Origin: an uncultured Chlamydiae bacterium
Lineage (GTDB): Bacteria > Chlamydiota > Chlamydiia > Chlamydiales > Parachlamydiaceae
Reading direction: 5' to 3'
Assembly: GCA_963754655.1 (NCBI GenBank)
Contig: CAVWGN010000001.1
Span: forward strand, 2,464,001 to 2,528,000
DNA: 64,000 nt
Shown: positions 1-64,000 of the stretch, piece after piece
How the letters are laid out: every line of letters begins with the position of its first letter
Position numbering within the stretch: the first letter of the stretch is position 1
Position numbers and translations under genes: made by a program
Notes under the pieces: model-generated
Databases searched by the model: none
What the model was told of the DNA's origin: nothing
The model's input: the letters and a program-made list of their open reading frames with translations, nothing else

Positions 1-180
1 ATTTCTATATTAGACAGCTAAATTTTGAAATAGAACAGTTTAAAATTAATTAAATTATTTTATTAAATAATTATTTTAATAAATAAAAATAAATAATAGA
101 CTGAAGACATCGCATTAACCCGTCCCGTTCTTAGTCTGAATTGGCTTGCTTGACTCAAGCGAGAATTTGAGGCCTTCGGC

Positions 181-678
181 TCAATTAAAAGGAAAAGCCA
201 AACACAAGGTTAAGGCATTTAATCCTGGATTTTTGTGTGATAAATGAGCATTAGAAAGATGAAAGATTTGAATCCCTATGCGCATTTGATTTTTCATTTC
301 ATAGACAATTTCTAGAGCAGAGCGAAACTCTATAGGATATCCTAAATCTCTTCCATTGCCTTTCCAATAGATTCCAGGGGAAAAACTAGGAGTTAAGATA
401 ATTTGCTTGGTTAAATAAAATTCCCAACCAACACCGATACCCATATATTTTGAATACCGTTTGGAAAAAAGAAAAGTAAGTTGAGGTTTTAAATGCTTCC
501 AAAATTGCGGATATTGATATTCAAGTTGAAAGACGCCATCAGAATAATGAGTTGCATTTGCCCCTCCCACGCCAATCAATAAAAAAGAGGTAGGCCTGTT
601 TTCTTTCGCAAATAAGGCAGCCTTGATGTTCACGATAAGAAATAGCACGATAATAAATAATACAATAAAAATTTTCAT
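181..678 (-). CDS. Acyloxyacyl hydrolase / lipid A deacylase (PagL-like) outer-membrane protein
   Basis: Signal peptide; C-terminal H-x-S-N-A...NPG motif (HLSNAHLSHKNPGLN); aromatic C-terminus. Confidence 0.75.
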   Translation of the reverse strand: MKIFIVLFIIVLFLIVNIKAALFAKENRPTSFLLIGVGGANATHYSDGVFQLEYQYPQFWKHLKPQLTFLFSKRYSKYMGIGVGWEFYLTKQIILTPSFSPGIYWKGNGRDLGYPIEFRSALEIVYEMKNQMRIGIQIFHLSNAHLSHKNPGLNALTLCLAFPFN

Positions 679-762
679 TTGATAGATGTATTTATCTTTT
701 TCAATTTAAAATCTTTAATTGTTGATTTAATATAGTCGAGATACTCAAATTGATAAGATTTT

Positions 763-1620
763 CTAAGAATTGCCCCTTTCATTTATCTCTTGTCTTTCCT
801 GTTGCATAGGTGAAGCTGGACTCTGCGTAGATTTTTTGTAGCTAAACCAAGGCAAAAAAGAGCTTGTACGAGATTGGTAGTCACGATAAGGATCCCCTTT
901 TGTTTGCAAAGCATAAGCCTCTGTCAAAGGTATTCCCGAACCTTTCAAAAGCAAGTATAACATAAGAATAGGGGCCATAATACCCAGCCAGCCAAAGGGA
1001 GAGGAAAAAGTCATGATACCATAACCTAACCAGACAACCCATTCGAAAAAGTAATTCGGATGTCTAGAATATTTCCATAATCCTTGATCCAACACCTCTC
1101 CTGAATGGATGCGATTTTGTTTAAAATATCCCAGTTGATGATCTGCTATTGTCTCTCCTACAATTCCACCCATCCAAATTAAAAGACCAAAAACCTCATA
1201 GGCAGTAAAAAAGGGTTGATTGTTTTGGCACATTAAAACAAAAGGAAGAGATAAAAAAGTCACGAGAAGACCTTGAAAAGCAAAAAGGGTGAAGATTTGA
1301 ACTAAAGGATGCTGAGCGAAAGGCCATTTTTCCAATAAAAGTCGATAACGCGGATCATCACGCTCCGGTAAGAAGCGTTGAGCTAAATGACAAACTAAGC
1401 GCAAAGCCCAAATGGAAACAATGGTTAAAATAAGGATTTTGCGCCAAATCCATCCATCCCCTAGAATAAAATCGACTAAAACAGCTAAAATAAATCCAAT
1501 TCCCCATCCAATATCCACAATACTCACATTGCGACGTATCAAATAAAGCAACCAAAATACAAACATCAAAGTTTCCACGACAACTAGGCTGGTTCCTAGC
1601 ATAACAAAAAATTGAAACAT
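763..1620 (-). CDS. DUF1295 membrane protein (steroid 5-alpha-reductase-like)
   Basis: Multi-TM; VDIGWG, DPRY and GLWKYSRHPNYFFE motifs. Confidence 0.85.
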   Translation of the reverse strand: MFQFFVMLGTSLVVVETLMFVFWLLYLIRRNVSIVDIGWGIGFILAVLVDFILGDGWIWRKILILTIVSIWALRLVCHLAQRFLPERDDPRYRLLLEKWPFAQHPLVQIFTLFAFQGLLVTFLSLPFVLMCQNNQPFFTAYEVFGLLIWMGGIVGETIADHQLGYFKQNRIHSGEVLDQGLWKYSRHPNYFFEWVVWLGYGIMTFSSPFGWLGIMAPILMLYLLLKGSGIPLTEAYALQTKGDPYRDYQSRTSSFLPWFSYKKSTQSPASPMQQERQEINERGNS

Positions 1621-1756
1621 ACTTCTTCCTCATTGATTGATTCACATTTGTAAGGATTTCTGATTAAAAATCCAGAGAATGATTTTCATATCAAAGAAAA
1701 AAAAGATTGATTAAACTAAAATTAGAAAGTTTATTATCATTAATAATGAGTAACTT

Positions 1757-2203
1757 ATGTTCGATTCTTGTTTAAAAAAACAATTTGAAATCAAAGAATT
1801 CTTTTTAGCATGTCCGACTGAAGAAGCGAAATATGAAAAAATCATTGAAATGGGGCGTCAGCAAAATCCGCTTCCCCCTGCTTATAAAATTCCGGAGAAT
1901 TTGGTTAAGGGTTGTCAAAGCCAAATGTATTTACACGCTTACTGGTCGGGAGATAAGATCATTTTTGAATCCGAATCTGATGCCTTAATTTCTGCAGGCT
2001 TAGCCGCTTTATTGGTCCAAGTTTATAGTGGAGAACCACCTGAGGTCGTGCTTAAATGCCCTCCTACTTATTTGGACGAAATAGGAATTAATGCAAGCTT
2101 GACTCCCAATCGAGCTAGTGGCCTTTATAGCATGCATCTGCGCATGAAACAGGAGGCGCTTAAAATGCTTGTGGAACGTGAAAGTAAGCAAAAGAATCAA
2201 TAA
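1757..2203 (+). CDS. sufE: Fe-S metabolism sulfur acceptor SufE
   Basis: V-K-G-C-Q-S motif; SDALIS; SLTPNRASG. Confidence 0.9.
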   Translation: MFDSCLKKQFEIKEFFLACPTEEAKYEKIIEMGRQQNPLPPAYKIPENLVKGCQSQMYLHAYWSGDKIIFESESDALISAGLAALLVQVYSGEPPEVVLKCPPTYLDEIGINASLTPNRASGLYSMHLRMKQEALKMLVERESKQKNQ

Positions 2204-2265
2204 AATAAGATCTATTGATTCTCCATCAGCCTTCTTATATTAAAAACATCACTATTAGATGTCGT

Positions 2266-3666
2266 TTACTTAAAGGTTTCTTCTATCCAACAAGGGGAAA
2301 TTTCCTCTAATTGTTCAGGAATCCAATTCTGCTCCATAGGAAATGGATTCTCTTCGGACAAAAAGGATTCAGCAGGCAAAGATTGGTTAAAATCAGAATT
2401 CGAAAAAAGAACAGTTTGAGGTTGCTCCAATTGTGGAGAGATAAGTTCATCTGATGAAGTAGGCTGATGCTGATCTGATTGTGTAGAAGGCCTAGTTAAA
2501 GGAACCTCACTTTCATCAAGATCCCCCTCTTCCTCCACTACTTGAGGAGAATGCGTTTTTTTAATTTTTTTTAAAGGTCTTTCTTCAATAGAAAAATGTG
2601 TTTCGCTTCTCGGTTGTTTCTTATTAGAATGAGATGTTGGATTCAATATTTGCCAACGGCGTGCACATTGAATATTTGTTCTATTAGAGAAATCCTTTGC
2701 AATGAGGTCCCATTGACCTTCTCCGATGCGTTGAACAGTTTCTCTTAATTGATTATCCTCTTCTTCTGACCAAGCGTTTTGTTTGATAACTGAGCTTAAA
2801 GACTTGTTATAGTTATAGTGTTGCCTACACTGCAGATAAGTTCGACCTGGAATGTGTTTGGCTATTTCCGCCCAATTTTCTCCATACTGATCGATAAGAT
2901 CTTCCAATTGATCATTTTCCCGTGTCGTCCATCTTCCTTGTTTGATCGTTGGGTTTAAAGATAATTTATAGCGTTGCCAACAATGGTTATTCGTTCTACC
3001 TGGCATCTCTTTGGCTATTTCTACCCAATTTTCTCCATGCTGGTCGATCAGCTTTTTCAATCGGTCATCTTCTTCTTCTGTCCATTTTTTTCTTTTTGTT
3101 AGATCAGTTGAAAGACCTTTTTTGTTATTGATAGAAAAATTTAAAGATCTTTGATAGTGTGCCATACATTGAAGATCTGTCCTACCTGTAATCTGTTTGG
3201 CTATCTCAACGCATTTTGCTCCCTGCTTATCGACAAGGCCTTGTAATTGCTCCTCTTGTGTCCATTCTTTCTGTTTGATAGTCGGGCTTAAAGCTCGCCT
3301 ATAGTGTTGCCTACACTGTAGAGCAGTTCTACCTGGAATTTCTTGGGCTATTTTCGTCCATTTTTCTCCTTGCTGATCGATCAGTTTTTTCAATTTCTCA
3401 TTTTCCTCTTCCGACCACTTTCCGTGCTTAATCGTAGGATCCAATACACCTGTCCAATGAACCTCGCATTGCCTATGAGTTTTACCAGGCATATTCTCTG
3501 CAATTTTCTTCCAGTTCTCTCCATATTCTTTGATATAACCCTTCAATTGAGCATCTTCATCATCTGTCCATTTTTTCTTAGACTTTTTCATAGAACCTGT
3601 TTCTGCAACATCAATAAAAGGTGCCATGAATTGTTCAGTATAATTATTTGAAAATTCTATATTCAT
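2266..3666 (-). CDS. Eukaryotic-like protein with six tandem Myb/SANT repeats and an acidic tail
   Basis: Six W-T/S-x-E-E-D/N...G..W..IA...PGRT..QC repeats; start moved to the ATG at 3666 (MNIEF) because the upstream extension is AT-rich. Confidence 0.9.
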   Translation of the reverse strand: MNIEFSNNYTEQFMAPFIDVAETGSMKKSKKKWTDDEDAQLKGYIKEYGENWKKIAENMPGKTHRQCEVHWTGVLDPTIKHGKWSEEENEKLKKLIDQQGEKWTKIAQEIPGRTALQCRQHYRRALSPTIKQKEWTQEEQLQGLVDKQGAKCVEIAKQITGRTDLQCMAHYQRSLNFSINNKKGLSTDLTKRKKWTEEEDDRLKKLIDQHGENWVEIAKEMPGRTNNHCWQRYKLSLNPTIKQGRWTTRENDQLEDLIDQYGENWAEIAKHIPGRTYLQCRQHYNYNKSLSSVIKQNAWSEEEDNQLRETVQRIGEGQWDLIAKDFSNRTNIQCARRWQILNPTSHSNKKQPRSETHFSIEERPLKKIKKTHSPQVVEEEGDLDESEVPLTRPSTQSDQHQPTSSDELISPQLEQPQTVLFSNSDFNQSLPAESFLSEENPFPMEQNWIPEQLEEISPCWIEETFK

Positions 3667-3850
3667 AAAAAAAATCCATTTAAAATTTAATAAGTAATTT
3701 ATAAAACAAATAAAATAAACCATAATTAGTTTTAATACCACTAAAAAATTATATTAGCAATTAATTATTTTTTTTGACAAAATCCATTTGTTTCGATTAA
3801 CTCGCTTTTAGCATAGGAAGTATTTTGAACCTTTAAAATAGGGAGATAGG

Positions 3851-4378
3851 ATGACTGTTAAGACACAAGAAAATAAGAAGAATTTGGAAGATTATAAAAA
3901 AGAATTTAACCCTGCATTTATGCGTAGAGCGATTGAGCTTAGCAGACAGGGATCGATCGTAGAGAAATCTGGCGGTGTATTTGGAGCTGTCATCGTAAAG
4001 GATGGTAAGATCATTGCAGAAGGTTATAACCAAGTGAAGAAGCACAACGATCCGACTTGGCATGCAGAAATGCAAGCGATTAGAGAAGCATGTAAAAAAT
4101 TAGGATCGCCTCATCTTGAAGGATGCGTCCTTTACACGAGCGCTGAATGTTGTCCAATGTGCTTAGCAACAGCTTATTGGGCACACCTTGATCACATTTA
4201 CTATGGCGCAACCACCGCTGATGCATTGAAGTATGGGGAGTTTGCTGATATTGATATTCTTGATGAGATACGCAAAGATCCAAAAGATAGAAGAGTGAAG
4301 TGGTCCCAACAGATGCATACAGAAGCTGTCGAAGTATGGAAAGAATTTGCCAAAATGCCTGATCGTGCGCGCTACTAA
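3851..4378 (+). CDS. Nucleoside/guanine deaminase (cytidine-deaminase fold)
   Basis: HAE and CCPMC zinc motifs; FGAVIVKDG; GGAG RBS. Confidence 0.85.
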   Translation: MTVKTQENKKNLEDYKKEFNPAFMRRAIELSRQGSIVEKSGGVFGAVIVKDGKIIAEGYNQVKKHNDPTWHAEMQAIREACKKLGSPHLEGCVLYTSAECCPMCLATAYWAHLDHIYYGATTADALKYGEFADIDILDEIRKDPKDRRVKWSQQMHTEAVEVWKEFAKMPDRARY

Positions 4379-5343
4379 TGCCTTTTAGGGACTCTATGGA
4401 TAGAGCAGAAAATGCTACCCTATTGACTAACAAGCTATTCATTAAACCTGAGTGCATCGTCGATTTTGCAGATTGGCAAGCTCAACTCAACGCTGCGATT
4501 GCTGCCTCTCCCGGTTTTGTCAGTTTGGAAATCTTGTCTCCTATTTACCCCTTGCAACCAGGATGGTTGCTTATCCAAAGATTTTATACTCATGAAAATA
4601 TGCTTGATTGGCATCATTCTGACACTCGCAAAAAACTTTTGGAAGAGCTCAATCCATATTTAGCAGGCTCTTATCAAGAGAGTGTGCAAGAGGCATTTTC
4701 AAGTAGTGGCGATATGCAAGGCGGAGTGACGGAAGTCTTTGTCACACAAATTACTCCTGAAAAAGAAAAGATTTATCGCGAATGGACAGCCAAAATTCAT
4801 CAAGCTGAAGCTAAATTTCCTGGGTTTAAACGTGTCTACATGCAATCCCCTCAAAAGGGTGGATTAAATTGGATGACTCTCTTGCAATTTGATACGCCTG
4901 AGAACTTGGATCGCTGGTTGCATTCATCAGAAAGACAAAAAGTATTGGATGAAGCAAAACCTTTGATTCTCTCACTTGAAAGCCATCGCATGATTTCGCC
5001 CTATGCTGGATGGTTTGCTCCTCTTGCTCAGCAAGCCGGAGAAGCACCGCCCGTCTGGAAGCAGACGATGATTGTATTGCTAGTCTTGTTTCCAATCGTG
5101 GCGTTGGAACTCAAATACCTTTCGCTATTGACAACAGGGTTGAATGTTTCTTTAGCCACATTTATTGGCAATGCCTTGAGTGTGACACTCATTGCGTGGC
5201 CGATGATGCCGATGACTCTCTTTTTTTTAGGTTGGTGGCTTATGCCTAAATCTGAAAAAAGGCGACAAGCCACGCTTGTCGGTACGCTGCTCATGATGAT
5301 TTTGTATCTGATCGAAATTGCGATCTTTTGGAATTTTCTCTAA
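4378..5343 (+). CDS. Tandem ABM (antibiotic biosynthesis monooxygenase)-domain membrane protein
   Basis: Two PGF-containing ABM-like domains; PPVWKQ motif; 3 C-terminal TM helices; TAATG overlap with the deaminase. Confidence 0.7.
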   Translation: MPFRDSMDRAENATLLTNKLFIKPECIVDFADWQAQLNAAIAASPGFVSLEILSPIYPLQPGWLLIQRFYTHENMLDWHHSDTRKKLLEELNPYLAGSYQESVQEAFSSSGDMQGGVTEVFVTQITPEKEKIYREWTAKIHQAEAKFPGFKRVYMQSPQKGGLNWMTLLQFDTPENLDRWLHSSERQKVLDEAKPLILSLESHRMISPYAGWFAPLAQQAGEAPPVWKQTMIVLLVLFPIVALELKYLSLLTTGLNVSLATFIGNALSVTLIAWPMMPMTLFFLGWWLMPKSEKRRQATLVGTLLMMILYLIEIAIFWNFL

Positions 5344-5457
5344 AATTTTAGAGAATTAAACTCGCCATTGCTCAAGATTAGGAAAATAGATATATGCAGA
5401 GGTATTATTATTATCACTTCTTTCCCAAGCAAGACAAAGCCATATAAATCATTTAGT

Positions 5458-7299
5458 TTAAGAAGCAACCGGGAGCGTTTTATCTTGCCGAATATCAAAT
5501 TCCAGCTTCCACTTACGTCCATCGGAAGCCACGCACCACAGTTCTAATACTCCCAATTCGGTTACCTTAGACTTCAATTTGACCCGCACGGTTTTGCCAT
5601 CGCCGTCGCCTTTATCTAAAAGCGTCTCGATGGGATGCAGCTCGGTGAGCTCTTGTTTCCAATTGCGGACCATCGCCCCTACACTTGGCTCCTGGCCATT
5701 TGATAATTTTGGCGTGGCATGACTGAAAAATCGGAAAGTGGATTGCTCGCCCAAGACAAGGGCAAACTCTTGATTGTCCAATTCGCGCTCTTCCCCTTCT
5801 TCTAATCCAAAGGGAACAATGCAAACAGCTCGTAAAGGAGGGCTGATTCCAGGCACTGCAGGAGCCGCTTCTTCAACGCCGACAAAATAGCTGCGGCTTG
5901 TTCCGCTGCGAATACGCACAGCATGTCCTTGACGAGCTAAACCATAATAAGCGGCTCCCCGGCTGACCGCATAGTCGTAATCAGCACCCGCTAATTCTTT
6001 CACAACCGGCTTTTTAAGCTTTTTGGCCCAGCCATTGAGAAGCGTCATCAGTTGTTTACGAATGGCGGCAGCTTTGAGGGTGCCTCCATTGAACAACACA
6101 GCGGTAGGCAACACAAATTGATCCATTCGGCCGTCATCTGACTCTCCTGTCATAGACAAGAATTTTGCCAATTGGCAAGAAATGCGCGCATCTTGGACAT
6201 AAGGTAAACCAATTTGTTGAATCCCCACACGCCGCTCTGTTGGTGAGCGCTCGTCAGGAGCCACCAGTGGAATGAAGCCATCGATGACAAAACGTCGTAC
6301 TTCTTCTTGTGTCAACTCTGCCTTAAGAGTATTGCCAATCAGACGACTTCCACGGCCCAATACAGTCACATCGACGCTTTTAGGAGACTCTTCTCCCATC
6401 AATTTCTCCTTCGCTTGCCGACATTGATGCACAAGCACTTGGAGCTGCCAATGATCTAAATTGTGTCCTTGATCTTCAAGCTTTTGTTTAACTAGGTAAG
6501 CAAGCCCTAAATCAATATTATCTCCTCCTAAAAGCAAATGGGCGCCTACTGCTTGACGCTTGAGTTGCAAATTCCCCTCTTCTTCTTCCACAGCAATCAG
6601 ACTAAAGTCGGTTGTTCCTCCCCCAATATCGATGACCAAAATGGAGTCGCCCACTTTCAACTGCTCGCGCCATTCATCGGCATGCGCATGTAACCAAGCA
6701 TAAAAGGCTGCTTGGGGCTCTTCTAAGAGCACGACTTCGGGATAGCCTGCTTGTTCTGCCGCTTCTTGTACGAGCTGCCGAGCGCTGGGATCGAAAGAGG
6801 CTGGCACAGTCACTAGCACCTTTTGACTTCCAAAAGGCGCATCGGGCATGGCGGCATCCCAAGCTTCGCGCAAATGACGCAAAATTTCGGCGCAAGCCTC
6901 CAAAGGACTCATTCGATTACCCCCTTCGTCGGTCTCTAAAGGTAAAAGTTTTTCGCGTCGATTAATTCCTGGATGACAAAGCCAAGACTTCGTAGAAGCG
7001 ATGAGATGAGTGGGAAGCTCAGCGCCACGATCTCTTGCATAGGTTCCAATGGCAAATGGGCGCTCTTGATTCCAGGGAAGCTCCGCAACTTTATTTTTAA
7101 GTTCTTCAGGCAAAGGATAATAGATAAAAGATGGCAATGAAAAAGAAGTCCCTAACATTTGCGCAGCCATAGTTTGAGCAATGGCAACTTGCTCCAAAGA
7201 AGGGCGTTGCTTATCTTCTACTTGCATGGGCGTATAAGCCATCGTGCAATTGGTGGTTCCCAAATCGATGCCTATAATATAAGAAGCGCTACTCATCAT
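5458..7299 (-). CDS. Hsp70-family (DnaK-related) ATPase
   Basis: GIDLGTTN, TVPASF, EPQAA, DIGGGTTD and LFNGG motifs; non-canonical C-terminus. Confidence 0.9.
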   Translation of the reverse strand: MMSSASYIIGIDLGTTNCTMAYTPMQVEDKQRPSLEQVAIAQTMAAQMLGTSFSLPSFIYYPLPEELKNKVAELPWNQERPFAIGTYARDRGAELPTHLIASTKSWLCHPGINRREKLLPLETDEGGNRMSPLEACAEILRHLREAWDAAMPDAPFGSQKVLVTVPASFDPSARQLVQEAAEQAGYPEVVLLEEPQAAFYAWLHAHADEWREQLKVGDSILVIDIGGGTTDFSLIAVEEEEGNLQLKRQAVGAHLLLGGDNIDLGLAYLVKQKLEDQGHNLDHWQLQVLVHQCRQAKEKLMGEESPKSVDVTVLGRGSRLIGNTLKAELTQEEVRRFVIDGFIPLVAPDERSPTERRVGIQQIGLPYVQDARISCQLAKFLSMTGESDDGRMDQFVLPTAVLFNGGTLKAAAIRKQLMTLLNGWAKKLKKPVVKELAGADYDYAVSRGAAYYGLARQGHAVRIRSGTSRSYFVGVEEAAPAVPGISPPLRAVCIVPFGLEEGEERELDNQEFALVLGEQSTFRFFSHATPKLSNGQEPSVGAMVRNWKQELTELHPIETLLDKGDGDGKTVRVKLKSKVTELGVLELWCVASDGRKWKLEFDIRQDKTLPVAS

Positions 7300-7304
7300 A
7301 TCCT

Positions 7305-7796
7305 CTAAGATTTAATTTCTACTTCTGCCGGACAGATGACGTCCGGTGTTTGCTCACCTGTTTTTTTAGGTAGCGAGCGCTTTTGAGCCCTCCATCCGCG
7401 ATGAACTAATGTTCCCGTGAAGGGAGGTTCGCCCTTGATTTTTCCCACCACTTTAATTTCAGCTGGATTATAACCTTTAGGAACTTGAACAGTCGATCCC
7501 TCTTGTTCGTCTCTCAAAGGGCGAATAGTCACAAGCTCTTCAATGGCTTGAGCACAATCTTGATGAATTTTCCGCACAGCAGCGCCCACTTGTGCATCAC
7601 TAAAGGCGCTAATCTCTTCTTTTAAAAAATCAATTAGACGACTTGATTGTTGAAGATAATGTAGCAAACGCAGATGCGATTGATCTACCCCTTCTATCTG
7701 TTTAGATGTGAATGCCTTTTCTTCCACAAATTGCTGCGCTTTTTCAGGCTCTTTAAAAGCCTTGATAAAAGCCTTAAATGCTAATCCTAATCCCAT
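7305..7796 (-). CDS. DUF2760-like protein
   Basis: LQQSSRLIDFL, DAQVGAAVR, LVHRGW and PAEVEI motifs; adjacent to the Hsp70-related gene. Confidence 0.8.
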   Translation of the reverse strand: MGLGLAFKAFIKAFKEPEKAQQFVEEKAFTSKQIEGVDQSHLRLLHYLQQSSRLIDFLKEEISAFSDAQVGAAVRKIHQDCAQAIEELVTIRPLRDEQEGSTVQVPKGYNPAEIKVVGKIKGEPPFTGTLVHRGWRAQKRSLPKKTGEQTPDVICPAEVEIKS

Positions 7797-7823
7797 GTTG
7801 TCATCCTTTATTCGCTAAAAATT

Positions 7824-9119
7824 TTAGAAGACTCCTTCTCCTCGCTCCTTAATAAACAACTGGCAAGCTTCGAAGATGGAGCACGTGTATCCTGTATGAA
7901 TTAAAGTTTCTAAGATAAGGGCAGAGACAAAAAAAGCAAGTACAACAATGAGTAAAGGTTTGCCTCCAGGAGTGCGATAATCATCGGGAAACTTAAGAAT
8001 ATAACGTCCCACCCATACCATTAATACAGGCATAATTCCATTTAAAATAGAATCTCCAAATCCTCCGGAGGTATCCAAAGCCAAAAGAAAGATACGCTCA
8101 AAATAAGCTGCAAAGATAAAAGTTGGAACAATAATGAGTAAACTGAGAAATATCTTTCCTTTGCCTTTGTTTGGAATTTTCAGTCCATCGGATAGGAAAT
8201 CAAAAAGCCCCAACGCCATTCCCAAAAAGGAGGTGACTAAAGCAAAGAAAGCAAAATATTCTGCAATCACGGAGACCCAGGGACTTTGAACATGTTCGCG
8301 CAAAAATTGAGTAATAGGCTCTCCCACTTCAAGCGCTTTGATTAAGCTATTGGGTCCTGAAACAGGAATAATTCCCAACACCAGCCATTGCCAAATCAAG
8401 TAAACGATAAATGTCAGGGTCGTTCCTCCAATGATTGCCCAACGCAAAGCCCACGCATTGCGTTTCAAATAAGGAGTTAAACTTGGCAGCATGGTTTGAA
8501 AACTGAAAGTTGTCAAAAGCAAAGGAACAGCTAGAAAAGAGGTTGGCCAATGCATATGCTCTAAAAATTCCCTTTTCACTTCGGAAATGCCTGTTGCAAC
8601 AAGAGCAAAATAGGCGACAATCATCGCAACAAAAAGAATGGTATTAACACGCCCTACAATGCGATTTCCGAGGTAAATAATTCCCCCAAAAAAAACAATA
8701 AATAATAAACATCCCCACTCTTTAGAAAGATGCAAATGAAAAAGGTTGTCGGCACCATTGATAACCAAGGACCCACCGGCAGCTGTATAAGCCACAATCG
8801 AGGCATAAGAAATGAAAAGATAGACACACCAACTGACAAATTTTCCTACAGGCCCTAAAATAGTCGAGGCCATGGTAATGACATGTGCTCCTTCTTTCAT
8901 CCAAAGATTCACTTCTAACAATAAAAGAGCTGAGGCTGTCATTGCAAGCCAGCAAAGAGTCATGATAAGAGTAGAAGGAATAAAACCACTAATTCCCGTT
9001 GCCACAGGCAGGGCCAGCATCCCCCCTCCAATACAAGTTCCAGCAATTAAAAAAACGGCAGAAATGAATCTTCCCCGTTGGACAGAATGTGCACTCTCTC
9101 CCACCTTTACTCCTTGCAT
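7824..9119 (-). CDS. tyrP: Aromatic amino acid permease (TyrP/Mtr family)
   Basis: AGTCIGGGMLALP signature; TSFLG; about 11 TM helices. Confidence 0.85.
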   Translation of the reverse strand: MQGVKVGESAHSVQRGRFISAVFLIAGTCIGGGMLALPVATGISGFIPSTLIMTLCWLAMTASALLLLEVNLWMKEGAHVITMASTILGPVGKFVSWCVYLFISYASIVAYTAAGGSLVINGADNLFHLHLSKEWGCLLFIVFFGGIIYLGNRIVGRVNTILFVAMIVAYFALVATGISEVKREFLEHMHWPTSFLAVPLLLTTFSFQTMLPSLTPYLKRNAWALRWAIIGGTTLTFIVYLIWQWLVLGIIPVSGPNSLIKALEVGEPITQFLREHVQSPWVSVIAEYFAFFALVTSFLGMALGLFDFLSDGLKIPNKGKGKIFLSLLIIVPTFIFAAYFERIFLLALDTSGGFGDSILNGIMPVLMVWVGRYILKFPDDYRTPGGKPLLIVVLAFFVSALILETLIHTGYTCSIFEACQLFIKERGEGVF

Positions 9120-9317
9120 TAAGACTTTTACTTTGGTATCACTCTAAAAAACGTATAATTATAAACTTCCAAAGCTTATGAGAAAAGATGAATTTTGATA
9201 AAAAAAATTTTTAATCTAAATTGCACTGAAATAGCTATCTCTCCTATAATCAAGGCAGCATTAAAAAATTCACACTGGATATCAAAGAGATTAATTTTTA
9301 TTTTGATAGAAAGAGCT

Positions 9318-9491
9318 TTAAGGTTTTAAAGGAGTATCGACATAAGGAGTATTTTGATAAGATACTTGCCGCATTTGATTAAAAAGAGAAGGAGCAAAAA
9401 AGTAAATGCCTAGAAAAATGGCGAGAATAACAAGCCAAAAGGTAATGACTGTAGAGCGACGAATTCGAAATTGCAACCAATCATTGGGCAT
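9318..9491 (-). CDS. Small single-TM protein (57 aa), below the ORF-track cutoff
   Basis: Hand translation MPNDWLQFRIRRSTVITFWLVILAIFLGIYFFAPSLFNQMRQVSYQNTPYVDTPLKP*; AAGGAG RBS 6 nt upstream. Confidence 0.6.
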   Translation of the reverse strand: MPNDWLQFRIRRSTVITFWLVILAIFLGIYFFAPSLFNQMRQVSYQNTPYVDTPLKP

Positions 9492-9675
9492 GATCGTCTC
9501 CTTGTTAATGATTCAAAATCTATGATACATAGTTGATTTTTGTTCTCAATAAAAAACCGATCTCTTTGTCAGAGGTGATTTTGCTTTAAACAAGTTTGAT
9601 TTAATCTTTATTTAAGATAGATGATAAAAGAATAAGATAGGAATAATTTTAAAATTTAACCGAAGGTAATAGACG

Positions 9676-10374
9676 ATGTTGACTCAATTAACGTACTTAT
9701 TGTGTTTTTTTCTTTTCATAGTTGGTGATTCTATTCCTTTACAAGCAACTCAAAAAAATCAAATCAAAGTCTTTGTATTTGATTTTGGAAGTGTCATTGC
9801 TAAAACAGATCGTCAAGAAGTCGCCCATTTTATTGCGCAATCGTTGAATATAACAGATAGCAAAGCTTTAGACGCTCTCAAGCAACTTAAAGAGGACATT
9901 CTTCAAGGCAAAAAAGAACAAGATTTTTGGCAAGATTACGCTAAAGCACAAGGAATCCAATTACCTGAGAACTGGATAGAAAAACTGGATGAAGCGCGAT
10001 TACAAGCCTTGCAGGAAATTCCAGGTATGGTTGCGCTTGTCAAGGATTTGCAACGACAAGGCTATCAAACAGCTCTGTTATCAAATGTCAGAAGATCCCA
10101 GGCTGATATCAAGCGCAAGTTAGGATACTATGATTTATTTAGCCCCCTTCTTTTATCATATGAAATTGGAGTGAGAAAACCCGATCCTAAAGCTTATGAA
10201 ATTTTACTAAACAAGTTAAAAGTTCCGGCACAATCCGTTGTATTTATTGATAACCAGCCACAGAATGTTGAAACAGCGAGATCTTTCGGTCTTGATGGCA
10301 TTCTATTTGTGAGCAGGGATCAATTAGTTCAGGAATTAAAGAAAAGGGGCATTGAAATTTCTGAAAGATATTAA
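9676..10374 (+). CDS. HAD-family phosphatase with N-terminal hydrophobic leader
   Basis: FDFGSV, LLSN, KPDP and FIDN motifs. Confidence 0.85.
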   Translation: MLTQLTYLLCFFLFIVGDSIPLQATQKNQIKVFVFDFGSVIAKTDRQEVAHFIAQSLNITDSKALDALKQLKEDILQGKKEQDFWQDYAKAQGIQLPENWIEKLDEARLQALQEIPGMVALVKDLQRQGYQTALLSNVRRSQADIKRKLGYYDLFSPLLLSYEIGVRKPDPKAYEILLNKLKVPAQSVVFIDNQPQNVETARSFGLDGILFVSRDQLVQELKKRGIEISERY

Positions 10375-10448
10375 TAGTAGGACAAGAAAAGAAGGATTAG
10401 CATTTTCCGATCGAAAATTTGAAAGTTAAATATTTCAATTATATGCTT

Positions 10449-11645
10449 TTAAATCTGTAAACAAACTAACTCTTCTTGGATTCCTCCTGTAATGCGCATA
10501 TGACCTGCTAGATCTAAATAAATATCATATTCCAACCGCACGCCAAATTCATAAGGTAAATAAATGCCAGGCTCAACTGAAAAGCATGTCCCAGGCAAAA
10601 GTTGCCGATAGTCATGAGTTTCCAAATTATCCAAATTGGCTCCTGGACCATGAACTTCTTCGCCAATATTATGCCCTGTACGATGAATAAAGTAGTCTCC
10701 AAAACCTGCCTCTTGGATCACATTCCGGCAAGCTTGGTCAACTTGCCATCCTTCTAAAGGTCGCTGATTTTCATAATGTTCTTTAATCATTAAGGTTGCG
10801 ACATCACGCGCATGCTTCACGATATTGAAAATCTCTTTTTGCTTTTGAGTAGGCCGCTCAGCAGCAACTCCCACGCGCGTAATGTCGGCATAAACAGCCT
10901 GAGGAACTTTTTGTTTACACCACAAATCAAGTAAAATAAAATCCCCGACTAAAATCGGCAAAGCCTGCTCGGGCGCAGGGTGATAATGAGGATCTGCTGA
11001 GTGTGCATTAATTGCACAAGTTGGCCAGTTCGCCGTGTGGCATCCTTCTTCATCCATCGCACGCAGCATAAACTGCTGCACTTTGTATTCATCAAGAGGA
11101 TCACGCAGCTGTAAGGAACGTTCAATAAAAGCCCAAGTCCGGTCTACAATGGTTTCGAGCACTTGGGCAGCGGCTAAATGGCTTTGCAATTGCTTGGGAG
11201 TCCACACACTGGTGTAGCGCTGCAAAATATTGGCTGAGCTGACAACCTGAGACTTTGCCTTTCGAATAAGATCCAGTGTGCCTGCATCAACTTTTGAAAC
11301 ATTGGGCAGTGCATTGTATGGAGAATATTCCATTGCAATTTTACGATTTTCTACTGCAATTGAAAAAAGGAGATGCTCTAAATCTTGCCAACTCCGATAG
11401 GTCCACTTGAGCCCAGGCAAGTGATCTAAGGTGTAAGGCTCAATTAAGGGAACAATTTTGATAGGATCCCCTTTTTGCGGAATCCAATAAAAAAATCGGC
11501 GCGTCACCATAATATCAGGAGGAATTTCTAAAAAAGTATAAGCAAGAGAATTAGAGCAACGATAATCATATAACAGCCAGCCATCTATTTCTTGATCCAT
11601 TAAACTCGCTTTAACTTCTCGAAGCTTGGATTCAAAACTCATCAC
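10449..11645 (-). CDS. Xaa-Pro peptidase (M24 family)
   Basis: HRTGH, SVEPGIY, GVRLE and ADITR motifs. Confidence 0.9.
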   Translation of the reverse strand: MMSFESKLREVKASLMDQEIDGWLLYDYRCSNSLAYTFLEIPPDIMVTRRFFYWIPQKGDPIKIVPLIEPYTLDHLPGLKWTYRSWQDLEHLLFSIAVENRKIAMEYSPYNALPNVSKVDAGTLDLIRKAKSQVVSSANILQRYTSVWTPKQLQSHLAAAQVLETIVDRTWAFIERSLQLRDPLDEYKVQQFMLRAMDEEGCHTANWPTCAINAHSADPHYHPAPEQALPILVGDFILLDLWCKQKVPQAVYADITRVGVAAERPTQKQKEIFNIVKHARDVATLMIKEHYENQRPLEGWQVDQACRNVIQEAGFGDYFIHRTGHNIGEEVHGPGANLDNLETHDYRQLLPGTCFSVEPGIYLPYEFGVRLEYDIYLDLAGHMRITGGIQEELVCLQI

Positions 11646-11663
11646 ATCATCCTTTTGATTGCA

Positions 11664-13397
11664 TTAATGGTTCAAACATTGAATAAGCGCCATAGCTGCA
11701 ATAAGGCGCAACGTTTGAGAATGTTCTTTAAATACTTTGAGCAGAAAGGGAATCGAGCGAATAGATCCAATTCTCCCGATTCCCTCTAGAATACGCGCTT
11801 TTTGTTCCCATTCACTATTAGGATATCCCTCTTCCAATGTTTGAATGGCACTTTCTTCCCGACTCCAGAGAGAAAGAATCAACGCCGCTTGCAACCGAAC
11901 ACGCGGTTGAGTATCCTGTAAAAGCTGCTGAACTATTTCAATAGCAGATTCATCCCCTTCCGTCAAAAGCAAAATTGCAGCAGTCGCTGAAATTTCCCAC
12001 GATCGTTCGCTCAAGTATTGACGAATGGCATGCTGAATATCCGGAGCTTTAAGGATAGCCAATAAATTTAACAATTCGAGACGAATGAGTTGATTTTCCA
12101 TTTCAGGTGTTGTCAACAGGTCATCTTCTTTCTTGGGAGATTGACTCATAATCGCACGGAAAAGGCCGACTTCCCATGTACTCCAGTTAGCTTTTTCGGT
12201 CATAAGGATTTGTCTGGTATAAGTGGCCGCTTCTTGGACTGCTTGGCGCTGTCCTAATAATGCAAGAGCCAAGTTCAAACGTACGTAGGGATCAGAATGA
12301 AGGCGAAATTGATCAAGTGTTAAAGTCATGCCATAACGCCCCGTTGCCCCTAGAGCTGCTGCTGCAAGAGCCCGCACCTCACGACGTCTATTATGAAGAA
12401 AACGTTCTAAAACTCGTTGCCCCTCCTCTGGGATGTAAAGAGTCAAGAGCCAAGCAGCGGATAAAGCCACTTTGTAATTGAGATCTTGAGAACTTTGACG
12501 AATAAGGGCTAAAATCTTTTCCAGTTTTCCATTTGGCCGCAACTGACCAATGGCTTGAAAAGCCTCTAGGCGCACATCGGGATGAGGATCTTCTGCCAAG
12601 GACAATAATTGATCCAGGTCTCGCAGTGATTGAAAATAAGCAATTGCCTTGCAAGCAAGCTGACGCAATCCCGCTCGATTGCTAGAAGCTAGCCGCTCGA
12701 TTTCTGTGCGATTAATGGTATCAAGCAACTCTAACAAAGCAGCAATAGCCAAAGCTTTTTCAGCGGCAAGACTTTCATTAGAAGCAATGACAGTCTCTAG
12801 CTCGACTCGCAAGTTGATAATCTCCATCTTACCTATGGCTTTCAACACTTGCTGCCGCACAGCCCAAACTTTTTCTTCCCTAAATAAGCGTTTAACCCCC
12901 TCAACTAATTGGTGATCACGAAAATGGCTAGCGAGCTTGACAGCAACAGTACGGACGGCATAATTAGAATCGCGCATGCCTTGATTTAAAATCGCAACGC
13001 CTTTAGCATCTTGACTGAAAAATGCTGCTAAAAGAGCCATCTCCCGCATAATAATAGAAGAAGAATGAGAAGCCTTCTGAAGAACACCCCAAGCCATCTC
13101 TTCGATTAGCTCACGATTCATTGCTTTATCGGGAAAACGTTGCACATAATTTTCCCAAGCTTGCACAAGCTTTTTCTCATTTCCCCCTTTCGCCAAAGCC
13201 CGAATATAACCCTCATAAAGAGAAACACACTGAGGATAATGAGTAATCGCTTGTTGCGCCTCTTCAATGGCAACTGAATAATCACGTACAGTCAAATGCG
13301 CTTGAATGCGTCTCGCCACACGCTCCTCATCAGAAGCAGCCTGTAACCTTCCTACTCCCAAAACAATAAAAGTTAAAAAAAGAAATCGGACCCTCAT
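11664..13397 (-). CDS. HEAT-repeat protein with signal peptide
   Basis: Repeated D..P.VR..A...L helices; start MRVRF at 13397 avoids overlap with the upstream gene. Confidence 0.8.
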   Translation of the reverse strand: MRVRFLFLTFIVLGVGRLQAASDEERVARRIQAHLTVRDYSVAIEEAQQAITHYPQCVSLYEGYIRALAKGGNEKKLVQAWENYVQRFPDKAMNRELIEEMAWGVLQKASHSSSIIMREMALLAAFFSQDAKGVAILNQGMRDSNYAVRTVAVKLASHFRDHQLVEGVKRLFREEKVWAVRQQVLKAIGKMEIINLRVELETVIASNESLAAEKALAIAALLELLDTINRTEIERLASSNRAGLRQLACKAIAYFQSLRDLDQLLSLAEDPHPDVRLEAFQAIGQLRPNGKLEKILALIRQSSQDLNYKVALSAAWLLTLYIPEEGQRVLERFLHNRRREVRALAAAALGATGRYGMTLTLDQFRLHSDPYVRLNLALALLGQRQAVQEAATYTRQILMTEKANWSTWEVGLFRAIMSQSPKKEDDLLTTPEMENQLIRLELLNLLAILKAPDIQHAIRQYLSERSWEISATAAILLLTEGDESAIEIVQQLLQDTQPRVRLQAALILSLWSREESAIQTLEEGYPNSEWEQKARILEGIGRIGSIRSIPFLLKVFKEHSQTLRLIAAMALIQCLNH

Positions 13398-13401
13398 GGA
13401 T

Positions 13402-13986
13402 TCATATGCCGCAACGTGTTTTAATAAGATCGCTAATAAGTTTAAATTGCGCATGTTTAGAATCTTTGAGTAATTCAAATAAGATTGTTTCAACACAACT
13501 CACCCGTGCTCCAGCATCTCGCATTTCCGCAACAGCTGTTGAGAAATCTTCAACGGAGCGAGAAGTCATTGCATCGTTGAGAACAGCAACTTGTTTGCCT
13601 GCTTTTAACAATCCCTTTACAGTTTGCAGAACACAAATATGTGCTTCAATGCCCACAATGACCCATTGCTGATAGGGAAGAGAAATCGCACAATTAAAAA
13701 AAGCTGGATCATCTAAGCAAGAAAAACTCGATTTAATCCAGGGCTGATAAGCTTGTCCGAGTAAAGCCTGTAAAGGAGCAACTGTTTGTCCTAAACCTTG
13801 TGGATATTGTTCCGATTGAAGGATAGGCAAATTGAGAATTTGAAAACCTTTGATGAGCTTGCACAAGGTATGCAAGACGTCGGGACCTCGATTCATTGAC
13901 GGAAAAAGCTTATCTTGCATATCGACAATGAGTAAAACAGTTTGGAGAGGCTGCAAAGTAAATGAAGGCATGCAAATTTTATCCAA
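13402..13986 (-). CDS. Isochorismatase-family hydrolase
   Basis: VDMQ, EQYPQGLG, KSSFS and GIEAHICVLQT motifs. Confidence 0.9.
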   Translation of the reverse strand: MDKICMPSFTLQPLQTVLLIVDMQDKLFPSMNRGPDVLHTLCKLIKGFQILNLPILQSEQYPQGLGQTVAPLQALLGQAYQPWIKSSFSCLDDPAFFNCAISLPYQQWVIVGIEAHICVLQTVKGLLKAGKQVAVLNDAMTSRSVEDFSTAVAEMRDAGARVSCVETILFELLKDSKHAQFKLISDLIKTRCGI

Positions 13987-14314
13987 TATGGCCTAAACGT
14001 CTTCCACCAATCAAATGAAAATGCAAGTGAAAAATGACCTGCCCGGCATCCGATCCATTATTCGTTAATAAACGATATCCCTTTTCAACGCCCAATTCCT
14101 TAGCCAATTGTTTAGCAACCGCACAGATTTCACTCAATAGAGGAAGATCTTCTGAAGTAACGGACTGAAGATCAGGAATTTCTTTCTTTGGCATAATTAA
14201 GATATGGACTGGAGCAACAGGATAAAGGTCTTTAATGGCAAGGATGCGCTCATTCTCGAAGACTTTTTCTGCTGGCAGCTCTCCTTTGATAATTTTTCCA
14301 AAAACTGTTGTCAT
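13979..14314 (-). CDS. hinT: HIT-family nucleotide-binding protein
   Basis: HLHFH triad; likely start MTTVFGKII at 14314 with GGAG RBS. Confidence 0.9.
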   Translation of the reverse strand: MTTVFGKIIKGELPAEKVFENERILAIKDLYPVAPVHILIMPKKEIPDLQSVTSEDLPLLSEICAVAKQLAKELGVEKGYRLLTNNGSDAGQVIFHLHFHLIGGRRLGHIG

Positions 14315-15203
14315 TTTCTGTCTCCTCAGCATGTTTAAGTGTATATTCAAGAGCCTTAAAAGCATCTTCTCGTGTTTCCCAAACCGAAATAAAACGTCCT
14401 TTGTGGCAAAACACAGCCCCAGGAATGCCAGAGACTTTCTTTAAATCGTCGTTAAGCAACCCAGCCCATTGCTTGGGCTGTGGCAAACGCACCTTCATAC
14501 GATCTTGATAAGTTGGCGGAATTCCACGTAATTTCCAATGATTACCTGAAGGCATAATCACAAAAAGAGCAGGATGATCAGCCCCCTCAAGCTCAAAAAA
14601 GATTTCAAGCCAGGGAAGACTTTGATCAAAAATTAAACATTCCTGCGACTTTTCCATGCAATCAGATACAATTTGTCGGCAAGATTGCGTATATTGAAAT
14701 CGCTTCCATAAACGTTGAAGATGCTCAAAAGCAAACTTAAGAGCTTGATGAAAGGCCTGATTTTGTTCTTCAGCCGAGCAATCGTAACGAATGGGAGTAA
14801 AATTTGAAATGATATGAGAAAATGAACAATAGCCAGGCAGAAGGGGGTCCCTCCCATTATCATGAGCATCTACTCCCATTACCAAAGAGTGATTAAAAAA
14901 ATCATACTCATTGAATTTCAGAATGTTCATTGATTGAAGGTAGCGTAGAACCATTCCAGCACTACTTAAAGGCCCTTGATAATCGACTTGATGATGATCG
15001 AATAATTTCTGATCGGGATCATAAATTCCCCCAACATCGCAGACATATTCGCAACTTGCCAACGTATTTAAATCACGCGTGCGAATAATTTTGTCCTCAT
15101 CAATTAAATTAAAAAGCATGAGCAGCGCACATGCTGTAATCTCATCAGCATGAAAGGTCCCATCATGGGTGCCACAAGTGCGTAAAATTTTTTGCATATT
15201 CAT
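14250..15203 (-). CDS. MYG1-family protein
   Basis: THDGTFHADE, DVGG, FDHHQ and FCHKGRF motifs. Confidence 0.9.
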   Translation of the reverse strand: MNMQKILRTCGTHDGTFHADEITACALLMLFNLIDEDKIIRTRDLNTLASCEYVCDVGGIYDPDQKLFDHHQVDYQGPLSSAGMVLRYLQSMNILKFNEYDFFNHSLVMGVDAHDNGRDPLLPGYCSFSHIISNFTPIRYDCSAEEQNQAFHQALKFAFEHLQRLWKRFQYTQSCRQIVSDCMEKSQECLIFDQSLPWLEIFFELEGADHPALFVIMPSGNHWKLRGIPPTYQDRMKVRLPQPKQWAGLLNDDLKKVSGIPGAVFCHKGRFISVWETREDAFKALEYTLKHAEETENDNSFWKNYQRRAASRKSLRE

Positions 15204-15843
15204 GTCAATAAAGCGTTTATCCCCTTATGCATCTTCCGTTCAACTTGACTGGAAGGAGCATAAATCGTATAACCTAATAGTTTCAGGGCGAACTTTAAAA
15301 GTATAACGACTGCAAAAAACAAAATTAAAAGTCAATTATGACACAAAATTAATTTCAGAAAAAGATAAAATCTTTCCCAACTACTTTTTTGATTCATTTC
15401 AGAGCCTCTTATCAATTTTCACTTATCAACAATCTTGCCTTTGTCAAATAAAACTTTCTTAAAAAAAATTTCCTTTCAATACAAGGGAGTAAATATCATT
15501 CACTTTATTAATCTTCAGGCACTTAGTAAACTTATTTTTTTTTAAGCAGACTTTCCGTCCCTCTAATTTGAAGCCCTTGTCTCTTGCTCTCATTTCTCTA
15601 TAAACAACTTATTTTAAAAAAATCCACAATTTTGAGGGTTTATTGTTAAAGAAATCTAAAATTAGGCATAAAAAAGGCATACTTATTAAGAAAGAAAAAG
15701 AAGAGATAGAGAGAGAACTTCATTTTTTTGAATCAAGATTTCTATTGCAAATATAGGCGCAAAGGTTTCATCTTAAAGTTCTAAGAACAAAGGAAGAGGT
15801 TTTTAGCAAGTGGACTATCTGAAGGGAACGACCTCCTATTTTT

Positions 15844-17973
15844 ATGAGAATGCAAATGGAAGATTTTTTAGACCCGCATCAATACGATTTAGCAACACCT
15901 GATGGTTCTATTACAGATCTAAGTTATCTTAATGAACGTACAGCTCAAGCGACTATTTTCATTCAAAATATTTCTTCCAAATTTGTTGGATTCCAAATTG
16001 ATGTACAATCCATTTTTTTTAATATTAAAAGCACACTTGCTCAGCTCGGGATCACGGGAAAAGGCTTAGCCTATGAACTTGACTTAAAAAATCAATGCGC
16101 ACAGGTGCAAGTGCAGCTTGAAGCATTGGGACCTATTGCGATTGAGATGTTAAAGCTTTTACAAGTGGGCTCTGCCATTGGCAAACTATTTGCCGCTGAT
16201 GAGCGACGGAGAGTGCGCGATCCTGATTATATTGCCCGTATGTTTGGACGTTCGGACCGTTGGGGCAAGCCTCTTCTTTCTTTAGGGGGTCTACACGGAA
16301 GCAATGATTTAATTTTAGATCGGGTAGATGGCCGAGCAATTGCTTTTTTGACATTGCAAAATGGAAGAATTGATTACGATGCTTCAATTTATGGCTTTCT
16401 TCCTACTCTTGCTAAAGCACTAGTAGCGAATACAAAGATGCGCGATATTTTGCGGTTGCATCAAGAGTGGAAACCTCTCGTTCCACGCAATGTCAATGAA
16501 AATGAAATTCTTCTAGTCCGTACGCTACCTTTGCATATTCGCACAGTTTTTGCCCGCGTCGTGAATGAATTGCTTTCGCCGGGTTATTATCACACCACGG
16601 CCTCTATTTTGCAGCCTGATACTTGTGCTTCTGGAGATATCTATGAGCTTTTTGGTAAAAGCAAACGCGAAATTACAGACATTCCTTTAGAATTTTACAC
16701 CTTAGAACCTTATCGCGAATATGTTTTCTTTTCAGATCGAGATCAACTTCAAACCTGCCTTGAAGATAGCAAGGTACTTTTCGATGCTTTTGAGACCGCA
16801 CCAAAACCATTGGACCATCGAGCAGCGGTCTATATTGTAAAGGCGCACCAGCTCAAAAATCTGACGCCTGAGGACTGGATTGTGCGTGAACCACGTCTGC
16901 ATGAATTCCCAGGCCTTCTTCACAGCACGCGACAGGCCTTAATGGTAGAACGCTATATTGAACAGCAACCTTCATATCCCTTTTTAAAGAACATTGATAA
17001 TGGAACTATTACGAGTCAGGGAATTCTATTAACTCGTTATTTTCCCTCGCCTTTGATGAAACGTATGCTTTTGAGCGATCAAGTACAAAGATGTCTGAAA
17101 GGAATCTATTTTCTTTACCCTTCCTTTTCCAATCTTAACTTCTTTTCATCCGAGGATCGAGCACTCTTGCACGACTTAGACAAATTCGCTATTCCGGTTT
17201 ATTGGGTTGATAAGGCAAGTGAACAAATTTTGCAATATGCACAAAAACCCGAACGAGACTCGGGGCTTTTTGTTCCTGTTCATAACGTGGAAACTTTTCT
17301 AAAATCTACGGTTTTTGGCATTTACGGTTCTAATCTAATGGCTGGCCAATTTGAAAAGCAATTGCGGACGCTTTTTCAAGGGATTTTAGACATGCGTTCT
17401 CAAAGCCATCATCCTCTTCTTAATAAGAATACTCCCCTTTCTCTTGTAACGGGAGGAGGTCCCGGGGCGATGGAAATTGGCAATCAAGTGGCAAAAGAGC
17501 TGCATATTCTTTCCTGTGCAAACATTGTTGACTTCCGTGCCAAGGAGGGGGACCCAGTCATCAATGAACAATTGCAAAATCCTTATATCGAAGCTAAAAT
17601 GACCTATCGTTTGGATAAACTTGTCGAACGCCAAGCAGAGTTTAATTTAGATTTCCCCATTTTTCTGACTGGGGGAATTGGAACTGACTTTGAGTATGCT
17701 TTAGAAGAAGTGAGACGCAAAGTGGGATCGGTCATGATTACTCCCATTTTACTTTTTGGCGATGTCGCTTATTGGAAAGAAAAAATCACTAGCCGTTTCG
17801 AATGCAATTTGAGGACCGGAACAATTAAAGGATCAGAATGGGTAAGCAATTGTTTCTTTTGTATTCAGACGGCTGAACAAGGCCTTAAAGTTTACCGTGA
17901 ATATTTCCAAGGAACATTACCCATTGGAAAGAGTGGTCCGATCTACGAAGAGGGATTTGTTCAGGTGACTTAA
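15844..17973 (+). CDS. Large protein with C-terminal LOG-like domain
   Basis: TGGGPGAME and GGIGTDFE motifs in the last ~180 aa. Confidence 0.7.
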   Translation: MRMQMEDFLDPHQYDLATPDGSITDLSYLNERTAQATIFIQNISSKFVGFQIDVQSIFFNIKSTLAQLGITGKGLAYELDLKNQCAQVQVQLEALGPIAIEMLKLLQVGSAIGKLFAADERRRVRDPDYIARMFGRSDRWGKPLLSLGGLHGSNDLILDRVDGRAIAFLTLQNGRIDYDASIYGFLPTLAKALVANTKMRDILRLHQEWKPLVPRNVNENEILLVRTLPLHIRTVFARVVNELLSPGYYHTTASILQPDTCASGDIYELFGKSKREITDIPLEFYTLEPYREYVFFSDRDQLQTCLEDSKVLFDAFETAPKPLDHRAAVYIVKAHQLKNLTPEDWIVREPRLHEFPGLLHSTRQALMVERYIEQQPSYPFLKNIDNGTITSQGILLTRYFPSPLMKRMLLSDQVQRCLKGIYFLYPSFSNLNFFSSEDRALLHDLDKFAIPVYWVDKASEQILQYAQKPERDSGLFVPVHNVETFLKSTVFGIYGSNLMAGQFEKQLRTLFQGILDMRSQSHHPLLNKNTPLSLVTGGGPGAMEIGNQVAKELHILSCANIVDFRAKEGDPVINEQLQNPYIEAKMTYRLDKLVERQAEFNLDFPIFLTGGIGTDFEYALEEVRRKVGSVMITPILLFGDVAYWKEKITSRFECNLRTGTIKGSEWVSNCFFCIQTAEQGLKVYREYFQGTLPIGKSGPIYEEGFVQVT

Positions 17974-18012
17974 ATCAACCCAATCTTTCTGGGAAGAGCC
18001 ACCGTGAACTGC

Positions 18013-19709
18013 ATCTAGTACTCAACCACACTAGTTTTGTGTATTTAGACTGCTTCAAAGCCCCAGGGTAGGGTGTTCATTTTGTGCAAAAAATGAGCTT
18101 TATTTTTCACAATAATTGGCATAGTTAAATTGAAGGTCGCATGTTTATGCCGTCCTTTCAGGACTCGATGTCTTGTTGATAGAACCCAGGCCTCCGCTTC
18201 GCTGCGACCTGGGCTGTAACATGACGGCCCTTCAGGCCTTAACAAAAAGACGATTTCGGGGCTATAAAAGAGGGACTTAAACATCTCTTGTTAAGGCCTG
18301 AAGGGCCGTCATGATAGAACCCAGGCCTCCGCTTCGCTGCGACCTGGGCTGTAACATGACGGCCCTTCAGGCCTTAACAAAAAGATGATTTAAGGGCTAT
18401 AAAAGAGGGACTTAAACATCTCTTGTTAAGGCCTGAAGGGCCGTCATGTTACAGCCCAGGGCGTGTTTGAAAAACATTACCAATGTGTGATATAAATTAT
18501 AATAAACGCAATTATAACCACTCCTCTAAATATTTTTCCTAACTTATCGTAACGAGTAGCAATTCGTCTAAAAGTTTTTAGTTTTTGGAAAAAATTCTCC
18601 ACAACCTTTCTTTTTTTATACAAACGCTTGCTATAGGGAATTTCATCAGTTCTCTTTGGGTGACTTGGAATGACAGCTCGTTCCTTTCTTTTCATTAAAT
18701 AGTATCTAATTTCATCTGTATCATAAGCTAGATCTGCTATAACATTTTTTGCTCGTTTCCCATTTAATAGAGATTTAGCAAATAAATTATCATTTCTATT
18801 TCCAGGAGCAATTTTTACTTTTAATGGTTGCCCTTCAGCATTAACTACAACATGAATTCTTGTTGACCAACCACCTTGTGTCTTTCCAATTCCATTAAAT
18901 GTTTTTCCTCCAAAACCTCCCATTGCATTTTGATGTACTTTAACACTTGTAGAATCAATAATATGTGATTCGTGGGATGCATTTTTTTTTCAAAACACTC
19001 CAAATTTTTGACCAAGTTCCATTTAAGGTCCAGTTATGCATTCTTGAATAGATCGTTTGCCAGTGGCCAAATTCAGGGGGCATATCTCTCCAAGGAGCTC
19101 CCGTTCTTATAGACCATAAAATCCCTTCTATTACCAACCGATCATTTTTTCTAGGTCTTCCCTGTTTACCTGTTTGCGAAGGTAATAATGGACTTAGCTT
19201 CTCCCAGTCCTTATCTTTTAAAAACATTCTAGTCATAAACACCTCCTATGGGTCCCTACAACTATTATTATATCATAAATAATCTTTTTAAAACACGCCC
19301 CAGGTCGCAGCGAAGCGGAGGCCTGGGTTCTATCATGACGGCCCTTCAGGCCTTAACAAGAGATGTTTAAGTCCCTCTTTTATAGCCCCGAAATCGTCTT
19401 TTTGTTAAGGCCTGAAGGGCCGTCATGTTACAGCCCAGGTCGCAGCGAAGCGGAGGCCTGGGTTCTATCAAAAAGACATCGAGTCCTGAAAGGACGGCAT
19501 AAACATGCGACCTTCAATTCAACTATGCCAATTATTGTGAAAAATAAAGCTCATTTTTTGCACAAAATGAACACCCTAACCCAGACGATGCCCTGGGTTA
19601 GATTAGCCCTCATCATGTAGTCTGAAGGACTACATGAGAATCATCTCACCCCAACTCGGGCTTTGAAGCAGTCCAAATAAGCAAAATTAATGTGGTTGAG
19701 TAATAGATA
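18013..19709. repeat. Nested giant palindrome (REP/MITE composite) interrupted by an IS5
   Basis: Outer imperfect IR ~18013-18063/19659-19709; inner TA-flanked element GGGTGTTCATTTTGTGC...GCACAAAATGAACACCC 18071-19576; 135-bp tandem duplication starting at 18178 and 18313. Confidence 0.9.
18460..19299 (-). mobile_element. IS5-family element with split transposase (ORFs 18955-19242 and 18477-~18990)
   Basis: TIR GGCGTGTTT...AAACACGCC; CCAG duplicated on both sides; A9 run joins the frames, restoring IDST; DLAYD and RRIATRYDK motifs. Confidence 0.9.
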
Positions 19710-19710
19710 C

Positions 19711-19755
19711 GTTAAGCTAAGAGAGGTTCCCCGGAGGGAGGACCTCTCTTAGCTT
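19711..19755. terminator. Hairpin at the msbA 3' end
   Basis: TAAGCTAAGAGAGGT...ACCTCTCTTAGCTTA inverted repeat. Confidence 0.5.
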
Positions 19756-21689
19756 ATATTGATAGGGTCTTCTTGAGCAAGATGCGGATGATGCAACATT
19801 TCCCACATACGTCGAAAACCGGGACAATTTTTCAATAGCTCTTCTTTAGTTCCTTCTGCAATTTTTTCTCCCTTTTCCAAGTAGATGATTTTATCTGCAT
19901 CTTCAATGGTAGATAGGCGATGAGCAATAATAATTTGAGTGACTTTGCCATGCAATTCTCCTAATGCACGCTTAATATGATTTTCGCTAATTGCATCTAG
20001 TGACGAAGTGGCCTCATCCAAAATTAAAATAGGTGCTTTTTTCACAAGAGCTCGTGCAATAGCTAGACGTTGTTGTTGACCACCCGATAAATTTTTACCT
20101 GTTTCAAGCAAAACCGTCTGATATCCCTGAGGAAGATACTGGATGAATTCATCTGCATGTGATTGACGAGCCGCCTGTTGAATCTCTTCCAAAGAAAAGG
20201 AACGACCGAAGGCGATATTTTCTGAGATTGTATCTAAAAATAAAAATGGCTTTTGAGGGACAAAGGCAATATTTTCGCGTAGCGACTTTTGGGTATAAGA
20301 TTGCAATGGATATCCATCAATACGAATTTCTCCTTGTTGAACATCATAAAGGCGCGGCAGTAATTGGACAATGGTCGACTTGCCTGATCCAGTAGGACCT
20401 ACAATAGCCACCTTTTCCCCTCGACGCACCTTAAAACTGATTCCTCTTAAAACCCACTGGCTTTGATAGCGAAACCACACATTTTCAAATTCAATCGCAT
20501 CATGAAAGTTTTGAAGTGTCAGAGCTTCACTGCTATCTTTAATATCAGGTTGTAGATAAAGAACTTCTTGCATCCGTTCAGCAGCTGCAATCCCGCGCTG
20601 AATATGTGTATTCTCCTCCGCAAATTTTTTGATCGGTTCATAAAAGACATAAAGAAGCCCACAATAGACCAAAACTTCTGAGACATTCATTTGAAGAATA
20701 TAGAGTCCATACAAAAGAGCTGTTGCTAAGAAAAACATGCCGATTGTATGGACAATGGGGCGTGATGATAAATCATAGCGAGCACTTTTTTGTTCTAATG
20801 TCGCCATCTTATTATTTTGTTCACGATATTTTTTTAAAGAAAAGTCTTCCATGGCAAACACTTTGACAGTTTGAATTCCAGCTAGAAAATCAATAAGCAC
20901 AGAAGCAAATGTTTCCTGATTTTTTTGGATTTGCTTAGAAATACGCTTGACGCGACGCGCTAAGAAAATAATGGGACCAATAATGAGAGGAAAGCCCAAA
21001 AAAATGATTAAAGACAGGCGCCATGAAGTGTAAAAACATAAGGTTAAAGTCGAAATGACTGTAAAAGGAGTTTGCAGGTAATTAACTAAGCAAGCATTGA
21101 GTGCTTCAGCCACCAAAGCAGCATCTCCTACCACCCGGGATGAAAGAGTGCCCATATTATACTGGTGATAAAATTCCATGGGCAAAGCTTGAATATGTTC
21201 AAAATAGGCCTGGCGCAAATCTCGGCTGATCCGAATTGCTACAAGCCGTGAGGAAAAACGCTGACAAAACAAAGAAATCGCTTTAAAGAAAGCCACGATG
21301 ACAATAAATAAAGCTAAGGCTTGTAAACTAGTCCCAATGGGAATCCAATAATCCACTATATGAATCACTTTTTCAACAAGATCCGCCCCTTTATACTGCG
21401 TCAAAAATCGCCCTGTCTCTTCCCTTGTGACTTTGCCTTGCTGTTGTTGATCTATTTCTTGCCAACGTGTTTGGACATCACTCCAACTCACCTCTTGATT
21501 TTTTTGTAATTTCCCGTCTTGAATAGGAGCAAATAATTCAAAAAAATCAGGTCCCTTGCGCGTCATAATTCCTAGCGCGACGACTTCAAGCTGAGAAGCA
21601 AGCGTAAGAAGAATCATAGCAATAATGGAAAAAACAATGAGAAGTTGATTTTGCCGCGCTAAAAGAGCGGTTTGAAGTAAGCGTCGCAT
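19749..21689 (-). CDS. msbA: ABC exporter, MsbA-like
   Basis: TM domain plus GPTGSGKS, LSGGQ and LDEATS; follows accA as in chlamydiae. Confidence 0.8.
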   Translation of the reverse strand: MRRLLQTALLARQNQLLIVFSIIAMILLTLASQLEVVALGIMTRKGPDFFELFAPIQDGKLQKNQEVSWSDVQTRWQEIDQQQQGKVTREETGRFLTQYKGADLVEKVIHIVDYWIPIGTSLQALALFIVIVAFFKAISLFCQRFSSRLVAIRISRDLRQAYFEHIQALPMEFYHQYNMGTLSSRVVGDAALVAEALNACLVNYLQTPFTVISTLTLCFYTSWRLSLIIFLGFPLIIGPIIFLARRVKRISKQIQKNQETFASVLIDFLAGIQTVKVFAMEDFSLKKYREQNNKMATLEQKSARYDLSSRPIVHTIGMFFLATALLYGLYILQMNVSEVLVYCGLLYVFYEPIKKFAEENTHIQRGIAAAERMQEVLYLQPDIKDSSEALTLQNFHDAIEFENVWFRYQSQWVLRGISFKVRRGEKVAIVGPTGSGKSTIVQLLPRLYDVQQGEIRIDGYPLQSYTQKSLRENIAFVPQKPFLFLDTISENIAFGRSFSLEEIQQAARQSHADEFIQYLPQGYQTVLLETGKNLSGGQQQRLAIARALVKKAPILILDEATSSLDAISENHIKRALGELHGKVTQIIIAHRLSTIEDADKIIYLEKGEKIAEGTKEELLKNCPGFRRMWEMLHHPHLAQEDPINIS

Positions 21690-21690
21690 T

Positions 21691-22641
21691 TTAACTCTCT
21701 ACATATTGTCCCATCTGACGAAACTTAAGATAACGCTGCTCAAGAAGCAAAGGCAATGGAATGCGTCGGAGAATATTCCACTGCTCAAGAATAAAGTGCT
21801 TGACGTTTTGATAAGTTTGATGAGGATCATGATGCGCTCCTCCTAAAGGCTCTTGAATAATGGCATCAATAATCTTAAGCTCCAACAAGTTTTCGGCATT
21901 AAGCTTGAGACTGGAGGCTGCTTCAACGTTTTTAGAGGGATCTTTCCATAAAATGGACGCACATCCTTCGGGTGAAATAACCGAATAGTACGAATGTTCT
22001 AACATTCCAATGACATCGCCGACTCCCATTCCAAGCGCGCCACCTGAACATCCTTCTCCAATCACTATCACAATAATAGGCGTCTTAATGCGAGCCATTT
22101 CGCGTAAATTATGTGCAATAGCCCATCCCTGCCCCCTTTCTTCGGCTTCCAAACCTGGATAAGCACCCGGAGTATCGAGAAGAGAAATCACTGGAAGTTG
22201 GAATTTCTCAGCTAGTTTCATCAGACGCAAAGCTTTGCGAAACCCTTCTGGATTCAGCATACCAAAGTTGCGATAGACGCGGCTTTCTGTATCATGTCCT
22301 TTTTCTTGCCCAATCACAACACATTTGACTCCTCCAATAGTGGCAAAACCTCCTACCATGGAATGATCATCACTAAAAGTGCGATCTCCCGCCAATTCTA
22401 TAAACTTTTCACACATAGAGGTAAAGAAGTTGAGAGCGTGAGGCCGACCAGGATGTCGGCAAATGAGAACACGTTGCCAAGGAGTGAGTTCAGAGTACAC
22501 TTGTTGTTTGAGTTTTTCAAGTTTCTGCTCGAGCTTGCGAATCTCCGCCTTAAAAATGGGATTATCTTGACTCTGTTTTTTCAAATGTTCGATTGTTTTG
22601 ATATACTCCTGAATTTGCTTTTCATGGGGTAAAATATCCAA
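21691..22641 (-). CDS. accA: Acetyl-CoA carboxylase carboxyltransferase alpha
   Basis: [14 protein letters not shown] and [14 protein letters not shown] motifs; TTG start. Confidence 0.97.
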
Positions 22642-22664
22642 TCCTCAACTCCTTTCTTATATTT

Positions 22665-23657
22665 TCAAGGATTTATATCCATTAGCGACGACTCGAAAAA
22701 ATCGCGCACAATTTCAATGGTCGTTGGTCTACTAATGATAATGGCAAATAATTCCTCTATATCCGGCGTAGCAAGGCGAATACATCCATCACTTTCATAT
22801 TTTCCTATACCGGTAGAACTATCCACTAACTCTCCTTGAGAGCTTTTCATCCAAGGGGTTCCGTGAATACCAAAACCTTTAGCAGGTAACGTACAGTTTC
22901 CCACTTCTTTTTCAAAAGGAATCCAACGGGTTCCAAAAACTGTGATCATTTCAGCCTTTTTGCCCTGATAATTCCCCATTGTCTTTGGTTTAAAGATTGC
23001 CACTCGGCTACCTAAGGCATATTTTCCCAAAGGAGTTAAAAGTCCTGAGGTTTTAGAGGAATCAAGCCTTCCTAGGCCAACCTGATAAGTTTTTAACAAC
23101 GTCTTTTGTTTAGTATCTAAATCAACATAATAAAACCACATGCGACAGCGCGAAGTATCGACAACAAGATGAAATTCAAAATTTTTGTCTGTCCGCAAAA
23201 TATTAAATTTATGCCCTTCTGCTAACTCTTGCTTTAAATAATCAGGTTTGCCATTCAAACTACGCGCAATAAAGTGGCGTGATGTGTGGTAATGATTGGC
23301 ATAATCTGATAGCCATGCAGGCCTCCCCTTTTGCCAAGGAACATGACTTTTATAGGTAATTGTCTCCACAATGGGGAGTTTTGGCCCACTTTTATTAAAT
23401 AATTCTTCAATTCGATTGGCATCGGGCAAATGACCTGAAACGACTGTTTGTCCTCTTTCTGAAAGGGCAACAAATGGATGAGGTGCAGTAGCAGCCGGCA
23501 TTACCGCTTGAATTTCTTGATCGAGCTCAACTTCTATAGGAACTTGAGGGAATGCAGAAGCGATAGACGTTGCTGGCTCTCGTTTAAAAAAAGCGACAAT
23601 TCCAATAATTCCAAATAATAAAAGCGATACGATGGCAACTAGTTTAGGTAAACTCAT
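22665..23657 (-). CDS. L,D-transpeptidase (YkuD)-domain protein
   Basis: GIHGT and SDGCIRL catalytic motifs; N-terminal anchor. Confidence 0.85.
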   Translation of the reverse strand: MSLPKLVAIVSLLLFGIIGIVAFFKREPATSIASAFPQVPIEVELDQEIQAVMPAATAPHPFVALSERGQTVVSGHLPDANRIEELFNKSGPKLPIVETITYKSHVPWQKGRPAWLSDYANHYHTSRHFIARSLNGKPDYLKQELAEGHKFNILRTDKNFEFHLVVDTSRCRMWFYYVDLDTKQKTLLKTYQVGLGRLDSSKTSGLLTPLGKYALGSRVAIFKPKTMGNYQGKKAEMITVFGTRWIPFEKEVGNCTLPAKGFGIHGTPWMKSSQGELVDSSTGIGKYESDGCIRLATPDIEELFAIIISRPTTIEIVRDFFESSLMDINP

Positions 23658-23945
23658 AGCCTAAGTCCTTTATTCATTAAAATTAAAGAATGTAACAGAA
23701 ATTTGCTGAAGGTCGGCTATTATGATAAAAGGTTGTGGTGTTTTTGCCAAGTTACAAAGCAAGAAAGAAGAGATAGGATAAAAAATAATTTAAGGAGTCT
23801 CTTCTAAAGTACGTTGTACTTCAATAAGAGCATCGCACATTTGTTCTGATAACAAATTCTCACCTCCCTCCATCTCATTTAATCATTAGACCTGATTGAT
23901 TTAAAATAGTCTCTAGAAAAATTTTAACTATAAAAAAGGTTTAAT

Positions 23946-25481
23946 TTATCGAGGAGGCCCAATATGCCATTGATAATGGCAATGATCAGCGGTCATATGA
24001 TAAGCAACTAGAAAATCTGCTCCCCAGAAATTATCTCCACCCGCCAGTGGAATCACTTGCATTCTTCCTTTAATGGAAAGAAGGCTAAGCTCTAATTGAT
24101 TGTCATGACCTTCTAATAAAAGCGAGTGCGTTTCTCCATCATAACTTCCTAAAGTGCGAGGATACAAAACTTGAGATTGGATTTTGCATTGAGCTGCTTT
24201 GACAAAGAAACTAAAGGCCACGGAGTCCCATCCATCAAGTCCCAAAAAGGTTGTCTTTAAATGAAAATGCGGTTTTTTAAATTCTTGCACAACTTCCAAC
24301 CAAATTCCACGAAATTGCCCGACTTTAAAAGGCGAGGAAGAAGGCTGATCCACCATCCGAGTACACCCCTTTAAAACAAACGAGCCGCGCCGCCATTCAA
24401 TCATTGAACGTCTCATGCCATGATCACAGAGAGCATTTCCTTCGATGCCAAAACCTTGACATTCTCCTAAAGGCAAATACTGTGGGCCATAACTAATGAT
24501 TTCAATATCACCTTGCCGTAACATCCCTAATCCTGTATGCTCTCCATGCAAGGTGCATACAATATGGTAAGAAGAAGAGCGATATCCAGCTAAAGCTGTC
24601 GAAGGATCATAAATATGTTCTGATAACTCTAGAGAAGTATGAGATAAGATCTGATGATGATGCTCAAGCCATTTTTCAATCAATACCCATAGAGGATCCA
24701 TTTTTTCTCTCGTTTTCTCTACACGCTCTTGAATCCCTTTCATGACAATTTCGGCTATAGCAGCGAAGGGAGTCTCTTGGCTTAAAAGAGCCGCACTTCG
24801 AAAGAGTAAATAGCTTAAACAGCACTGTTGAAGTGTTTTTCCCTCTTTTTCACGTACAAAAAGCCCTGCTAATGGCTTTGCCTCAGTATCTAAGGTATTC
24901 AGCTGCCAATGTGCAATCCGCAACACTGTTTCTTGCAGATCTTGCCGTTTGGTCAATAAAGTCAATAGACAAAGAAAAATGCCAAATTCAAAATGATGAG
25001 GAGTATAGGGCAACGATAGCCAAGGACAATACTCATACAAATCGATAAGGGCAGCTCCACTTTCCAATAGATGCGGCCCTACTTCAGGGATGGGCATCTT
25101 GGCAAAAGCATGATTCAAAGCCACCAAAGATCTTAAATACTGCGAACTCTGATTCCAAGGGTGACGCTCAAAAAAACGCACCTTTACCGATAGCTCGGAT
25201 GGATGTAATTGAGCAAGATCGCACAAAATATTCACAGCTAAAAGCTGTTTCCAATTTTCAATGGCTTTCTCTTCTTCAAAAAGAGGTTCATGCCATAAAC
25301 ATTCTTCTACGACGTTCTGTGGAGGAATAATGCGAGACTCAAGAAACTGACGGACCATTTGATCAAAATAAGAGGAAGAATTTTCAATCTGAGTGAAATA
25401 AAGAGATTGAAGAGAACAAAGCTCCAACATGTTGATGTGATCCAATTTTTCTATGAACCTCTTGCATCCTAATAGGTTCAT
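23946..25481 (-). CDS. Hypothetical protein (start uncertain)
   Basis: Long ORF between the IHF gene and accA; no motif recognised. Confidence 0.7.
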   Translation of the reverse strand: MNLLGCKRFIEKLDHINMLELCSLQSLYFTQIENSSSYFDQMVRQFLESRIIPPQNVVEECLWHEPLFEEEKAIENWKQLLAVNILCDLAQLHPSELSVKVRFFERHPWNQSSQYLRSLVALNHAFAKMPIPEVGPHLLESGAALIDLYEYCPWLSLPYTPHHFEFGIFLCLLTLLTKRQDLQETVLRIAHWQLNTLDTEAKPLAGLFVREKEGKTLQQCCLSYLLFRSAALLSQETPFAAIAEIVMKGIQERVEKTREKMDPLWVLIEKWLEHHHQILSHTSLELSEHIYDPSTALAGYRSSSYHIVCTLHGEHTGLGMLRQGDIEIISYGPQYLPLGECQGFGIEGNALCDHGMRRSMIEWRRGSFVLKGCTRMVDQPSSSPFKVGQFRGIWLEVVQEFKKPHFHLKTTFLGLDGWDSVAFSFFVKAAQCKIQSQVLYPRTLGSYDGETHSLLLEGHDNQLELSLLSIKGRMQVIPLAGGDNFWGADFLVAYHMTADHCHYQWHIGPPR

Positions 25482-25591
25482 CCGCAGATAGTATTGAATA
25501 AAAGAATTAAACTTAAAAGAGCTGCTTCAAGCCTAAACGCTTGTCCCACTCTTTTAAGCGAATTCTTATTGAGTTGACTTTGGAGCAGGCT

Positions 25592-25939
25592 TTAAACGCC
25601 TACTTCTACGCCATTATGAGAATATTCGGGTTGTTCTGTCTCTACCACTTGCCGCATTTTTTTTCCAGGTGTAAACTTAACAGCAAGACGGGCAGGAATC
25701 ACAATAGGCACTGCTGCATTCTTGGGATTTCTCCCAATTTTTTGCTTTCTCTCGACAACCTCAAAAACACCGAATTCACGAAATTCCAATCTCTCTCCTT
25801 GCGATAAGCAATCTGTGATTTTATCCAAAAAAGCCTGTATCACATGACGGACATCATTTGGATGAATCCCCTTATCTTGTGAAATGGAATTAATGAGTTT
25901 TTTCTTTGTCATGGTGTTTTTCTTTGTACTGGTTGCCAT
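25592..25939 (-). CDS. ihfA: HU/IHF DNA-binding protein
   Basis: FREFGVF, GRNPK and VKFTPGK motifs; start MATST at 25939. Confidence 0.9.
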   Translation of the reverse strand: MATSTKKNTMTKKKLINSISQDKGIHPNDVRHVIQAFLDKITDCLSQGERLEFREFGVFEVVERKQKIGRNPKNAAVPIVIPARLAVKFTPGKKMRQVVETEQPEYSHNGVEVGV

Positions 25940-26177
25940 AGGCTCTGCTCCTTCATTTTGCACTTTTTTCGTTAGATTTCTGAATTTCCGACATTGTCAT
26001 ATCCTTTTGATTTTCAAGCAAGTTCTTTTTAGTTCTTTTTGTTTTTTTCAAAACTATTGAACTCCTCCAAAACCAATTTTCTGCCAAAAACCCCTCTTTT
26101 TTCTAACACTTGGTAAATAAAGATTTTAGTGAATATTTCCTATAATAAGAAATACTGTTTTGAATTCAAGATTAATT

Positions 26178-27464
26178 TTAACTTCCGCTAATGCGCACAA
26201 GCATTTTATTCTTTTTCCCTACCGCTATAAGCATTAAGTTATTGTCTATTAACAACTTATGATTTATCACGCAATTTTCATCTTCTATTTTTTCATTATT
26301 GATGTAAACTCCGCCGTTGCGTAATAAACGTCTTGCTTCGCCTTTGCTACCCTGTAGGCCAATTTCTACTAAAAGATCAATCAATTTTATATTTAAAACT
26401 TTTTCCAATGGCAGCTGGCAACTGGGCATATCAGAAGCTACACTTTCGAGCATATTCGCATTCAATTGCGTTTGCATGCCGGGAGCGATTCCTTCTGTCA
26501 CGCGAATGGCGGTTTGCAATCCTTCCTTACCATGTACAAGACGGGTGATTTCCTCTGCTAAACGCTTTTGAGCGGTGCGTGGGACAGCATCAGCCTCTTG
26601 CATTTGCTTTTCATAATGACGAATTTCTGCCATGTCCATAAAAGTCAGCATACGCATCAATTTAATCACATCGGCATCTTCTACGCGGATAAGGTATTGA
26701 TAAAATTCATAAGAGGAAAGTTTCTCTGGAGAAAGCCAAATAGCTCCTTTTTCTGATTTGCCAAACTTTTGCCCATCGCTGCGAGTCAAGAGGGGAAAGG
26801 TAATGCCATAAGCAGATTTGCCATGAACTTTACGGATGAGATCGGTGCCGGCGGTAATATTTCCCCATTGATCACTTCCCCCAAGTTGAATGGTCACGCC
26901 ATAATGTTGATAAAGATGTAAAAAATCATATCCTTGCAAAATTTGATAGCTAAATTCGGTAAAGCTCATCCCCTCTTCTGATTGCAAGCGCAATTTTACG
27001 CTTTCTTTTGCCAACATGGGCCCTATACGGTAAAGAGAACCAATCTCACGTAAAAATTGAATAAAAGAGAAATCTTTGTACCAATCAAAGTTATTTAAGA
27101 TCAGGGGACGTGCGTCAGCATGTTGAAAATCTAAAATGATTTCTAAATTTTTTCTAATTCCTTTCAAATTGTTTTCCAGTGTTGCTTCATCAAGCAATTG
27201 ACGCTCCGCACTTTTGCCTGATGGATCCCCTATCATGCCAGTCGCTCCTCCAACAATTGCGACAGGCATATGTCCAAATCGTTGGAACCATGCGAGGCCC
27301 ATAATGGCGACTAAATTACCCAGATGCAAGCTGTCGGCAGTAGGATCAAAACCACAATAAATGCGAGTCGGCTGCTGAGTCAATTGGTGCAGCTCATCGC
27401 TTGTTAAAGCTTCAATAAATCCACGTTCTTTTAAAACATCAATAACAGTTGCCATGGTTTTCAT
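26178..27464 (-). CDS. tyrS: Tyrosine-tRNA ligase
   Basis: GFDPTADSLHLGN, GGSDQWGN and KFGKS motifs; S4 domain. Confidence 0.97.
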   Translation of the reverse strand: MKTMATVIDVLKERGFIEALTSDELHQLTQQPTRIYCGFDPTADSLHLGNLVAIMGLAWFQRFGHMPVAIVGGATGMIGDPSGKSAERQLLDEATLENNLKGIRKNLEIILDFQHADARPLILNNFDWYKDFSFIQFLREIGSLYRIGPMLAKESVKLRLQSEEGMSFTEFSYQILQGYDFLHLYQHYGVTIQLGGSDQWGNITAGTDLIRKVHGKSAYGITFPLLTRSDGQKFGKSEKGAIWLSPEKLSSYEFYQYLIRVEDADVIKLMRMLTFMDMAEIRHYEKQMQEADAVPRTAQKRLAEEITRLVHGKEGLQTAIRVTEGIAPGMQTQLNANMLESVASDMPSCQLPLEKVLNIKLIDLLVEIGLQGSKGEARRLLRNGGVYINNEKIEDENCVINHKLLIDNNLMLIAVGKKNKMLVRISGS

Positions 27465-27945
27465 CCGGTTAAGAATTAGGCAGATTTGGTCTGAACATTG
27501 TCTAAATGTCTTGATTTTCTGTCAATGTCGATAATTGTTTTTCTCAAGGGGAAATTGCAGGATAAAAATGATTTTAAGCTAGCACTCCATTCGTATTAAT
27601 TTCACTTTAAGATAAGCAGGTGATTGAATGTTATCCCTTAAATAGAAAACAAGTAAAAAATCAAGCTATAAAAATATTATTTTATTTGTTATGATAAAAA
27701 TAAAGATTTATTTGCTCTTCAACTTTGAAAAGGTGTTTAAATTAAACCTAATATTTGCATAAAAGCGCAATGCAAAAGGCCCTAAACTTTTTGTTCACTT
27801 ATCATTTAGCTTATTGCATTAAAGGAACCGAAGATAGCGAAAAAAAATAAATAGCTTGATTTTTTTGCTATTTTTCTTATTCTCCAGATTGAAACAGGCA
27901 ACAACTTTAAGGGAACTCTATAAAACCTATGAGGAGAATTTAATC

Positions 27946-28317
27946 ATGAAAAAGCAACTTTTTCTTTTGTCTTCGCTATGTTTAGTGTTAAGTGCATGTG
28001 AAAATCAATCAAATCCCCCCAATGCAGATAACACGGGACGCAATGTTCGTGATCGTGGACCAACGATAACTCCTGGAGAACAGGGTGAAAGTGAAGCAGA
28101 TCGTACCATTACACAGAAAATTCGCCAATCTTTAATGAATGACGATTCTTTATCAACAAATGGAAAAAACGTTAAAATTATGACAAAGAATGGCACGGTG
28201 GTTTTGCGCGGTGCTGTGAATAGCGATAAAGAAAAGAATGACATTGGCCAAAAAGCACAATCTATTTCTGGTGTCAGTAATGTAGATAATCAATTGGAAA
28301 TTATTCGTAGCGAATAA
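27946..28317 (+). CDS. BON-domain lipoprotein (OsmY-like)
   Basis: Lipobox LSAC; DRTITQKIR...VVLRG...VDNQL; GAGGAG RBS before ATG 27946. Confidence 0.85.
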   Translation: MKKQLFLLSSLCLVLSACENQSNPPNADNTGRNVRDRGPTITPGEQGESEADRTITQKIRQSLMNDDSLSTNGKNVKIMTKNGTVVLRGAVNSDKEKNDIGQKAQSISGVSNVDNQLEIIRSE

Positions 28318-28385
28318 TGCGAGTGGTCGCTAGCGGTAATGCGATTCACTTGTGCATAGAGAGTCTTAAAATAAAGGAGATTTTT

Positions 28386-29066
28386 ATGGCTTTTCAAGCA
28401 ATTTATGGTATTGTTAGCAGTAGAGCTAACGCTGAGACAATCATTCAAGCTTTAGTAGATGCAGGTGTTAAACCCCAAGACATTTCTTTTCTCAGTTCGC
28501 AAGGAAAAGAATTTCATGAGCTTAGTCAAGAGGCTCTCCCCTCCAATCGCAATTGGAGAACAGAAGAGCGCGTCACAGATTTTCCTAATGGAAAACAAAT
28601 GCCAGAGCATGTAAGCGATACCACTCAAGCCTCTCGAGGAACTAGTTCGGGACACCAAGGTGGCTTAGGAACTGAAAAACACACTAAAGCTCCAGAAGGA
28701 GCAACAACTGGCGGTGTAACAGGAGGCATTATTGGGGGAACTCTTGGGCTACTGGCTGGAATTGGAGCACTTGCCATTCCAGGATTAGGACCCTTTGTTG
28801 CTGCAGGTCCTCTGATGGCAACATTAGCTGGACTTGGCGCTGGCGGTACAGTAGGAGGAATTGTGGGTAGTCTGGTTGGCGCAGGTATTCCAGAATACGA
28901 AGCGAAGCGATACGAAAATCGCTTGCAACAAGGAGGCATTCTTCTTTCTATTCGTGCCAATAGCGATAGCCTAGCGAAACGCGTCAAAGATATCATGCAA
29001 CAAAATGGCGCTGAAGATGTTTCTATTTCTTCTGAAGCTACAACTTCTAAGAACTATAATAAATAA
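28386..29066 (+). CDS. General-stress-type membrane protein with Gly-rich hairpin
   Basis: GALAIPGLGPFVAAGP and GIPEYEAKRYE motifs; AAGGAG RBS. Confidence 0.8.
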   Translation: MAFQAIYGIVSSRANAETIIQALVDAGVKPQDISFLSSQGKEFHELSQEALPSNRNWRTEERVTDFPNGKQMPEHVSDTTQASRGTSSGHQGGLGTEKHTKAPEGATTGGVTGGIIGGTLGLLAGIGALAIPGLGPFVAAGPLMATLAGLGAGGTVGGIVGSLVGAGIPEYEAKRYENRLQQGGILLSIRANSDSLAKRVKDIMQQNGAEDVSISSEATTSKNYNK

Positions 29067-29086
29067 GTCATTCTTATTTTATTCTT

Positions 29087-29118
29087 AAAAATGGCTATGC
29101 TTTAAGCATAGCCATTTT
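29087..29118. terminator. Bidirectional intrinsic terminator
   Basis: AAAATGGCTATGCTT-T-AAGCATAGCCATTTT between convergent genes. Confidence 0.85.
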
Positions 29119-29875
29119 AAAAGGGATTCACCAAATCTAAGAAATGACAGGGAAGACTTAATGCTTGCTCTAAATGGCTAGCCAACGCTATAGGGCCCAC
29201 TCTTTCAGTAGCAGAATGTCCCAAAGCATAGAAATTAATTTTCTCTTCCAGGGCTTGATGCCAAGTAGGCTCATCAAAACTCCCTGTAATATAAGCATCT
29301 ATTCCTTCTTTAGCTGCATCTAAAATTGTTTTATGAGCTCCTCCAGAAACAAGAGCGACAGTCTGAATAACTGGAGAACCACCCCAAGCACAGGTTGCTG
29401 GATGCTGATAATAAGTCTCTAATCGATTCTTAAATTCTTCTCTCGAACAGGGAGCAATTCTTCCCTTGACACCTACGGGGATTCGTTCCAAATAACCAAA
29501 AGGTTGTAAGTCAGACCATTCTAAATCTTTAGCCGCTTTCCAATTATTGCCAATCAGCGGATGCATATCCAAGGGTAGATGATAGGCAAATAATGAAATC
29601 CCATGTTCAAGCAGCAATTGAAGCTTTTTACGTTTAACGCCTTGAATGATATAGCTATCACGCTGCCAAAAAATTCCATGATGAACAATTAAGGCATCGA
29701 CCCCTTGTTTGACCGCTGCTTCAATAGTTGCTAAACTCGCTGAAACAGCTGTTGCCAACTTTACAATACGTGCTTTGCCTTCTACTTGCAATCCATTAGG
29801 AGCATAATCATTGACCCCTTGACTAGAAAGCAACTGATTTAAATAAATGCATAATTCTTCTAATGTCAACATCAT
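29117..29875 (-). CDS. Nif3-like dinuclear metal protein
   Basis: NGLQVEG, VHHG, YHLPLDMH and GHSATE motifs. Confidence 0.9.
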   Translation of the reverse strand: MMLTLEELCIYLNQLLSSQGVNDYAPNGLQVEGKARIVKLATAVSASLATIEAAVKQGVDALIVHHGIFWQRDSYIIQGVKRKKLQLLLEHGISLFAYHLPLDMHPLIGNNWKAAKDLEWSDLQPFGYLERIPVGVKGRIAPCSREEFKNRLETYYQHPATCAWGGSPVIQTVALVSGGAHKTILDAAKEGIDAYITGSFDEPTWHQALEEKINFYALGHSATERVGPIALASHLEQALSLPCHFLDLVNPF

Positions 29876-29956
29876 TTCCTTAAAAAGTTTGAATTGATTT
29901 GTATGGGGATAATCACATTTACTCAGAGTGTTTTTACTAAAAATATTTGACACTGG

Positions 29957-30179
29957 CAGCCTTTCGAGGCTGACAGGAAATTGATAATTTCAGGCCTTAA
30001 ATAATTTTTGAAACCACCCACAATATACTCAAGACCAGTTAAAAATAAATTATATAAGTCCGAAATATCAATTTCCTGTCAGCCTCTTCAGGCTGATGCG
30101 CTGACTCTCAGATTTTACTTTAGACCCGCAGTCTAATATGGCAAGCTAAAATTCAGCGTATCAGCCTGAAGGGCTGTAA
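29957..30179. repeat. REP-like hairpin cluster
   Basis: CAGCCT(TTCG/CTTC/GAAG)(A/G)GCTG units linked by inverted repeats. Confidence 0.7.
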
Positions 30180-32041
30180 GGCATGGTACAAAAAGAGTAG
30201 ATTTTGGGTAACATGTTTATGCCGTCCTTTCAGGGACAATTGCAGAATAAACAATAAATTATTTTAATTTACCACTTTCAAAAAAAGGCTCCTTAATATA
30301 GTCTAGATGTAGAAAAACCGTCTTAAACTATACAAGGAACCGAAAAATGTTCAGAGAAAAATTATCGCAAATGTGGAATAACGTACAGTCTACTCTTTTT
30401 CCTGATTTAATCAAACGAACTCATGAACTCTGCCCTGAGTATAAAAAATTAGTATCAATTCTGGAACTTGTTCGTATTGAAAGTCATATTCCGCGATCCT
30501 TCAAATTAGGAAGGCCACCAAAAGATCGCATCGCAATGGCTAGAAGTTTTATCGCAAAAGTAGTCCTAAAACAACCTTACACTAAACAAATTATTCGCCT
30601 GCTAAACCAGGATGAACAATTGAGGATTATTTGTGGTTGGGAGGCAAATCATAAAATTCCTTCTGAATCTAAATTTTCTAGAGCTTTCAAAGAATTTAGC
30701 CAAATAACCCTTCCGGATAGGGTTCACCAAGCATTGGTTAAAGAATTTTACAAGGGAGAGATCATAGGACATGTGATAACAGATTCTACACCCTTAGAAG
30801 CACGTGAAAAATCATTAAAAAAACCATGTGCAAAAACACGTCGAAAAGAAAAAGACAAAGAAAGAAGAAGAATGAAAAGTGCTGGAGAACCAAATCTACG
30901 TCAACAGCAGTTGAATGAACCAGATCTTCGAAAAATGGTAGAACATCTTCCTATAGCATGTGACAAAGGCATGAAAAGAAATCCTCAGGGATTTCACATT
31001 TTTTGGAAAGGCTATAAGTTGCATACTAATGTTGATGATAATGGAGTCCCTTTGGCTGCAATTGTCACATCTGCATCGTGTAATGACTGTGAAGTTGCAA
31101 TTCCTTTATCTCTAAAAACAAGCAAGGTAGTAACTAATTTGTACGATTTAATGGATGCAGCTTACGATTATCCAGAAATCAAGGAATTTAGCCGATCCCT
31201 TAATCATATACCAATTATCGATCAGTGTTCGCGAAGTGCAGCTCAAAAAAAGGCAAAAATGGAAGAGAAAAAAAGAAAAACTCTTTTAAATTTTAAAACA
31301 GCTGAAGAAAAGAGGTACGCAGAGCGATTTCCCAAAGAATCCTTTAATGCATTCTTTAAGGACTATTGTGGAGGACATAGGATATATTACAGAGGATATC
31401 AGAAAGTCTCTTGCCATGCATTATTTGGAGTATTAACAGCGGCCGCTATGATGTTATTGAAATTCACTTCCTAAAGATCGATTAAATTTCAAAGATTGAC
31501 AGTATCTTCTTACGTTACCCCCTGCCAAAATTAGATCAATTTTTAAAAAAATTCAAAAAATTCGAATGTTTTGCATAAAAGTGTTTTTTTTTCATTAAAA
31601 CTTAGTCGTCTAGAATCGATTCTTTTCGATCTCAGGTACAATTGACAGAAAAAAAATCGCAGTATAACACGCTAAATAATTCTGCAATTGTCCCTTTCAG
31701 GACTCGTTGTCTTTTTGATAGAACCCAGGCCTCCGCTTCGCTGCGACCTGGGCTGTAACATGACGACCCTTCAGGCCTTCAGGACTTAACAAGAGAGGTT
31801 TAAGCCCCTCTTCTATAGTCCCTAAATCATCTTTTTGTTAAGGCCTGAGGGGCGGCCCTTCGAGGCTGACAACCCCTCTTCTATAAGTCCCTAAATCATC
31901 TTTTTTTTAAGGCCTGAAGGGCCGTCATGTTACAGCCCAGGTCGCAGCGAAGCGGAGGCCTGGGTTCTATCAAAAAGACATCGAGTCCTGAAAGGACGGC
32001 ATAAACATGTTACCCAAAATCTACTCTTTTTGTACCATGCC
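30180..32041. mobile_element. Palindromic MITE-like element (~395 bp without the nested IS)
   Basis: Long TIR GGCATGGTACAAAAAGAGTAG...; 8-bp direct repeat GGCTGTAA at 30172-30179 and 32042-32049; same REP core as the 18-kb and 39-kb elements. Confidence 0.85.
30234..31693 (+). mobile_element. IS element with DDE transposase (CDS 30347-31474; IS4/IS5/IS1182-like, family uncertain)
   Basis: TIR GGACAATTGCAGAAT; CTTTCAG duplicated; DST, GYKLH and DAAYD motifs. Confidence 0.9.
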
Positions 32042-32311
32042 GGCTGTAAGGACAATAAACCAGGACAACCTCCTGGTTATGAATAGGTTGTGTCATGCAG
32101 CCTAAGGGATTGCCAGTGTCACATGGTTTTAGTAAAAATACCTTGCACATTCACTATCCTTTCTTAATAAAAGCTAACAATTTTTCTTCATTTCCAAATG
32201 AAACAAGTATAAAAATAGGGATAAAAAATGGCAAAAGCTAAAACATCTTTTCGTTCAATCAGATTTTTGGCATAGTCAAATCAAAGGAAACTGAAAAGTA
32301 AAAGACACTTT

Positions 32312-33010
32312 ATGACGAAGACTGATTCTAATCCTGTTTTAATTGCTAAAAAAGCTGCCGGACGAGCTGCAGCTGAACTTATTCAAGAAGGGATGCTAGT
32401 AGGATTAGGAACAGGTTCTACCGCAGCTTTTTTCATTGAAGCTCTTGGAAAAAGATGCCAAGAAGGCTTGAGGATTGCCGCTATTGCCACTTCACAACAA
32501 TCAAATCGCCAAGCTCAGCAATTGGGAATTCCGCTCATAGACCCCAACACTATTACCATGCTTGATCTAATTGTCGATGGAGCTGATGAGATTGATCATC
32601 ATAAAAATATGATTAAAGGAGGCGGAGGCGCTTTGCTTAGAGAAAAACTTCTTGCTCAAGCCAGTCATGAAATGGTTGTTATTATTGATGAAACTAAGCT
32701 TGTCGATCATTTAGGAGACCATCCTCTTCCCGTTGAAATTGCTTCGTTTGTTTATTGCAACACACTGCAGCGTCTTAAAGCGCAAGGTTATCAAGGAGTT
32801 CTAAGACTGAACCGAGAAAAAGATCCCTTTGTCACTGATAATGGCAATTATATCTTTGATATTCAATACTCTACGCCTATTTTAGATCCTCAGAAAGAAC
32901 AAGAACGCTTAAAAAGCATTACAGGAGTTCTAGAAACAGGACTCTTTTTTGATCTTGCCAAAAGAATTATCATTGGTTATGAGGATGGTTTTGTCAAAAT
33001 TCAGGCATAA
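32312..33010 (+). CDS. rpiA: Ribose-5-phosphate isomerase A
   Basis: GLGTGST, DGADE and KGGGGALLREK motifs. Confidence 0.97.
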   Translation: MTKTDSNPVLIAKKAAGRAAAELIQEGMLVGLGTGSTAAFFIEALGKRCQEGLRIAAIATSQQSNRQAQQLGIPLIDPNTITMLDLIVDGADEIDHHKNMIKGGGGALLREKLLAQASHEMVVIIDETKLVDHLGDHPLPVEIASFVYCNTLQRLKAQGYQGVLRLNREKDPFVTDNGNYIFDIQYSTPILDPQKEQERLKSITGVLETGLFFDLAKRIIIGYEDGFVKIQA

Positions 33011-33039
33011 ACCTGAGCTAAAATAAATAGGATAACGGC

Positions 33040-33453
33040 ATGCTCTCTGAACTCATTCAAGTTTCTTTCGATAAAATTATGCAGACACGCTCTTATACGG
33101 TTATTGTCCTAAGCGCGCAAGGTAAAAGCTTTGCAATCTATACAGATCCAGGCATTGGTAAAACACTCCAGCTCTTTTTGACAGAGCTGGAAAGTCCACG
33201 CCCCCTCACACATGAGCTCATTGATAAAATTTTTGAAGGAATGGACATCCGTGTAAAACAAGTTGTCATCAATGATGTTCAAGATACTATTTATTATGCT
33301 CGTCTATTTCTTGAACAAGATATCGGAGACATGCGCCATATTGTAGAAATTGATGCCCGTCCCAGCGATTGCCTCACTCTCGCTCTCATGAATAATGCCC
33401 CGGTTTATTGCACAAGAGAAGTTCTCTACAAGACGATTCCTATAGAAGAATGA
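33040..33453 (+). CDS. Bifunctional nuclease family (DUF151)
   Basis: PRPLTHEL and IDARPSD motifs. Confidence 0.9.
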   Translation: MLSELIQVSFDKIMQTRSYTVIVLSAQGKSFAIYTDPGIGKTLQLFLTELESPRPLTHELIDKIFEGMDIRVKQVVINDVQDTIYYARLFLEQDIGDMRHIVEIDARPSDCLTLALMNNAPVYCTREVLYKTIPIEE

Positions 33454-33519
33454 GCAGTTTAATTTGATTTTTTCAATTTCTTTTTGGTATTTATTCGCTC
33501 GCTATCAGTCGAGTGTATG

Positions 33520-33817
33520 CTAATACTTAATGTAAAAATTATTTTTAGCCAAAGTCATAATGGATTGCACAGCTTCTTCGGCATCTTCCCCTTCCGCTTC
33601 AATTCCAATTTTTGCACCTTTCGTCGCAGCTAACATGAGAATTCCTAAAAGTGACTTTGCATTAACAGATTGTTTTTGATAAACCAGGCAGACTTTTGAT
33701 TTGAAAGCAACTTGCACATTTCACTAATTCAGTAGAAGGTCGCGTATGAAGACCACGATCATTGCCTACCACAAATTTTCCTTTTGCCGTGCGTTTTTTG
33801 ATAGGTGGATTTGTCAT
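33520..33817 (-). pseudogene. ptsH: Phosphocarrier HPr with a +1 frameshift near 33705-33712 (or sequencing error)
   Basis: Frame 1 MTNPP...GLHTRPSTELVKCA; frame 2 FKSK...NAKSLLGILML; span of 298 nt = 3n+1. Confidence 0.85.
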
Positions 33818-34018
33818 CGCGTTTTATCCTTATATCACTTATCCTTGTTCAACAGCACAAGTTTAGGCTGGACTGTCGGTCCTCGTAAATGGAATCAGAT
33901 TTGAAACTGAAAAAACCATAGAAATAAGAAACCAATAATCACTCATCATTATTCTTCTATGAACAAATAATAGGTGATAAGATTTATAGCAAATGTTTTC
34001 TATTATGGAGATAAGATA

Positions 34019-35840
34019 ATGAAAACGCGTGAAGAAGTGCCTTTAAATGATCGATGGAATGTCGAAGCTCTTTATCCCAATCAAATCGCCTGGGAACAAG
34101 CATTCAAAACCTTCGTTCCTCATCTTCAACAAACTCCTCATTGGCCAGCCCTGCAAGCTTATCAAGGAAGTTTTGAGAAGGGTCCCGAACAGGTTAAAAA
34201 AGCGCTTGATCTCATGATGGATATTGATCGAGAACTCTCTAAACTTTATACCTATGCTCATTTACGCCACGATGAAGATATCACCAATCCTGAATTTAAA
34301 AAGAGCTATGAGCAAATTTTAACTCTTGCCCACGCTTTTGCTCAAGAAACGGCTTGGTTTCAACCTGAATTAATGGCACTATCTGACGCTCTTTTGAGTC
34401 AATATCTCGCCTCCCCTCTTCTTGCTGATTATCATTTTTACTTAGAAAAAATGATTCGCATGAAAAAACATACGCTATCACCTGATAATGAGAAATTGAT
34501 GGCCTTTGCAGGGCAAGCCCTCCAAACGTCCTATAAAGCCTTTAGTGCAATTAATGATGCCGATTTTAAATTTGAGGCGGTCTTAGACAGCCAAGAAGAA
34601 TCCAAGCCTCTGTCGCATGCCACTTATGGAATTTATATTCGTGATCAAGATCGCCTTTTGCGTGAACATGCCTTTAAACAGTATCACCGCCAATATTAAT
34701 TCTTATGAAAATACCCTGTGCGAACTTTTGACAGGTCAAGTGCAAAATCATCTTTTTCAAGCTCGTTCACGCCACTTTTCTTCGTGCTTAGAAGCCGCTC
34801 TATTTCCCAAAAACATCGACACTTCTGTTTATCATTCCTTAATCCAAGCTGTTCATGAACGCCTCGATGTCTTGCATCGCTATATGCAACTCCGCAAACG
34901 CATTTTAGAAGTGAATGAATTGCATTTGTATGATGTTTATGTGCCCTTGACTTCTGCTGTCGACATTCGCATGTCCTATGTAGAAGCCGAAACACTTGTG
35001 ATTGAATCAGTGGCTCCTTTGGGATCTGAATATCAAGAGTTTCTCAAAAAAGGATTTCAGGAACAGCGCTGGGTTGATCGCTATGAAAACCAAAATAAAC
35101 GCTCAGGTGCTTATTCTAGCGGATGCTTTGATAGCATGCCTTATATTCTCATGAACTATAAGAACCTTTTGCGTGATGTGTTCACTCTAGCGCATGAAGC
35201 AGGTCACAGCATGCATAGTCTTTACAGTCGTAACACACAACCCTATCAATACAGCGATTATCCCATCTTTCTGGCTGAGGTCGCCTCAACCTTCAATGAA
35301 GATCTTCTGACCCGCTTGCTTATTAATCGCTGTCAAGATCCTCACGAGAAAATTTTTCTCCTCAATCAAAAAATTGAAGATATTCGAGGAACCCTTTTCC
35401 GCCAAACAATGTTTGCTGAATTTGAACTGCTCATTCACCAACATGTTGAACAAGGAACTCCCTTGACTCCCCAACTCCTCAAACAAGAATATCGACAACT
35501 CAACCACACCTATTTTGGGCCTGCTACCTTTATTGATAAAGAAATTGAGATCGAATGGGCACGTATTCCTCATTTCTACTACAATTTTTATGTTTTCCAA
35601 TATGCAACAGGAATCAGCGCCGCTTTAGCTCTCGCAGAAAAAGTCGTTAAAGGCAATGAACAAGACCGTGCAGCTTATCTCTCTTTCTTAAAAGGAGGAT
35701 CAAGCCAATATCCCATTGAGATGTTAAAAATGGCCGGCATAGACATGACATCTCCTGCACCCGTTAAAGCAGCTATTCAAACCTTCGATCAACTCTTGAC
35801 TGAATTAGAACAACTGCTTCATCAAACGACAAAGAGCTAA
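34019..35840 (+). pseudogene. pepF: Oligoendopeptidase F split by a 1-nt insertion near 34697 (or sequencing error)
   Basis: N-half ends QYHRQY*, C-half continues NSYENT; HEAGH zinc motif; WARIPHFY. Confidence 0.85.
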
Positions 35841-35887
35841 AATATTTATTATATGATTAACAAAACATAGCATGCAAAACATCGATA

Positions 35888-35948
35888 TTAGCAATTAAAT
35901 ACAGCCAGTGCTAATTTTGTTGCAAAAAAAAGACAAAAGAAGTACTTT
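35888..35948 (+). promoter_or_regulatory. Degenerate CIRCE (HrcA operator) and sigma66 promoter of groESL
   Basis: TTAGCAATT-N9-CAGTGCTAA (35888-35914); TTGCAA-17-TACTTT. Confidence 0.8.
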
Positions 35949-35994
35949 ATTAGCTTCAAGACGATCATTTATCACTTAACATAGGAGATTCTTT

Positions 35995-36327
35995 ATGGCC
36001 CAAACTCAAATGGCAGCAACATCTACTTCTCGCAACGTTAAGCTTAAACCATTAGGCAATCGCGTTCTTGTTCGTCGCTTAGCAGCTGAGGAAAAATTAA
36101 AAGGAGGAATTATTCTTCCCGATACAGCAAAGAAAAAGCAAGAGCAAGCAGAAGTCGTCGCTCTTGGCTCTGGAAAAAAGGATAAGAATGGCACCTTAAT
36201 TCCCATGCCGGTTAAAGTTGGCAACATCATTTTGATGGAAAAGTATTCTGGACAGGAAGTGACATTAGATGACGAAGAATTTGTGATTCTTCGTGCCGAT
36301 GATATTATTGCGATTGTCGAACAGTAA
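35995..36327 (+). CDS. groES: Co-chaperonin GroES
   Basis: LKPLGNRV and GGIILPDTA motifs. Confidence 0.97.
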   Translation: MAQTQMAATSTSRNVKLKPLGNRVLVRRLAAEEKLKGGIILPDTAKKKQEQAEVVALGSGKKDKNGTLIPMPVKVGNIILMEKYSGQEVTLDDEEFVILRADDIIAIVEQ

Positions 36328-36347
36328 TCAGATGATAGAACAATTAA

Positions 36348-37982
<1,635 letters not shown>

Positions 37983-38010
37983 AAGCTTAAAACCTTGAGT
38001 TTATTAGTTA

Positions 38011-38039
38011 AGGGGAAGGTCTGTGGCCTTCCCTTTTTT
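38011..38039 (+). terminator. groEL intrinsic terminator
   Basis: GGGAAGG-loop-CCTTCCC followed by a T-run. Confidence 0.85.
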
Positions 38040-38115
38040 ATCCCTCTTTACTATTTTTATCACAAAAATATTGTGTTAAATTAAATGATCTTCTAATATA
38101 GCACTTCTTACTTAT

Positions 38116-38187
38116 TCCGGATTAGCTCAGCGGTAGAGCAGTGGACTGTTAATCCATTGGTCGTAGGTTCGAATCCTGCATCCGGAG
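38116..38187 (+). tRNA. tRNA-Asn(GTT)
   Basis: TCCGGAT/ATCCGGA acceptor stem; CTGTTAA anticodon loop; GGTTCGAATCC T-arm; CCA not encoded. Confidence 0.97.
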
Positions 38188-38329
38188 ACTTACTGGCTGA
38201 TGTGACAGTGCACTTAAGGCCAAAAGCGACTCACGCGATGTCACTAGCCGCTTTTTTTCATCTAATTTCAAGTTCGAAAAAAACAAATTAGCCATTAATA
38301 TTTTTCACTCAATTTCAACTCATGAAGAT

Positions 38330-38410
38330 TTCCGTAGCTCGCTTTGCTAAAGTGGTTTTCCCGATCCTGGCATTCCGCAAATTAGGTAAAGACTTGATAT
38401 TTGTTAACAT
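38330..38410 (-). pseudogene. Remnant of a P-loop kinase/ATPase N-terminus
   Basis: Reads LYLICGMPGSGK then, after a 1-nt shift, TLAKR. Confidence 0.5.
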
Positions 38411-38432
38411 TAATATCTTTAAGGACTTATTC

Positions 38433-38735
38433 TTAGGTTAATCTTAAATTCAAACCCAAAGCCACACATAAGGAAACTAATGTATGCCATTTTGGGTTGC
38501 CTGTACCTGAAAGAGTCTTGTAAAGGCTCTCTCGGCCGACATGCGCCTTCTTGGCTAAAACACCAATTCCACCTTGTGCGTCTGCAACATTGCGTAATGC
38601 CACAAGAAAAAGCTTCTGAGACTCTTCATCTCCTTTTAAGCTTTCATTTAATGCTTCATTCAAATAAGCCACAGCAAAATCATGATCTTGAAGTTGCTCC
38701 AAAAGAAAATTTTGATATTTTCTACTTCTTGCCAT
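38433..38735 (-). CDS. Addiction-module antidote (HTH antitoxin)
   Basis: YLNEAL...ALRNVA...RESLYKTLSGTGNP motifs. Confidence 0.9.
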   Translation of the reverse strand: MARSRKYQNFLLEQLQDHDFAVAYLNEALNESLKGDEESQKLFLVALRNVADAQGGIGVLAKKAHVGRESLYKTLSGTGNPKWHTLVSLCVALGLNLRLT

Positions 38736-39679
38736 TATTTAAACCCCTTGATTGATAATCCTTCAAATAATCTTTTGCTTTATTAAGTCACCTTACGCAA
38801 GCGAGGTTAAAGAATCAGTGATATCCTTTAAATAACCAATAGCATGATTTGTTTAATAGCCTGAAAGGCTTCAAAGAAAATAGCCCAGGCTAGGGTGTTC
38901 ATTTTGTGCAAAAAATGAGCTTTATTTTTTCACAATAATTGGCATAGTTGAATTGAAGGTCGCATGTTTATGCCGTCCTTTCAGGACTCGATGTCTTTTT
39001 GATAGAACCCAGGCCTCCGCTTCGCTGCGACCTGGGCTGTAACATGACGGCCCTTCAGGCCTTAACAAGAGATATTTAAGTCCCTCTTCTATAGTCCCTA
39101 AACATCTTTTTGTTAAGGCCTGAAGGGCCGTCATGTTACAGCCCAGGTCGCAGCGAAGCGGAGGCCTGGGTTCTATCAAAAAGACATCGAGTCCTGAAAG
39201 GACGGCATAAACATCTGACCTTCAATTCAACTATGCCAATTATTGTGAAAAAATAAAGCTCATTTTTTGCACAAAATGAACACCCTAGCCTGGGCTATTT
39301 TCTTTGAAGCCTTTCAGGCTATTAAACAAATCATGCTATTGGTTATTTAAAGGATATCACTGATTCTTTAACCTTGCTTGCGTAAGGTGAGTTATTAATA
39401 TCTTTATCTTGAGAACCTTTATCGCCACCACAAAGCAATAAAACGATCTTATTACCAATCTTCCTGTAATAAAATTCTAATTCCTGATCCGTAATGAATT
39501 CTTAACTCAGAAACTCATTCTTGCAACGTTTTGCAATCTCCAAAGTTTCCAAGCTTTAATCGATCTAGACGCATTGAGATTCTAGCCTTTGTATGAACCT
39601 CTTTAAGTCCTTCAAGCCAAATTTCGAAAGGTCGCTTGCCTGTCGTTGTTTCGTAAACCTCAATTTCGATCTCTTTCAT
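38735..39679 (-). pseudogene. RelE/ParE-type addiction-module toxin, inactivated
   Basis: MKEIEIE...LGNFGDCK..ELRIHYG..LLLCGGDKGSQDKDI/NKAK; TGA at 39515-39517, frameshift near 39472, and a 605-bp insertion. Confidence 0.85.
38787..39391. mobile_element. 605-bp non-coding foldback element
   Basis: About 285-bp near-perfect arms; TTATTAA duplicated at 38780-38786 and 39392-39398; nested TA-flanked element at 38893-39285. Confidence 0.92.
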
Positions 39680-39687
39680 ATAACCTT

Positions 39688-39717
39688 ATTGTATCTTCTA
39701 GGATACTTTATTTTCAA
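39688..39717 (-). promoter_or_regulatory. Toxin-antitoxin promoter with small palindromic operator
   Basis: TTGAAA-18-TACAAT overlapping GTATC-N6-GATAC. Confidence 0.55.
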
Positions 39718-39724
39718 GTGAATT

Positions 39725-40821
39725 TTAAGCTATTAATTTTGAGGGTGTTGAAAATTCTTGGGAGAAGTTGAGTTTGATTTCTATTTTTTTAGCATATGCA
39801 GCAAGAAGAGCTTGATGAGCCGTGTAAGTCTTATCTCGGCTCCATGTTTTATTCGCTCGAAAGCACCTGATAAGCTCTTTGCTATTCAAATAAGAAAAAA
39901 TTTCAAGACTGATTTCTGGCGGAAGTAAATTTACAAAATCAACTAGGGAGCGTACCTAAAAGATTTAAAATAATAACTCTTATGATTTATAATTTTCTCT
40001 GATAAAACAAGGGGGAAATTTGAATGGGTAGGATAGTATTAACTAATGAAAGATGGATAAAAATAAAACCTTTATTGCCAAAAGAACGAGGATATTGGGG
40101 CAGACCAAGTCGGCCTCATCGTAAGATTTTAGAAGGCATTATTTGGATTTTAAGAACAGGAGCCGCTTGGAGGGATCTACCACCCAAGTATGGTCCTTGG
40201 AGCACATGTTATAATCGCTTTAATCGATGGACAAAGGCTGGAATCTGGCAAACGATTTGGCAAGCTTTAAAAGATGAAATTGACGAAGAAAATTACTCTG
40301 TAGACAGCTCAATTGTTGAAGCGCATCAAGATGCTTGTAGGATAAAAAAAAGCCGAAGAAGCCATGGGAAAATCAAGGGCCGGAACAACCACAAAAATTC
40401 ATGCAGTAACAGATGGATTAGGTCGTTGTATTGATTTTATCTTGACAGAAGGTCAAGTACACGAGAGCACTCAAATGAAGCTTTTACTCAGTGAAAAAAA
40501 TCCACAAAATGTTATAGCTGATAAAGCTTACGACTCAAATGAAATCAGAAATTTTATAGAAAAGATGGGAAGTCAAGCTGTCATACCCAGCAAAGTATCA
40601 AGAGCTGAACTAATTGAACATGATAAACATATCTACAGAGAGCGTTGCTTGGTAGAAAATTTTTTTCAGTTTATAAAACGATTTAGGCGTATTGGAATAA
40701 GATACGAAATGAAAGCTCAAAATTATGCAGGAATGTTGACAATCACTTGTATTATACAATGGCTAATCTTTTAGGTACGCTCCCTAGTACTCCATTACTT
40801 TTCAAGATTAGATAATTGCAT
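39725..40821 (-). pseudogene. Small F-box protein gene split by IS5
   Basis: Removing the IS gives SNGVLVDFVNLLPPEISLEIFSYLNSKELIRCFRANKTW...*; candidate ATG at 40821 needs a 1-nt correction. Confidence 0.8.
39947..40783 (+). mobile_element. IS5-family element with split transposase (40024-40434 and 40364-40774)
   Basis: TIR GGAGCGTACCTAAAAGA; CTAG duplicated; A8 slippery run at 40344-40351; DSS and DKAYD motifs. Confidence 0.93.
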
Positions 40822-40942
40822 GCTCGTTTAATTCCTTGATTCCCCTTTTCAAAAATTCAACTTGACTTTTGTTAAATAAAACTTATGTTAGAGTTTATTT
40901 TAAAATCACTACACATAGAAAAGTTAAAGGATATTTGGAAAA

Positions 40943-41821
40943 ATGAAAAAGGCAAGAAAACCTGTCTTTTACATGTTGCTCTTTACAGGTTTAATTGTGA
41001 TCATCGTCTTGCTTATGCAGCCGGTGGCAATCTTTCACTTTGGCGACTATATCGACATTCTCTTTCCTTCAGGACGCATTGCTCTTGAAGAGCGTAATCT
41101 TCTTTTTATTATTCAAGCCCTTATGTTGCTTGTCATTATCCCTGTCTACATCTTGACTTTTGTCTTTTCTTGGAAATATAGTGCTCAAAACCCTAAGGGA
41201 GTCTACGATCCCGATTTAGTTGATAATAACCTTGCTGAAGTGGTCTGGTGGGGACTTCCCCTTATCATGACTTGTATTGTCTGCGCATTAACATGGATCA
41301 AAACTGAACAATTGGATCCTTATAAGCCGATTGAATCTGATAAAAAGCCAGTGACAATTCAAGTCGTTGCTCTCCAGTGGAAATGGTTATTTATTTATCC
41401 AGAAGAGAAAATTGCTACTGTCAATTTTTTGCAAATTCCGAACCAGACTCCTATTCATTTTGAAATTACCGCCGATGCACCCATGAATTCACTTTGGATT
41501 CCCGATTTGGGCGGCCAAATTTATGCCATGCCGGGAATGAAAACACAATTATATTTGATGGCAAATCAACTTGGAGATTCTAGAGGTTCATCGGCTAATA
41601 TTAGCGGTGTAGGCTTCTCAGGCATGCATTTCAAAACCCACACCTCTTCGGATGAAGATTATCAAAAATGGGTAGCATCAACAAAAGAATCATCAAAACC
41701 CCTTACCTTAAAAAACTATGAACAATTGGCTGCCCCAAGCATAAATCACCCAGTGGAGATTTTCACTTTGCAAGACGATTCTCTTTTCAATCAAATTATT
41801 GATAAATATATGCACCCATGA
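40943..41821 (+). CDS. cyoA: Cytochrome bo3 quinol oxidase subunit II
   Basis: WKWLFIYP, MNSLWIP and GQIYAMPGM motifs; no CuA cysteines. Confidence 0.93.
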   Translation: MKKARKPVFYMLLFTGLIVIIVLLMQPVAIFHFGDYIDILFPSGRIALEERNLLFIIQALMLLVIIPVYILTFVFSWKYSAQNPKGVYDPDLVDNNLAEVVWWGLPLIMTCIVCALTWIKTEQLDPYKPIESDKKPVTIQVVALQWKWLFIYPEEKIATVNFLQIPNQTPIHFEITADAPMNSLWIPDLGGQIYAMPGMKTQLYLMANQLGDSRGSSANISGVGFSGMHFKTHTSSDEDYQKWVASTKESSKPLTLKNYEQLAAPSINHPVEIFTLQDDSLFNQIIDKYMHP

Positions 41822-41828
41822 GTCAAAT

Positions 41829-43802
41829 ATGTTTGGCAGATTAACTTCAGATGCTTTTAAGCATGATTTCATTCAAGATGGCGCTGTCTATTCGATGCTA
41901 TTTGGAGGCCTTGCCCTCATTGGCGTCATCACTTATTTCAAGCTTTGGAAATGGCTCTGGCATGAGTGGTTCACGAGTGTTGATCCCAAAAGAATTGGGA
42001 TCATGTACATCGTTGTCGTTCTTATCATGTTTGCCAAAGGATTAGCTGATGCTCTCATGATACGCATTCAACAATCAATTGCTGTGGGAGATGCGCCTGG
42101 TTTTATTTCAGCCGAACACTTTCAAGAAGTTTTTTCTGCACATGGCACAACAATGATTTTCTTCGTCGCCATGGGTGCAATTTTTGGCCTTATGAATCTT
42201 ATTATTCCTTTACAAATTGGTGCTCGAGATGTTGCCTATCCGTTTTTAAATGCTCTGGGCTTCTGGCTTTTTGCTGCGGGAGCTATTTTAACACTTCTTT
42301 CGCTTACCATAGGAAGATTTTCAATAGCAGGCTGGCTTGCCTATCCTCCTCTTTCTGGTGTGGAATATACCCCGAATGAAGGGGTCGACTATTGGATATG
42401 GATGCTGCAAATTGCAGGGGTGGGAACTACCCTTTCAGGCATTAACTTTTTAGTGACGATTTTAAAAATGCGCTGTCCCGGTATGACGCTAATGAAAATG
42501 CCTATCTTTGTTTGGAGCGTGCTTTGTACGGTGGTTTTAATTATTTTCGCCTTCCCCATTCTGACCGCAACACTTTATATGCTGACTTTAGATCGTTACC
42601 TCGGCATGCATTTCTTTACAGCGGGCAGCGGAGGCAATCCCATGATGTATGTTAATCTTATCTGGGCTTGGGGCCATCCTGAAGTCTATATTCTTATCTT
42701 ACCCATTTTTGGTGTATTTTCTGAAATTGTGCCCACCTTCTCAGAAAAGCGACTATTCGGATATGTGTCCATGGTGTGGGCCCTGGTCTTAATTGCATTT
42801 TATTCCTTTATCGTGTGGCTGCACCATTTTTTTACAATGGGTGCCAGCCCTCCTGTCAATATTTTCTTCTCCATCATGACAATGATTATTGCAATCCCCA
42901 CAGGAGTTAAAATCTTTAACTGGCTATTTACCAAGTTTCGAGGACGTGTTCACTTCACCTCGCCTATGTTGTGGTTTTTCGCCTTTTTGCTCAATTTTAC
43001 CGTTGCAGGAATGACCGGAATCTTACTTGCTTCGCCGCCTATCGACTATCAAGTCCATAATAGCTTATTCTTGATCGCTCATTTCCACGGCATGGTGATT
43101 GGCGGCGTACTCTTTGGTTTCTTTGCTGCTGTGACTTATTGGTTTCCCAAATACACAGGATTTTTCTTGGATGAAAAGTTGAACAAATATGCTTTTGGCC
43201 TTTGGTTTCTTGGATTCATGGTTGCCTTTATGCCCCTTTATACGCTCGGTTTTATGGGAGCTACAAGGCGTCTAGACCGCTACAGTGCAGATACTGAATG
43301 GCATCCTCTGTTCATTCTTGTGGCAATCGGAGCTGCCATCATTGTGCTCGGAGCAGCTGTCCAATTTTTAGGACTCTTTTGGAGTATTTTCCATCGCAAG
43401 AAGAATTGGGATCACACGGGGGGAGATCCTTGGAATGGAAGAACACTGGAATGGTCTATCCCCTCTCCTCCTCCTATTTATAATTTTGCTATTATTCCCA
43501 CAGTCGATCAAATTGACCCCTTATGGGCGATCAAACGAGGCCATGCACCTGTACCTGAAAAGGTTTATGAGGATATTCATATCCCCAGAAATACTCCCTT
43601 AGCCCTTTATATTGGAATCTTAAGCTTGCTCTTTGGATTTGCCATGATTTGGTATATCTGGTGGCTGGCAATCGCAAGCTTTATTGGCATCGTCATCTGT
43701 TTGACTATTCGGCTTTCTAGGAAAGATAAACATGATATTCTGACTGCAGCGCAAGTGGAAGAAATAGAAACTGCATACTCAAGGAGGTCTGAAGCGATAT
43801 GA
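41829..43802 (+). CDS. cyoB: Cytochrome bo3 quinol oxidase subunit I
   Basis: GHPEVY, WLHH and AHFH motifs; start MFGRL. Confidence 0.96.
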   Translation: MFGRLTSDAFKHDFIQDGAVYSMLFGGLALIGVITYFKLWKWLWHEWFTSVDPKRIGIMYIVVVLIMFAKGLADALMIRIQQSIAVGDAPGFISAEHFQEVFSAHGTTMIFFVAMGAIFGLMNLIIPLQIGARDVAYPFLNALGFWLFAAGAILTLLSLTIGRFSIAGWLAYPPLSGVEYTPNEGVDYWIWMLQIAGVGTTLSGINFLVTILKMRCPGMTLMKMPIFVWSVLCTVVLIIFAFPILTATLYMLTLDRYLGMHFFTAGSGGNPMMYVNLIWAWGHPEVYILILPIFGVFSEIVPTFSEKRLFGYVSMVWALVLIAFYSFIVWLHHFFTMGASPPVNIFFSIMTMIIAIPTGVKIFNWLFTKFRGRVHFTSPMLWFFAFLLNFTVAGMTGILLASPPIDYQVHNSLFLIAHFHGMVIGGVLFGFFAAVTYWFPKYTGFFLDEKLNKYAFGLWFLGFMVAFMPLYTLGFMGATRRLDRYSADTEWHPLFILVAIGAAIIVLGAAVQFLGLFWSIFHRKKNWDHTGGDPWNGRTLEWSIPSPPPIYNFAIIPTVDQIDPLWAIKRGHAPVPEKVYEDIHIPRNTPLALYIGILSLLFGFAMIWYIWWLAIASFIGIVICLTIRLSRKDKHDILTAAQVEEIETAYSRRSEAI

Positions 43803-44434
43803 GTAAAACATGGGCCGTTCATTATCAAGATACCCTCGAATCTTTTCCCGACACTCGTACTCCCGATCCCCATCAGGATACATTTTCTAAAACTGTTCTA
43901 GGCTTTTGGCTGTATCTGATGACCGATTGCTTGATCTTTGCTTCTCTCTTTTGCGTCTATGCTATTCTTCATCAGAACACCTTTGGGGGTCCGTCAGCGA
44001 AAGAGATCTTTAGCCTCTCGACAGCATTTGCTGAAACAATGATCTTATTATTTAGCAGCGTGACATGTGGATTCGCCATGTTGCTGTCTTTAAAGAAAAA
44101 GAAAAATCAAGTCATTACTTGGCTAGCCATTTCATTTTTGCTGGGTGCCTCCTTTATTGGACTCGAACTGCACGAGTTTGCAGACTTTGTTCGAGAAGGA
44201 TATAGCTGGAAAAGAAGCGCCTTCTTATCTTCTTATTTTGGTCTTGTAGGAACACATGGGCTTCACGTCTCCATTGGGTTATTATGGATGGTGATCATGA
44301 TAGGCCAAGTATTATGGCTTGGCATCAATGTGGATACCTTTCGTAGGCTCGTCGTATTCAGCTTATTTTGGCACTTTTTAGATGTTGTATGGATTTTCAT
44401 TTTTACATTCGTTTACTTGATGGGAGTGATATAG
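43799..44434 (+). CDS. cyoC: Cytochrome bo3 subunit III
   Basis: GFWLYLMTDC, GTHGLHV and FWHFLDVVW motifs. Confidence 0.95.
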   Translation: MSKTWAVHYQDTLESFPDTRTPDPHQDTFSKTVLGFWLYLMTDCLIFASLFCVYAILHQNTFGGPSAKEIFSLSTAFAETMILLFSSVTCGFAMLLSLKKKKNQVITWLAISFLLGASFIGLELHEFADFVREGYSWKRSAFLSSYFGLVGTHGLHVSIGLLWMVIMIGQVLWLGINVDTFRRLVVFSLFWHFLDVVWIFIFTFVYLMGVI

Positions 44435-44803
44435 ATGACAGCCGAACCCAGTTTGAAGGAAATTCAAAAAGAATGGCATGGGAGTTTAAAAGCTTATTTG
44501 ATTGGTTTTTTTTCTTGCCTATTATTGACCGCAACTTCCTTTTACCTAGTTTATGCCCAACTCCTTTCCCCCCACCTCTTATTTTACACTCTGATCGGCC
44601 TGGCGCTTGTACAAGCAATGATTCAGTTGTTATTTTTCTTGCACGTCGGGCAAGAAGCTAAACCACGCTGGGAAACCATTTCATTTTGTTGTATGACAAT
44701 TTGTCTGCTGATCATCGTGATTGGATCTCTATGGGTGATGAATGACTTGAAAAAGCGTGTCATGCCTTCAGACATGAACAAAAAAACAATCTCAGGAAAT
44801 TAA
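44435..44803 (+). CDS. cyoD: Cytochrome bo3 subunit IV
   Basis: QLLFFLH and GSLWVM motifs; operon position. Confidence 0.92.
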   Translation: MTAEPSLKEIQKEWHGSLKAYLIGFFSCLLLTATSFYLVYAQLLSPHLLFYTLIGLALVQAMIQLLFFLHVGQEAKPRWETISFCCMTICLLIIVIGSLWVMNDLKKRVMPSDMNKKTISGN

Positions 44804-44817
44804 GGACATTCCCTCTC

Positions 44818-45666
44818 ATGATTAATTATTATTTATTGACTAAGCCCGGAATTATTTTAGGCAATCTCATCACTGTTGCTGCAGGATTTTTACTAGCGTC
44901 AAAAGGAAGAATGGATTTGCAACTATTTTTTGCAACCTTAATAGGTTTAGCGTTTATCATTGCTTCTGCCTGTGTGTTTAATAATTATATCGATCGTCCA
45001 ATTGACAAGAAAATGGAAAGGACTAAAAACCGTCCCCTAGTCACAGGCTTAATTTCAGGGCATAATGCTCTTGCCTTTGGCATTATTCTTGGAATCATTG
45101 GCAACGTCATTTTATATGTATACACCAATCTTCTGACAGTGGCAGTTGCAGCTATTGGTTTTTTTGTTTATGTCTTTATTTATAGCCTTTGGAAACGCCA
45201 TACCATTTATGGAACTGCGATAGGCAGTATTGCAGGTGCTGTTCCTCCTGTTGTAGGATATTGTGCGGTCAGTAACCATTTTGATATAGGAGCTGGGATT
45301 TTATTTACCATGTTGGTGTTATGGCAAATGCCTCATTTTTTTTCGATTGCCCTCTATCACTTTGATGATTATAAGGCGGCCGAGATCCCCACTCTACCTA
45401 TTAAAAAAGGAGCCTTCATAACAAAAATTCACATGGTGCTTTACATTCTTGGCTTTATTTTTGCAGGCATAATGTTAACTGTCTTTCATTACACGGGATA
45501 TATCTATTTAATTATTACAATTAGCCTTAGCTTGATGTGGCTGGCTCTCTGCGTGAAGGGATTTACCACTACTACTAACGATCAGCTGTGGGGACGGCAT
45601 ATGTTTCGCCTCTCTCTTGTGCTGATTACAGCCGTTTGTTTTGCCATTCCTTTTGATATTGCTTAA
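44818..45666 (+). CDS. cyoE: Protoheme IX farnesyltransferase
   Basis: TKPGII, DRPIDKKMERTKNRP and WQMPHF motifs. Confidence 0.95.
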   Translation: MINYYLLTKPGIILGNLITVAAGFLLASKGRMDLQLFFATLIGLAFIIASACVFNNYIDRPIDKKMERTKNRPLVTGLISGHNALAFGIILGIIGNVILYVYTNLLTVAVAAIGFFVYVFIYSLWKRHTIYGTAIGSIAGAVPPVVGYCAVSNHFDIGAGILFTMLVLWQMPHFFSIALYHFDDYKAAEIPTLPIKKGAFITKIHMVLYILGFIFAGIMLTVFHYTGYIYLIITISLSLMWLALCVKGFTTTTNDQLWGRHMFRLSLVLITAVCFAIPFDIA

Positions 45667-45694
45667 AAAATCCATTAACAAAATCTGTGCAAGC

Positions 45695-46126
45695 ATGTTT
45701 AACAATAGAACACCCCCAGATGCCAATAATCAGCAACGTGATTATTATATGGTGAGTAATTATATGGCTAATGAAAGGACATTTCTTGCTTGGATAAGGA
45801 CAAGCATTGGAATCATGGCCTTTGGTTTTGTCGTTGAAAAGTTTGCCTTGTTTCTCAAGCGACTCTCTTTTCTTTTAGGAGAAGCGCATTTGTCAGAACA
45901 TCCTTATGCATCCAATCAAATTCAAGGAAATTCCTCAATTTTTGGAATTTTTCTTGTGGGACTTGGTGCTTTAATAGGTCTTCTCGCATTTATCAAATAC
46001 AAGCATGTTGAAAAACAAATAGCACAAGGAAAATATCAATTTTCTATTCTGTTAGAAATCATGCTGACACTTTCAGTACTCGCTGTTGGCATTTTTCTTA
46101 TCATTTATCTTCTTGAAAGTATTTAA
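45695..46126 (+). CDS. YidH/DUF202 inner-membrane protein (start uncertain)
   Basis: ANERTFLAWIRT signature; 3 TM helices. Confidence 0.88.
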   Translation: MFNNRTPPDANNQQRDYYMVSNYMANERTFLAWIRTSIGIMAFGFVVEKFALFLKRLSFLLGEAHLSEHPYASNQIQGNSSIFGIFLVGLGALIGLLAFIKYKHVEKQIAQGKYQFSILLEIMLTLSVLAVGIFLIIYLLESI

Positions 46127-46153
46127 GACAAATCGCCGTGCGGTTGCCCTCCG

Positions 46154-46260
46154 ACTCTTACGCTCCATCATAAGCTTACTCAATGGCAAAATACGAGGTA
46201 AAGAAACAAGAAGATGAACATCGGTCTTCAACTCCTCCAATTTCAAAAGCATGGGAACCC
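46154..46260 (-). pseudogene. Fragment of a Y1 HUH transposase (IS200/RAYT-type TnpA)
   Basis: GSHAFEIGGVED-[1 nt]-HVHLLVSLPRILPLSKLMME.K. Confidence 0.7.
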
Positions 46261-46424
46261 TATGCATGCACACTACTTGCCTTATCAAAATGAAATCCTG
46301 AATAATTGGTAGTTATTAAGGTTTTAAATTTGATTTTTCATACTGATTCCAAACTCGTACTCCATTACATTGTATGAGGATTTTTTACCCTTCCTAAGAA
46401 ATTCATCTAGCTGGATGAAGTCAT

Positions 46425-48179
46425 TCAACGGTAAATTCTTGCTCCTTTTGGTAATTCAATTAATCGTGGTAGATTAGAGCATCCGCGGTAGTTAATCTCT
46501 TGCACCTTTGGTACCTGAGGGAGGCTTTGCAGCTTATCGCAATCGCTGCAGTTAAGCTTTTGCACATTTGGCAGCTCAAGCAGGCTTTGCAGACTAGAGC
46601 ATCCGCAGCAGTCAAGCTCTTGCACATTTGGTAGCTCAGGTAGGCTTTGCAGATTAGAACATCTGTTGCAGTCAAGCACTTGCACATTTGGCAGCTCAGG
46701 CAGGCTTTGCAGATTAGAGCACCAGCTGCAGTTAAGTTTTTGCACGTTTGGCAGCTCAGGCAGGCTTTTCAGATTAGAACATCCGCAGCAGTTAAGTTTT
46801 TGCATGTTTGGCAGCTCAGGTAGGCTTTGCAGACTAGAGCATCCGCTGCAGTTAAGCTCTTGCACATTTGGAAGCTCAGGTAGGCTTTGCAGATTACGAC
46901 ACAAGCTGCAGTTAAGCTCTTGCACATTTGGCAGCTCAGGCAGGCTTTGCAGATTAGAGCAATCCCAGCAGTAAAGCCTTTGCACATGTGGCAGCTCAAG
47001 CAGGCTTTGCAGATTAGAGCATCCGCTGCAGCTAAGCTCTTGCACATTTGGCAGCTCAGGTAGGCTTTGCAGACTAGAGCATGCGCAGCAGTCAAGCTTT
47101 TGCACATTTGTTAGCTCAGGCAGGCTTTGCAGACTAGAGCATCCGCTGCAGTTAAGCTTTTGCACATTTGGCAGCTCAGGTAGGCTTTGCAGACTAGAGC
47201 ATCCGCTGCAGTTAAGCTCTTGCACATTTGGCAGCTCAGGCAGGCTTTGCAGACTAGAGCATCCGCAGCAGTCAAGCTTTTGCACATATGGCAGCTCAAG
47301 CAGGCTTTGCAGATTAGAGCATCTGCTGCAGTCAAGCTCTTGCACATTTGGCAGCTCAGGCAGGCTTTGCAGATTAGAGCAATCGCAGCAGTAAAGCCTT
47401 TGCACATTTGGCAGCTCAAGCAGGCTTTGCAGATTAGAGCATCTGCTGCAGTCAAGCTCTTGCATATTTGGCAGCTCAGGTAAGCTTTGCAGATTAGAAC
47501 ATCCGCTGCAGATAAGCCTTATGAGACTACTTGCCTGACCGGGCAAATTTCTTATTTTATCCGATTTAATCATTAATTGATTAAGATTTGGACACTTTTT
47601 AAATAATTCTTCAATGTCGCTTTCCTCTACATCCGGAAATTCCCTTAGGTTTGCTCCTGTCAAACCATAATCGATCGCATACTGAACAGCCTCTTTTGCA
47701 GTGTTGCATCTATATTTTTTAAGAGAAACAAGCTGCTCGCTAGCCCATTCTTTTTCCTCATTTTTTGCAATCTCGCTCAATTGCTTGGAAAGATGCATCT
47801 TTTCCAATCCACTTTGAACTCCTCCCTTTTTATAAGGAATTTCAGAATCGCGTGGAGGAATATAAGAATAGATTTTCCTCCATAATTCTTCTGGCAATTG
47901 AGAAAGCTCGTTAGAGAACACGTTCTCAGGTTTTGGCTCAGTGTCGTTATTTGCAGGTGAATTGGGATTGACATAAGGAGGAAGATCTAATTCCTCGAGA
48001 TCTAATTTTTTCCCTTTATACTGTCGATAAATAAAAAATAGAGCTGTGATTGCACCAAAAATTGCAAAAACAACAGCCGCAATTTTTGCATATTTTTGAG
48101 TTGCTTCTGAAAAATAATTGCTAGTTGTCAAATTGCTTTTTAACTGTTGAAGATTAGAAGGAATAGATGGGAACATCAA
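46425..48179 (-). CDS. TM-F-box-LRR protein, type A, about 18 repeats, with C-cap
   Basis: TM KIAAVVFAIFGAITALFFIY; F-box-like LSQLPEELWRKIYSYI; 20-aa LQSLPELPNVQxLxCxxCxN repeats. Confidence 0.9.
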   Translation of the reverse strand: MMFPSIPSNLQQLKSNLTTSNYFSEATQKYAKIAAVVFAIFGAITALFFIYRQYKGKKLDLEELDLPPYVNPNSPANNDTEPKPENVFSNELSQLPEELWRKIYSYIPPRDSEIPYKKGGVQSGLEKMHLSKQLSEIAKNEEKEWASEQLVSLKKYRCNTAKEAVQYAIDYGLTGANLREFPDVEESDIEELFKKCPNLNQLMIKSDKIRNLPGQASSLIRLICSGCSNLQSLPELPNMQELDCSRCSNLQSLLELPNVQRLYCCDCSNLQSLPELPNVQELDCSRCSNLQSLLELPYVQKLDCCGCSSLQSLPELPNVQELNCSGCSSLQSLPELPNVQKLNCSGCSSLQSLPELTNVQKLDCCACSSLQSLPELPNVQELSCSGCSNLQSLLELPHVQRLYCWDCSNLQSLPELPNVQELNCSLCRNLQSLPELPNVQELNCSGCSSLQSLPELPNMQKLNCCGCSNLKSLPELPNVQKLNCSWCSNLQSLPELPNVQVLDCNRCSNLQSLPELPNVQELDCCGCSSLQSLLELPNVQKLNCSDCDKLQSLPQVPKVQEINYRGCSNLPRLIELPKGARIYR

Positions 48180-48704
48180 GGCCTCTTATTGTTTAGTGAC
48201 GAAGTTGTAAATTTAATTAAAAAAAACAATTTTTAAATTACATTTTTTGAAAGTTTAATTAATTATTAAATTAATTTCAATTTAATTTATAATATTTTCC
48301 AGTCAATACGCAGTTACGCAATGTAATCGATTTAAAGAAATTCAATGATGCTCTAAGCAGCGTTAACTGCCTACACATCAAGCTTAAGCTAAGAGAGGAA
48401 ACCAGGCGGAGATATTATCAAAAGTTGTTGATTTTTAGAATAAGGAAAGCATAACCTCAATACATTTTCGACAATTAATCAAAAATTTCAAAAAGAGGCA
48501 ACGCCATAAAAGAGAGTGTCATAAGACCAGCGTGTTTTGTCCTAATAGGATATGAATGAAGAATGCTTGCAAGTGAATATGCCACAATTTCTCTTGTAGT
48601 CTTTCAGACTACGATAGGAGTGTGTCTTTTTCCCAGGCCGCTGGCTTGGGCTATTTCACTTTAGAGCCCTTCAGGCTCAAAACGCCTTGATTAGCCAGCC
48701 TAGA

Positions 48705-48851
48705 GCCGGGACTTAACAAAGAACTTTTTTGGGCTTGATATTCTTCATGTCAATTTAACAACACCCCGCCTGTAACAGGCTTTAAAGGCATACTTCCCGA
48801 AAATGACGGGAAAAACATCAAAGCCCAAAACAGTTCTTTGTTAAGCCCCGG
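48705..48851. repeat. Hairpin repeat, family 2
   Basis: CCGGGACTTAACAAAGAAC...GTTCTTTGTTAAG(C/T)CCCGG; also at 50360-50508, 57535-57680 and 58048-58196. Confidence 0.9.
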
Positions 48852-48868
48852 TCATAGGCTAGGAAGGA

Positions 48869-50192
48869 GATTGTGTAAAAAATTATGTGCAAAAAAAGGT
48901 CATGGTAAGATGATCTCTTATTAACTACAAAAAGAGGTATACCATGACCAAAAAGTATTCTATTGAGAAAAACAAATTATCTAAAGAAGTTATTGAACAA
49001 GATGTTGATTTAATGAAGTCTCTTATGAAAACTGCTCTCGAAAATTTTTTAGAAGCCGAAATGATCGAGACTTTGGAAGCAAATAAGAGTGAAAGATCCA
49101 AAGAAAGAAAAGGCTATAGAGCAGGTTATTATACAAGGCACTTAGTGACGCGAATAGGCAATATAGAGCTAAAAGTACCAAGAGACAGAGAGGGAATGTT
49201 TTCTACCGAGCTTTTTGAACGATATGAAAGATCGGAAAAAGCATTAGTATCAGCTCTAGCAGAAATGTATGTCCAAGGAGTATCAACCAGGAAAGTGAAG
49301 GCAATCACAGAAGAACTTTGCGGACATGAATTTTCAGCGACGACAATAAGCAACATCAATAAGAGCTTGGACGAGGACTTAAAGCAGTTTGCAAATAGAA
49401 AATTGACAGAAGTTTATCCTTATCTAATTGTAGATGCTCGTTATGAGAAAGTTAGAGAAAATGGGATAGTAAAATCGCAGGCTATATTAATTGCAGTAGG
49501 TGTGAATGGAGAAGGTTACAGGCAAGTATTAGCAGTGGAAATTGCAAATCGAGAATCTCACAATAGTTGGAAAGATTTTCTATTGAGATTGAAAGAAAGA
49601 GGATTAATAGGAGTTGAGTTGATTATTAGTGATGAGCATGCAGGGCTTAGGAAAGCGATAATGGAAGTATTTTATCAAATCCCTTGGCAAAGATGTTATG
49701 TTCATTTCTTAAGAAATGCAATTGATTATTTACCAAGAAAAGCAAACGACGATTGCTTACAAGAATTGCGATGGATCTATGATAGAAAGGATATTAAAGA
49801 AGCCAAAACAGATTTGAATATGTGGCTAGAGAAGTGGATGATGAAGTATCCAAAGTTATGTACATGGGTGGAGGAAAATATTTTTGAGACATTAACGTTT
49901 TACCAGTTTCCAAAACAACATCATAAGCATTTAAAAAGTTCGAACTTACTCGAGAGAGTAAATGAAGAAATTAAGAGAAGAACACACGTTATTAGAATTT
50001 TTCCAAATGAAGAGAGTTGCTTAAGATTGATATTAGCAATTGCAGTTGAGGTTCATGAGGGATGGGTAGATAAAAGATATTTAAATATGGATCTATTAAA
50101 AGAGCAAAAGAAACAAGAACAACTGAGCGTTGAAAAAATAGCTTAACCTAATGAGATCTCTTACCAATTTGCACATAATACTTGACACAACT
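48869..50192 (+). mobile_element. IS256-family element (transposase 48944-50146)
   Basis: VPRDR, GVSTRKV, QRCYVHF and ERVNEEIKRR motifs; imperfect TIR TTGTGT..TTATGTGCAAA; no target-site duplication. Confidence 0.93.
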
Positions 50193-50601
50193 CTAACGTG
50201 GCTCAAATTTGTTTTTTGGGTAACCGTGGGTTTCGGCTTGCGCCTACACCCACGGCTACTATCCATGCGCGGCTAACGCCGCTCGTCGCTGAGGGAAAGG
50301 ATATGGATCAAGCAACATTGCAAAAACAAAGATAAAAAATTCCGATTACCTAGCCATATGCCGGGACTTAACAAAGAACTGTTTTGGGCTTGATAATTTT
50401 TCGCGTCATTTTCGATAAATATGCCTCTAAATGCTGTTATAGGCGGGGCGTTGTTAAATTGATACGAAGAATATCAAGCCCAAAAACAGTTCTTTGTTAA
50501 GTCCCGGCCCAGAGCGAAGCGGCGTGGCGAATGAAGGCGTCGCTTAACCTAGCGCTCGCTCTTAGCTTGATCCGTATATCCTCCGAGATTAGGCTCAAAA
50601 C

Positions 50602-51712
50602 CTAATGTAACGAAGTATTAGATCTTATATACCTATCAAGAAGTGCCACAAGTTTTTTCTCATCAAAATGATTCATGATCTGAGCAATATAGAGATCGGG
50701 TCTAATCAAACACATTCCATGCTTTTCCGCACAACCATACAATTTAGAAATAGAAAAATCACTGTCTAAAATGAGAGGGCAAAGGTTTGGATGAATCTCT
50801 TTAGGACTAATCAAGAAACAAGCGATTGTGTTCGAATAATTTTGCTGAACCTTTTCTATGAGCATCTTTAACTGACTGATATCCTCTTCTTGAATATATG
50901 ATCCTGTAAATAATAAAAGATTGTGATAAGGGTGGCGAAAATAATCATAAAGGCGTTGAGAGGAATTGGCAATAGACAGATCGGGAGCTCTTTCTCCTGG
51001 CTGAGGAGCCTCTTTTTTAACGTTCGTTTGATAATCAATAATGGGACTTTGCTTATAACGAATAGCAAGTTGAGTGATCACACTACTCAATTTACTTTTT
51101 AAAAATTGACTACGCCCAATCATATTGTGGATTAAACTATCTCGAATGTTAAGCAATATAGAGTTTGAAACTGAACCCATCTTTGTTAATCTTTCTGTCA
51201 CACGGATAATGCTCTTAATGATTGGGTAGCGCTCATCTTGGTAACTTTTTAATAATAAAAAAGGATAAGCTTGACCTTTGATCACCAAAGCTAATTTCCA
51301 AGCCAGATTATAAGCATCTTGTATTCCTGTATTCATTCCTTGTCCTCCAGCGGGAGAATGGACATGAGCAGCATCGCCTGTAATAAAAACATTTCCTTGA
51401 GACATACGACTTGCAATTTCACTATGAATCCAAAATGGAGAGAGCCATACAATCGTTTTTACCTTGAAAAATCCTTTAGATCGATTATGAACAAGTTCTT
51501 GCATCTCTTCTGCAGTGGGCTTTATTTCAATTTCTTGCCTTCCCATATTCGCAATGACACGATAAAGATGATTTCCCAAGGGAAAACAAGCCAACACCTT
51601 CCCATTCCCCAAAAATCCATCTCCTTTATCTTGAGATAAGGGATTCTCTAGTATCATATCAGCTACTAAATATTCTTCTGGCAGATCTTCTCCTGAAAAA
51701 GGGATATGGCAT
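50602..51712 (-). pseudogene. 5'-truncated FAD-dependent monooxygenase
   Basis: GDAAHVHSPAGGQGMNTGIQDA and LIRPD present; N-terminal GxGxxG half absent. Confidence 0.85.
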
Positions 51713-52017
51713 TTGGTTTTGTCGTTGAAAAGTTTGCCTTGTTTCTCAAGCGACTCTCTTTTCTTTTAGGAGAAGCGCATTTGTCAGAACATCCTTATGC
51801 ATCCAATCAAATTCAAGGAAATTCCTCAATTTTTGGAATTTTTCTTGTGTGACTTGGTGCTTTAATAGGTCTTCTCGCATTTATCAAATACAAGCATATT
51901 GAAAAACAAATAGCACAAGGAAAATATCAATTTTCTATTCTGTTAGAAATCATGCTGACACTTTCAGTGCTCGCTGTTGGCATTTTTCTTATCATTTACC
52001 TTCTTGAAAGTATTTAA
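51706..52017 (+). pseudogene. 5'-truncated yidH/DUF202 copy with internal TGA
   Basis: Near-identical to 45815-46126; GGA>TGA near 51850. Confidence 0.9.
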
Positions 52018-52059
52018 GACAACCTTTCCTGAAAAATTCATCTAGCTGGATGAAGCCAT

Positions 52060-53643
52060 TCAACGGTAACTTCTTGCTCCTTTTAATAATTGAGTCAAAT
52101 TGCGCAGATTAGAGCAGCCGCTGTAGTTAATCTCTTGCAAATTTGGTAGCTCAGGTAGGCTTTGCAGATGAACGCAATCGCTGCAGTCAATCTTTTGCAC
52201 ATTTGGCAGCTCAGGTAGGCTTTGCAGATTATTACACCGATTGCATTTAAGCACTTGAACCTTTGGCAGCTCAGGTAGGCTGTGCAGATTGGGGCAAAAG
52301 TTGCATGTAAGCTCTTGTACGTTTGACAGCTCAGGTAGGGTTTGCAGCTTATCGCAATAGCTACAGTCAAGCTTTTGCACATTTGGCAGCTCAGGAGGCA
52401 GGCTTTGCAGATTATGGCAAACGTGGCATGTAAGCTCTTGTACGTTTGGCAGCGCAGGTAGGCTTTGCAGCTTGTGGCAAAATCTACAGTCAAGCACTTG
52501 CACATGTGGCAACTCAGGCAGGTTTTGCAGATTACGACAATAGGTGCAGTCAAGCTTTTTCACCTTTGGCAGCTCAGGTAAGTTTTGCAGATTATAGCAC
52601 TGGCTACAGTTAAGCTTTTGCACATTTGGCAGCTCGGGCAGGCTTTGCAAATCATAGCAATCGCTACAGTAAAGCTTTTGCACATTTGGCAGCTCGGGTA
52701 GGCTTTGCAGCTTAGAGCAAGTGCTGCAGTAAAGCTTTTGCACCTTTGGCAACTCAGGTAAGTTTTGCAGATTAAAGCATCCGCGGCAGTCCAGCTTTTG
52801 CACATTTGGAAGCTCAGGCAGGCTTTGCAGATTATGGCATCTGCGACAGTAAAGCATTTGCATATTTGGCAGCTCAGGTAGGCTTTTCAGATTAGAACAT
52901 CCGCTGCAGTCAAGCCTTATGAGACTACTTGCCTGATCGGGCAAATTTCTTATGTTATCCGATTTAATCATTAATTGATTAAGATTTGGACACTGTTTAA
53001 ATAATTCTTCAATGTCGCTTTCCTCTAAATCCGGAAATTCTCTTAAGTTTGCTCCTGTCAAACCATGATCGATCACATATTGGACAGCCTCTTTTGCAGT
53101 ATTGCATCTATATTTTTTAAGAGAAACAAGCTCTTCGCTCGCCCATTTTTTTTCCTCATTTTTTGCAATCTTACTGAATTGCTTGGAAAGATACATATTT
53201 TCCAATCCACTTTGAACTCCTCCCTTTTTATAAGGAATGTCAAACTTACGTGGAGGAATATGGGAACAGACTTTACGCCATAATTTTTCTGTTAATTGAG
53301 GGAATTCAGTGCTAGTTTCTCGTTCAGCAAAATCAGGAACAATGGGTAAACAAGCAATGTCTTGTCTCTTTCTATTTATTTCCTCTTCTTCTTGTTTGGC
53401 TGCATTGTCTAACAGATTTGCAGGTGAATTGGGATTGATATAACAAGGAAGATTTGATTCCTCGAGATCTAATTTTTTCCCTTTATACTGGCGATAAATG
53501 AAAAATAGAGCTGTGATTGCACCAAAAATTGCAAAAACAACAGCCGCAATTTTTGCATATTGTTGAGTTCCTTTTGAAAAATAACTGCTAGTTGTCAAAT
53601 CGCTTTGTAACTGTTGAAGATTAGAGGGAATAAATGGGAACAT
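52060..53643 (-). CDS. TM-(degenerate F-box)-LRR protein, type B, about 14 repeats
   Basis: Same architecture with a longer linker; QLTEKLWRKVCSHI. Confidence 0.9.
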   Translation of the reverse strand: MFPFIPSNLQQLQSDLTTSSYFSKGTQQYAKIAAVVFAIFGAITALFFIYRQYKGKKLDLEESNLPCYINPNSPANLLDNAAKQEEEEINRKRQDIACLPIVPDFAERETSTEFPQLTEKLWRKVCSHIPPRKFDIPYKKGGVQSGLENMYLSKQFSKIAKNEEKKWASEELVSLKKYRCNTAKEAVQYVIDHGLTGANLREFPDLEESDIEELFKQCPNLNQLMIKSDNIRNLPDQASSLIRLDCSGCSNLKSLPELPNMQMLYCRRCHNLQSLPELPNVQKLDCRGCFNLQNLPELPKVQKLYCSTCSKLQSLPELPNVQKLYCSDCYDLQSLPELPNVQKLNCSQCYNLQNLPELPKVKKLDCTYCRNLQNLPELPHVQVLDCRFCHKLQSLPALPNVQELTCHVCHNLQSLPPELPNVQKLDCSYCDKLQTLPELSNVQELTCNFCPNLHSLPELPKVQVLKCNRCNNLQSLPELPNVQKIDCSDCVHLQSLPELPNLQEINYSGCSNLRNLTQLLKGARSYR

Positions 53644-53679
53644 TAAGGCCTCTTATTATTTAGTGACGAAGCTGTAAAT

Positions 53680-55713
53680 TTAATTAAACAAACCATTGGT
53701 ATAGAATTTGAGTTGCAAAAATCTGCTACAGCGAAGCACTTGCACATTTGGCAGCTTAGGCAGGCTTTGCAGATTAGAACATTCGCGGCAGTCAAGCTCT
53801 TGCACATTTGGTAGCTCAGGTAGGCTTTGCAGATTAGAACATCTGTTGCAGTTAAGCTTTTGCACATTTGGCAGCTCAGGCAGGCTTTGCAGATTAGAAC
53901 ATTCGTGACAGTCAAGCTCTTGCACATTTGGTAGCTCAGGTAGGCTTTGTAGATTAGAACATCTGTTACAGTCAAGCACTTGCACATTTGGCAGCTCAGG
54001 CAGGCTTTGCAGATTAGAACATTCGTGACAGTCAAGCTCTTGCACATTTGGTAGCTCAGGTAGGCTTTGTAGATTAGAACATCTGTTGCAGTTAAGCTTT
54101 TGCACATTTGGCAGCTCAGGCAGGCTTTGCAGATTAGAACATTCGTGACAGTCAAGCTCTTGCACATTTGGTAGCTCAGGTAGGCTTTGTAGATTAGAAC
54201 ATCTGTTACAGTCAAGCACTTGCACATTTGGCAGCTCAGGCAGGCTTTGCAGATTAGAACATTCGTGACAGTCAAGCTCTTGCACATTTGGTAGCTCAGG
54301 TAGGCTTTGTAGATTAGAACATCTGTTACAGTCAAGCACTTGCACATTTGGCAGCTCAGGCAGGCTTTGCAGATTAGAACATTCGTGACAGTCAAGCACT
54401 TGCACATTTGGCAGCTCAGGCAGGCTTTGCAGATTAGAACATTCGTGACAGTCAAGCACTTGCACATTTGGCAGCTCAGGCAGGCTTTGCAGATTAGAGC
54501 AATAGCCGCAGTCAAGTTCTTGCACATTTGGCAGCTCAGGCAGATATTGCAGACTAGTGCACCAGCTGCAGTCAAGCTCTTGCACATTTGGCAGCTCAGG
54601 CAGGCTTTGCAGATTAGAGCAATCCCAGCAGTAAAGCCTTTGCACATGTGGCAGCTCAAGCAGGCTTTGCAGATTAGAGCATCCGCTGCAGCTAAGCTCT
54701 TGCACATTTGGCAGCTCAGGTAGGCTTTGCAGACTAGAGCATGCGCAGCAGTCAAGCTTTTGCACATTTGTTAGCTCAGGCAGGCTTTGCAGACTAGAGC
54801 ATCCGCTGCAGTTAAGCTTTTGCATATTTGGCAGATCAGGTAGGCTTTGCAGATTAGAACATCCGCAGTAAAGCTTTTGCACATTTGGCAGCTCAGGCAG
54901 GCTTTGCAGATTAGAACATCCGCTGCAGTCAAGCTCTTGCACATTTGGCAGATCAGGTAGGCTTTGCAGATTAGAACATCCGCCGCAGTCAAGCTTTTGC
55001 ACATTTGGCAGCTCAGGTAGGCTTTGCAGATTAGCACATCCGCTGCAGTCAAGTCTTATGAGACTACTTGCCTGATCTGGCAAATTTCTTATTTTATCCG
55101 ATTTAATTATTAATTGATTAAGATTTGGACACTGTTTAAATAATTCTTCAATATCGCTTTCCTCTACGTCCGGAAATTCTCTTAGGTTTGCTCCTGTCAA
55201 ACCATGATCGATCGCATACTGAACAGCCTCTTTTGCAGTGTTGCATCTATATTTTTTAAGAGAAACAAGCTGCTCGCTAGCCCATTCTTTTTCCTCATTT
55301 TTTGCAATCTCGCTCAATTGCTTGGAAAGATGCATCTTTTCCAATCCACTTTGAACTCCTCCCTTTTTATAAGGAATTTCAGAATCGCGTGGAGGAATAT
55401 AAGAATAGATTTTCCTCCATAATTCTTCTGGCAATTGAGAAAGCTCGTTAGAGAACACGTTCTCAGGTTTTGGCTCAGTGTCGTTATTTGCAGGTGAATT
55501 GGGATTGACATAAGGAGGAAGATCTAATTCCTCGAGATCTAATTTTTTCCCTTTATACTGTCGATAAATAAAAAATAGAGCTGTGATTGCACCAAAAATT
55601 GCAAAAACAACAGCCGCAATTTTTGCATATTTTTGAGTTGCTTCTGAAAAATAACTGCTAGTTGTCAAATCGCTTTGTAACTGTTGAAGATTAGAAGGAA
55701 TAGATGGGAACAT
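53680..55713 (-). CDS. TM-F-box-LRR protein, type A, about 23 repeats
   Basis: Same N-terminus as 46425-48179; ends FYTNGLFN. Confidence 0.9.
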   Translation of the reverse strand: MFPSIPSNLQQLQSDLTTSSYFSEATQKYAKIAAVVFAIFGAITALFFIYRQYKGKKLDLEELDLPPYVNPNSPANNDTEPKPENVFSNELSQLPEELWRKIYSYIPPRDSEIPYKKGGVQSGLEKMHLSKQLSEIAKNEEKEWASEQLVSLKKYRCNTAKEAVQYAIDHGLTGANLREFPDVEESDIEELFKQCPNLNQLIIKSDKIRNLPDQASSLIRLDCSGCANLQSLPELPNVQKLDCGGCSNLQSLPDLPNVQELDCSGCSNLQSLPELPNVQKLYCGCSNLQSLPDLPNMQKLNCSGCSSLQSLPELTNVQKLDCCACSSLQSLPELPNVQELSCSGCSNLQSLLELPHVQRLYCWDCSNLQSLPELPNVQELDCSWCTSLQYLPELPNVQELDCGYCSNLQSLPELPNVQVLDCHECSNLQSLPELPNVQVLDCHECSNLQSLPELPNVQVLDCNRCSNLQSLPELPNVQELDCHECSNLQSLPELPNVQVLDCNRCSNLQSLPELPNVQELDCHECSNLQSLPELPNVQKLNCNRCSNLQSLPELPNVQELDCHECSNLQSLPELPNVQVLDCNRCSNLQSLPELPNVQELDCHECSNLQSLPELPNVQKLNCNRCSNLQSLPELPNVQELDCRECSNLQSLPKLPNVQVLRCSRFLQLKFYTNGLFN

Positions 55714-55749
55714 TAAGGCCTCTTATTGTTTAGTGACGAAGCTGTAAAT

Positions 55750-57005
55750 TTAATTAAACAAACCATTGGTATAGAATTTGAGTTGCAAAAATCTGCTACA
55801 GCGAAGCACTTGCACATTTGGCAGCTTAGGCAGGCTTTGCAGATTAGAACATTCGCGGCAGTCAAGCTCTTGCACATTTGGTAGCTCAGGTAGGCTTTGC
55901 AGATTAGAACATCTGTTGCAGTTAAGCTTTTGCACATTTGGCAGCTCAGGCAGATATTGCAGACTAGTGCACCAGCTGCAGTCAAGCTCTTGCACATTTG
56001 GCAGCTCAGGCAGGCTTTGCAGGTTAGAGCATCCGCTGCAGTTAAGCTTTTGCACATTTGGCAGCTCAGGCAGGCTTTGCAGATTAAAGCATTCGTAGCA
56101 GTTAAGCTCTTGCACATTTGGCAGCTCAGGCAGGCTTTGCAGATTATAACATCCGCTGCAGTCAAGTTCTTGCACATTTGGCAGCTCAGGCAGGCTTTGT
56201 AGATTAAAGCACTTGCTGCAGTTAAGCTCTTGCACATCTAGCAGTTCAGGTAGGCTTTGCAGACCAGAACATTCGCTACAGTTAAGCTCTTGCACATTTG
56301 GCAGCTCAGGTAGGCTTTGCAGATTAGCACATCCGCTGCAGTCAAGTCTTATGAGACTACTTGCCTGATCTGGCAAATTTCTTATTTTATTCGATTTAAT
56401 TATTAATTGATTAAGATTTGGACACTGTTTAAATAATTCTTCAATATCGCTTTCCTCTACGTCCGGAAATTCTCTTAGGTTTGCTCCTGTCAAACCATGA
56501 TCGATCGCATACTGAACAGCCTCTTTTGCAGTGTTGCATCTATATTTTTTAAGAGAAACAAGCTGCTCGCTAGCCCATTCTTTTTCCTCATTTTTTGCAA
56601 TCTCGCTCAATTGCTTGGAAAGATGCATTATTTCCAATCCACTTTGAACTCCTCCCTTTTTATAAGGAATTTCAGAATCGCGTGGAGGAATATAAGAATA
56701 GATTTTCCTCCATAATTCTTCTGGCAATGGAGGGGGCTCGTTAGAGAACACGTTCTCAGGTTTGGCTCAGTGTCGTTATTTGCAGGTGAATTGGGATTGA
56801 CATAAGGAGGAAGATCTAATTCCTCGAGATCTAATTTTTTCCCTTTATACTGTCGATAAATAAAAAATAGAGCTGTGATTGCACCAAAAATTGCAAAAAC
56901 AACAGCCGCAATTTTTGCATATTTTTGAGTTGCTTCTGAAAAATAATTGCTAGTTGTCAAATTGCTTTTTAAATGTTGAAGATTAGAAGGAATAGATGGG
57001 AACAT
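55750..57005 (-). pseudogene. TM-F-box-LRR type A, about 10 repeats, with 1-nt deletion near 56761
   Basis: GGTTTGGC here versus GGTTTTGGC in paralogues; split into ORFs 56628-57005 and 55750-56751. Confidence 0.85.
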
Positions 57006-57534
57006 TAAGGCCTCTTATTGTTTAGTGACGAAGTTGTAAATTTAATTAAAAAAAACAATTTTTAAATTACATTGTTTGAAAGTTTAATTAATTCTTAAAT
57101 TAATTTCAATTTAATTTATAATATTTTCCAGTCAATACGCAGTTACGCAATGTAATCGATTTAAAGAAATTCAATGATGCTCTAAGCAGCGTTAACTGCC
57201 TACACATCAAGCTTAAGCTAAGAGAGGAAACCAGGCGGAGATATTATCAAAAGTTGTTGATTTTTAGAATAAGGAAAGCATAACCTCAATACATTTTCGA
57301 CAATTAATCAAAAATTTCAAAAAGAGGCAACGCCATAAAAGAGAGTGTCATAAGACCAGCGTGTTTTGTCCTAATAGGATATGAATGAAGAATGCTTGCA
57401 AGTGAATATGCCACAATTTCTCTTGTAGTCTTTCAGACTACGATAGGAGTGTGTCTTTTTCCCAGGCCGCTGGCTTGGGCTATTTCACTTTAGAGCCCTT
57501 CAGGCTCAAAACGCCTTGATTAGCCAGCCTAGAG

Positions 57535-58196
57535 CCGGGACTTAACAAAGAACTTTTTTGGGCTTGATATTCTTCATGTCAATTTAACAACACCCCGCCT
57601 GTAACAGGCTTTAAAGGCATACTTCCCGAAAATGACGGGAAAAACATCAAAGCCCAAAACAGTTCTTTGTTAAGCCCCGGTCATAGGCTAGGAAGGAAAT
57701 GCTTCTGGCAAACTCCAGAAGCTAAATTTGTCGCTCAAGCGGCGTTAGCCGCGCATGGATAGTAGCCGTGGGTGTAGGCGCAAGCCGGAACCCACGGTGT
57801 ATGGTAAAAAAAATGAAGCCACGTTAGTGGCGTAGGAAATTGATGGTGGAGCAATGTTTATTTAAACGAATGCTACGCCACTAACGTGGCTCAAATTTGT
57901 TTTTTGGGTAACCGTGGGTTTCGGCTTGCGCCTACACCCACGGCTACTATCCATGCGCGGCTAACGCCGCTCGTCGCTGAGGGAAAGGATATGGATCAGG
58001 CAACATTGCAAAAACAAAGATAAAAAATTCCGATTACCTAGCCATATGCCGGGACTTAACAAAGAACTGTTTTGGGCTTGATAATTTTTCGCGTCATTTT
58101 CGATAAATATGCCTCTAAATGCTGTTATAGGCGGGGCGTTGTTAAATTGATACGAAGAATATCAAGCCCAAAAACAGTTCTTTGTTAAGTCCCGGC
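57535..58196. repeat. Nested palindrome, family 2
   Basis: Two mutually inverted ~147-bp hairpins flank a central IR at 57738-57971. Confidence 0.88.
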
Positions 58197-58289
58197 CCAG
58201 AGCGAAGCGGCGTGGCGAATGAAGGCGTCGCTTAACCTAGCGCTCGCTCTTAGCTTGATCCGTATATCCTCCGAGATTAGGCTCAAAAC

Positions 58290-59400
58290 CTAATGTAACG
58301 AAGTATTAGATCTTATATACCTATCAAGAAGTGCCACAAGTTTTTTCTCATCAAAATGATTCATGATCTGAGCAATATAGAGATCGGGTCTAATCAAACA
58401 CATTCCATGCTTTTCCGCACAACCATACAATTTAGAAATAGAAAAATCACTGTCTAAAATGAGAGGGCAAAGGTTTGGATGAATCTCTTTAGGACTAATC
58501 AAGAAACAAGCGATTGTGTTCGAATAATTTTGCTGAACCTTTTCTATGAGCATCTTTAACTGACTGATATCCTCTTCTTGAATATATGATCCTGTAAATA
58601 ATAAAAGATTGTGATAAGGGTGGCGAAAATAATCATAAAGGCGTTGAGAGGAATTGGCAATAGACAGATCGGGAGCTCTTTCTCCTGGCTGAGGAGCCTC
58701 TTTTTTAACGTTCGTTTGATAATCAATAATGGGACTTTGCTTATAACGAATAGCAAGTTGAGTGATCATACTACTCAATTTACTTTTTAAAAATTGACTA
58801 CGTCCAATCACATTGTGGATTAAACTATCTCGAATGTTAAGCAATATAGAGTTTGAAACTGAACCCATCTTTGTTAATCTTTCTGTCACACGGATAATGC
58901 TCTTAATGATTGGGTAGCGCTCATCTTGGTAACTTTTTAATAATAAAAAAGGATAAGCTTGGCCTTTGATCACCAAAGCTAATTTCCAAGCCAGATTATA
59001 AGCATCTTGTATTCCTGTATTCATTCCTTGTCCTCCAGCGGGAGAATGGACATGAGCAGCATCGCCTGCAATAAAAACATTTCCTTGAGACATACGACTT
59101 GCAATTTTACTATGAATCCAAAATGGAGAGAGCCATACAATCGTTTTTACCTTGAAAAATCCTTTAGATCGATTATGAACAAGTTCTTGCATCTCTTCTG
59201 CAGTGGTTTTATTTCAATTCTTGCCTTCTCATATTCGCAATGACACGATAAAGATGATTTCCCAAGGGAAAACAAGCCAACACCTTCCCATTCCCCAAAA
59301 ATCCATCTCCTTTATCTTGAGATAAGGGATTCTCTAGTATCATATCAACTACTAAATATTCTTCTGGCAGATCTTCTCCTGAAAAAGGAATATGGCATTT
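58290..59400 (-). pseudogene. 5'-truncated, frameshifted FAD monooxygenase (second copy)
   Basis: Near-identical to 50602-51712, with indels near 59205-59225. Confidence 0.85.
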
Positions 59401-59703
59401 GGTTTTGTCGTTGAAAAGTTTGCCTTGTTTCTCAAGCGACTCTCTTTTCTTTTAGGAGAAGCGCATTTGTCAAAACATCCTTACGCATCCAATCCAATTC
59501 AAGAAAATTCGTCAATTTTTGGAACTTTTCTTGTGGGCCTTGGTGCTTTAATAGGTCTTCTCGCATTTATCAAATACAAGCATGTTGAAAAACAAATAGC
59601 ACAAGGAAAATATCAATTTTCTATTTTGTTAGAGATCATGTTGACACTTTCCGTGCTCGCTGTTGGCATTTTTCTTATCATTTACCTTCTTGAAAGTATT
59701 TGA
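59392..59703 (+). pseudogene. 5'-truncated yidH/DUF202 copy
   Basis: Lacks the ANERTFLAW N-terminus. Confidence 0.85.
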
Positions 59704-59780
59704 GACAACCCTTCCTGAAAAATTCATCTAGCTGGATGAAGCCATTCAACGGTAACTTCTTGCTCCTTTTAATAATTGAG

Positions 59781-61454
59781 TCAAGTTCGCAGATTAGAGC
59801 AGCCACTATAGTTAATCTTTTGCAACTTTGGTAGCTCAGGTAGGCTTTGCAGATGAACGCAATCGCTACAGTCAATCTTTTGCACATTTGGAAGCTCAGG
59901 AGGCAGGCTTTGCAGATTATTACACCGATTGCATTCAAGCACTTGAACCTTTGGCAGCTCAGGTAGGCTGTACAGATTGGAGCAAAAGTTGCATGTAAGC
60001 TCTTGTACGTTTGGCAGCTCAGGTAGGCTTTGCAGCTTATCGCAATAGCTGCAGTCAAGCTTTTGCACATTTGGCAGCGCAGGAGGCAGGCTTTGCAGAT
60101 TACGACAAGAGCTGCAGTCAAGCTTTTGCATATTTGGCAGCTCAGACAGGCTTTGCAGATTGTGGCAAACGTGGCATGTAAGCTCTTGCACGTTTGGCAG
60201 CTCAGGTAGGCTTTGCAGCTTATAGCAATAGCTGCAGTCAAGCTTTTGCACATTTGGCAACTCAGGAGGCAGGCTTTGCAGCTTGTCGCAAAATCTACAG
60301 TCAAGCACTTGCACATGTGGCAACTCAGGCAGGTTTTGCAGATTACGACAATAGGTGCAGTCAAGCTTTTTCACCTTTGGCAGCTCAGGTAAGTTTTGCA
60401 GATTATAGCACTGGCTACAGTTAAGCTTTTGCACATTTGGCAGCTCGGGCAGGCTTTGCAGATCATAGCAATCGCTACAGTAAAGCTTTTGCACATTTGG
60501 CAGCTCAGGTAGGCTTTGCAGCTTAGAGCAAGTGCTGCAGTAAAGCTTTTGCACCTTTGGCAACTCAGGTAAGTTTTGCAGATTAAAGCATCCGCGGCAG
60601 TCCAGCTTTTGCACATTTGGCAGCTCAGGCAGGCTTTGCAGATTATGACATCTGCGACAGTAAAGCATTTGCATATTTGGCAGCTCAGGTAGGCTTTTCA
60701 GATTAGAACATCCACTGCAGTCAAGCCTTATGAGACTACTTGCCTGATCGGGCAAATTTCTTATGTTATCCGATTTAATCATTAATTGATTAAGATCTGG
60801 ACACTGTTTAAATAATTCTTCAATGTCGCTTTCCTCTAAATCCGGAAATTCTCTTAGGTTTGCTCCTGTCAAACCATGATCGATCACATATTGGACAGCC
60901 TCTTTTGCAGTATTGCATTTATATTTTTTAAGAGAAACAAGCTCTTCGCTCGCCCATTTTTTTTCCTCATTTTTTGCAATCTTACTGAATTGCTTGGAAA
61001 GATACATATTTTCCAATCCACTTTGAACTCCTCCCTTTTTATAAGGAATGTCAAATTTACGTGGAGGAATATGGGAACAGACTTTACGCCATAATTTTTC
61101 TGTTAATTGAGGGAATTCAGTGCTAGTTTCTCGTTCAGCAAAATCAGGAACAATGGGTAAACAAGCAATGTCTTGTCTCTTTCTATTTATTTCCTCTTCT
61201 TCTTGTTTGGCTGCATTATCTAACAGATTTGCAGGTGAATTGGGATTGATATAACAAGGAAGATTTGATTCCTCGAGATCTAATTTTTTCCCTTTATACT
61301 GGCGATAAATAAAAAATAGAGCTGTGATTGCACCAAAAATTGCAAAAACAACAGCCGCAATTTTTGCATATTGTTGAGTTCCTTTTGAAAAATAACTGCT
61401 AGTTGTCAAATCGCTTTTTAACTGTTGAAGATTAGAAGGAATAAATGGGAACAT
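59781..61454 (-). CDS. TM-(degenerate F-box)-LRR protein, type B, about 16 repeats; C-cap clipped by a 1-nt deletion
   Basis: Paralogue of 52060-53643; ends SNLRT* instead of SNLRNLTQLLKGARSYR. Confidence 0.88.
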   Translation of the reverse strand: MFPFIPSNLQQLKSDLTTSSYFSKGTQQYAKIAAVVFAIFGAITALFFIYRQYKGKKLDLEESNLPCYINPNSPANLLDNAAKQEEEEINRKRQDIACLPIVPDFAERETSTEFPQLTEKLWRKVCSHIPPRKFDIPYKKGGVQSGLENMYLSKQFSKIAKNEEKKWASEELVSLKKYKCNTAKEAVQYVIDHGLTGANLREFPDLEESDIEELFKQCPDLNQLMIKSDNIRNLPDQASSLIRLDCSGCSNLKSLPELPNMQMLYCRRCHNLQSLPELPNVQKLDCRGCFNLQNLPELPKVQKLYCSTCSKLQSLPELPNVQKLYCSDCYDLQSLPELPNVQKLNCSQCYNLQNLPELPKVKKLDCTYCRNLQNLPELPHVQVLDCRFCDKLQSLPPELPNVQKLDCSYCYKLQSLPELPNVQELTCHVCHNLQSLSELPNMQKLDCSSCRNLQSLPPALPNVQKLDCSYCDKLQSLPELPNVQELTCNFCSNLYSLPELPKVQVLECNRCNNLQSLPPELPNVQKIDCSDCVHLQSLPELPKLQKINYSGCSNLRT

Positions 61455-61711
61455 TAAGGCCTCTTATTATTTAGTAACGAACTTCTAAAATTAATTAAAA
61501 GAAAAAATTTTTAAATTAACTTGTTTGGAAGTTTAATTAATCCATAAATTAATTTCAATTTAATTTATAATATTTTTTCAGTCAATACGCAGTTACGCAA
61601 TGTGATCGATTTAAAGAAATTCAGGCATAGTTCAAACAGTTTTTGATTGCTTAGATAGGTTATCACAAACTTTTAGCTAAAGAGCTATGCATCTATATTC
61701 CTGCAGTCACC

Positions 61712-62050
61712 TTAATGTGATAGTGATGCTACTTTCTTACGATGTACTTTAATTGGTTTAGCTTTATAAAGAGGTTTAATTGCCTTGGGTTGCTTTTCAT
61801 TTTCTTCCACCCATAGATCATATTTTTGCTGGAGATTTAGCCATAAATTTGGTGTTGTATCAAACGCCGCCGCTAAACGAACTGCGATGCTAGGAGTGAC
61901 CGCACCTTTACCTGAACGAATCTTGAAAAGTGTATTTCTTGATATTCCAAGGTTGTTCGCCAACTCCTGTAAATTCAAATTGAGAATCTTAATGTAATGC
62001 TCATCTAATATAGTTCCAGGATGAGTGGGCTTTCTTTTCTTATCGCTCAT
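61712..62050 (-). CDS. higA: HigA antitoxin
   Basis: PTHPGTIL, HTH, and WLNLQQKYDLW motifs. Confidence 0.92.
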   Translation of the reverse strand: MSDKKRKPTHPGTILDEHYIKILNLNLQELANNLGISRNTLFKIRSGKGAVTPSIAVRLAAAFDTTPNLWLNLQQKYDLWVEENEKQPKAIKPLYKAKPIKVHRKKVASLSH

Positions 62051-62058
62051 ATTGACTC

Positions 62059-62340
62059 CTAATGATAATCTACCAAGTCAACTTCATAAGCCTCACCATT
62101 CTCGAATTTGAAAATAATGGTCCAATTGCCATTGACATGCACTGAATAAAATTCTTTTAGATCTCCTTTTAGTGGATGAAAATCAGAACCAGGAAAATTC
62201 ATGTCCTTTGGATTAATAGCGGCATCAAGTCTATCTAGAATCAATTCTATCTTATTTGCAAGTGATGGAAAGATTCCTGATTTGTCTCCAGTTTCAAAAA
62301 ATTTTTTCAGTCCCTTATTCTTAAATTTTCTGATAGTCAT
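62059..62340 (-). CDS. higB: HigB toxin (RelE-like)
   Basis: FKNKGLKKFF, HPLKGD, SVHVNGNW and DYH end; ATG at 62340. Confidence 0.92.
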   Translation of the reverse strand: MTIRKFKNKGLKKFFETGDKSGIFPSLANKIELILDRLDAAINPKDMNFPGSDFHPLKGDLKEFYSVHVNGNWTIIFKFENGEAYEVDLVDYH

Positions 62341-62360
62341 TCCAATCTCCACTAAATACC

Positions 62361-62389
62361 AGTGTAACCTAAAAGGTTACATATGTCAA
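62361..62389 (-). promoter_or_regulatory. higBA promoter with palindromic operator
   Basis: TTGACA-17-TACACT overlapping TGTAACCT-N3-AGGTTACA (62363-62381). Confidence 0.85.
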
Positions 62390-62424
62390 TTGAGATTATC
62401 GGTAGCCTGCTAATCAGCCTCTTT

Positions 62425-62672
62425 TTATTTGGCTGCATTGTCTACAAGATTTGCAAATGAATGGGGATTGACATAAGGAGGAAGATCTGATTCCTCAGAT
62501 CTAATTTTCTCTTTAGAGTGGTAATAAATAAAAAATAGAACTGTGATTGCACCAAAAATTGCAAAAAAACCGCCGCAATTTTTGCATAATTTTGAGTTGC
62601 TTCTGAAAAATAACTGCTAGTTGTCAAATCGCTTTGTAACTGTTGAAGATTAGAGGGAATAAATGGGAACAT
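62425..62672 (-). pseudogene. Frameshifted N-terminal stub of an LRR-family gene
   Basis: MFPFIPSNLQQ... with several indels; similarity ends after the type-B LDNAAK segment. Confidence 0.85.
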
Positions 62673-62708
62673 TAAGGCCTCTTATTGTTTAGTGACGAAG
62701 CTGTAAAT

Positions 62709-64000
62709 TTAATTAAACAAACCATTGGTATAGAATTTGAGTTGCAAAAATCCGCTACAGCGAAGCACTTGCACATTTGGCAGCTTAGGCAGGCTTTGCA
62801 GATTAGAACATTCGCGGCAGTCAAGCTCTTGCACATTTGGTAGCTCAGGTAGGCTTTGCAGATTAGAACATCTGTTGCAGTTAAGCTTTTGCACATTTGG
62901 CAGCTCAGGCAGGCTTTGCAGATTAAAGCAAGAGTAGCAGTTAAGCTCTTGCACATTTGGCAGCTCAGGCAGGCTTTGCAGATCATAAAATTCGCGGCAG
63001 TTAAGCTTTTGTACATTTGGCAGCTCAGGCAGGCTTTGCAGATCATAGCAACCGCTGCAGTCAAGCTTTTGCACATTTGGCAGCTCAGGCAGGCTTTGCA
63101 GATTAGAGCAATAGCTGCAGTCAAGCTTTTGCACATTTGGCAGCTCAGGCAGGCTTTGCAGATTAAAGCATCTGCGACAGTAAAGCTTTTGTACATTTGG
63201 CAGCTCAGGCAGGCTTTGCAGATTAGAGCATCCGCGGCAGTTAAGCTCTTGCACATTTGGCAGCTCAGGCAGGCTTTGCAGATTAGAGCATCCGCGGCAG
63301 TTAAGCTCTTGCACATTTGGCAGCTCAGGTAGGCTTTGCAGATTAGCACATCCGCTGCAGTCAAGTCTTATGAGACTACTTGCCTGATCTGGCAAATTTC
63401 TTATTTTATCCGATTTAATTATTAATTGATTAAGATTTGGACACTGTTTAAATAATTCTTCAATGTCGCTTTCCTCTACGTCCGGAAATTCTCTTAGGTT
63501 TGCTCCTGTCAAACCATGATCGATCACATACTGGACAGCCTCTTTTGCAGTGTTGCATCTATATTTTTTAAGAGAAACAAGCTGCTCGCTAGCCCATTCT
63601 TTTTCCTCACTTTTTGCAATCTCGCTCAATTGCTTGGAAAGATGCATCTTTTCCAATCCACTTTGAACTCCTCCCATTTTATAAGGAATTTCAGAATCGC
63701 GTGGAGGAATATAAGAATAGATTTTCCTCCATAATTCTTCTGGCAATTGAGAAAGCTCGTTAGAGAACACGTTCTCAGGTTTTGGCTCAGTGTCGTTATT
63801 TGCAGGTGAATTGGGATTGACATAAGGAGGAAGATCTAATTCCTCGAGATCTAATTTTTTCCCTTTATACTGTCGATAAATAAAAAATAGAGCTGTGATT
63901 GCACCAAAAATTGCAAAAACAACAGCCGCAATTTTTGCATATTTTTGAGTTGCTTCTGAAAAATAATTGCTAGTTGTCAAATTGCTTTTTAACTGTTGAA
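62709..64000 (-). CDS. TM-F-box-LRR type A, about 11 repeats; start lies just beyond the window
   Basis: Frame open to the window edge; same N-terminus; ends FYTNGLFN. Confidence 0.88.
   Translation of the reverse strand, partial: QQLKSNLTTSNYFSEATQKYAKIAAVVFAIFGAITALFFIYRQYKGKKLDLEELDLPPYVNPNSPANNDTEPKPENVFSNELSQLPEELWRKIYSYIPPRDSEIPYKMGGVQSGLEKMHLSKQLSEIAKSEEKEWASEQLVSLKKYRCNTAKEAVQYVIDHGLTGANLREFPDVEESDIEELFKQCPNLNQLIIKSDKIRNLPDQASSLIRLDCSGCANLQSLPELPNVQELNCRGCSNLQSLPELPNVQELNCRGCSNLQSLPELPNVQKLYCRRCFNLQSLPELPNVQKLDCSYCSNLQSLPELPNVQKLDCSGCYDLQSLPELPNVQKLNCREFYDLQSLPELPNVQELNCYSCFNLQSLPELPNVQKLNCNRCSNLQSLPELPNVQELDCRECSNLQSLPKLPNVQVLRCSGFLQLKFYTNGLFN

Follow-up and report, generated by a model that had tools for sequence, protein, structure and literature searches.

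What is a gene encoding six tandem, eukaryote-type Myb repeats doing in the chromosome of a chlamydia, from where might it have come, and on whose DNA would its product act? The gene lies in a window of 64,000 nucleotides (positions 2,464,001 to 2,528,000 of contig CAVWGN010000001.1) from the genome of an uncultured member of the Parachlamydiaceae; its features are collected in Table 1. The longest frame extends to a GTG at position 3741, but we place the start at the ATG at 3666 because the resulting N-terminus (M-N-I/V...) is shared with the paralogues described below. This start is common to all 13 paralogues having an N-terminus, and in eight of the 13 the open frame continues for no more than nine codons 5' of it. 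In the 13 aligned paralogue upstream regions AAATTT(T/A)AA recurs approximately 5-20 nt 5' of the ATG, its AAATTT core being kept, according to the consensus line of that alignment, in at least 11 of them. The genes surrounding the ORF encode SufE, a cytidine-type deaminase, an Hsp70-like protein and a DUF1295 protein. The first-pass annotation had described a lone gene among housekeeping genes, which is accurate locally and fails genome-wide, where 13 further ORFs of the same family occur.

Table 1. Features of the Myb gene, numbered from the first nucleotide of the window; repeat borders, in residues, are those given by the HMM.
Feature	Position	Strand	Basis or remark
CDS of the six-repeat Myb protein P0001, 466 aa plus stop	2266..3666	-	Start from N-terminus common to paralogues
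5' element: A/T palindrome-like TTAAATTTTAA, then a short purine/T stretch directly before the ATG	3667..3695	-	Alignment of 13 upstream regions
N-terminal leader (residues 1-31): hydrophilic, Ser/Asn/Thr/Ile-rich, candidate type III secretion signal, then K-rich patch KKSKKK	3574..3666	-	pLDDT <50 at residues 1-30; kept in 13 paralogues
Myb repeat 1 (residues 32-82), 'first-repeat' type, W-W-W	3421..3573	-	
Myb repeat 2 (residues 83-133), internal type, W-W-Y	3268..3420	-	
Myb repeat 3 (residues 134-182), degenerate, with 2 residues deleted and Cys for the second Trp	3121..3267	-	21.7 bits, below cut-off
Basic 11-residue insert (residues 183-193) making the 3+3 layout	3088..3120	-	Model disordered at residues 176-192
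Myb repeat 4 (residues 194-244)	2935..3087	-	
Myb repeat 5 (residues 245-297), 2-residue insertion C-terminal to helix 3	2776..2934	-	
Myb repeat 6 (residues 298-349), 'last-repeat' type, QRIGEGQW, W-W-W; like the last repeat of SNAPC4-like Mybs	2620..2775	-	
Basic motif EERPLKKIKK, conserved in the family; candidate monopartite nuclear localization signal	2557..2586	-	EE[RS]P.KK[FI]KK in 10/14 family ORFs
Acidic, Pro-/aromatic-rich disordered tail (residues 375-466, 92 aa)	2269..2544	-	Net charge -19, pI 4.05, pLDDT ~30

Six Myb repeats had been read from the letters, and both profile and model bear this out. The Pfam profile PF00249 matches six stretches of the protein (E 1.9e-74; 246 bits against a cut-off of 24.4 bits), five of the six repeats exceeding the cut-off individually in the genome scan, and an AlphaFold2 model contains six three-helix units, five with pLDDT values of 70-90. 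The exception is the degenerate repeat 3, which has a lower pLDDT than the other repeats, a deletion located in helix 1, and Cys in second place of the aromatic trio (W135/C154/Y173), a pattern that is complete in the remaining five (W33/W52/W71, W84/W103/Y122, W195/W214/Y233, W246/W265/Y284 and W299/W319/W338). The 3+3 layout seen earlier is real, in that the basic insert parts repeats 3 and 4, and it is present in no paralogue. The linker LDPTIKHGKWSEEE aligns with the inter-repeat linker of c-Myb, the basic cluster RPLKKIKK occupies residues 363-370, and the tail is of the acidic, Pro- and aromatic-rich composition ascribed to it, with 10 Pro and seven aromatic residues. Foldseek returned DNA-bound Myb domains as best matches (SNAPC4, 4e-10; c-Myb, 2e-8; Trichomonas vaginalis Myb2, TM 0.91), with TM scores of 0.86-0.92 against two-repeat Myb structures, and the PDB entries matched by sequence are SNAPC4, c-Myb and CDC5. 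The repeats are, as first read from the sequence, of the eukaryotic type.

The picture of a single mimic, by contrast, gives way to that of a species-specific family. Within this 3.16-Mb genome there are 14 Myb-repeat ORFs and one frameshifted remnant, and a profile scan yields 82 Myb matches, of which 81 exceed the Pfam cut-off. Repeat number ranges from three to 13 among paralogues, while the leader, basic motif and tail are common to the family ORFs; two ORFs beyond those counted in Table 1 carry the basic motif as the variants NLKKFKK and NVKKFKN, and there is no signal peptide. A sequence search detected no relatives of the leader or tail outside the genome of this chlamydia. The tail of one paralogue contains four PPxY motifs, a motif type confined to eukaryotes. 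Eight of the ORFs form a tandem cluster of seven genes, one gene being split by an IS607-like IS element. Eleven copies retain a full-length open frame, and the broken copies comprise the one so split, one frameshifted, one truncated and one missing part of its last repeat. We regard the window copy as sister to the tandem cluster but diverged from it: five of its repeats retain a core that runs colinear with SNAPC4-like Mybs, and one additional repeat precedes them at the N-terminus. The family genes are intronless and sit in a 3.12-Mb bacterial contig with bacterial genes on both sides; since their GC content and GC3 equal those of the genome, they are not contamination.

The genome itself is that of an obligate intracellular chlamydia, possessing four TLC nucleotide transporters, Parachlamydiaceae markers and type III secretion genes. 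In one locus SctV and SctU are followed by an ORF without family and, beyond it, by CopN and a CesT-type chaperone; the other type III genes found are SctN (634 bits), SctJ and two secretins (SctC candidate). A Protochlamydia outer-membrane-protein family and expansions of F-box, RhoGEF and LRR proteins are also present. None of three congeners has a homologue of the Myb family, and the spot between the SufE and Hsp70-like genes is variable among them. Elsewhere in the phylum, Myb matches at E <= 1e-6 occur in five of 150 other genomes, which have at most seven matches each and reach 42 bits at best, and a pattern scan of the genomes of 185,579 species confirmed only five loci. The domain is rare both in the phylum and in bacteria generally, in support of the first reading. 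Among metagenome-assembled genomes (MAGs), six or more small two-Myb genes with KRQK motifs lie clustered in tandem in 'Chlamydiales bacterium 38-26', and one Parachlamydiaceae MAG has large Myb ORFs; the Myb proteins of other symbionts and MAGs belong to other sequence families, with 28-38% identity over short parts.

Several further matches were set apart. Those in two MAGs, one of Bacilli and one of Lachnospiraceae, were rejected as relatives, belonging to a one-Trp HTH repeat class linked to helicases, as were viral loci L030-L033 of the same class (L032 being the one read); a Prochlorococcus single-cell genome (SAG) match and six other viral loci were likewise set aside, their sequences unopened. 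Phage and bacterial helicase-linked arrays of the form 'WTxEEDEILKKYYPxEG' score 97 bits, against 174 bits for an amoebozoan Myb. The top metagenome matches (P0121-P0127 and P0130) contain 11-12 repeats where scanned and look eukaryotic (Ala-rich and, by eye, diatom-like), whereas P0008 and P0128, whose N-termini resemble signal peptides, may represent other bacterial arrays. A search of sequencing runs listed no RNA run and a single DNA run, from a soil metagenome, that contains 0.23 of the words.

Among eukaryotic Mybs, the best named matches are four- and five-repeat proteins of the SNAPC4 (SNAP190) or plant 4R-MYB ('Myb-like protein L') type. Plant four-repeat proteins, with their repeats in mid-protein, score 198-213 bits; a five-repeat Myb of Planoprotostelium scores 174 bits with 37% identity and is colinear at residues 88-342, including the irregular repeat 3 region; and human SNAPC4 is the top solved-structure match by sequence and by fold. 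Two further details are shared with this type, namely Tyr as the third aromatic in internal repeats and G-x-G-x-W in the last one. The resemblance to SNAPC4 is nevertheless confined to query residues 50-282 and the SNAPC4 repeat region, with no match outside the repeats, and the bacterial proteins differ from SNAPC4 and 4R proteins in having an extra N-terminal repeat, a leader, basic motif and acidic tail of their own, and up to 13 repeats. With the 3R-Mybs (c-Myb, A-Myb, B-Myb and plant MYB3R) they share the fold and the LNPxxxKGxWT linker, repeats 4-5 scoring 106 bits against R1-R2, but they lack an R3-type repeat and the c-Myb C-terminal domains PF07988 and PF09316. Indeed, c-Myb R3 is the worst match for all three repeat profiles (36, 24 and 20 bits), and family repeats align to it only in part. 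When the repeat profiles were compared with 24 named eukaryotic proteins, the repeats did not map cleanly one to one; the best colinear matches are four- and five-repeat SNAPC4-like Mybs. The four-and-a-half-repeat core of SNAPC4-type proteins (Rh-Ra-Rb-Rc-Rd) has at most a tentative counterpart here: the protein can be aligned colinearly with both the Planoprotostelium protein and human SNAPC4, but in two registers, and the backbone of the tree described next is a polytomy.

A tree was built on three-repeat segments, from which 14 of 43 chosen comparison proteins, among them the plant 4R proteins, Acrasis and Hondaea, were dropped for want of a full-length segment match. The 11 paralogue segments form one clade (support 99/98), and all 11 are excluded from the 3R-Myb clade of c-Myb and MYB3R (99/94); in this tree, which contains no plant 4R proteins, the family is not nested in the SNAPC4/4R clade. 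The label "c-Myb-like" is therefore wrong in its specific sense, given also the missing R3-type repeat and the better match to 4R/SNAPC4-like Mybs. The proposed phylogenetic comparison with eukaryotic Mybs thus establishes a monophyletic family outside the 3R clade without placing its donor: because the backbone is a polytomy, we leave the donor lineage unnamed, a protist source of the repeats being plausible from the sequences.

We then asked how the repeats vary where a Myb domain would read DNA. The base-contacting residues of c-Myb are K128, E132, N136, N179, K182, N183, N186 and S187 (PMC3203581); mapped onto the family repeats they define five columns of 51, which we compared across 48 internal repeats. 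Two sets of columns were fixed beforehand, namely these contact-equivalent columns and helix 3 as delimited by the AlphaFold2 model. By entropy the five contact columns rank 1, 2, 3, 5 and 12 of 51; the probability of at least four of five falling in the top five is 9.8e-5. Their pN/pS is 1.07 as compared with 0.42 elsewhere, at similar pS, and their pN was reached by only four of 50,000 random five-column sets. Because the 48 repeats are kin, these statistics overstate independence. Helix 3 as a whole has a pN/pS of 0.75, versus 0.39 for helices 1 and 2, and scaffold positions are under purifying selection (0.39-0.42). A ratio near 1 can, however, denote relaxed constraint instead of selection for new specificities. 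The 48 repeats display 46 different residue combinations, with Ile, Met or Leu in the K128-equivalent column of 22. Charge is also distinctive: the mean net charge per repeat is +0.8, compared with +7 for c-Myb R2, and repeats 4-6 of the window protein have a pI of 6.1, while helix 3 is net positive (mean +1.6) and helix 1 acidic and strongly conserved. Such near-neutral repeats fit DNA binding that is weak or non-canonical; they equally fit contacts with proteins or histones in the manner of SANT domains.

We favor, with a probability of roughly 0.58, the interpretation that these proteins are a family of type III secreted, nucleus-targeted, DNA-binding effectors. Their layout recalls the TAL effectors of Xanthomonas, which carry a secretion leader, DNA-binding tandem repeats of 33-35 residues (variable in number, with a near-invariant scaffold and a few hypervariable residues), a nuclear-import motif and an acidic tail, and which occur in multiple copies per genome. 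The likeness, in order of parts and in multiplicity within one genome, is by analogy only: there is no homology, the Myb units comprise 51 residues in three helices, Pfam finds Myb-type families only, and the bearer is a protist-associated chlamydia. With known nucleomodulins the family would share the concept of a secreted bacterial protein active in the host nucleus. The disordered, family-conserved leader would guide the proteins into the host cell by way of the chlamydial type III system; since type III signals have, to our knowledge, no reliable sequence signature, it is best called compatible with such a signal. The K-K-x-K-K motif following the array, together with the K-rich patch preceding it, may then mediate nuclear import; the third helices of the repeats, whose fold is that of Myb domains, would engage host DNA; and the acidic aromatic tail might recruit host transcription or chromatin factors. 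Because paralogues differ in repeat number and, chiefly, in base-contact residues, they would address different host sequences. It is tempting, if doubtful, to go further and see an independently evolved, programmable DNA-targeting system derived from a host SNAPc-type core, a counterpart of the TAL effectors in chlamydiae, in which each repeat uses four or five hypervariable residues of helix 3 to read a short segment of host DNA and each paralogue switches on different host promoters by way of its tail, with the ancestral-looking window copy perhaps still directed to snRNA-type promoter elements.

Other explanations weigh the same observations differently. The proteins could be host-directed and yet not act as sequence-specific activators, serving instead as SANT-like modules that bind histones or other proteins, or as decoys competing with host Myb or SNAPc-type factors for sites or partners, with a tail that has no part in activation. 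The near-neutral charge of the repeats and the acidic second half of the array agree with this, as do the acidic, strongly conserved helix 1, the best match of internal repeats to c-Myb R1 rather than to the specificity-determining repeat, and the colinearity of the window protein with the SNAPC4-like DNA-binding core, the rest of SNAPC4 being absent from it. We consider it rather unlikely, for variation is concentrated exactly on the helix-3 columns equivalent to base contacts, helix 3 stays net positive, and every one of the nearest structures is a Myb domain in complex with DNA.

Action inside the bacterium, with eukaryote-derived domains co-opted as nucleoid-associated or regulatory proteins for bacterial chromatin, has a precedent in the eukaryote-like chromatin and DNA-binding proteins that chlamydiae use internally, the histone-like Hc1/Hc2. 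It would also accommodate the absent signal peptide, a basic patch, which can be used to bind DNA as well as to enter the nucleus, and the conserved 5' element, which suggests co-regulation. A core function is precluded, however, because the family is missing from all three congeners and from nearly the whole phylum; bacteria offer no partner for the PPxY motifs or for a disordered acidic tail of such length, and fourteen diverging copies with IS disruption and pseudogenes resemble an effector arsenal more than a nucleoid protein, making this improbable. An artefact, whether eukaryotic contamination or misassembly, or a selfish and decaying repeat family devoid of function, is largely refuted and in our judgment scarcely credible: although the broken copies are what decay would produce, the intronless genes with genome-like base composition inside the bacterial contig, the purifying selection on the scaffold and the eleven intact frames all speak against it.

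Eukaryote-like effectors are well known from symbionts of amoebae, including ankyrin, LRR, F-box and SET proteins, but we know of no transcription-factor-type DNA-binding array among them, and in the literature searched neither a chlamydial effector nor a nucleomodulin is described as having Myb domains. A term search of a nucleomodulin review (PMC7819608) finds 'Myb' only in a reference on the host target MYB30 and 'SANT' only as author surnames in the reference list, with no Myb-domain nucleomodulin found. Among the genes of eukaryotic character listed for Clostridia that live as endosymbionts in termite protists are Myb-like transcription factors (PMC10579323). If the effector interpretation holds, and the proteins are secreted and nuclear, a symbiont would directly rewire protist gene expression with DNA-binding modules borrowed from its host, and the family would clearly exemplify a eukaryotic gene that passed to a bacterium and then multiplied rapidly. 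Myb arrays might then be a second natural scaffold for modular DNA recognition, with a code readable from at least 48 natural repeat variants. For environmental chlamydiae, whose effector biology has been little studied, the family supplies, in addition, concrete candidates.

The gene under study encodes P0001, an open frame of 466 codons in which the Pfam Myb DNA-binding domain (PF00249) matches six stretches (E 1.9e-74). The same six units were delimited by a custom repeat profile and appear as six three-helix units in an AlphaFold2 model (alignment of six sequences, mean pLDDT 61.5), in which residues 1-30, 176-192 and 345-466 are predicted to be disordered. The six Myb repeats of the first-pass annotation are thereby upheld, repeat 3 being degenerate, with a two-residue deletion, a Cys replacing the second Trp, and a score in the genome scan (21.7 bits) under the Pfam cut-off. 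The 3+3 layout is likewise real, an 11-residue basic insert setting repeats 3 and 4 apart, and the linker, RPLKKIKK cluster (within EERPLKKIKK, residues 361-370) and acidic tail originally described were each found in the protein; the tail (residues 375-466) has a net charge of -19, a pI of 4.05, 10 Pro and 7 aromatic residues. Top Foldseek matches of the model against the PDB were DNA-bound Myb domains, among them mini-SNAPc/SNAPC4 (4.3e-10), c-Myb (2.1e-8) and Trichomonas Myb2 (TM 0.91). On sequence grounds we place the true start at the ATG at 3666, not at the upstream GTG at 3741: M-N-I/V begins all 13 paralogues having an N-terminus at the equivalent ATG, and upstream of it the frame stays open for at most nine codons in 8 of the 13.

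P0001 had been described as a lone gene among housekeeping genes. Its neighbours are indeed of housekeeping type (DUF1295, SufE, a deaminase, an ABM-domain membrane protein and an Hsp70-like protein), but the genome holds 14 ORFs of the family and a frameshifted remnant, over which 82 Myb matches are distributed, 81 of them exceeding the Pfam cut-off. Good repeats per ORF number 13, 8, 8, 9, 6, 3, 2, 9, 3, 3, 3, 5, 6 and 3 (sum 81). Common to the family are a leader resembling MNIGISNHYTEQVSVPSI, a K-rich patch, an array whose first repeat and last repeat (QRIGEGQW) are each of a type of their own and whose internal repeats carry Tyr at the third aromatic position, and an acidic, hydrophobic tail; the motif EERPLKK[FI]KK occurs in 10 of the 14, with variants in two others. 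Alignment of 13 paralogues revealed a conserved A/T-rich element directly upstream of the ATG, with an AAATTT core in at least 11. An IS607-like element (resolvase and TnpB) divides one gene into 3-repeat and 2-repeat ORFs, one paralogue is truncated after the array, another lacks helix 3 of its last repeat, and in the remnant a single internal repeat is out of frame with the leader and the beginning of repeat 1. Family genes have a GC of 0.34-0.38 and a GC3 of 0.28-0.37, the genome 0.40 and 0.33 (768 long ORFs); because both match the genome's, the genes cannot be contaminants, nor did they arrive very recently.

Locations of the Myb-repeat family and of other features (G000, source genome; C1 and C2, its main and second contigs; L011, L014 and L032, loci from the pattern scan)
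Feature	Location	Detail
P0001	window 2266-3666 (minus strand)	466 codons
P0001 Myb units	residues 32-82, 83-133, 134-182, 194-244, 245-297, 298-349	custom repeat profile
Tandem family ORFs	1.212-1.229 Mb	eight
Second family group	1.355-1.360 Mb	three ORFs
Single family ORFs	1.633, 2.467 (P0001), 2.583 Mb	
IS607-like element	G000:C1:1224215-1226014	exactly between 5' and 3' halves of one Myb paralogue
Serine resolvase of element	1224248-1224814	
TnpB/OrfB_IS605 of element	1225012-1226013	
Frameshifted family remnant	G000:C1:~2447000-2447700	~17 kb before the window
Paralogue with IYPP repeat	G000:C1:1357556-1358785	three Myb repeats
Type III secretion locus		one locus, in order SctU and SctV, ORF without family, CopN domain, CesT-type chaperone
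YscJ/FliF (SctJ) match	G000:C2:15286-15837	sole match of genome
Hsp70-like ATPase and DUF2760 pair	window 5458-7796	ATPase 613 aa
Oligopeptidase F	window 33974-35840	Peptidase_M3_N 33974-34699; Peptidase_M3 34617-35840
LRR_4 paralogues	window 46425-63980 (minus strand)	six: 584, 527, 677, 333, 557, 423 aa
FAD_binding_3 C-terminal fragments	window 50602-51657, 58290-59192	
Mutator-family transposase	window 48944-50146	
Two-Myb gene cluster	L011 362-5899	MAG 'Chlamydiales bacterium 38-26'
Helicase with repeat array	L014 2726-4993	Lachnospiraceae MAG
Helicase with repeat array	L032 427-2979	large viral contigs

Across the 48 internal repeats that were aligned for the main subfamily, variation is almost absent from helices 1 and 2, and entropy is highest at columns 35, 43, 38, 52, 39 and 34. 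Eight columns chosen post hoc as 'hypervariable' show 46 different residue combinations among the 48 repeats; their use as a test would be circular, and two predefined column sets were used instead. Helix 3 as delimited in the AlphaFold2 model (columns 34-45) gave a pN/pS of 0.75, against 0.39 for each of helices 1 and 2, at comparable synonymous diversity (0.33, 0.22 and 0.32 for helices 3, 1 and 2). For the other set we took the base-reading residues of c-Myb named in PMC3203581 (Lys128, Glu132, Asn136, Asn179, Lys182, Asn183, Asn186 and Ser187), which profile alignment with mouse c-Myb assigns to columns 35, 38, 39, 42 and 43. These rank 1, 3, 5, 12 and 2 of 51 in entropy; P for at least four of five in the top five is 9.8e-5, not a true probability since the repeats are kin. 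Their pN/pS is 1.07, whereas the remainder of helix 3 gives 0.45 and the columns outside the set, taken together, 0.42; only 4 of 50,000 random five-column sets reached their pN, a significance inflated by the same kinship. Column 43 contains 11 gaps, and the Lys128-equivalent column holds Ile, Met or Leu in 22 of the 48 repeats. A pN/pS near 1 at the contact columns may reflect relaxed constraint and not selection.

Matches beyond this genome are led by eukaryotic or unnamed metagenome proteins, the top named ones being plant proteins with four mid-protein repeats (198-213 bits). A five-repeat Myb of the amoebozoan Planoprotostelium is colinear with residues 88-342 (37% identity, 174 bits), the alignment taking in the last repeat as well as the irregular stretch of repeat 3. 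Long '4R / Myb-like protein L' proteins score 145-148 bits, c-Myb and A-Myb at most 152, and human SNAPC4 is the best relative of solved structure by both sequence and fold. A maximum-likelihood tree of 40 rows was built from windows of three repeats, after 14 of the 43 comparison proteins intended for it had been dropped for want of a full-length match. One clade holds all 11 paralogue windows (support 99/98), separate from the c-Myb/MYB3R (99/94) and Planoprotostelium/Basidiobolus (96/91) clades and from an unnamed metagenome clade, diatom-like by eye (97/93); within it, P0001 branches as the sister of the tandem cluster (97/91). We read this as one uptake of a eukaryotic Myb core, followed by expansion. 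The core was probably of SNAPC4/4R rather than c-Myb type, and P0001 looks nearest to the ancestral five-repeat layout. The family is not specifically c-Myb-like: profile comparison found no c-Myb R3-like repeat among the family repeats, the family lies outside the c-Myb/MYB3R clade, and its best colinear matches are of SNAPC4/4R type. As for the protist source initially proposed, similarity and phylogeny bear out a eukaryotic Myb origin but single out no donor lineage, the backbone of the tree being a polytomy.

No homologue of P0001 was found in three congeners, two of which have one weak repeat each by the Pfam model. Of 40 other related genomes, 10 show Myb matches at E <= 0.001, with no more than 9 in any one of them. 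Among 150 other genomes of high quality from the phylum, 5 have a match at E <= 1e-6 (at most 7 matches, best 42 bits, versus 72 bits in the source genome); the 23 genomes of a sampled related genus with ~1-Mb genomes have none. A scan of one genome per species for 185,579 species, its sensitivity limited by the use of two peptide patterns, confirmed only five loci, two of them in chlamydial MAGs; such proteins are not common in free-living bacteria, as the effector proposal anticipated. One of these MAGs has six or more small two-Myb genes in a tandem cluster (L011). In most of them a short leader accompanies one or two divergent Myb/SANT repeats and basic motifs of KRQK type, the two shortest being without one or other of these parts. 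The cluster resembles a second Myb-like family, independent of that of P0001 and in a different chlamydia. In the other MAG the Myb ORFs are large and of low complexity. Loci from two further MAGs (one Bacilli, one Lachnospiraceae) and four viral loci (L030-L033, of which L032 was inspected) were rejected as relatives, their one-Trp HTH repeats, helicase-linked or otherwise, being of another class. L014 and L032 encode helicases with C-terminal arrays of 8-12 'WTxEEDEILKKYYPxEG' repeats, a phage/bacterial SANT-like class distinct from eukaryotic Myb.

The window corresponds to 2,464,001-2,528,000 of a 3,123,268-bp contig in an assembly of 3.16 Mb (two contigs, 96.7% complete, 38.8% GC) whose closest named records are Parachlamydiaceae and Chlamydiales MAGs. 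The genome encodes four TLC-type nucleotide transporters, a member of the 'Protochlamydia outer membrane protein' family, and F-box, RhoGEF, DUF4116 and many LRR proteins; we infer that it belongs to an environmental member of the Parachlamydiaceae associated with protists. Besides the type III secretion locus there are SctN (634 bits) and two secretins. The SctJ match lies on the 35-kb second contig; this contig may belong to the chromosome without having been placed there, or be a plasmid with a secretion gene. Near P0001, the interval from SufE to the Hsp70-like gene is 169 bp in one congener and holds two unrelated ORFs in another; because it differs in this way, the Myb gene, deaminase and ABM gene occupy a variable spot. 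The Hsp70-like ATPase and its DUF2760 partner are kept beside SufE in congeners. Elsewhere in the window, the six LRR_4 paralogues, with FAD_binding_3 fragments and a transposase interspersed, constitute a eukaryote-like LRR array, expanding or decaying, and oligopeptidase F is split into two overlapping ORFs that could denote a frameshift or pseudogene.

TAL effectors are built of a leader, a variable number of repeats, an import motif and an acidic tail. The Myb family parallels them in this order of parts and in repeats that combine a fixed scaffold with a few variable reading residues, an analogy and not homology. With fold, family, architecture, secretion genes, lineage specificity and variation pattern established, we propose that the leader would direct type III export into the host, the basic motifs would drive nuclear import, the third helices would bind DNA and the acidic tail would recruit host factors. 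In the tail of one paralogue an IYPP repeat creates four PPxY motifs (WW-domain ligand type), which likewise point to a eukaryotic partner.

Family repeats have a mean charge of +0.8 (helix 3, +1.6) and repeats 4-6 of P0001 a pI of 6.1, in contrast to +7 for c-Myb R2; because near-neutral repeats speak against the canonical Myb binding mode, a SANT-like or decoy role is kept as the main alternative, though we consider it unlikely. A role within the bacterium itself seems less probable again, and dismissal of the family as artefact or junk, against which its genome-like GC and GC3 speak, very improbable.

In the literature searched we found no description of Myb-domain proteins in chlamydiae, bearing in mind that supplementary tables of chlamydial comparative genomics might list the domain; the only co-occurrences of the two terms concerned 'MYB' as a culture medium, and work on nucleomodulins and Legionella effectors yielded no chlamydial Myb-domain protein. 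A search by term of the nucleomodulin review PMC7819608 brought up no Myb-domain nucleomodulin; PMC10579323 reports Myb-like transcription factors among the eukaryote-like genes of Clostridia endosymbionts of termite protists. If host-directed, the Myb-repeat family would join the eukaryote-like secreted effectors or nucleomodulins that are already known.

Follow-up and report, generated by a model that had tools for sequence, protein, structure and literature searches.

Gene families of Parachlamydiaceae that combine an F-box-like domain, a conserved region of ~50 aa, and leucine-rich repeats (LRRs) have been described by Domman et al. 2014 (PMC4209131). In the part of that work drawn on here, the families form tandem arrays with birth-and-death evolution, and the members tested carry functional type III secretion signals. 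The same part reports that positive selection was not found in such families and gives recombination no convincing role.

Organization of the Gene Cluster

The window analyzed is a stretch of 64,000 nucleotides of contig CAVWGN010000001.1 from an uncultured Chlamydiae bacterium, whose chromosome is a single 3.12-Mb contig. Between positions 46425 and 64000 it holds six minus-strand paralogues and one N-terminal remnant (Table 1). The genome has 12 paralogues, six in the cluster and six elsewhere. The "at least 7" paralogue N-termini of an earlier note on this DNA were recovered as the six genes plus the decayed remnant, which shares 55-67% identity with residues 1-77 of the paralogues, spread over two frames. 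Long "MCKSLTAA..." frames were rejected as separate genes, being alternative frames of the same repeats.

Table 1. Features of the cluster and its surroundings (window positions)
Feature	Position	Strand	Description
Full DUF202 gene	45641-46126		Pfam DUF202 match
g46	46425..48179	-	584 aa, intact paralogue; 17 complete LRRs of 20 aa behind leader, single TM helix, F-box-like domain, and linker; C-terminal cap ends ...LPKGARIYR
IS element	48869..50192	+	At break in homology between duplicated blocks
Mutator/IS256-family transposase ORF	48944-50146		Pfam Transposase_mut 2.1e-143
FAD-dependent monooxygenase 3' fragment	50602..51657	-	Co-copied by segmental duplication
DUF202 gene, duplicated 3' fragment	51706..52022	+	98.4% identity to 45815-46131
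g52	52060..53643	-	527 aa, intact paralogue, 13 LRRs + cap
g54	53680..55713	-	677 aa, 22 LRRs, internal run of HE + NR cassettes
g54 LRR array	53683-55068		
g54 linker	55069-55263		
g54 F-box-like	55264-55443		
g54 TM	55564-55620		
g56	55750..57005	-	Paralogue with 9 LRRs, chimeric tail same as that of g54
Palindrome, ~660 bp	57534..58196		Common upstream region, copied along with block
FAD monooxygenase gene, second duplicated 3' fragment	58290..59192	-	
DUF202 gene, second duplicated 3' fragment	59392..59703	+	
g59	59781..61454	-	557 aa, recent duplicate of g52
HTH antitoxin-like gene	61712-62050	-	Pfam HTH_3 1.9e-08; inside array
HigB-like toxin	62059-62352	-	Pfam HigB-like_toxin 5.4e-23; inside array
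Seventh leader/TM module, decayed remnant	62446..62672	-	36 nt downstream of g62
g62	62709..64000, past window end	-	438 aa in genome, 10 LRRs, chimeric tail

All parts are intact in only two of the six copies, g46 and g52; the other four are truncated, chimeric, or frameshifted. The g54 tail, RFLQLKFYTNGLFN*, runs into the 5' leader of g52 and ends 36 nt before the g52 start, and the chimeric tails of g54 and g62 retain long open frames. In g56, a 1-nt deletion within an A-run downstream of the TM/spacer region splits the gene into frames at 56628-57005 (125 aa) and 55750-56751 (333 aa). This site is spanned without a gap by a 248-nt contig (56575-56822) of sequencing run X1. In g59, which differs from g52 by a dS of 0.031 in the F-box/linker and has two more repeats, the C-terminal cap is shortened by a 1-nt deletion (...NLRT*).

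Comparison of the blocks indicates that the array arose by nested segmental duplication, with fragments of the flanking FAD monooxygenase and DUF202 genes copied along. The FAD monooxygenase fragment nearest g52 matches Pfam FAD_binding_3 only at profile positions 214-347 and is 99% identical to 64902-66423; a full copy lies just past the window end, and the full gene in L019 encodes 552 aa. The palindrome was detected as an inverted self-BLAST match (79% over 694 bp), with a second copy past the window end at 64555-65217. At the IS element, the self-BLAST homology between blocks stops at 48868 and restarts at 50193, and short X1 contigs stop at 48868 and 50192.

Identical repeat cassettes occupy different array positions in different paralogues, and repeats have been gained or lost between them. 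These patterns support diversification of the repeats through recombination, with cassettes apparently traded between copies. The recombination-diversified repertoire proposed earlier thus holds up on the moved cassettes, the repeat gain and loss, and the nested duplications. A programmed code like that of VLRs or TALEs, to which the note likened the repertoire, is not supported, given the four damaged copies, the unaccelerated youngest pair, and the lack of a store of silent donor cassettes; a search of the genome for a reverse transcriptase also found none. The exchange fits ordinary homologous recombination. From the comparison of g52 and g59, the variation appears older than the gene duplications.

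Repeat Arrays and Variable Positions

Tandem Repeats Finder returned six 60-bp arrays of 17.5, 13.5, 22.1, 9.1, 15.1, and 10.1 copies with 76-88% matches, and LxxLP starts number 18, 14, 22, 9, 15, and 10 in g46, g52, g54, g56, g59, and g62. The arrays reported in the earlier note are therefore real, but its figures of 10-23 repeats are about one too high because the irregular first repeat was included; the recount gave 9-22 units. All six proteins have LRR Pfam matches (E 9.2e-20 to 9.2e-42).

The repeat consensus is L1-Q-S-L-P-E-L-P-N-V-Q-x12-L-x14-C-x16-x17-C-x19-x20. Entropy was calculated for 73 twenty-residue units in the window and for 128 of 145 parsed units genome-wide, the 17 units of 17, 19, 21, 22, 23, or 40 residues being dropped. 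Six of the 20 positions (12, 14, 16, 17, 19, and 20) are variable, with 1.3-3.2 bits, against 0-0.91 bits at the remaining 14, which bears out the near-fixed framework with variation at the x positions. The CxxC pairs come in 27 different forms. In the AF2 model of g46 residues 89-584 (pLDDT 87.9), DSSP assigns strands to repeat positions 12-14, recurring every 20 residues. Set against these strands, the entropy columns support the placement suggested earlier: the variable residues flank the predicted beta-strand, on or beside the strand face. They correspond to x3, x5, x7, x8, and x10 of the canonical LxxLxLxxNxL, which are ligand-contact positions in LRRs. The motif forms a double cysteine ladder, VxxLxCxxCxxL, with an LPELP turn. 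Each repeat has two cysteines, at positions 6 and 9 in the core of the LRR consensus, a pattern that we take to be the "Cys-containing" type of cytosolic F-box proteins.

Selection on the variable columns was assessed with three trees. Variable columns gave a dN/dS of 1.32-1.80 and framework columns one of 0.22-0.44, and the P values for excess dN at variable columns were 0.084, 0.01, and 0.04. We consider this excess borderline and not decisive; relaxed constraint at these columns would also fit, since dN/dS is only 1.3-1.8 with P from 0.01 to 0.08 by tree. The dN/dS check suggested in the earlier note gave a difference between variable and framework columns, but with these P values and no excess in the youngest pair. 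In that pair, g52/g59, the variable codons show four nonsynonymous and three synonymous differences (pN/pS 0.27), with no acceleration of amino acid change. Column 19 showed a nonsynonymous excess with all 12 genes and a tree on all columns (P 0.0018), with a framework-only tree (P 1.4e-7), and with the six genes of the window (P 0.027). For the F-box/linker, the median dN/dS is 0.32 (61 of 66 pairs), indicating purifying selection.

F-box-like Domain and Linker

Pfam F-box scores of the paralogues were 15.7-16.3 bits against a gathering cut-off of 20.5, with profile positions 1-20 of 43 matched; the g52 N terminus gave no Pfam match whatever. Elsewhere in the genome, 17 further Pfam F-box matches lie above the cut-off. 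The LPEELW..IYSYI motif, which the earlier note placed in near-constant N termini, is present in four copies, but g52 and g59 read LTEKLW..VCSHI, with the proline of the LP motif replaced by threonine. An insertion of ~17 residues follows helix 1.

In a search of the PDB with a profile of the N-terminal domain, the top rows were all F-box/LRR proteins (FBXL17, 0.0018; Skp2, 0.003; FBXL2, 0.006). A profile of 63 superfamily sequences matched FBXL2 (9.5e-56) and then FBXL17 (2.8e-48), with the F-box aligned collinearly. Among non-LRR Pfam families at E <= 0.1, F-box-like (19/80) and F-box (17/80) lead in 80 family and superfamily sequences, followed by Spo16_C (8) and DUF1699 (6); at E <= 0.001, Pfam F-box matches were found in 3 of the 63 superfamily sequences.

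In a model built on an alignment of the 12 paralogues only, the F-box region was poor (pLDDT 39-62). The AF2 model of g54 residues 86-275 reached pLDDT 94.6 and pTM 0.89, and its sole Foldseek match at E <= 0.001 was FBXL2 with SKP1 (1.7e-4), beginning at model residue 3. Within the best 50 structural matches, six of the seven starting at or before model residue 11 are F-box/LRR proteins (FBXL2, FBXL17 twice, FBXL5, D3, and KDM2B); the seventh is InlB. The conserved linker of ~55 residues forms the first irregular LRRs. Its relatives occur at 11 places in genome G019 and in 191 library representatives at E <= 0.001. Predicted structure and profile comparison together support an F-box plus LRR architecture. 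The F-box proposed in the earlier note is thus upheld by the FBXL2 matches, the confident model, and the repeated weak F-box matches among relatives, though not by the Pfam gathering score. Overall, that note's observation is confirmed and its interpretation partly supported.

Leader/TM Module

The leader of ~30 residues is rich in Ser/Thr/Pro/Asn/Gln, and a low-complexity spacer follows the TM helix. Residues 32-50 form one strongly hydrophobic segment (Kyte-Doolittle 19-residue mean 2.53), a single segment, unlike chlamydial Inc proteins, in which the hydrophobic domain is bilobed. The six paralogues outside the cluster have no TM module, and a module identical in kind also heads a PPR-repeat protein; the module is portable among proteins. 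One FHIPEP (SctV/FlhA-type) export-gate gene is present in the genome. The hydrophobic helix might instead lodge in the inner membrane of the bacterium itself.

Interpretation of the Cluster

The cluster is best read as a young, segmentally duplicated set of genes for eukaryote-like F-box/LRR proteins, which are probably secreted effectors of an amoeba-associated chlamydia. Once exported, the protein would be anchored by its N-terminal helix in a membrane that faces the host. Its F-box would bind host Skp1 and hijack the SCF ubiquitin ligase, and the variable concave-face residues would select the host proteins bound. The repertoire would shift via ordinary homologous recombination. Whole-block duplication and unequal crossing-over between repeats would alter it, gene conversion would carry cassettes between paralogues, and later decay would give the birth-and-death pattern.

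It is rather unlikely that a degenerate F-box persists as a mere relic and that the proteins serve as LRR binders or scaffolds and recruit no ligase, as for YopM, an LRR-only effector that acts by binding or sequestering host proteins. The sub-threshold Pfam scores of every copy, the Pro to Thr change in g52 and g59, and the long stretch inserted after helix 1 and before the following helix would suit such a relic. However, the F-box/linker is under purifying selection and retained by each of the 12 paralogues and by distant relatives, and in the high-confidence model the F-box packs on the LRRs as in SKP1-bound FBXL2. Mostly neutral amplification debris, produced by IS- and repeat-driven segmental duplication (genomic drift) with relaxed constraint at exposed LRR positions and most copies becoming pseudogenes, is an improbable account of the array. 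Four damaged copies, co-duplicated pieces of neighboring genes, the IS element at a breakpoint, variable-column dN/dS near 1, and the unaccelerated g52/g59 pair agree with it, as does the preference for drift plus purifying selection in the part of Domman et al. 2014 (PMC4209131) drawn on here. It is opposed by the clear constraint on framework and F-box/linker (dN/dS 0.2-0.4), the significant excess at column 19, and the long open frames through the chimeric tails. As it addresses the array and not the function of the family, it is compatible with the effector reading.

Location in the bacterial envelope, with the helix in the chlamydial inner membrane and Cys-rich LRRs periplasmic or at the surface instead of injected, is very unlikely. 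The strong hydrophobicity of the single helix and the 48 cysteines in the 677 residues of g54 speak for it, and chlamydial envelopes abound in disulfide-linked Cys-rich proteins. Yet the cysteines sit at LRR core positions, in what is presumably the cytosolic F-box type, the helix is absent from six paralogues, and structure and profile comparisons come closest to F-box/LRR proteins of the eukaryotic cytosol; the leader/TM module is also joined to PPR repeats, another eukaryote-like fold. An artefact of assembly or sequencing is hardly credible as the source of the array, of its repeat counts, or of the two frameshifts. Assembly is difficult through long tandem repeats and blocks of 93-99% identity, both 1-nt deletions lie within short homopolymer or low-complexity runs, and the short contigs of X1, the only public run found, are unable to bridge the repeat array. 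However, the copies differ by many substitutions, distinct junctions, and different repeat "barcodes" in a chromosome assembled as one contig. One X1 contig crosses the g56 deletion site, and 33 of the 58 X1 contigs aligned here match at >=99%, although X1 may share the sample of the assembly.

Comparison with Known Systems

Lamprey VLRs and Xanthomonas TALEs likewise consist of near-identical tandem modules in which a few variable residues would set specificity, and in VLRs these lie on the LRR concave face. The window differs in having no silent donor store, programmed assembly, or reverse transcriptase, in variation that is old compared with the gene duplications, and in exchange that suits homologous recombination of the ordinary kind. 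The LRR domains of IpaH, SspH, and YopM share 20-22-residue repeats with an LPxLP turn and superimpose on the window model over ~110 residues (rmsd 1.9-2.8 A, 20-30% identity); weak NCBIfam matches to SspH2 and XopL cover the LRR part only. In contrast to all three, the window proteins have an N-terminal F-box, Cys instead of Asn as ladder residue, and a conserved segment one residue longer. They lack the C-terminal NEL ligase domain of IpaH/SspH and end 12-15 residues past the last repeat.

GALA/RipG proteins, type III effectors of Ralstonia solanacearum (structure 9j7j), are also a bacterial F-box plus LRR paralogue family and are thought to hijack the host SCF, but they have 24-residue GALA-LRR repeats and no TM module, and they belong to a plant pathogen. 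They are not known to form a comparable tandem segmental array. In the eukaryotic SCF ligase proteins FBXL2, FBXL17, FBXL5, and Skp2, the F-box is directly followed by Cys-containing LRRs, and FBXL proteins give the best profile and fold matches, F-box included. Structural alignments to them show 14-23% sequence identity, and the FBXL repeats have ~26 residues, whereas the window repeats have 20 and lack a helical convex side. The window genes are also bacterial, their products carry a TM anchor and the extra insertion after F-box helix 1, and their Skp1 binding is putative.

By published description, as far as drawn on here, the architecture resembles that of the NEX1-type family. NEX1a-type families share the N-terminal F-box-like domain, a domainless conserved region of ~50 aa, and C-terminal LRRs in variable number, as well as tandem arrangement, pseudogenes, and copy numbers particular to each lineage. 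The window differs in its 20-residue repeats with an LPELP turn (relatives in G019 have ~25-26 residues and are of FBXL type), the leader/TM module, and clear cassette exchange among paralogues. This effector family is already known from amoeba-infecting chlamydiae; new here are the 20-residue Cys-ladder repeats and the portable N-terminal TM module.

Organization of the Gene Cluster

The genome of the window measures 3.16 Mb in two contigs and has a G+C content of 38.8%. Six F-box/LRR paralogues, named g46, g52, g54, g56, g59 and g62 by their position, and a decayed seventh N-terminal piece were found in the cluster. In each of the six genes there is a single 60-bp tandem array (9.1-22.1 copies). 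The array of F-box-LRR genes with 60-bp repeats that the earlier note had described was confirmed. Open reading frames beginning with MCKSLTAA in an alternative frame were rejected as genes, being artefacts of the stop-free repeats. Genome-wide the family counts 12 members, of which three lie 48-58 kb further on and three are dispersed. These six members outside the cluster start with another, soluble N terminus (MINNQF...) that has no hydrophobic segment, and the putative membrane anchor is therefore a trait of the window cluster and not of the whole family. A promoter scan gave 53 matches compared with 40.8 ± 6.4 expected, i.e. no enrichment. TTGACT-N16/17-TAAATT sites were conserved 5' of g46, g56 and g59, and the scan detected none in the 36-nt gaps preceding g54 and g52.

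Coordinates of the cluster, its duplicated segments and further features (window positions unless another stretch is named)
Feature	Position	Strand	Remark
Six paralogues g46, g52, g54, g56, g59, g62	46425 to window end	minus	
Decayed seventh N-terminal piece	62446-62672		
Duplicated segment	55804-59400 vs 62823-66423		97% identity
Duplicated segment	50193-52915 vs 57881-60606		94% identity
Duplicated segment	50193-51714 vs 64902-66423		99% identity
Duplicated segment	46905-48868 vs 62754-64718		95% identity
Mutator/IS256-family IS	48869-50192		exactly at homology break between duplicated blocks
Palindrome, ~660 bp	57534-58196; second copy 64555-65217 (beyond window)		79% arm identity; in the paralogues' shared upstream region
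HigB-like toxin and HTH antitoxin-like genes	61712-62352		inside array, between g59 upstream region and decayed remnant
76-aa open frame	39842-39928	minus	Pfam F-box, 22 bits, above cut-off
Two overlapping transposase-like ORFs	40024-40774		adjoin the 76-aa frame
135-bp dispersed repeat	18177-18460		2.1 tandem copies; recurs in spurious 85-aa ORF 38922-39179
Second tandem array, seven genes of ~465 aa	G000:C1:2072209-2083658		match Pfam F-box; six above cut-off, one 19.5 bits
Leader/TM + six PPR repeats protein	L016:698-1753 = G000:C1:2758698-2759753	+	PPR_2, 1.3e-62
Leader/TM protein	L017:590-1306		module 68% identity; no Pfam family in C-terminal domain
Leader/TM protein	L018:672-2645		module 41-44% identity; sub-threshold CCDC50_N only (E 0.01, 16.5 bits vs 27)

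Repeat Unit and Variable Face

From the 12 genes 145 units were parsed, and the 128 units of exactly 20 residues were analysed; the remaining 17 units were 19 residues (seven units), 21 residues (six) or 17, 22, 23 or 40 residues (a single unit each) long and were left out. In the register L1-Q-S-L-P-E-L-P-N-V-Q-x12-L13-x14-C15-x16-x17-C18-x19-x20, these 128 units showed an entropy of 1.4-3.4 bits at positions 12, 14, 16, 17, 19 and 20 and of ≤0.98 bits at every other position. The same pattern emerged from the 73 units of the window, with 27 distinct CxxC pairs. The earlier observation of a near-fixed framework with variation focused at the x positions is thus borne out.

AF2, applied to residues 89-584 of g46 (pLDDT 87.9), placed a three-residue strand at positions 12-14 of every repeat, with a strict 20-residue period and no helices in the repeats. 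Read as a canonical LRR, the unit is V-x-x-L-x-C-x-x-C-x-x-L, both cysteines fall on core positions, and the variable residues are x3, x5, x7, x8, x10 and x11, which in LRRs are the classical concave-face and ascending-loop contact positions. Cys-containing (FBXL-type) LRRs follow the pattern LxxLxLxxCxxL with a ladder of cysteines, a length of ~25-27 residues and a helical convex side. The conserved segment VxxLxCxxCxxL of the window repeats agrees with this type; however, the repeat is 20 residues long and without a helix in the model, so that it departs from the FBXL type in length and convex side. It is a hybrid of the Cys-containing FBXL segment and the bacterial LPxLP 20-mer class. Foldseek with the 496-residue model returned generic LRR solenoids only (e.g. 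RPP1, SHOC2, TLR8 and YopM) and was uninformative for the F-box.

Selection on the Repeats

Pairwise counts over 111 distinct units gave pN 0.40 and pS 0.32 for the variable columns and pN 0.07 and pS 0.25 for the framework. In a tree-based parsimony count with all 12 genes, dN/dS at the variable columns was 1.32 on the all-column tree (214 N, 31 S; P 0.084; framework 0.30) and 1.37 on the framework-only tree (P 0.01; framework 0.44). For the window's six genes it was 1.80 (P 0.04; framework 0.22). Column 19 alone was significant in all three counts, with P values of 0.0018 (12 genes, all-column tree), 1.4e-7 (framework-only tree) and 0.027 (six genes). The method is crude, given the short sequences, the presence of recombination and the use of parsimony for the reconstruction. 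Among collinear pairs g52/g59 is the youngest; its variable codons differed at 4 nonsynonymous and 3 synonymous sites (pN/pS 0.27), and there is no ongoing burst of change at these codons; the cassette diversity predates the gene copies. For the proposed diversification of the x positions, the dN/dS analysis accordingly provides a strong contrast between face and framework, but only a modest excess over neutrality, and none in g52/g59. The F-box/linker had a median dN/dS of 0.32, indicating purifying selection.

Identity of the N-terminal Domain

The domain preceding the repeats had been called F-box-like in the earlier note. The Pfam F-box profile (PF00646) scored at best 15.7-16.3 bits (E 0.009-0.015), below its gathering cut-off of 20.5, and the match spanned profile positions 1-20 of 43, corresponding to helix 1 only. 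F-box-like (PF12937) scored 12.1 bits, and for the N terminus of g52 no Pfam match was obtained. The motif LPEE[LVI]W.K[IV]..[YH]I, with the LP and the hydrophobic helix 1 of the F-box pattern LPxEhhxxIhxxL, is present in 10 of the 12 paralogues; LT replaces LP in g52 and g59.

A 118-residue profile of the N-terminal domain was built from the 12 paralogues and three distant relatives. Searched against the PDB, it placed only F-box/LRR proteins (FBXL17, Skp2, FBXL2, TIR1) at the top of the list, with weak E values of 0.002-0.16. Among 1.84 billion proteins 191 representatives were recovered at E ≤ 0.001, 75 of them at E ≤ 1e-10, and their alignment reads LPxE...IF..L, a variable insert, then SGL....VSKxW......W. 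When 80 members were scanned at E ≤ 0.1, F-box-like was found in 19 and F-box in 17 (best 2.5e-7), and the next non-LRR Pfam families were Spo16_C (8) and DUF1699 (6); at E ≤ 0.001 the count was 3 of 63 members. A 63-sequence profile ranked FBXL2 (9.5e-56) and then FBXL17 first in the PDB, with the F-box collinear in the alignment. AF2 with the 80-sequence alignment modelled residues 86-275 at a pLDDT of 94.6, compared with only 39-62 for the F-box when the 12-paralogue alignment was used. The model has a helical F-box fold directly before the repeats that is superposable on F-box proteins solved with Skp1. Among the best 50 rows of the structure search, six of the seven that reached the first 11 residues were F-box/LRR proteins. 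A word-indexed search with residues 1-215, limited by word and length, returned three proteins, all from the same genome.

We conclude from these profiles and the model that the domain represents a divergent F-box in which helix 1 is followed by an insertion; behind it comes a linker, and this forms the initial irregular LRRs, as seen in FBXL proteins. The F-box assignment thus remains below the Pfam cut-off in the HMM search, but is favoured by the profiles, the relatives' hits, the AF2 model and the LP motif. The genome has 20 Pfam F-box matches at E ≤ 0.01, none of them in the window's family. The 76-aa frame at 39842-39928 may be the remnant of an F-box gene.

The F-box/linker profile was found in 2 of the 41 related genomes searched, namely the genome under study (12 places) and the related genome G019 (11 places), and not in the three genomes of the same genus. 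The relatives in G019 carry FBXL-like LRRs of ~25-26 residues. Beyond this genome, the 20-residue repeat type was seen in the metagenomic relative P0005 (57% identity over 249 residues, gapless, same cap), and two further relatives, P0006 and P0014, have similar units of 20-22 residues. In those relatives, the place of the window genes' TM module is taken by a helical N-terminal domain of ~90 residues. The 10 relative clusters looked up were nameless or annotated as "hypothetical protein".

N-terminal Leader/TM Module

Residues 1-80 consist of a polar leader, a hydrophobic helix (residues 32-50) and a spacer; S/T/P/N/Q account for 53% of the first 30 residues. The single hydrophobic segment measures ~19-21 residues (30-50), and the Kyte-Doolittle mean exceeded 1.6 only in windows starting at residues 28-35. 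Chlamydial Inc proteins have a bilobed hydrophobic domain of ~40 or more residues; by this criterion, the lone segment of the window proteins differs from Inc proteins. The module also heads three unrelated proteins of the same genome with 44-89% identity. One of them contains PPR repeats, and its module is 88-89% identical over residues 1-76/77. As PPR proteins are typically eukaryotic, it looks like a membrane-addressed, eukaryote-like effector candidate. Weak module matches of ~31-34% identity were present in 3 of 40 related genomes. The simplest reading is that the module would serve as a transferable secretion and anchoring label. The genome has an FHIPEP export-gate gene.

Duplication, Recombination and Decay

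Self-comparison of the region revealed nested segmental duplications. Each block is bordered by 3' pieces of two genes (DUF202 and FAD monooxygenase), complete copies of which flank the whole cluster. Paralogues with near-identical 5' halves (pS 0.016-0.024) have LRR arrays that are 0.19-0.24 apart at framework synonymous sites, and the genes are therefore mosaics. Identical cassettes occupy differing array positions: repeats 7-9 of g46 equal repeats 5-7 of g54 (180/180 nt), repeats 20-21 of g54 equal repeats 8-9 of g62, repeat 21 of g54 equals repeat 8 of g56 (60/60 nt), and repeat 8 of g54 is identical to one g56 repeat. Repeats 10-20 of g54 form an internal run of recurring HE and NR cassettes, and g59 has two more repeats than g52. 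The tail RFLQLKFYTNGLFN (stop) ends g54, g56 and g62 (GFLQ... in g62). This chimeric tail arises by in-frame reading of the following gene's 5' leader, and the next start codon comes 36 nt on. It is the trace of an unequal crossover of an LRR with an upstream region that was later copied.

A 1-nt deletion within an A-run was found in g56, and a 1-nt deletion in g59 by which most of the cap is lost; among the six window genes, every part is intact in g46 and g52 only. The cluster shows, at an early stage, the birth-and-death pattern that Domman et al. 2014 report for such families.

The Mutator/IS256-family IS stands in place of ~183 bp kept in the other copies, and short contigs of the soil-metagenome run X1 stop at either border of the IS. 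Among the public reads listed there was no RNA run. X1, with 27% of sampled words, yielded short low-depth contigs only, and none of the eight listed pieces (214-698 nt) spans a repeat array. In one X1 contig, 46425 (3' end of g46) is linked to 60397 (middle of the g59 array) across 35 unmatched letters. A further paralogue or a different strain arrangement might explain this link, as might noise; because the side is only 36 nt, with a likeness threshold of 90, the link was discounted as noise.

Discussion

The observation of a repeat-bearing gene array stands, and its interpretation as a diversifying F-box/LRR effector system is borne out in part. On balance we favour the view that the proteins are secreted SCF-mimicking adaptors. 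The earlier note had further likened the repeats to VLR or TALE codes. For programmed diversification one would expect either machinery devoted to mutation or assembly, for instance a reverse transcriptase and its template repeat, or a stock of silent donor cassettes. RVT_1 had no match in the genome (96.7% complete), and on this result a DGR was rejected. The 60-bp arrays detected in the window all sit within the six genes. Together with the g52/g59 comparison, these results speak against such a code. It also seems improbable to us that the cluster is a working combinatorial repertoire, in which gene conversion would continually swap 60-bp LRR cassettes among membrane-anchored SCF-receptor genes, and cells or strains of one population would show different receptor sets on the inclusion membrane. 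If that reading were true, the cluster would be the bacterial effector equivalent of LRR receptors built by recombination, the repertoire might follow variable amoebal host targets, and the leader/TM module, which also precedes PPR repeats and two further domains, would act as a general address for such effectors.

The cluster is young enough to reveal individual steps: block duplication that dragged along pieces of neighbouring genes, placement of the same cassettes at different positions in different paralogues, gain or loss of repeats between 97%-similar copies, and restriction of amino-acid variation to the predicted binding face. Its Cys-ladder LRR of 20 residues is unusually short and mixes eukaryotic FBXL features with those of bacterial type III effectors, and the leader/TM module may carry diverse eukaryote-like domains to a membrane. 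Should the proteins prove to bind Skp1 and to reside in a membrane, the cluster would be a convenient natural system for the bacterial retuning of hijacked ubiquitin-ligase receptors.

Among known systems, the NEL-type effectors IpaH, SspH and SlrP have a C-terminal NEL after the LRR, whereas the window proteins end 12-15 residues past the last repeat. NCBIfam SspH2 scored 40-46 bits compared with a cut-off of 1243, in the LRR part only, and a reading as NEL ligases was rejected as there is no C-terminal domain. The kind of family is already known, expanded F-box/LRR families being a hallmark of amoeba-associated chlamydiae. According to Domman et al. 2014 (PMC4209131), NEX1a families of Parachlamydiaceae combine an F-box-like domain, a conserved ~50 aa region and LRRs, and form tandem arrays with pseudogenes. 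Functional type III secretion signals are described there, with a global dN/dS of 0.29-0.63, no positive selection by whole-gene analyses and no convincing role for recombination. Eugster et al. 2007 presented a model of LRR concatenation for other LRR genes of chlamydiae, and Ishida et al. 2014 described many LRR genes in a Neochlamydia genome. In architecture the window proteins match the description of NEX1a, of which they would be candidate members, and their linker is common to the 191 representatives and the 11 places in G019. New here are the 20-residue hybrid repeat, for which we make no claim of its being unpublished, the portable TM module, the cassette mosaicism and the site-restricted variation.
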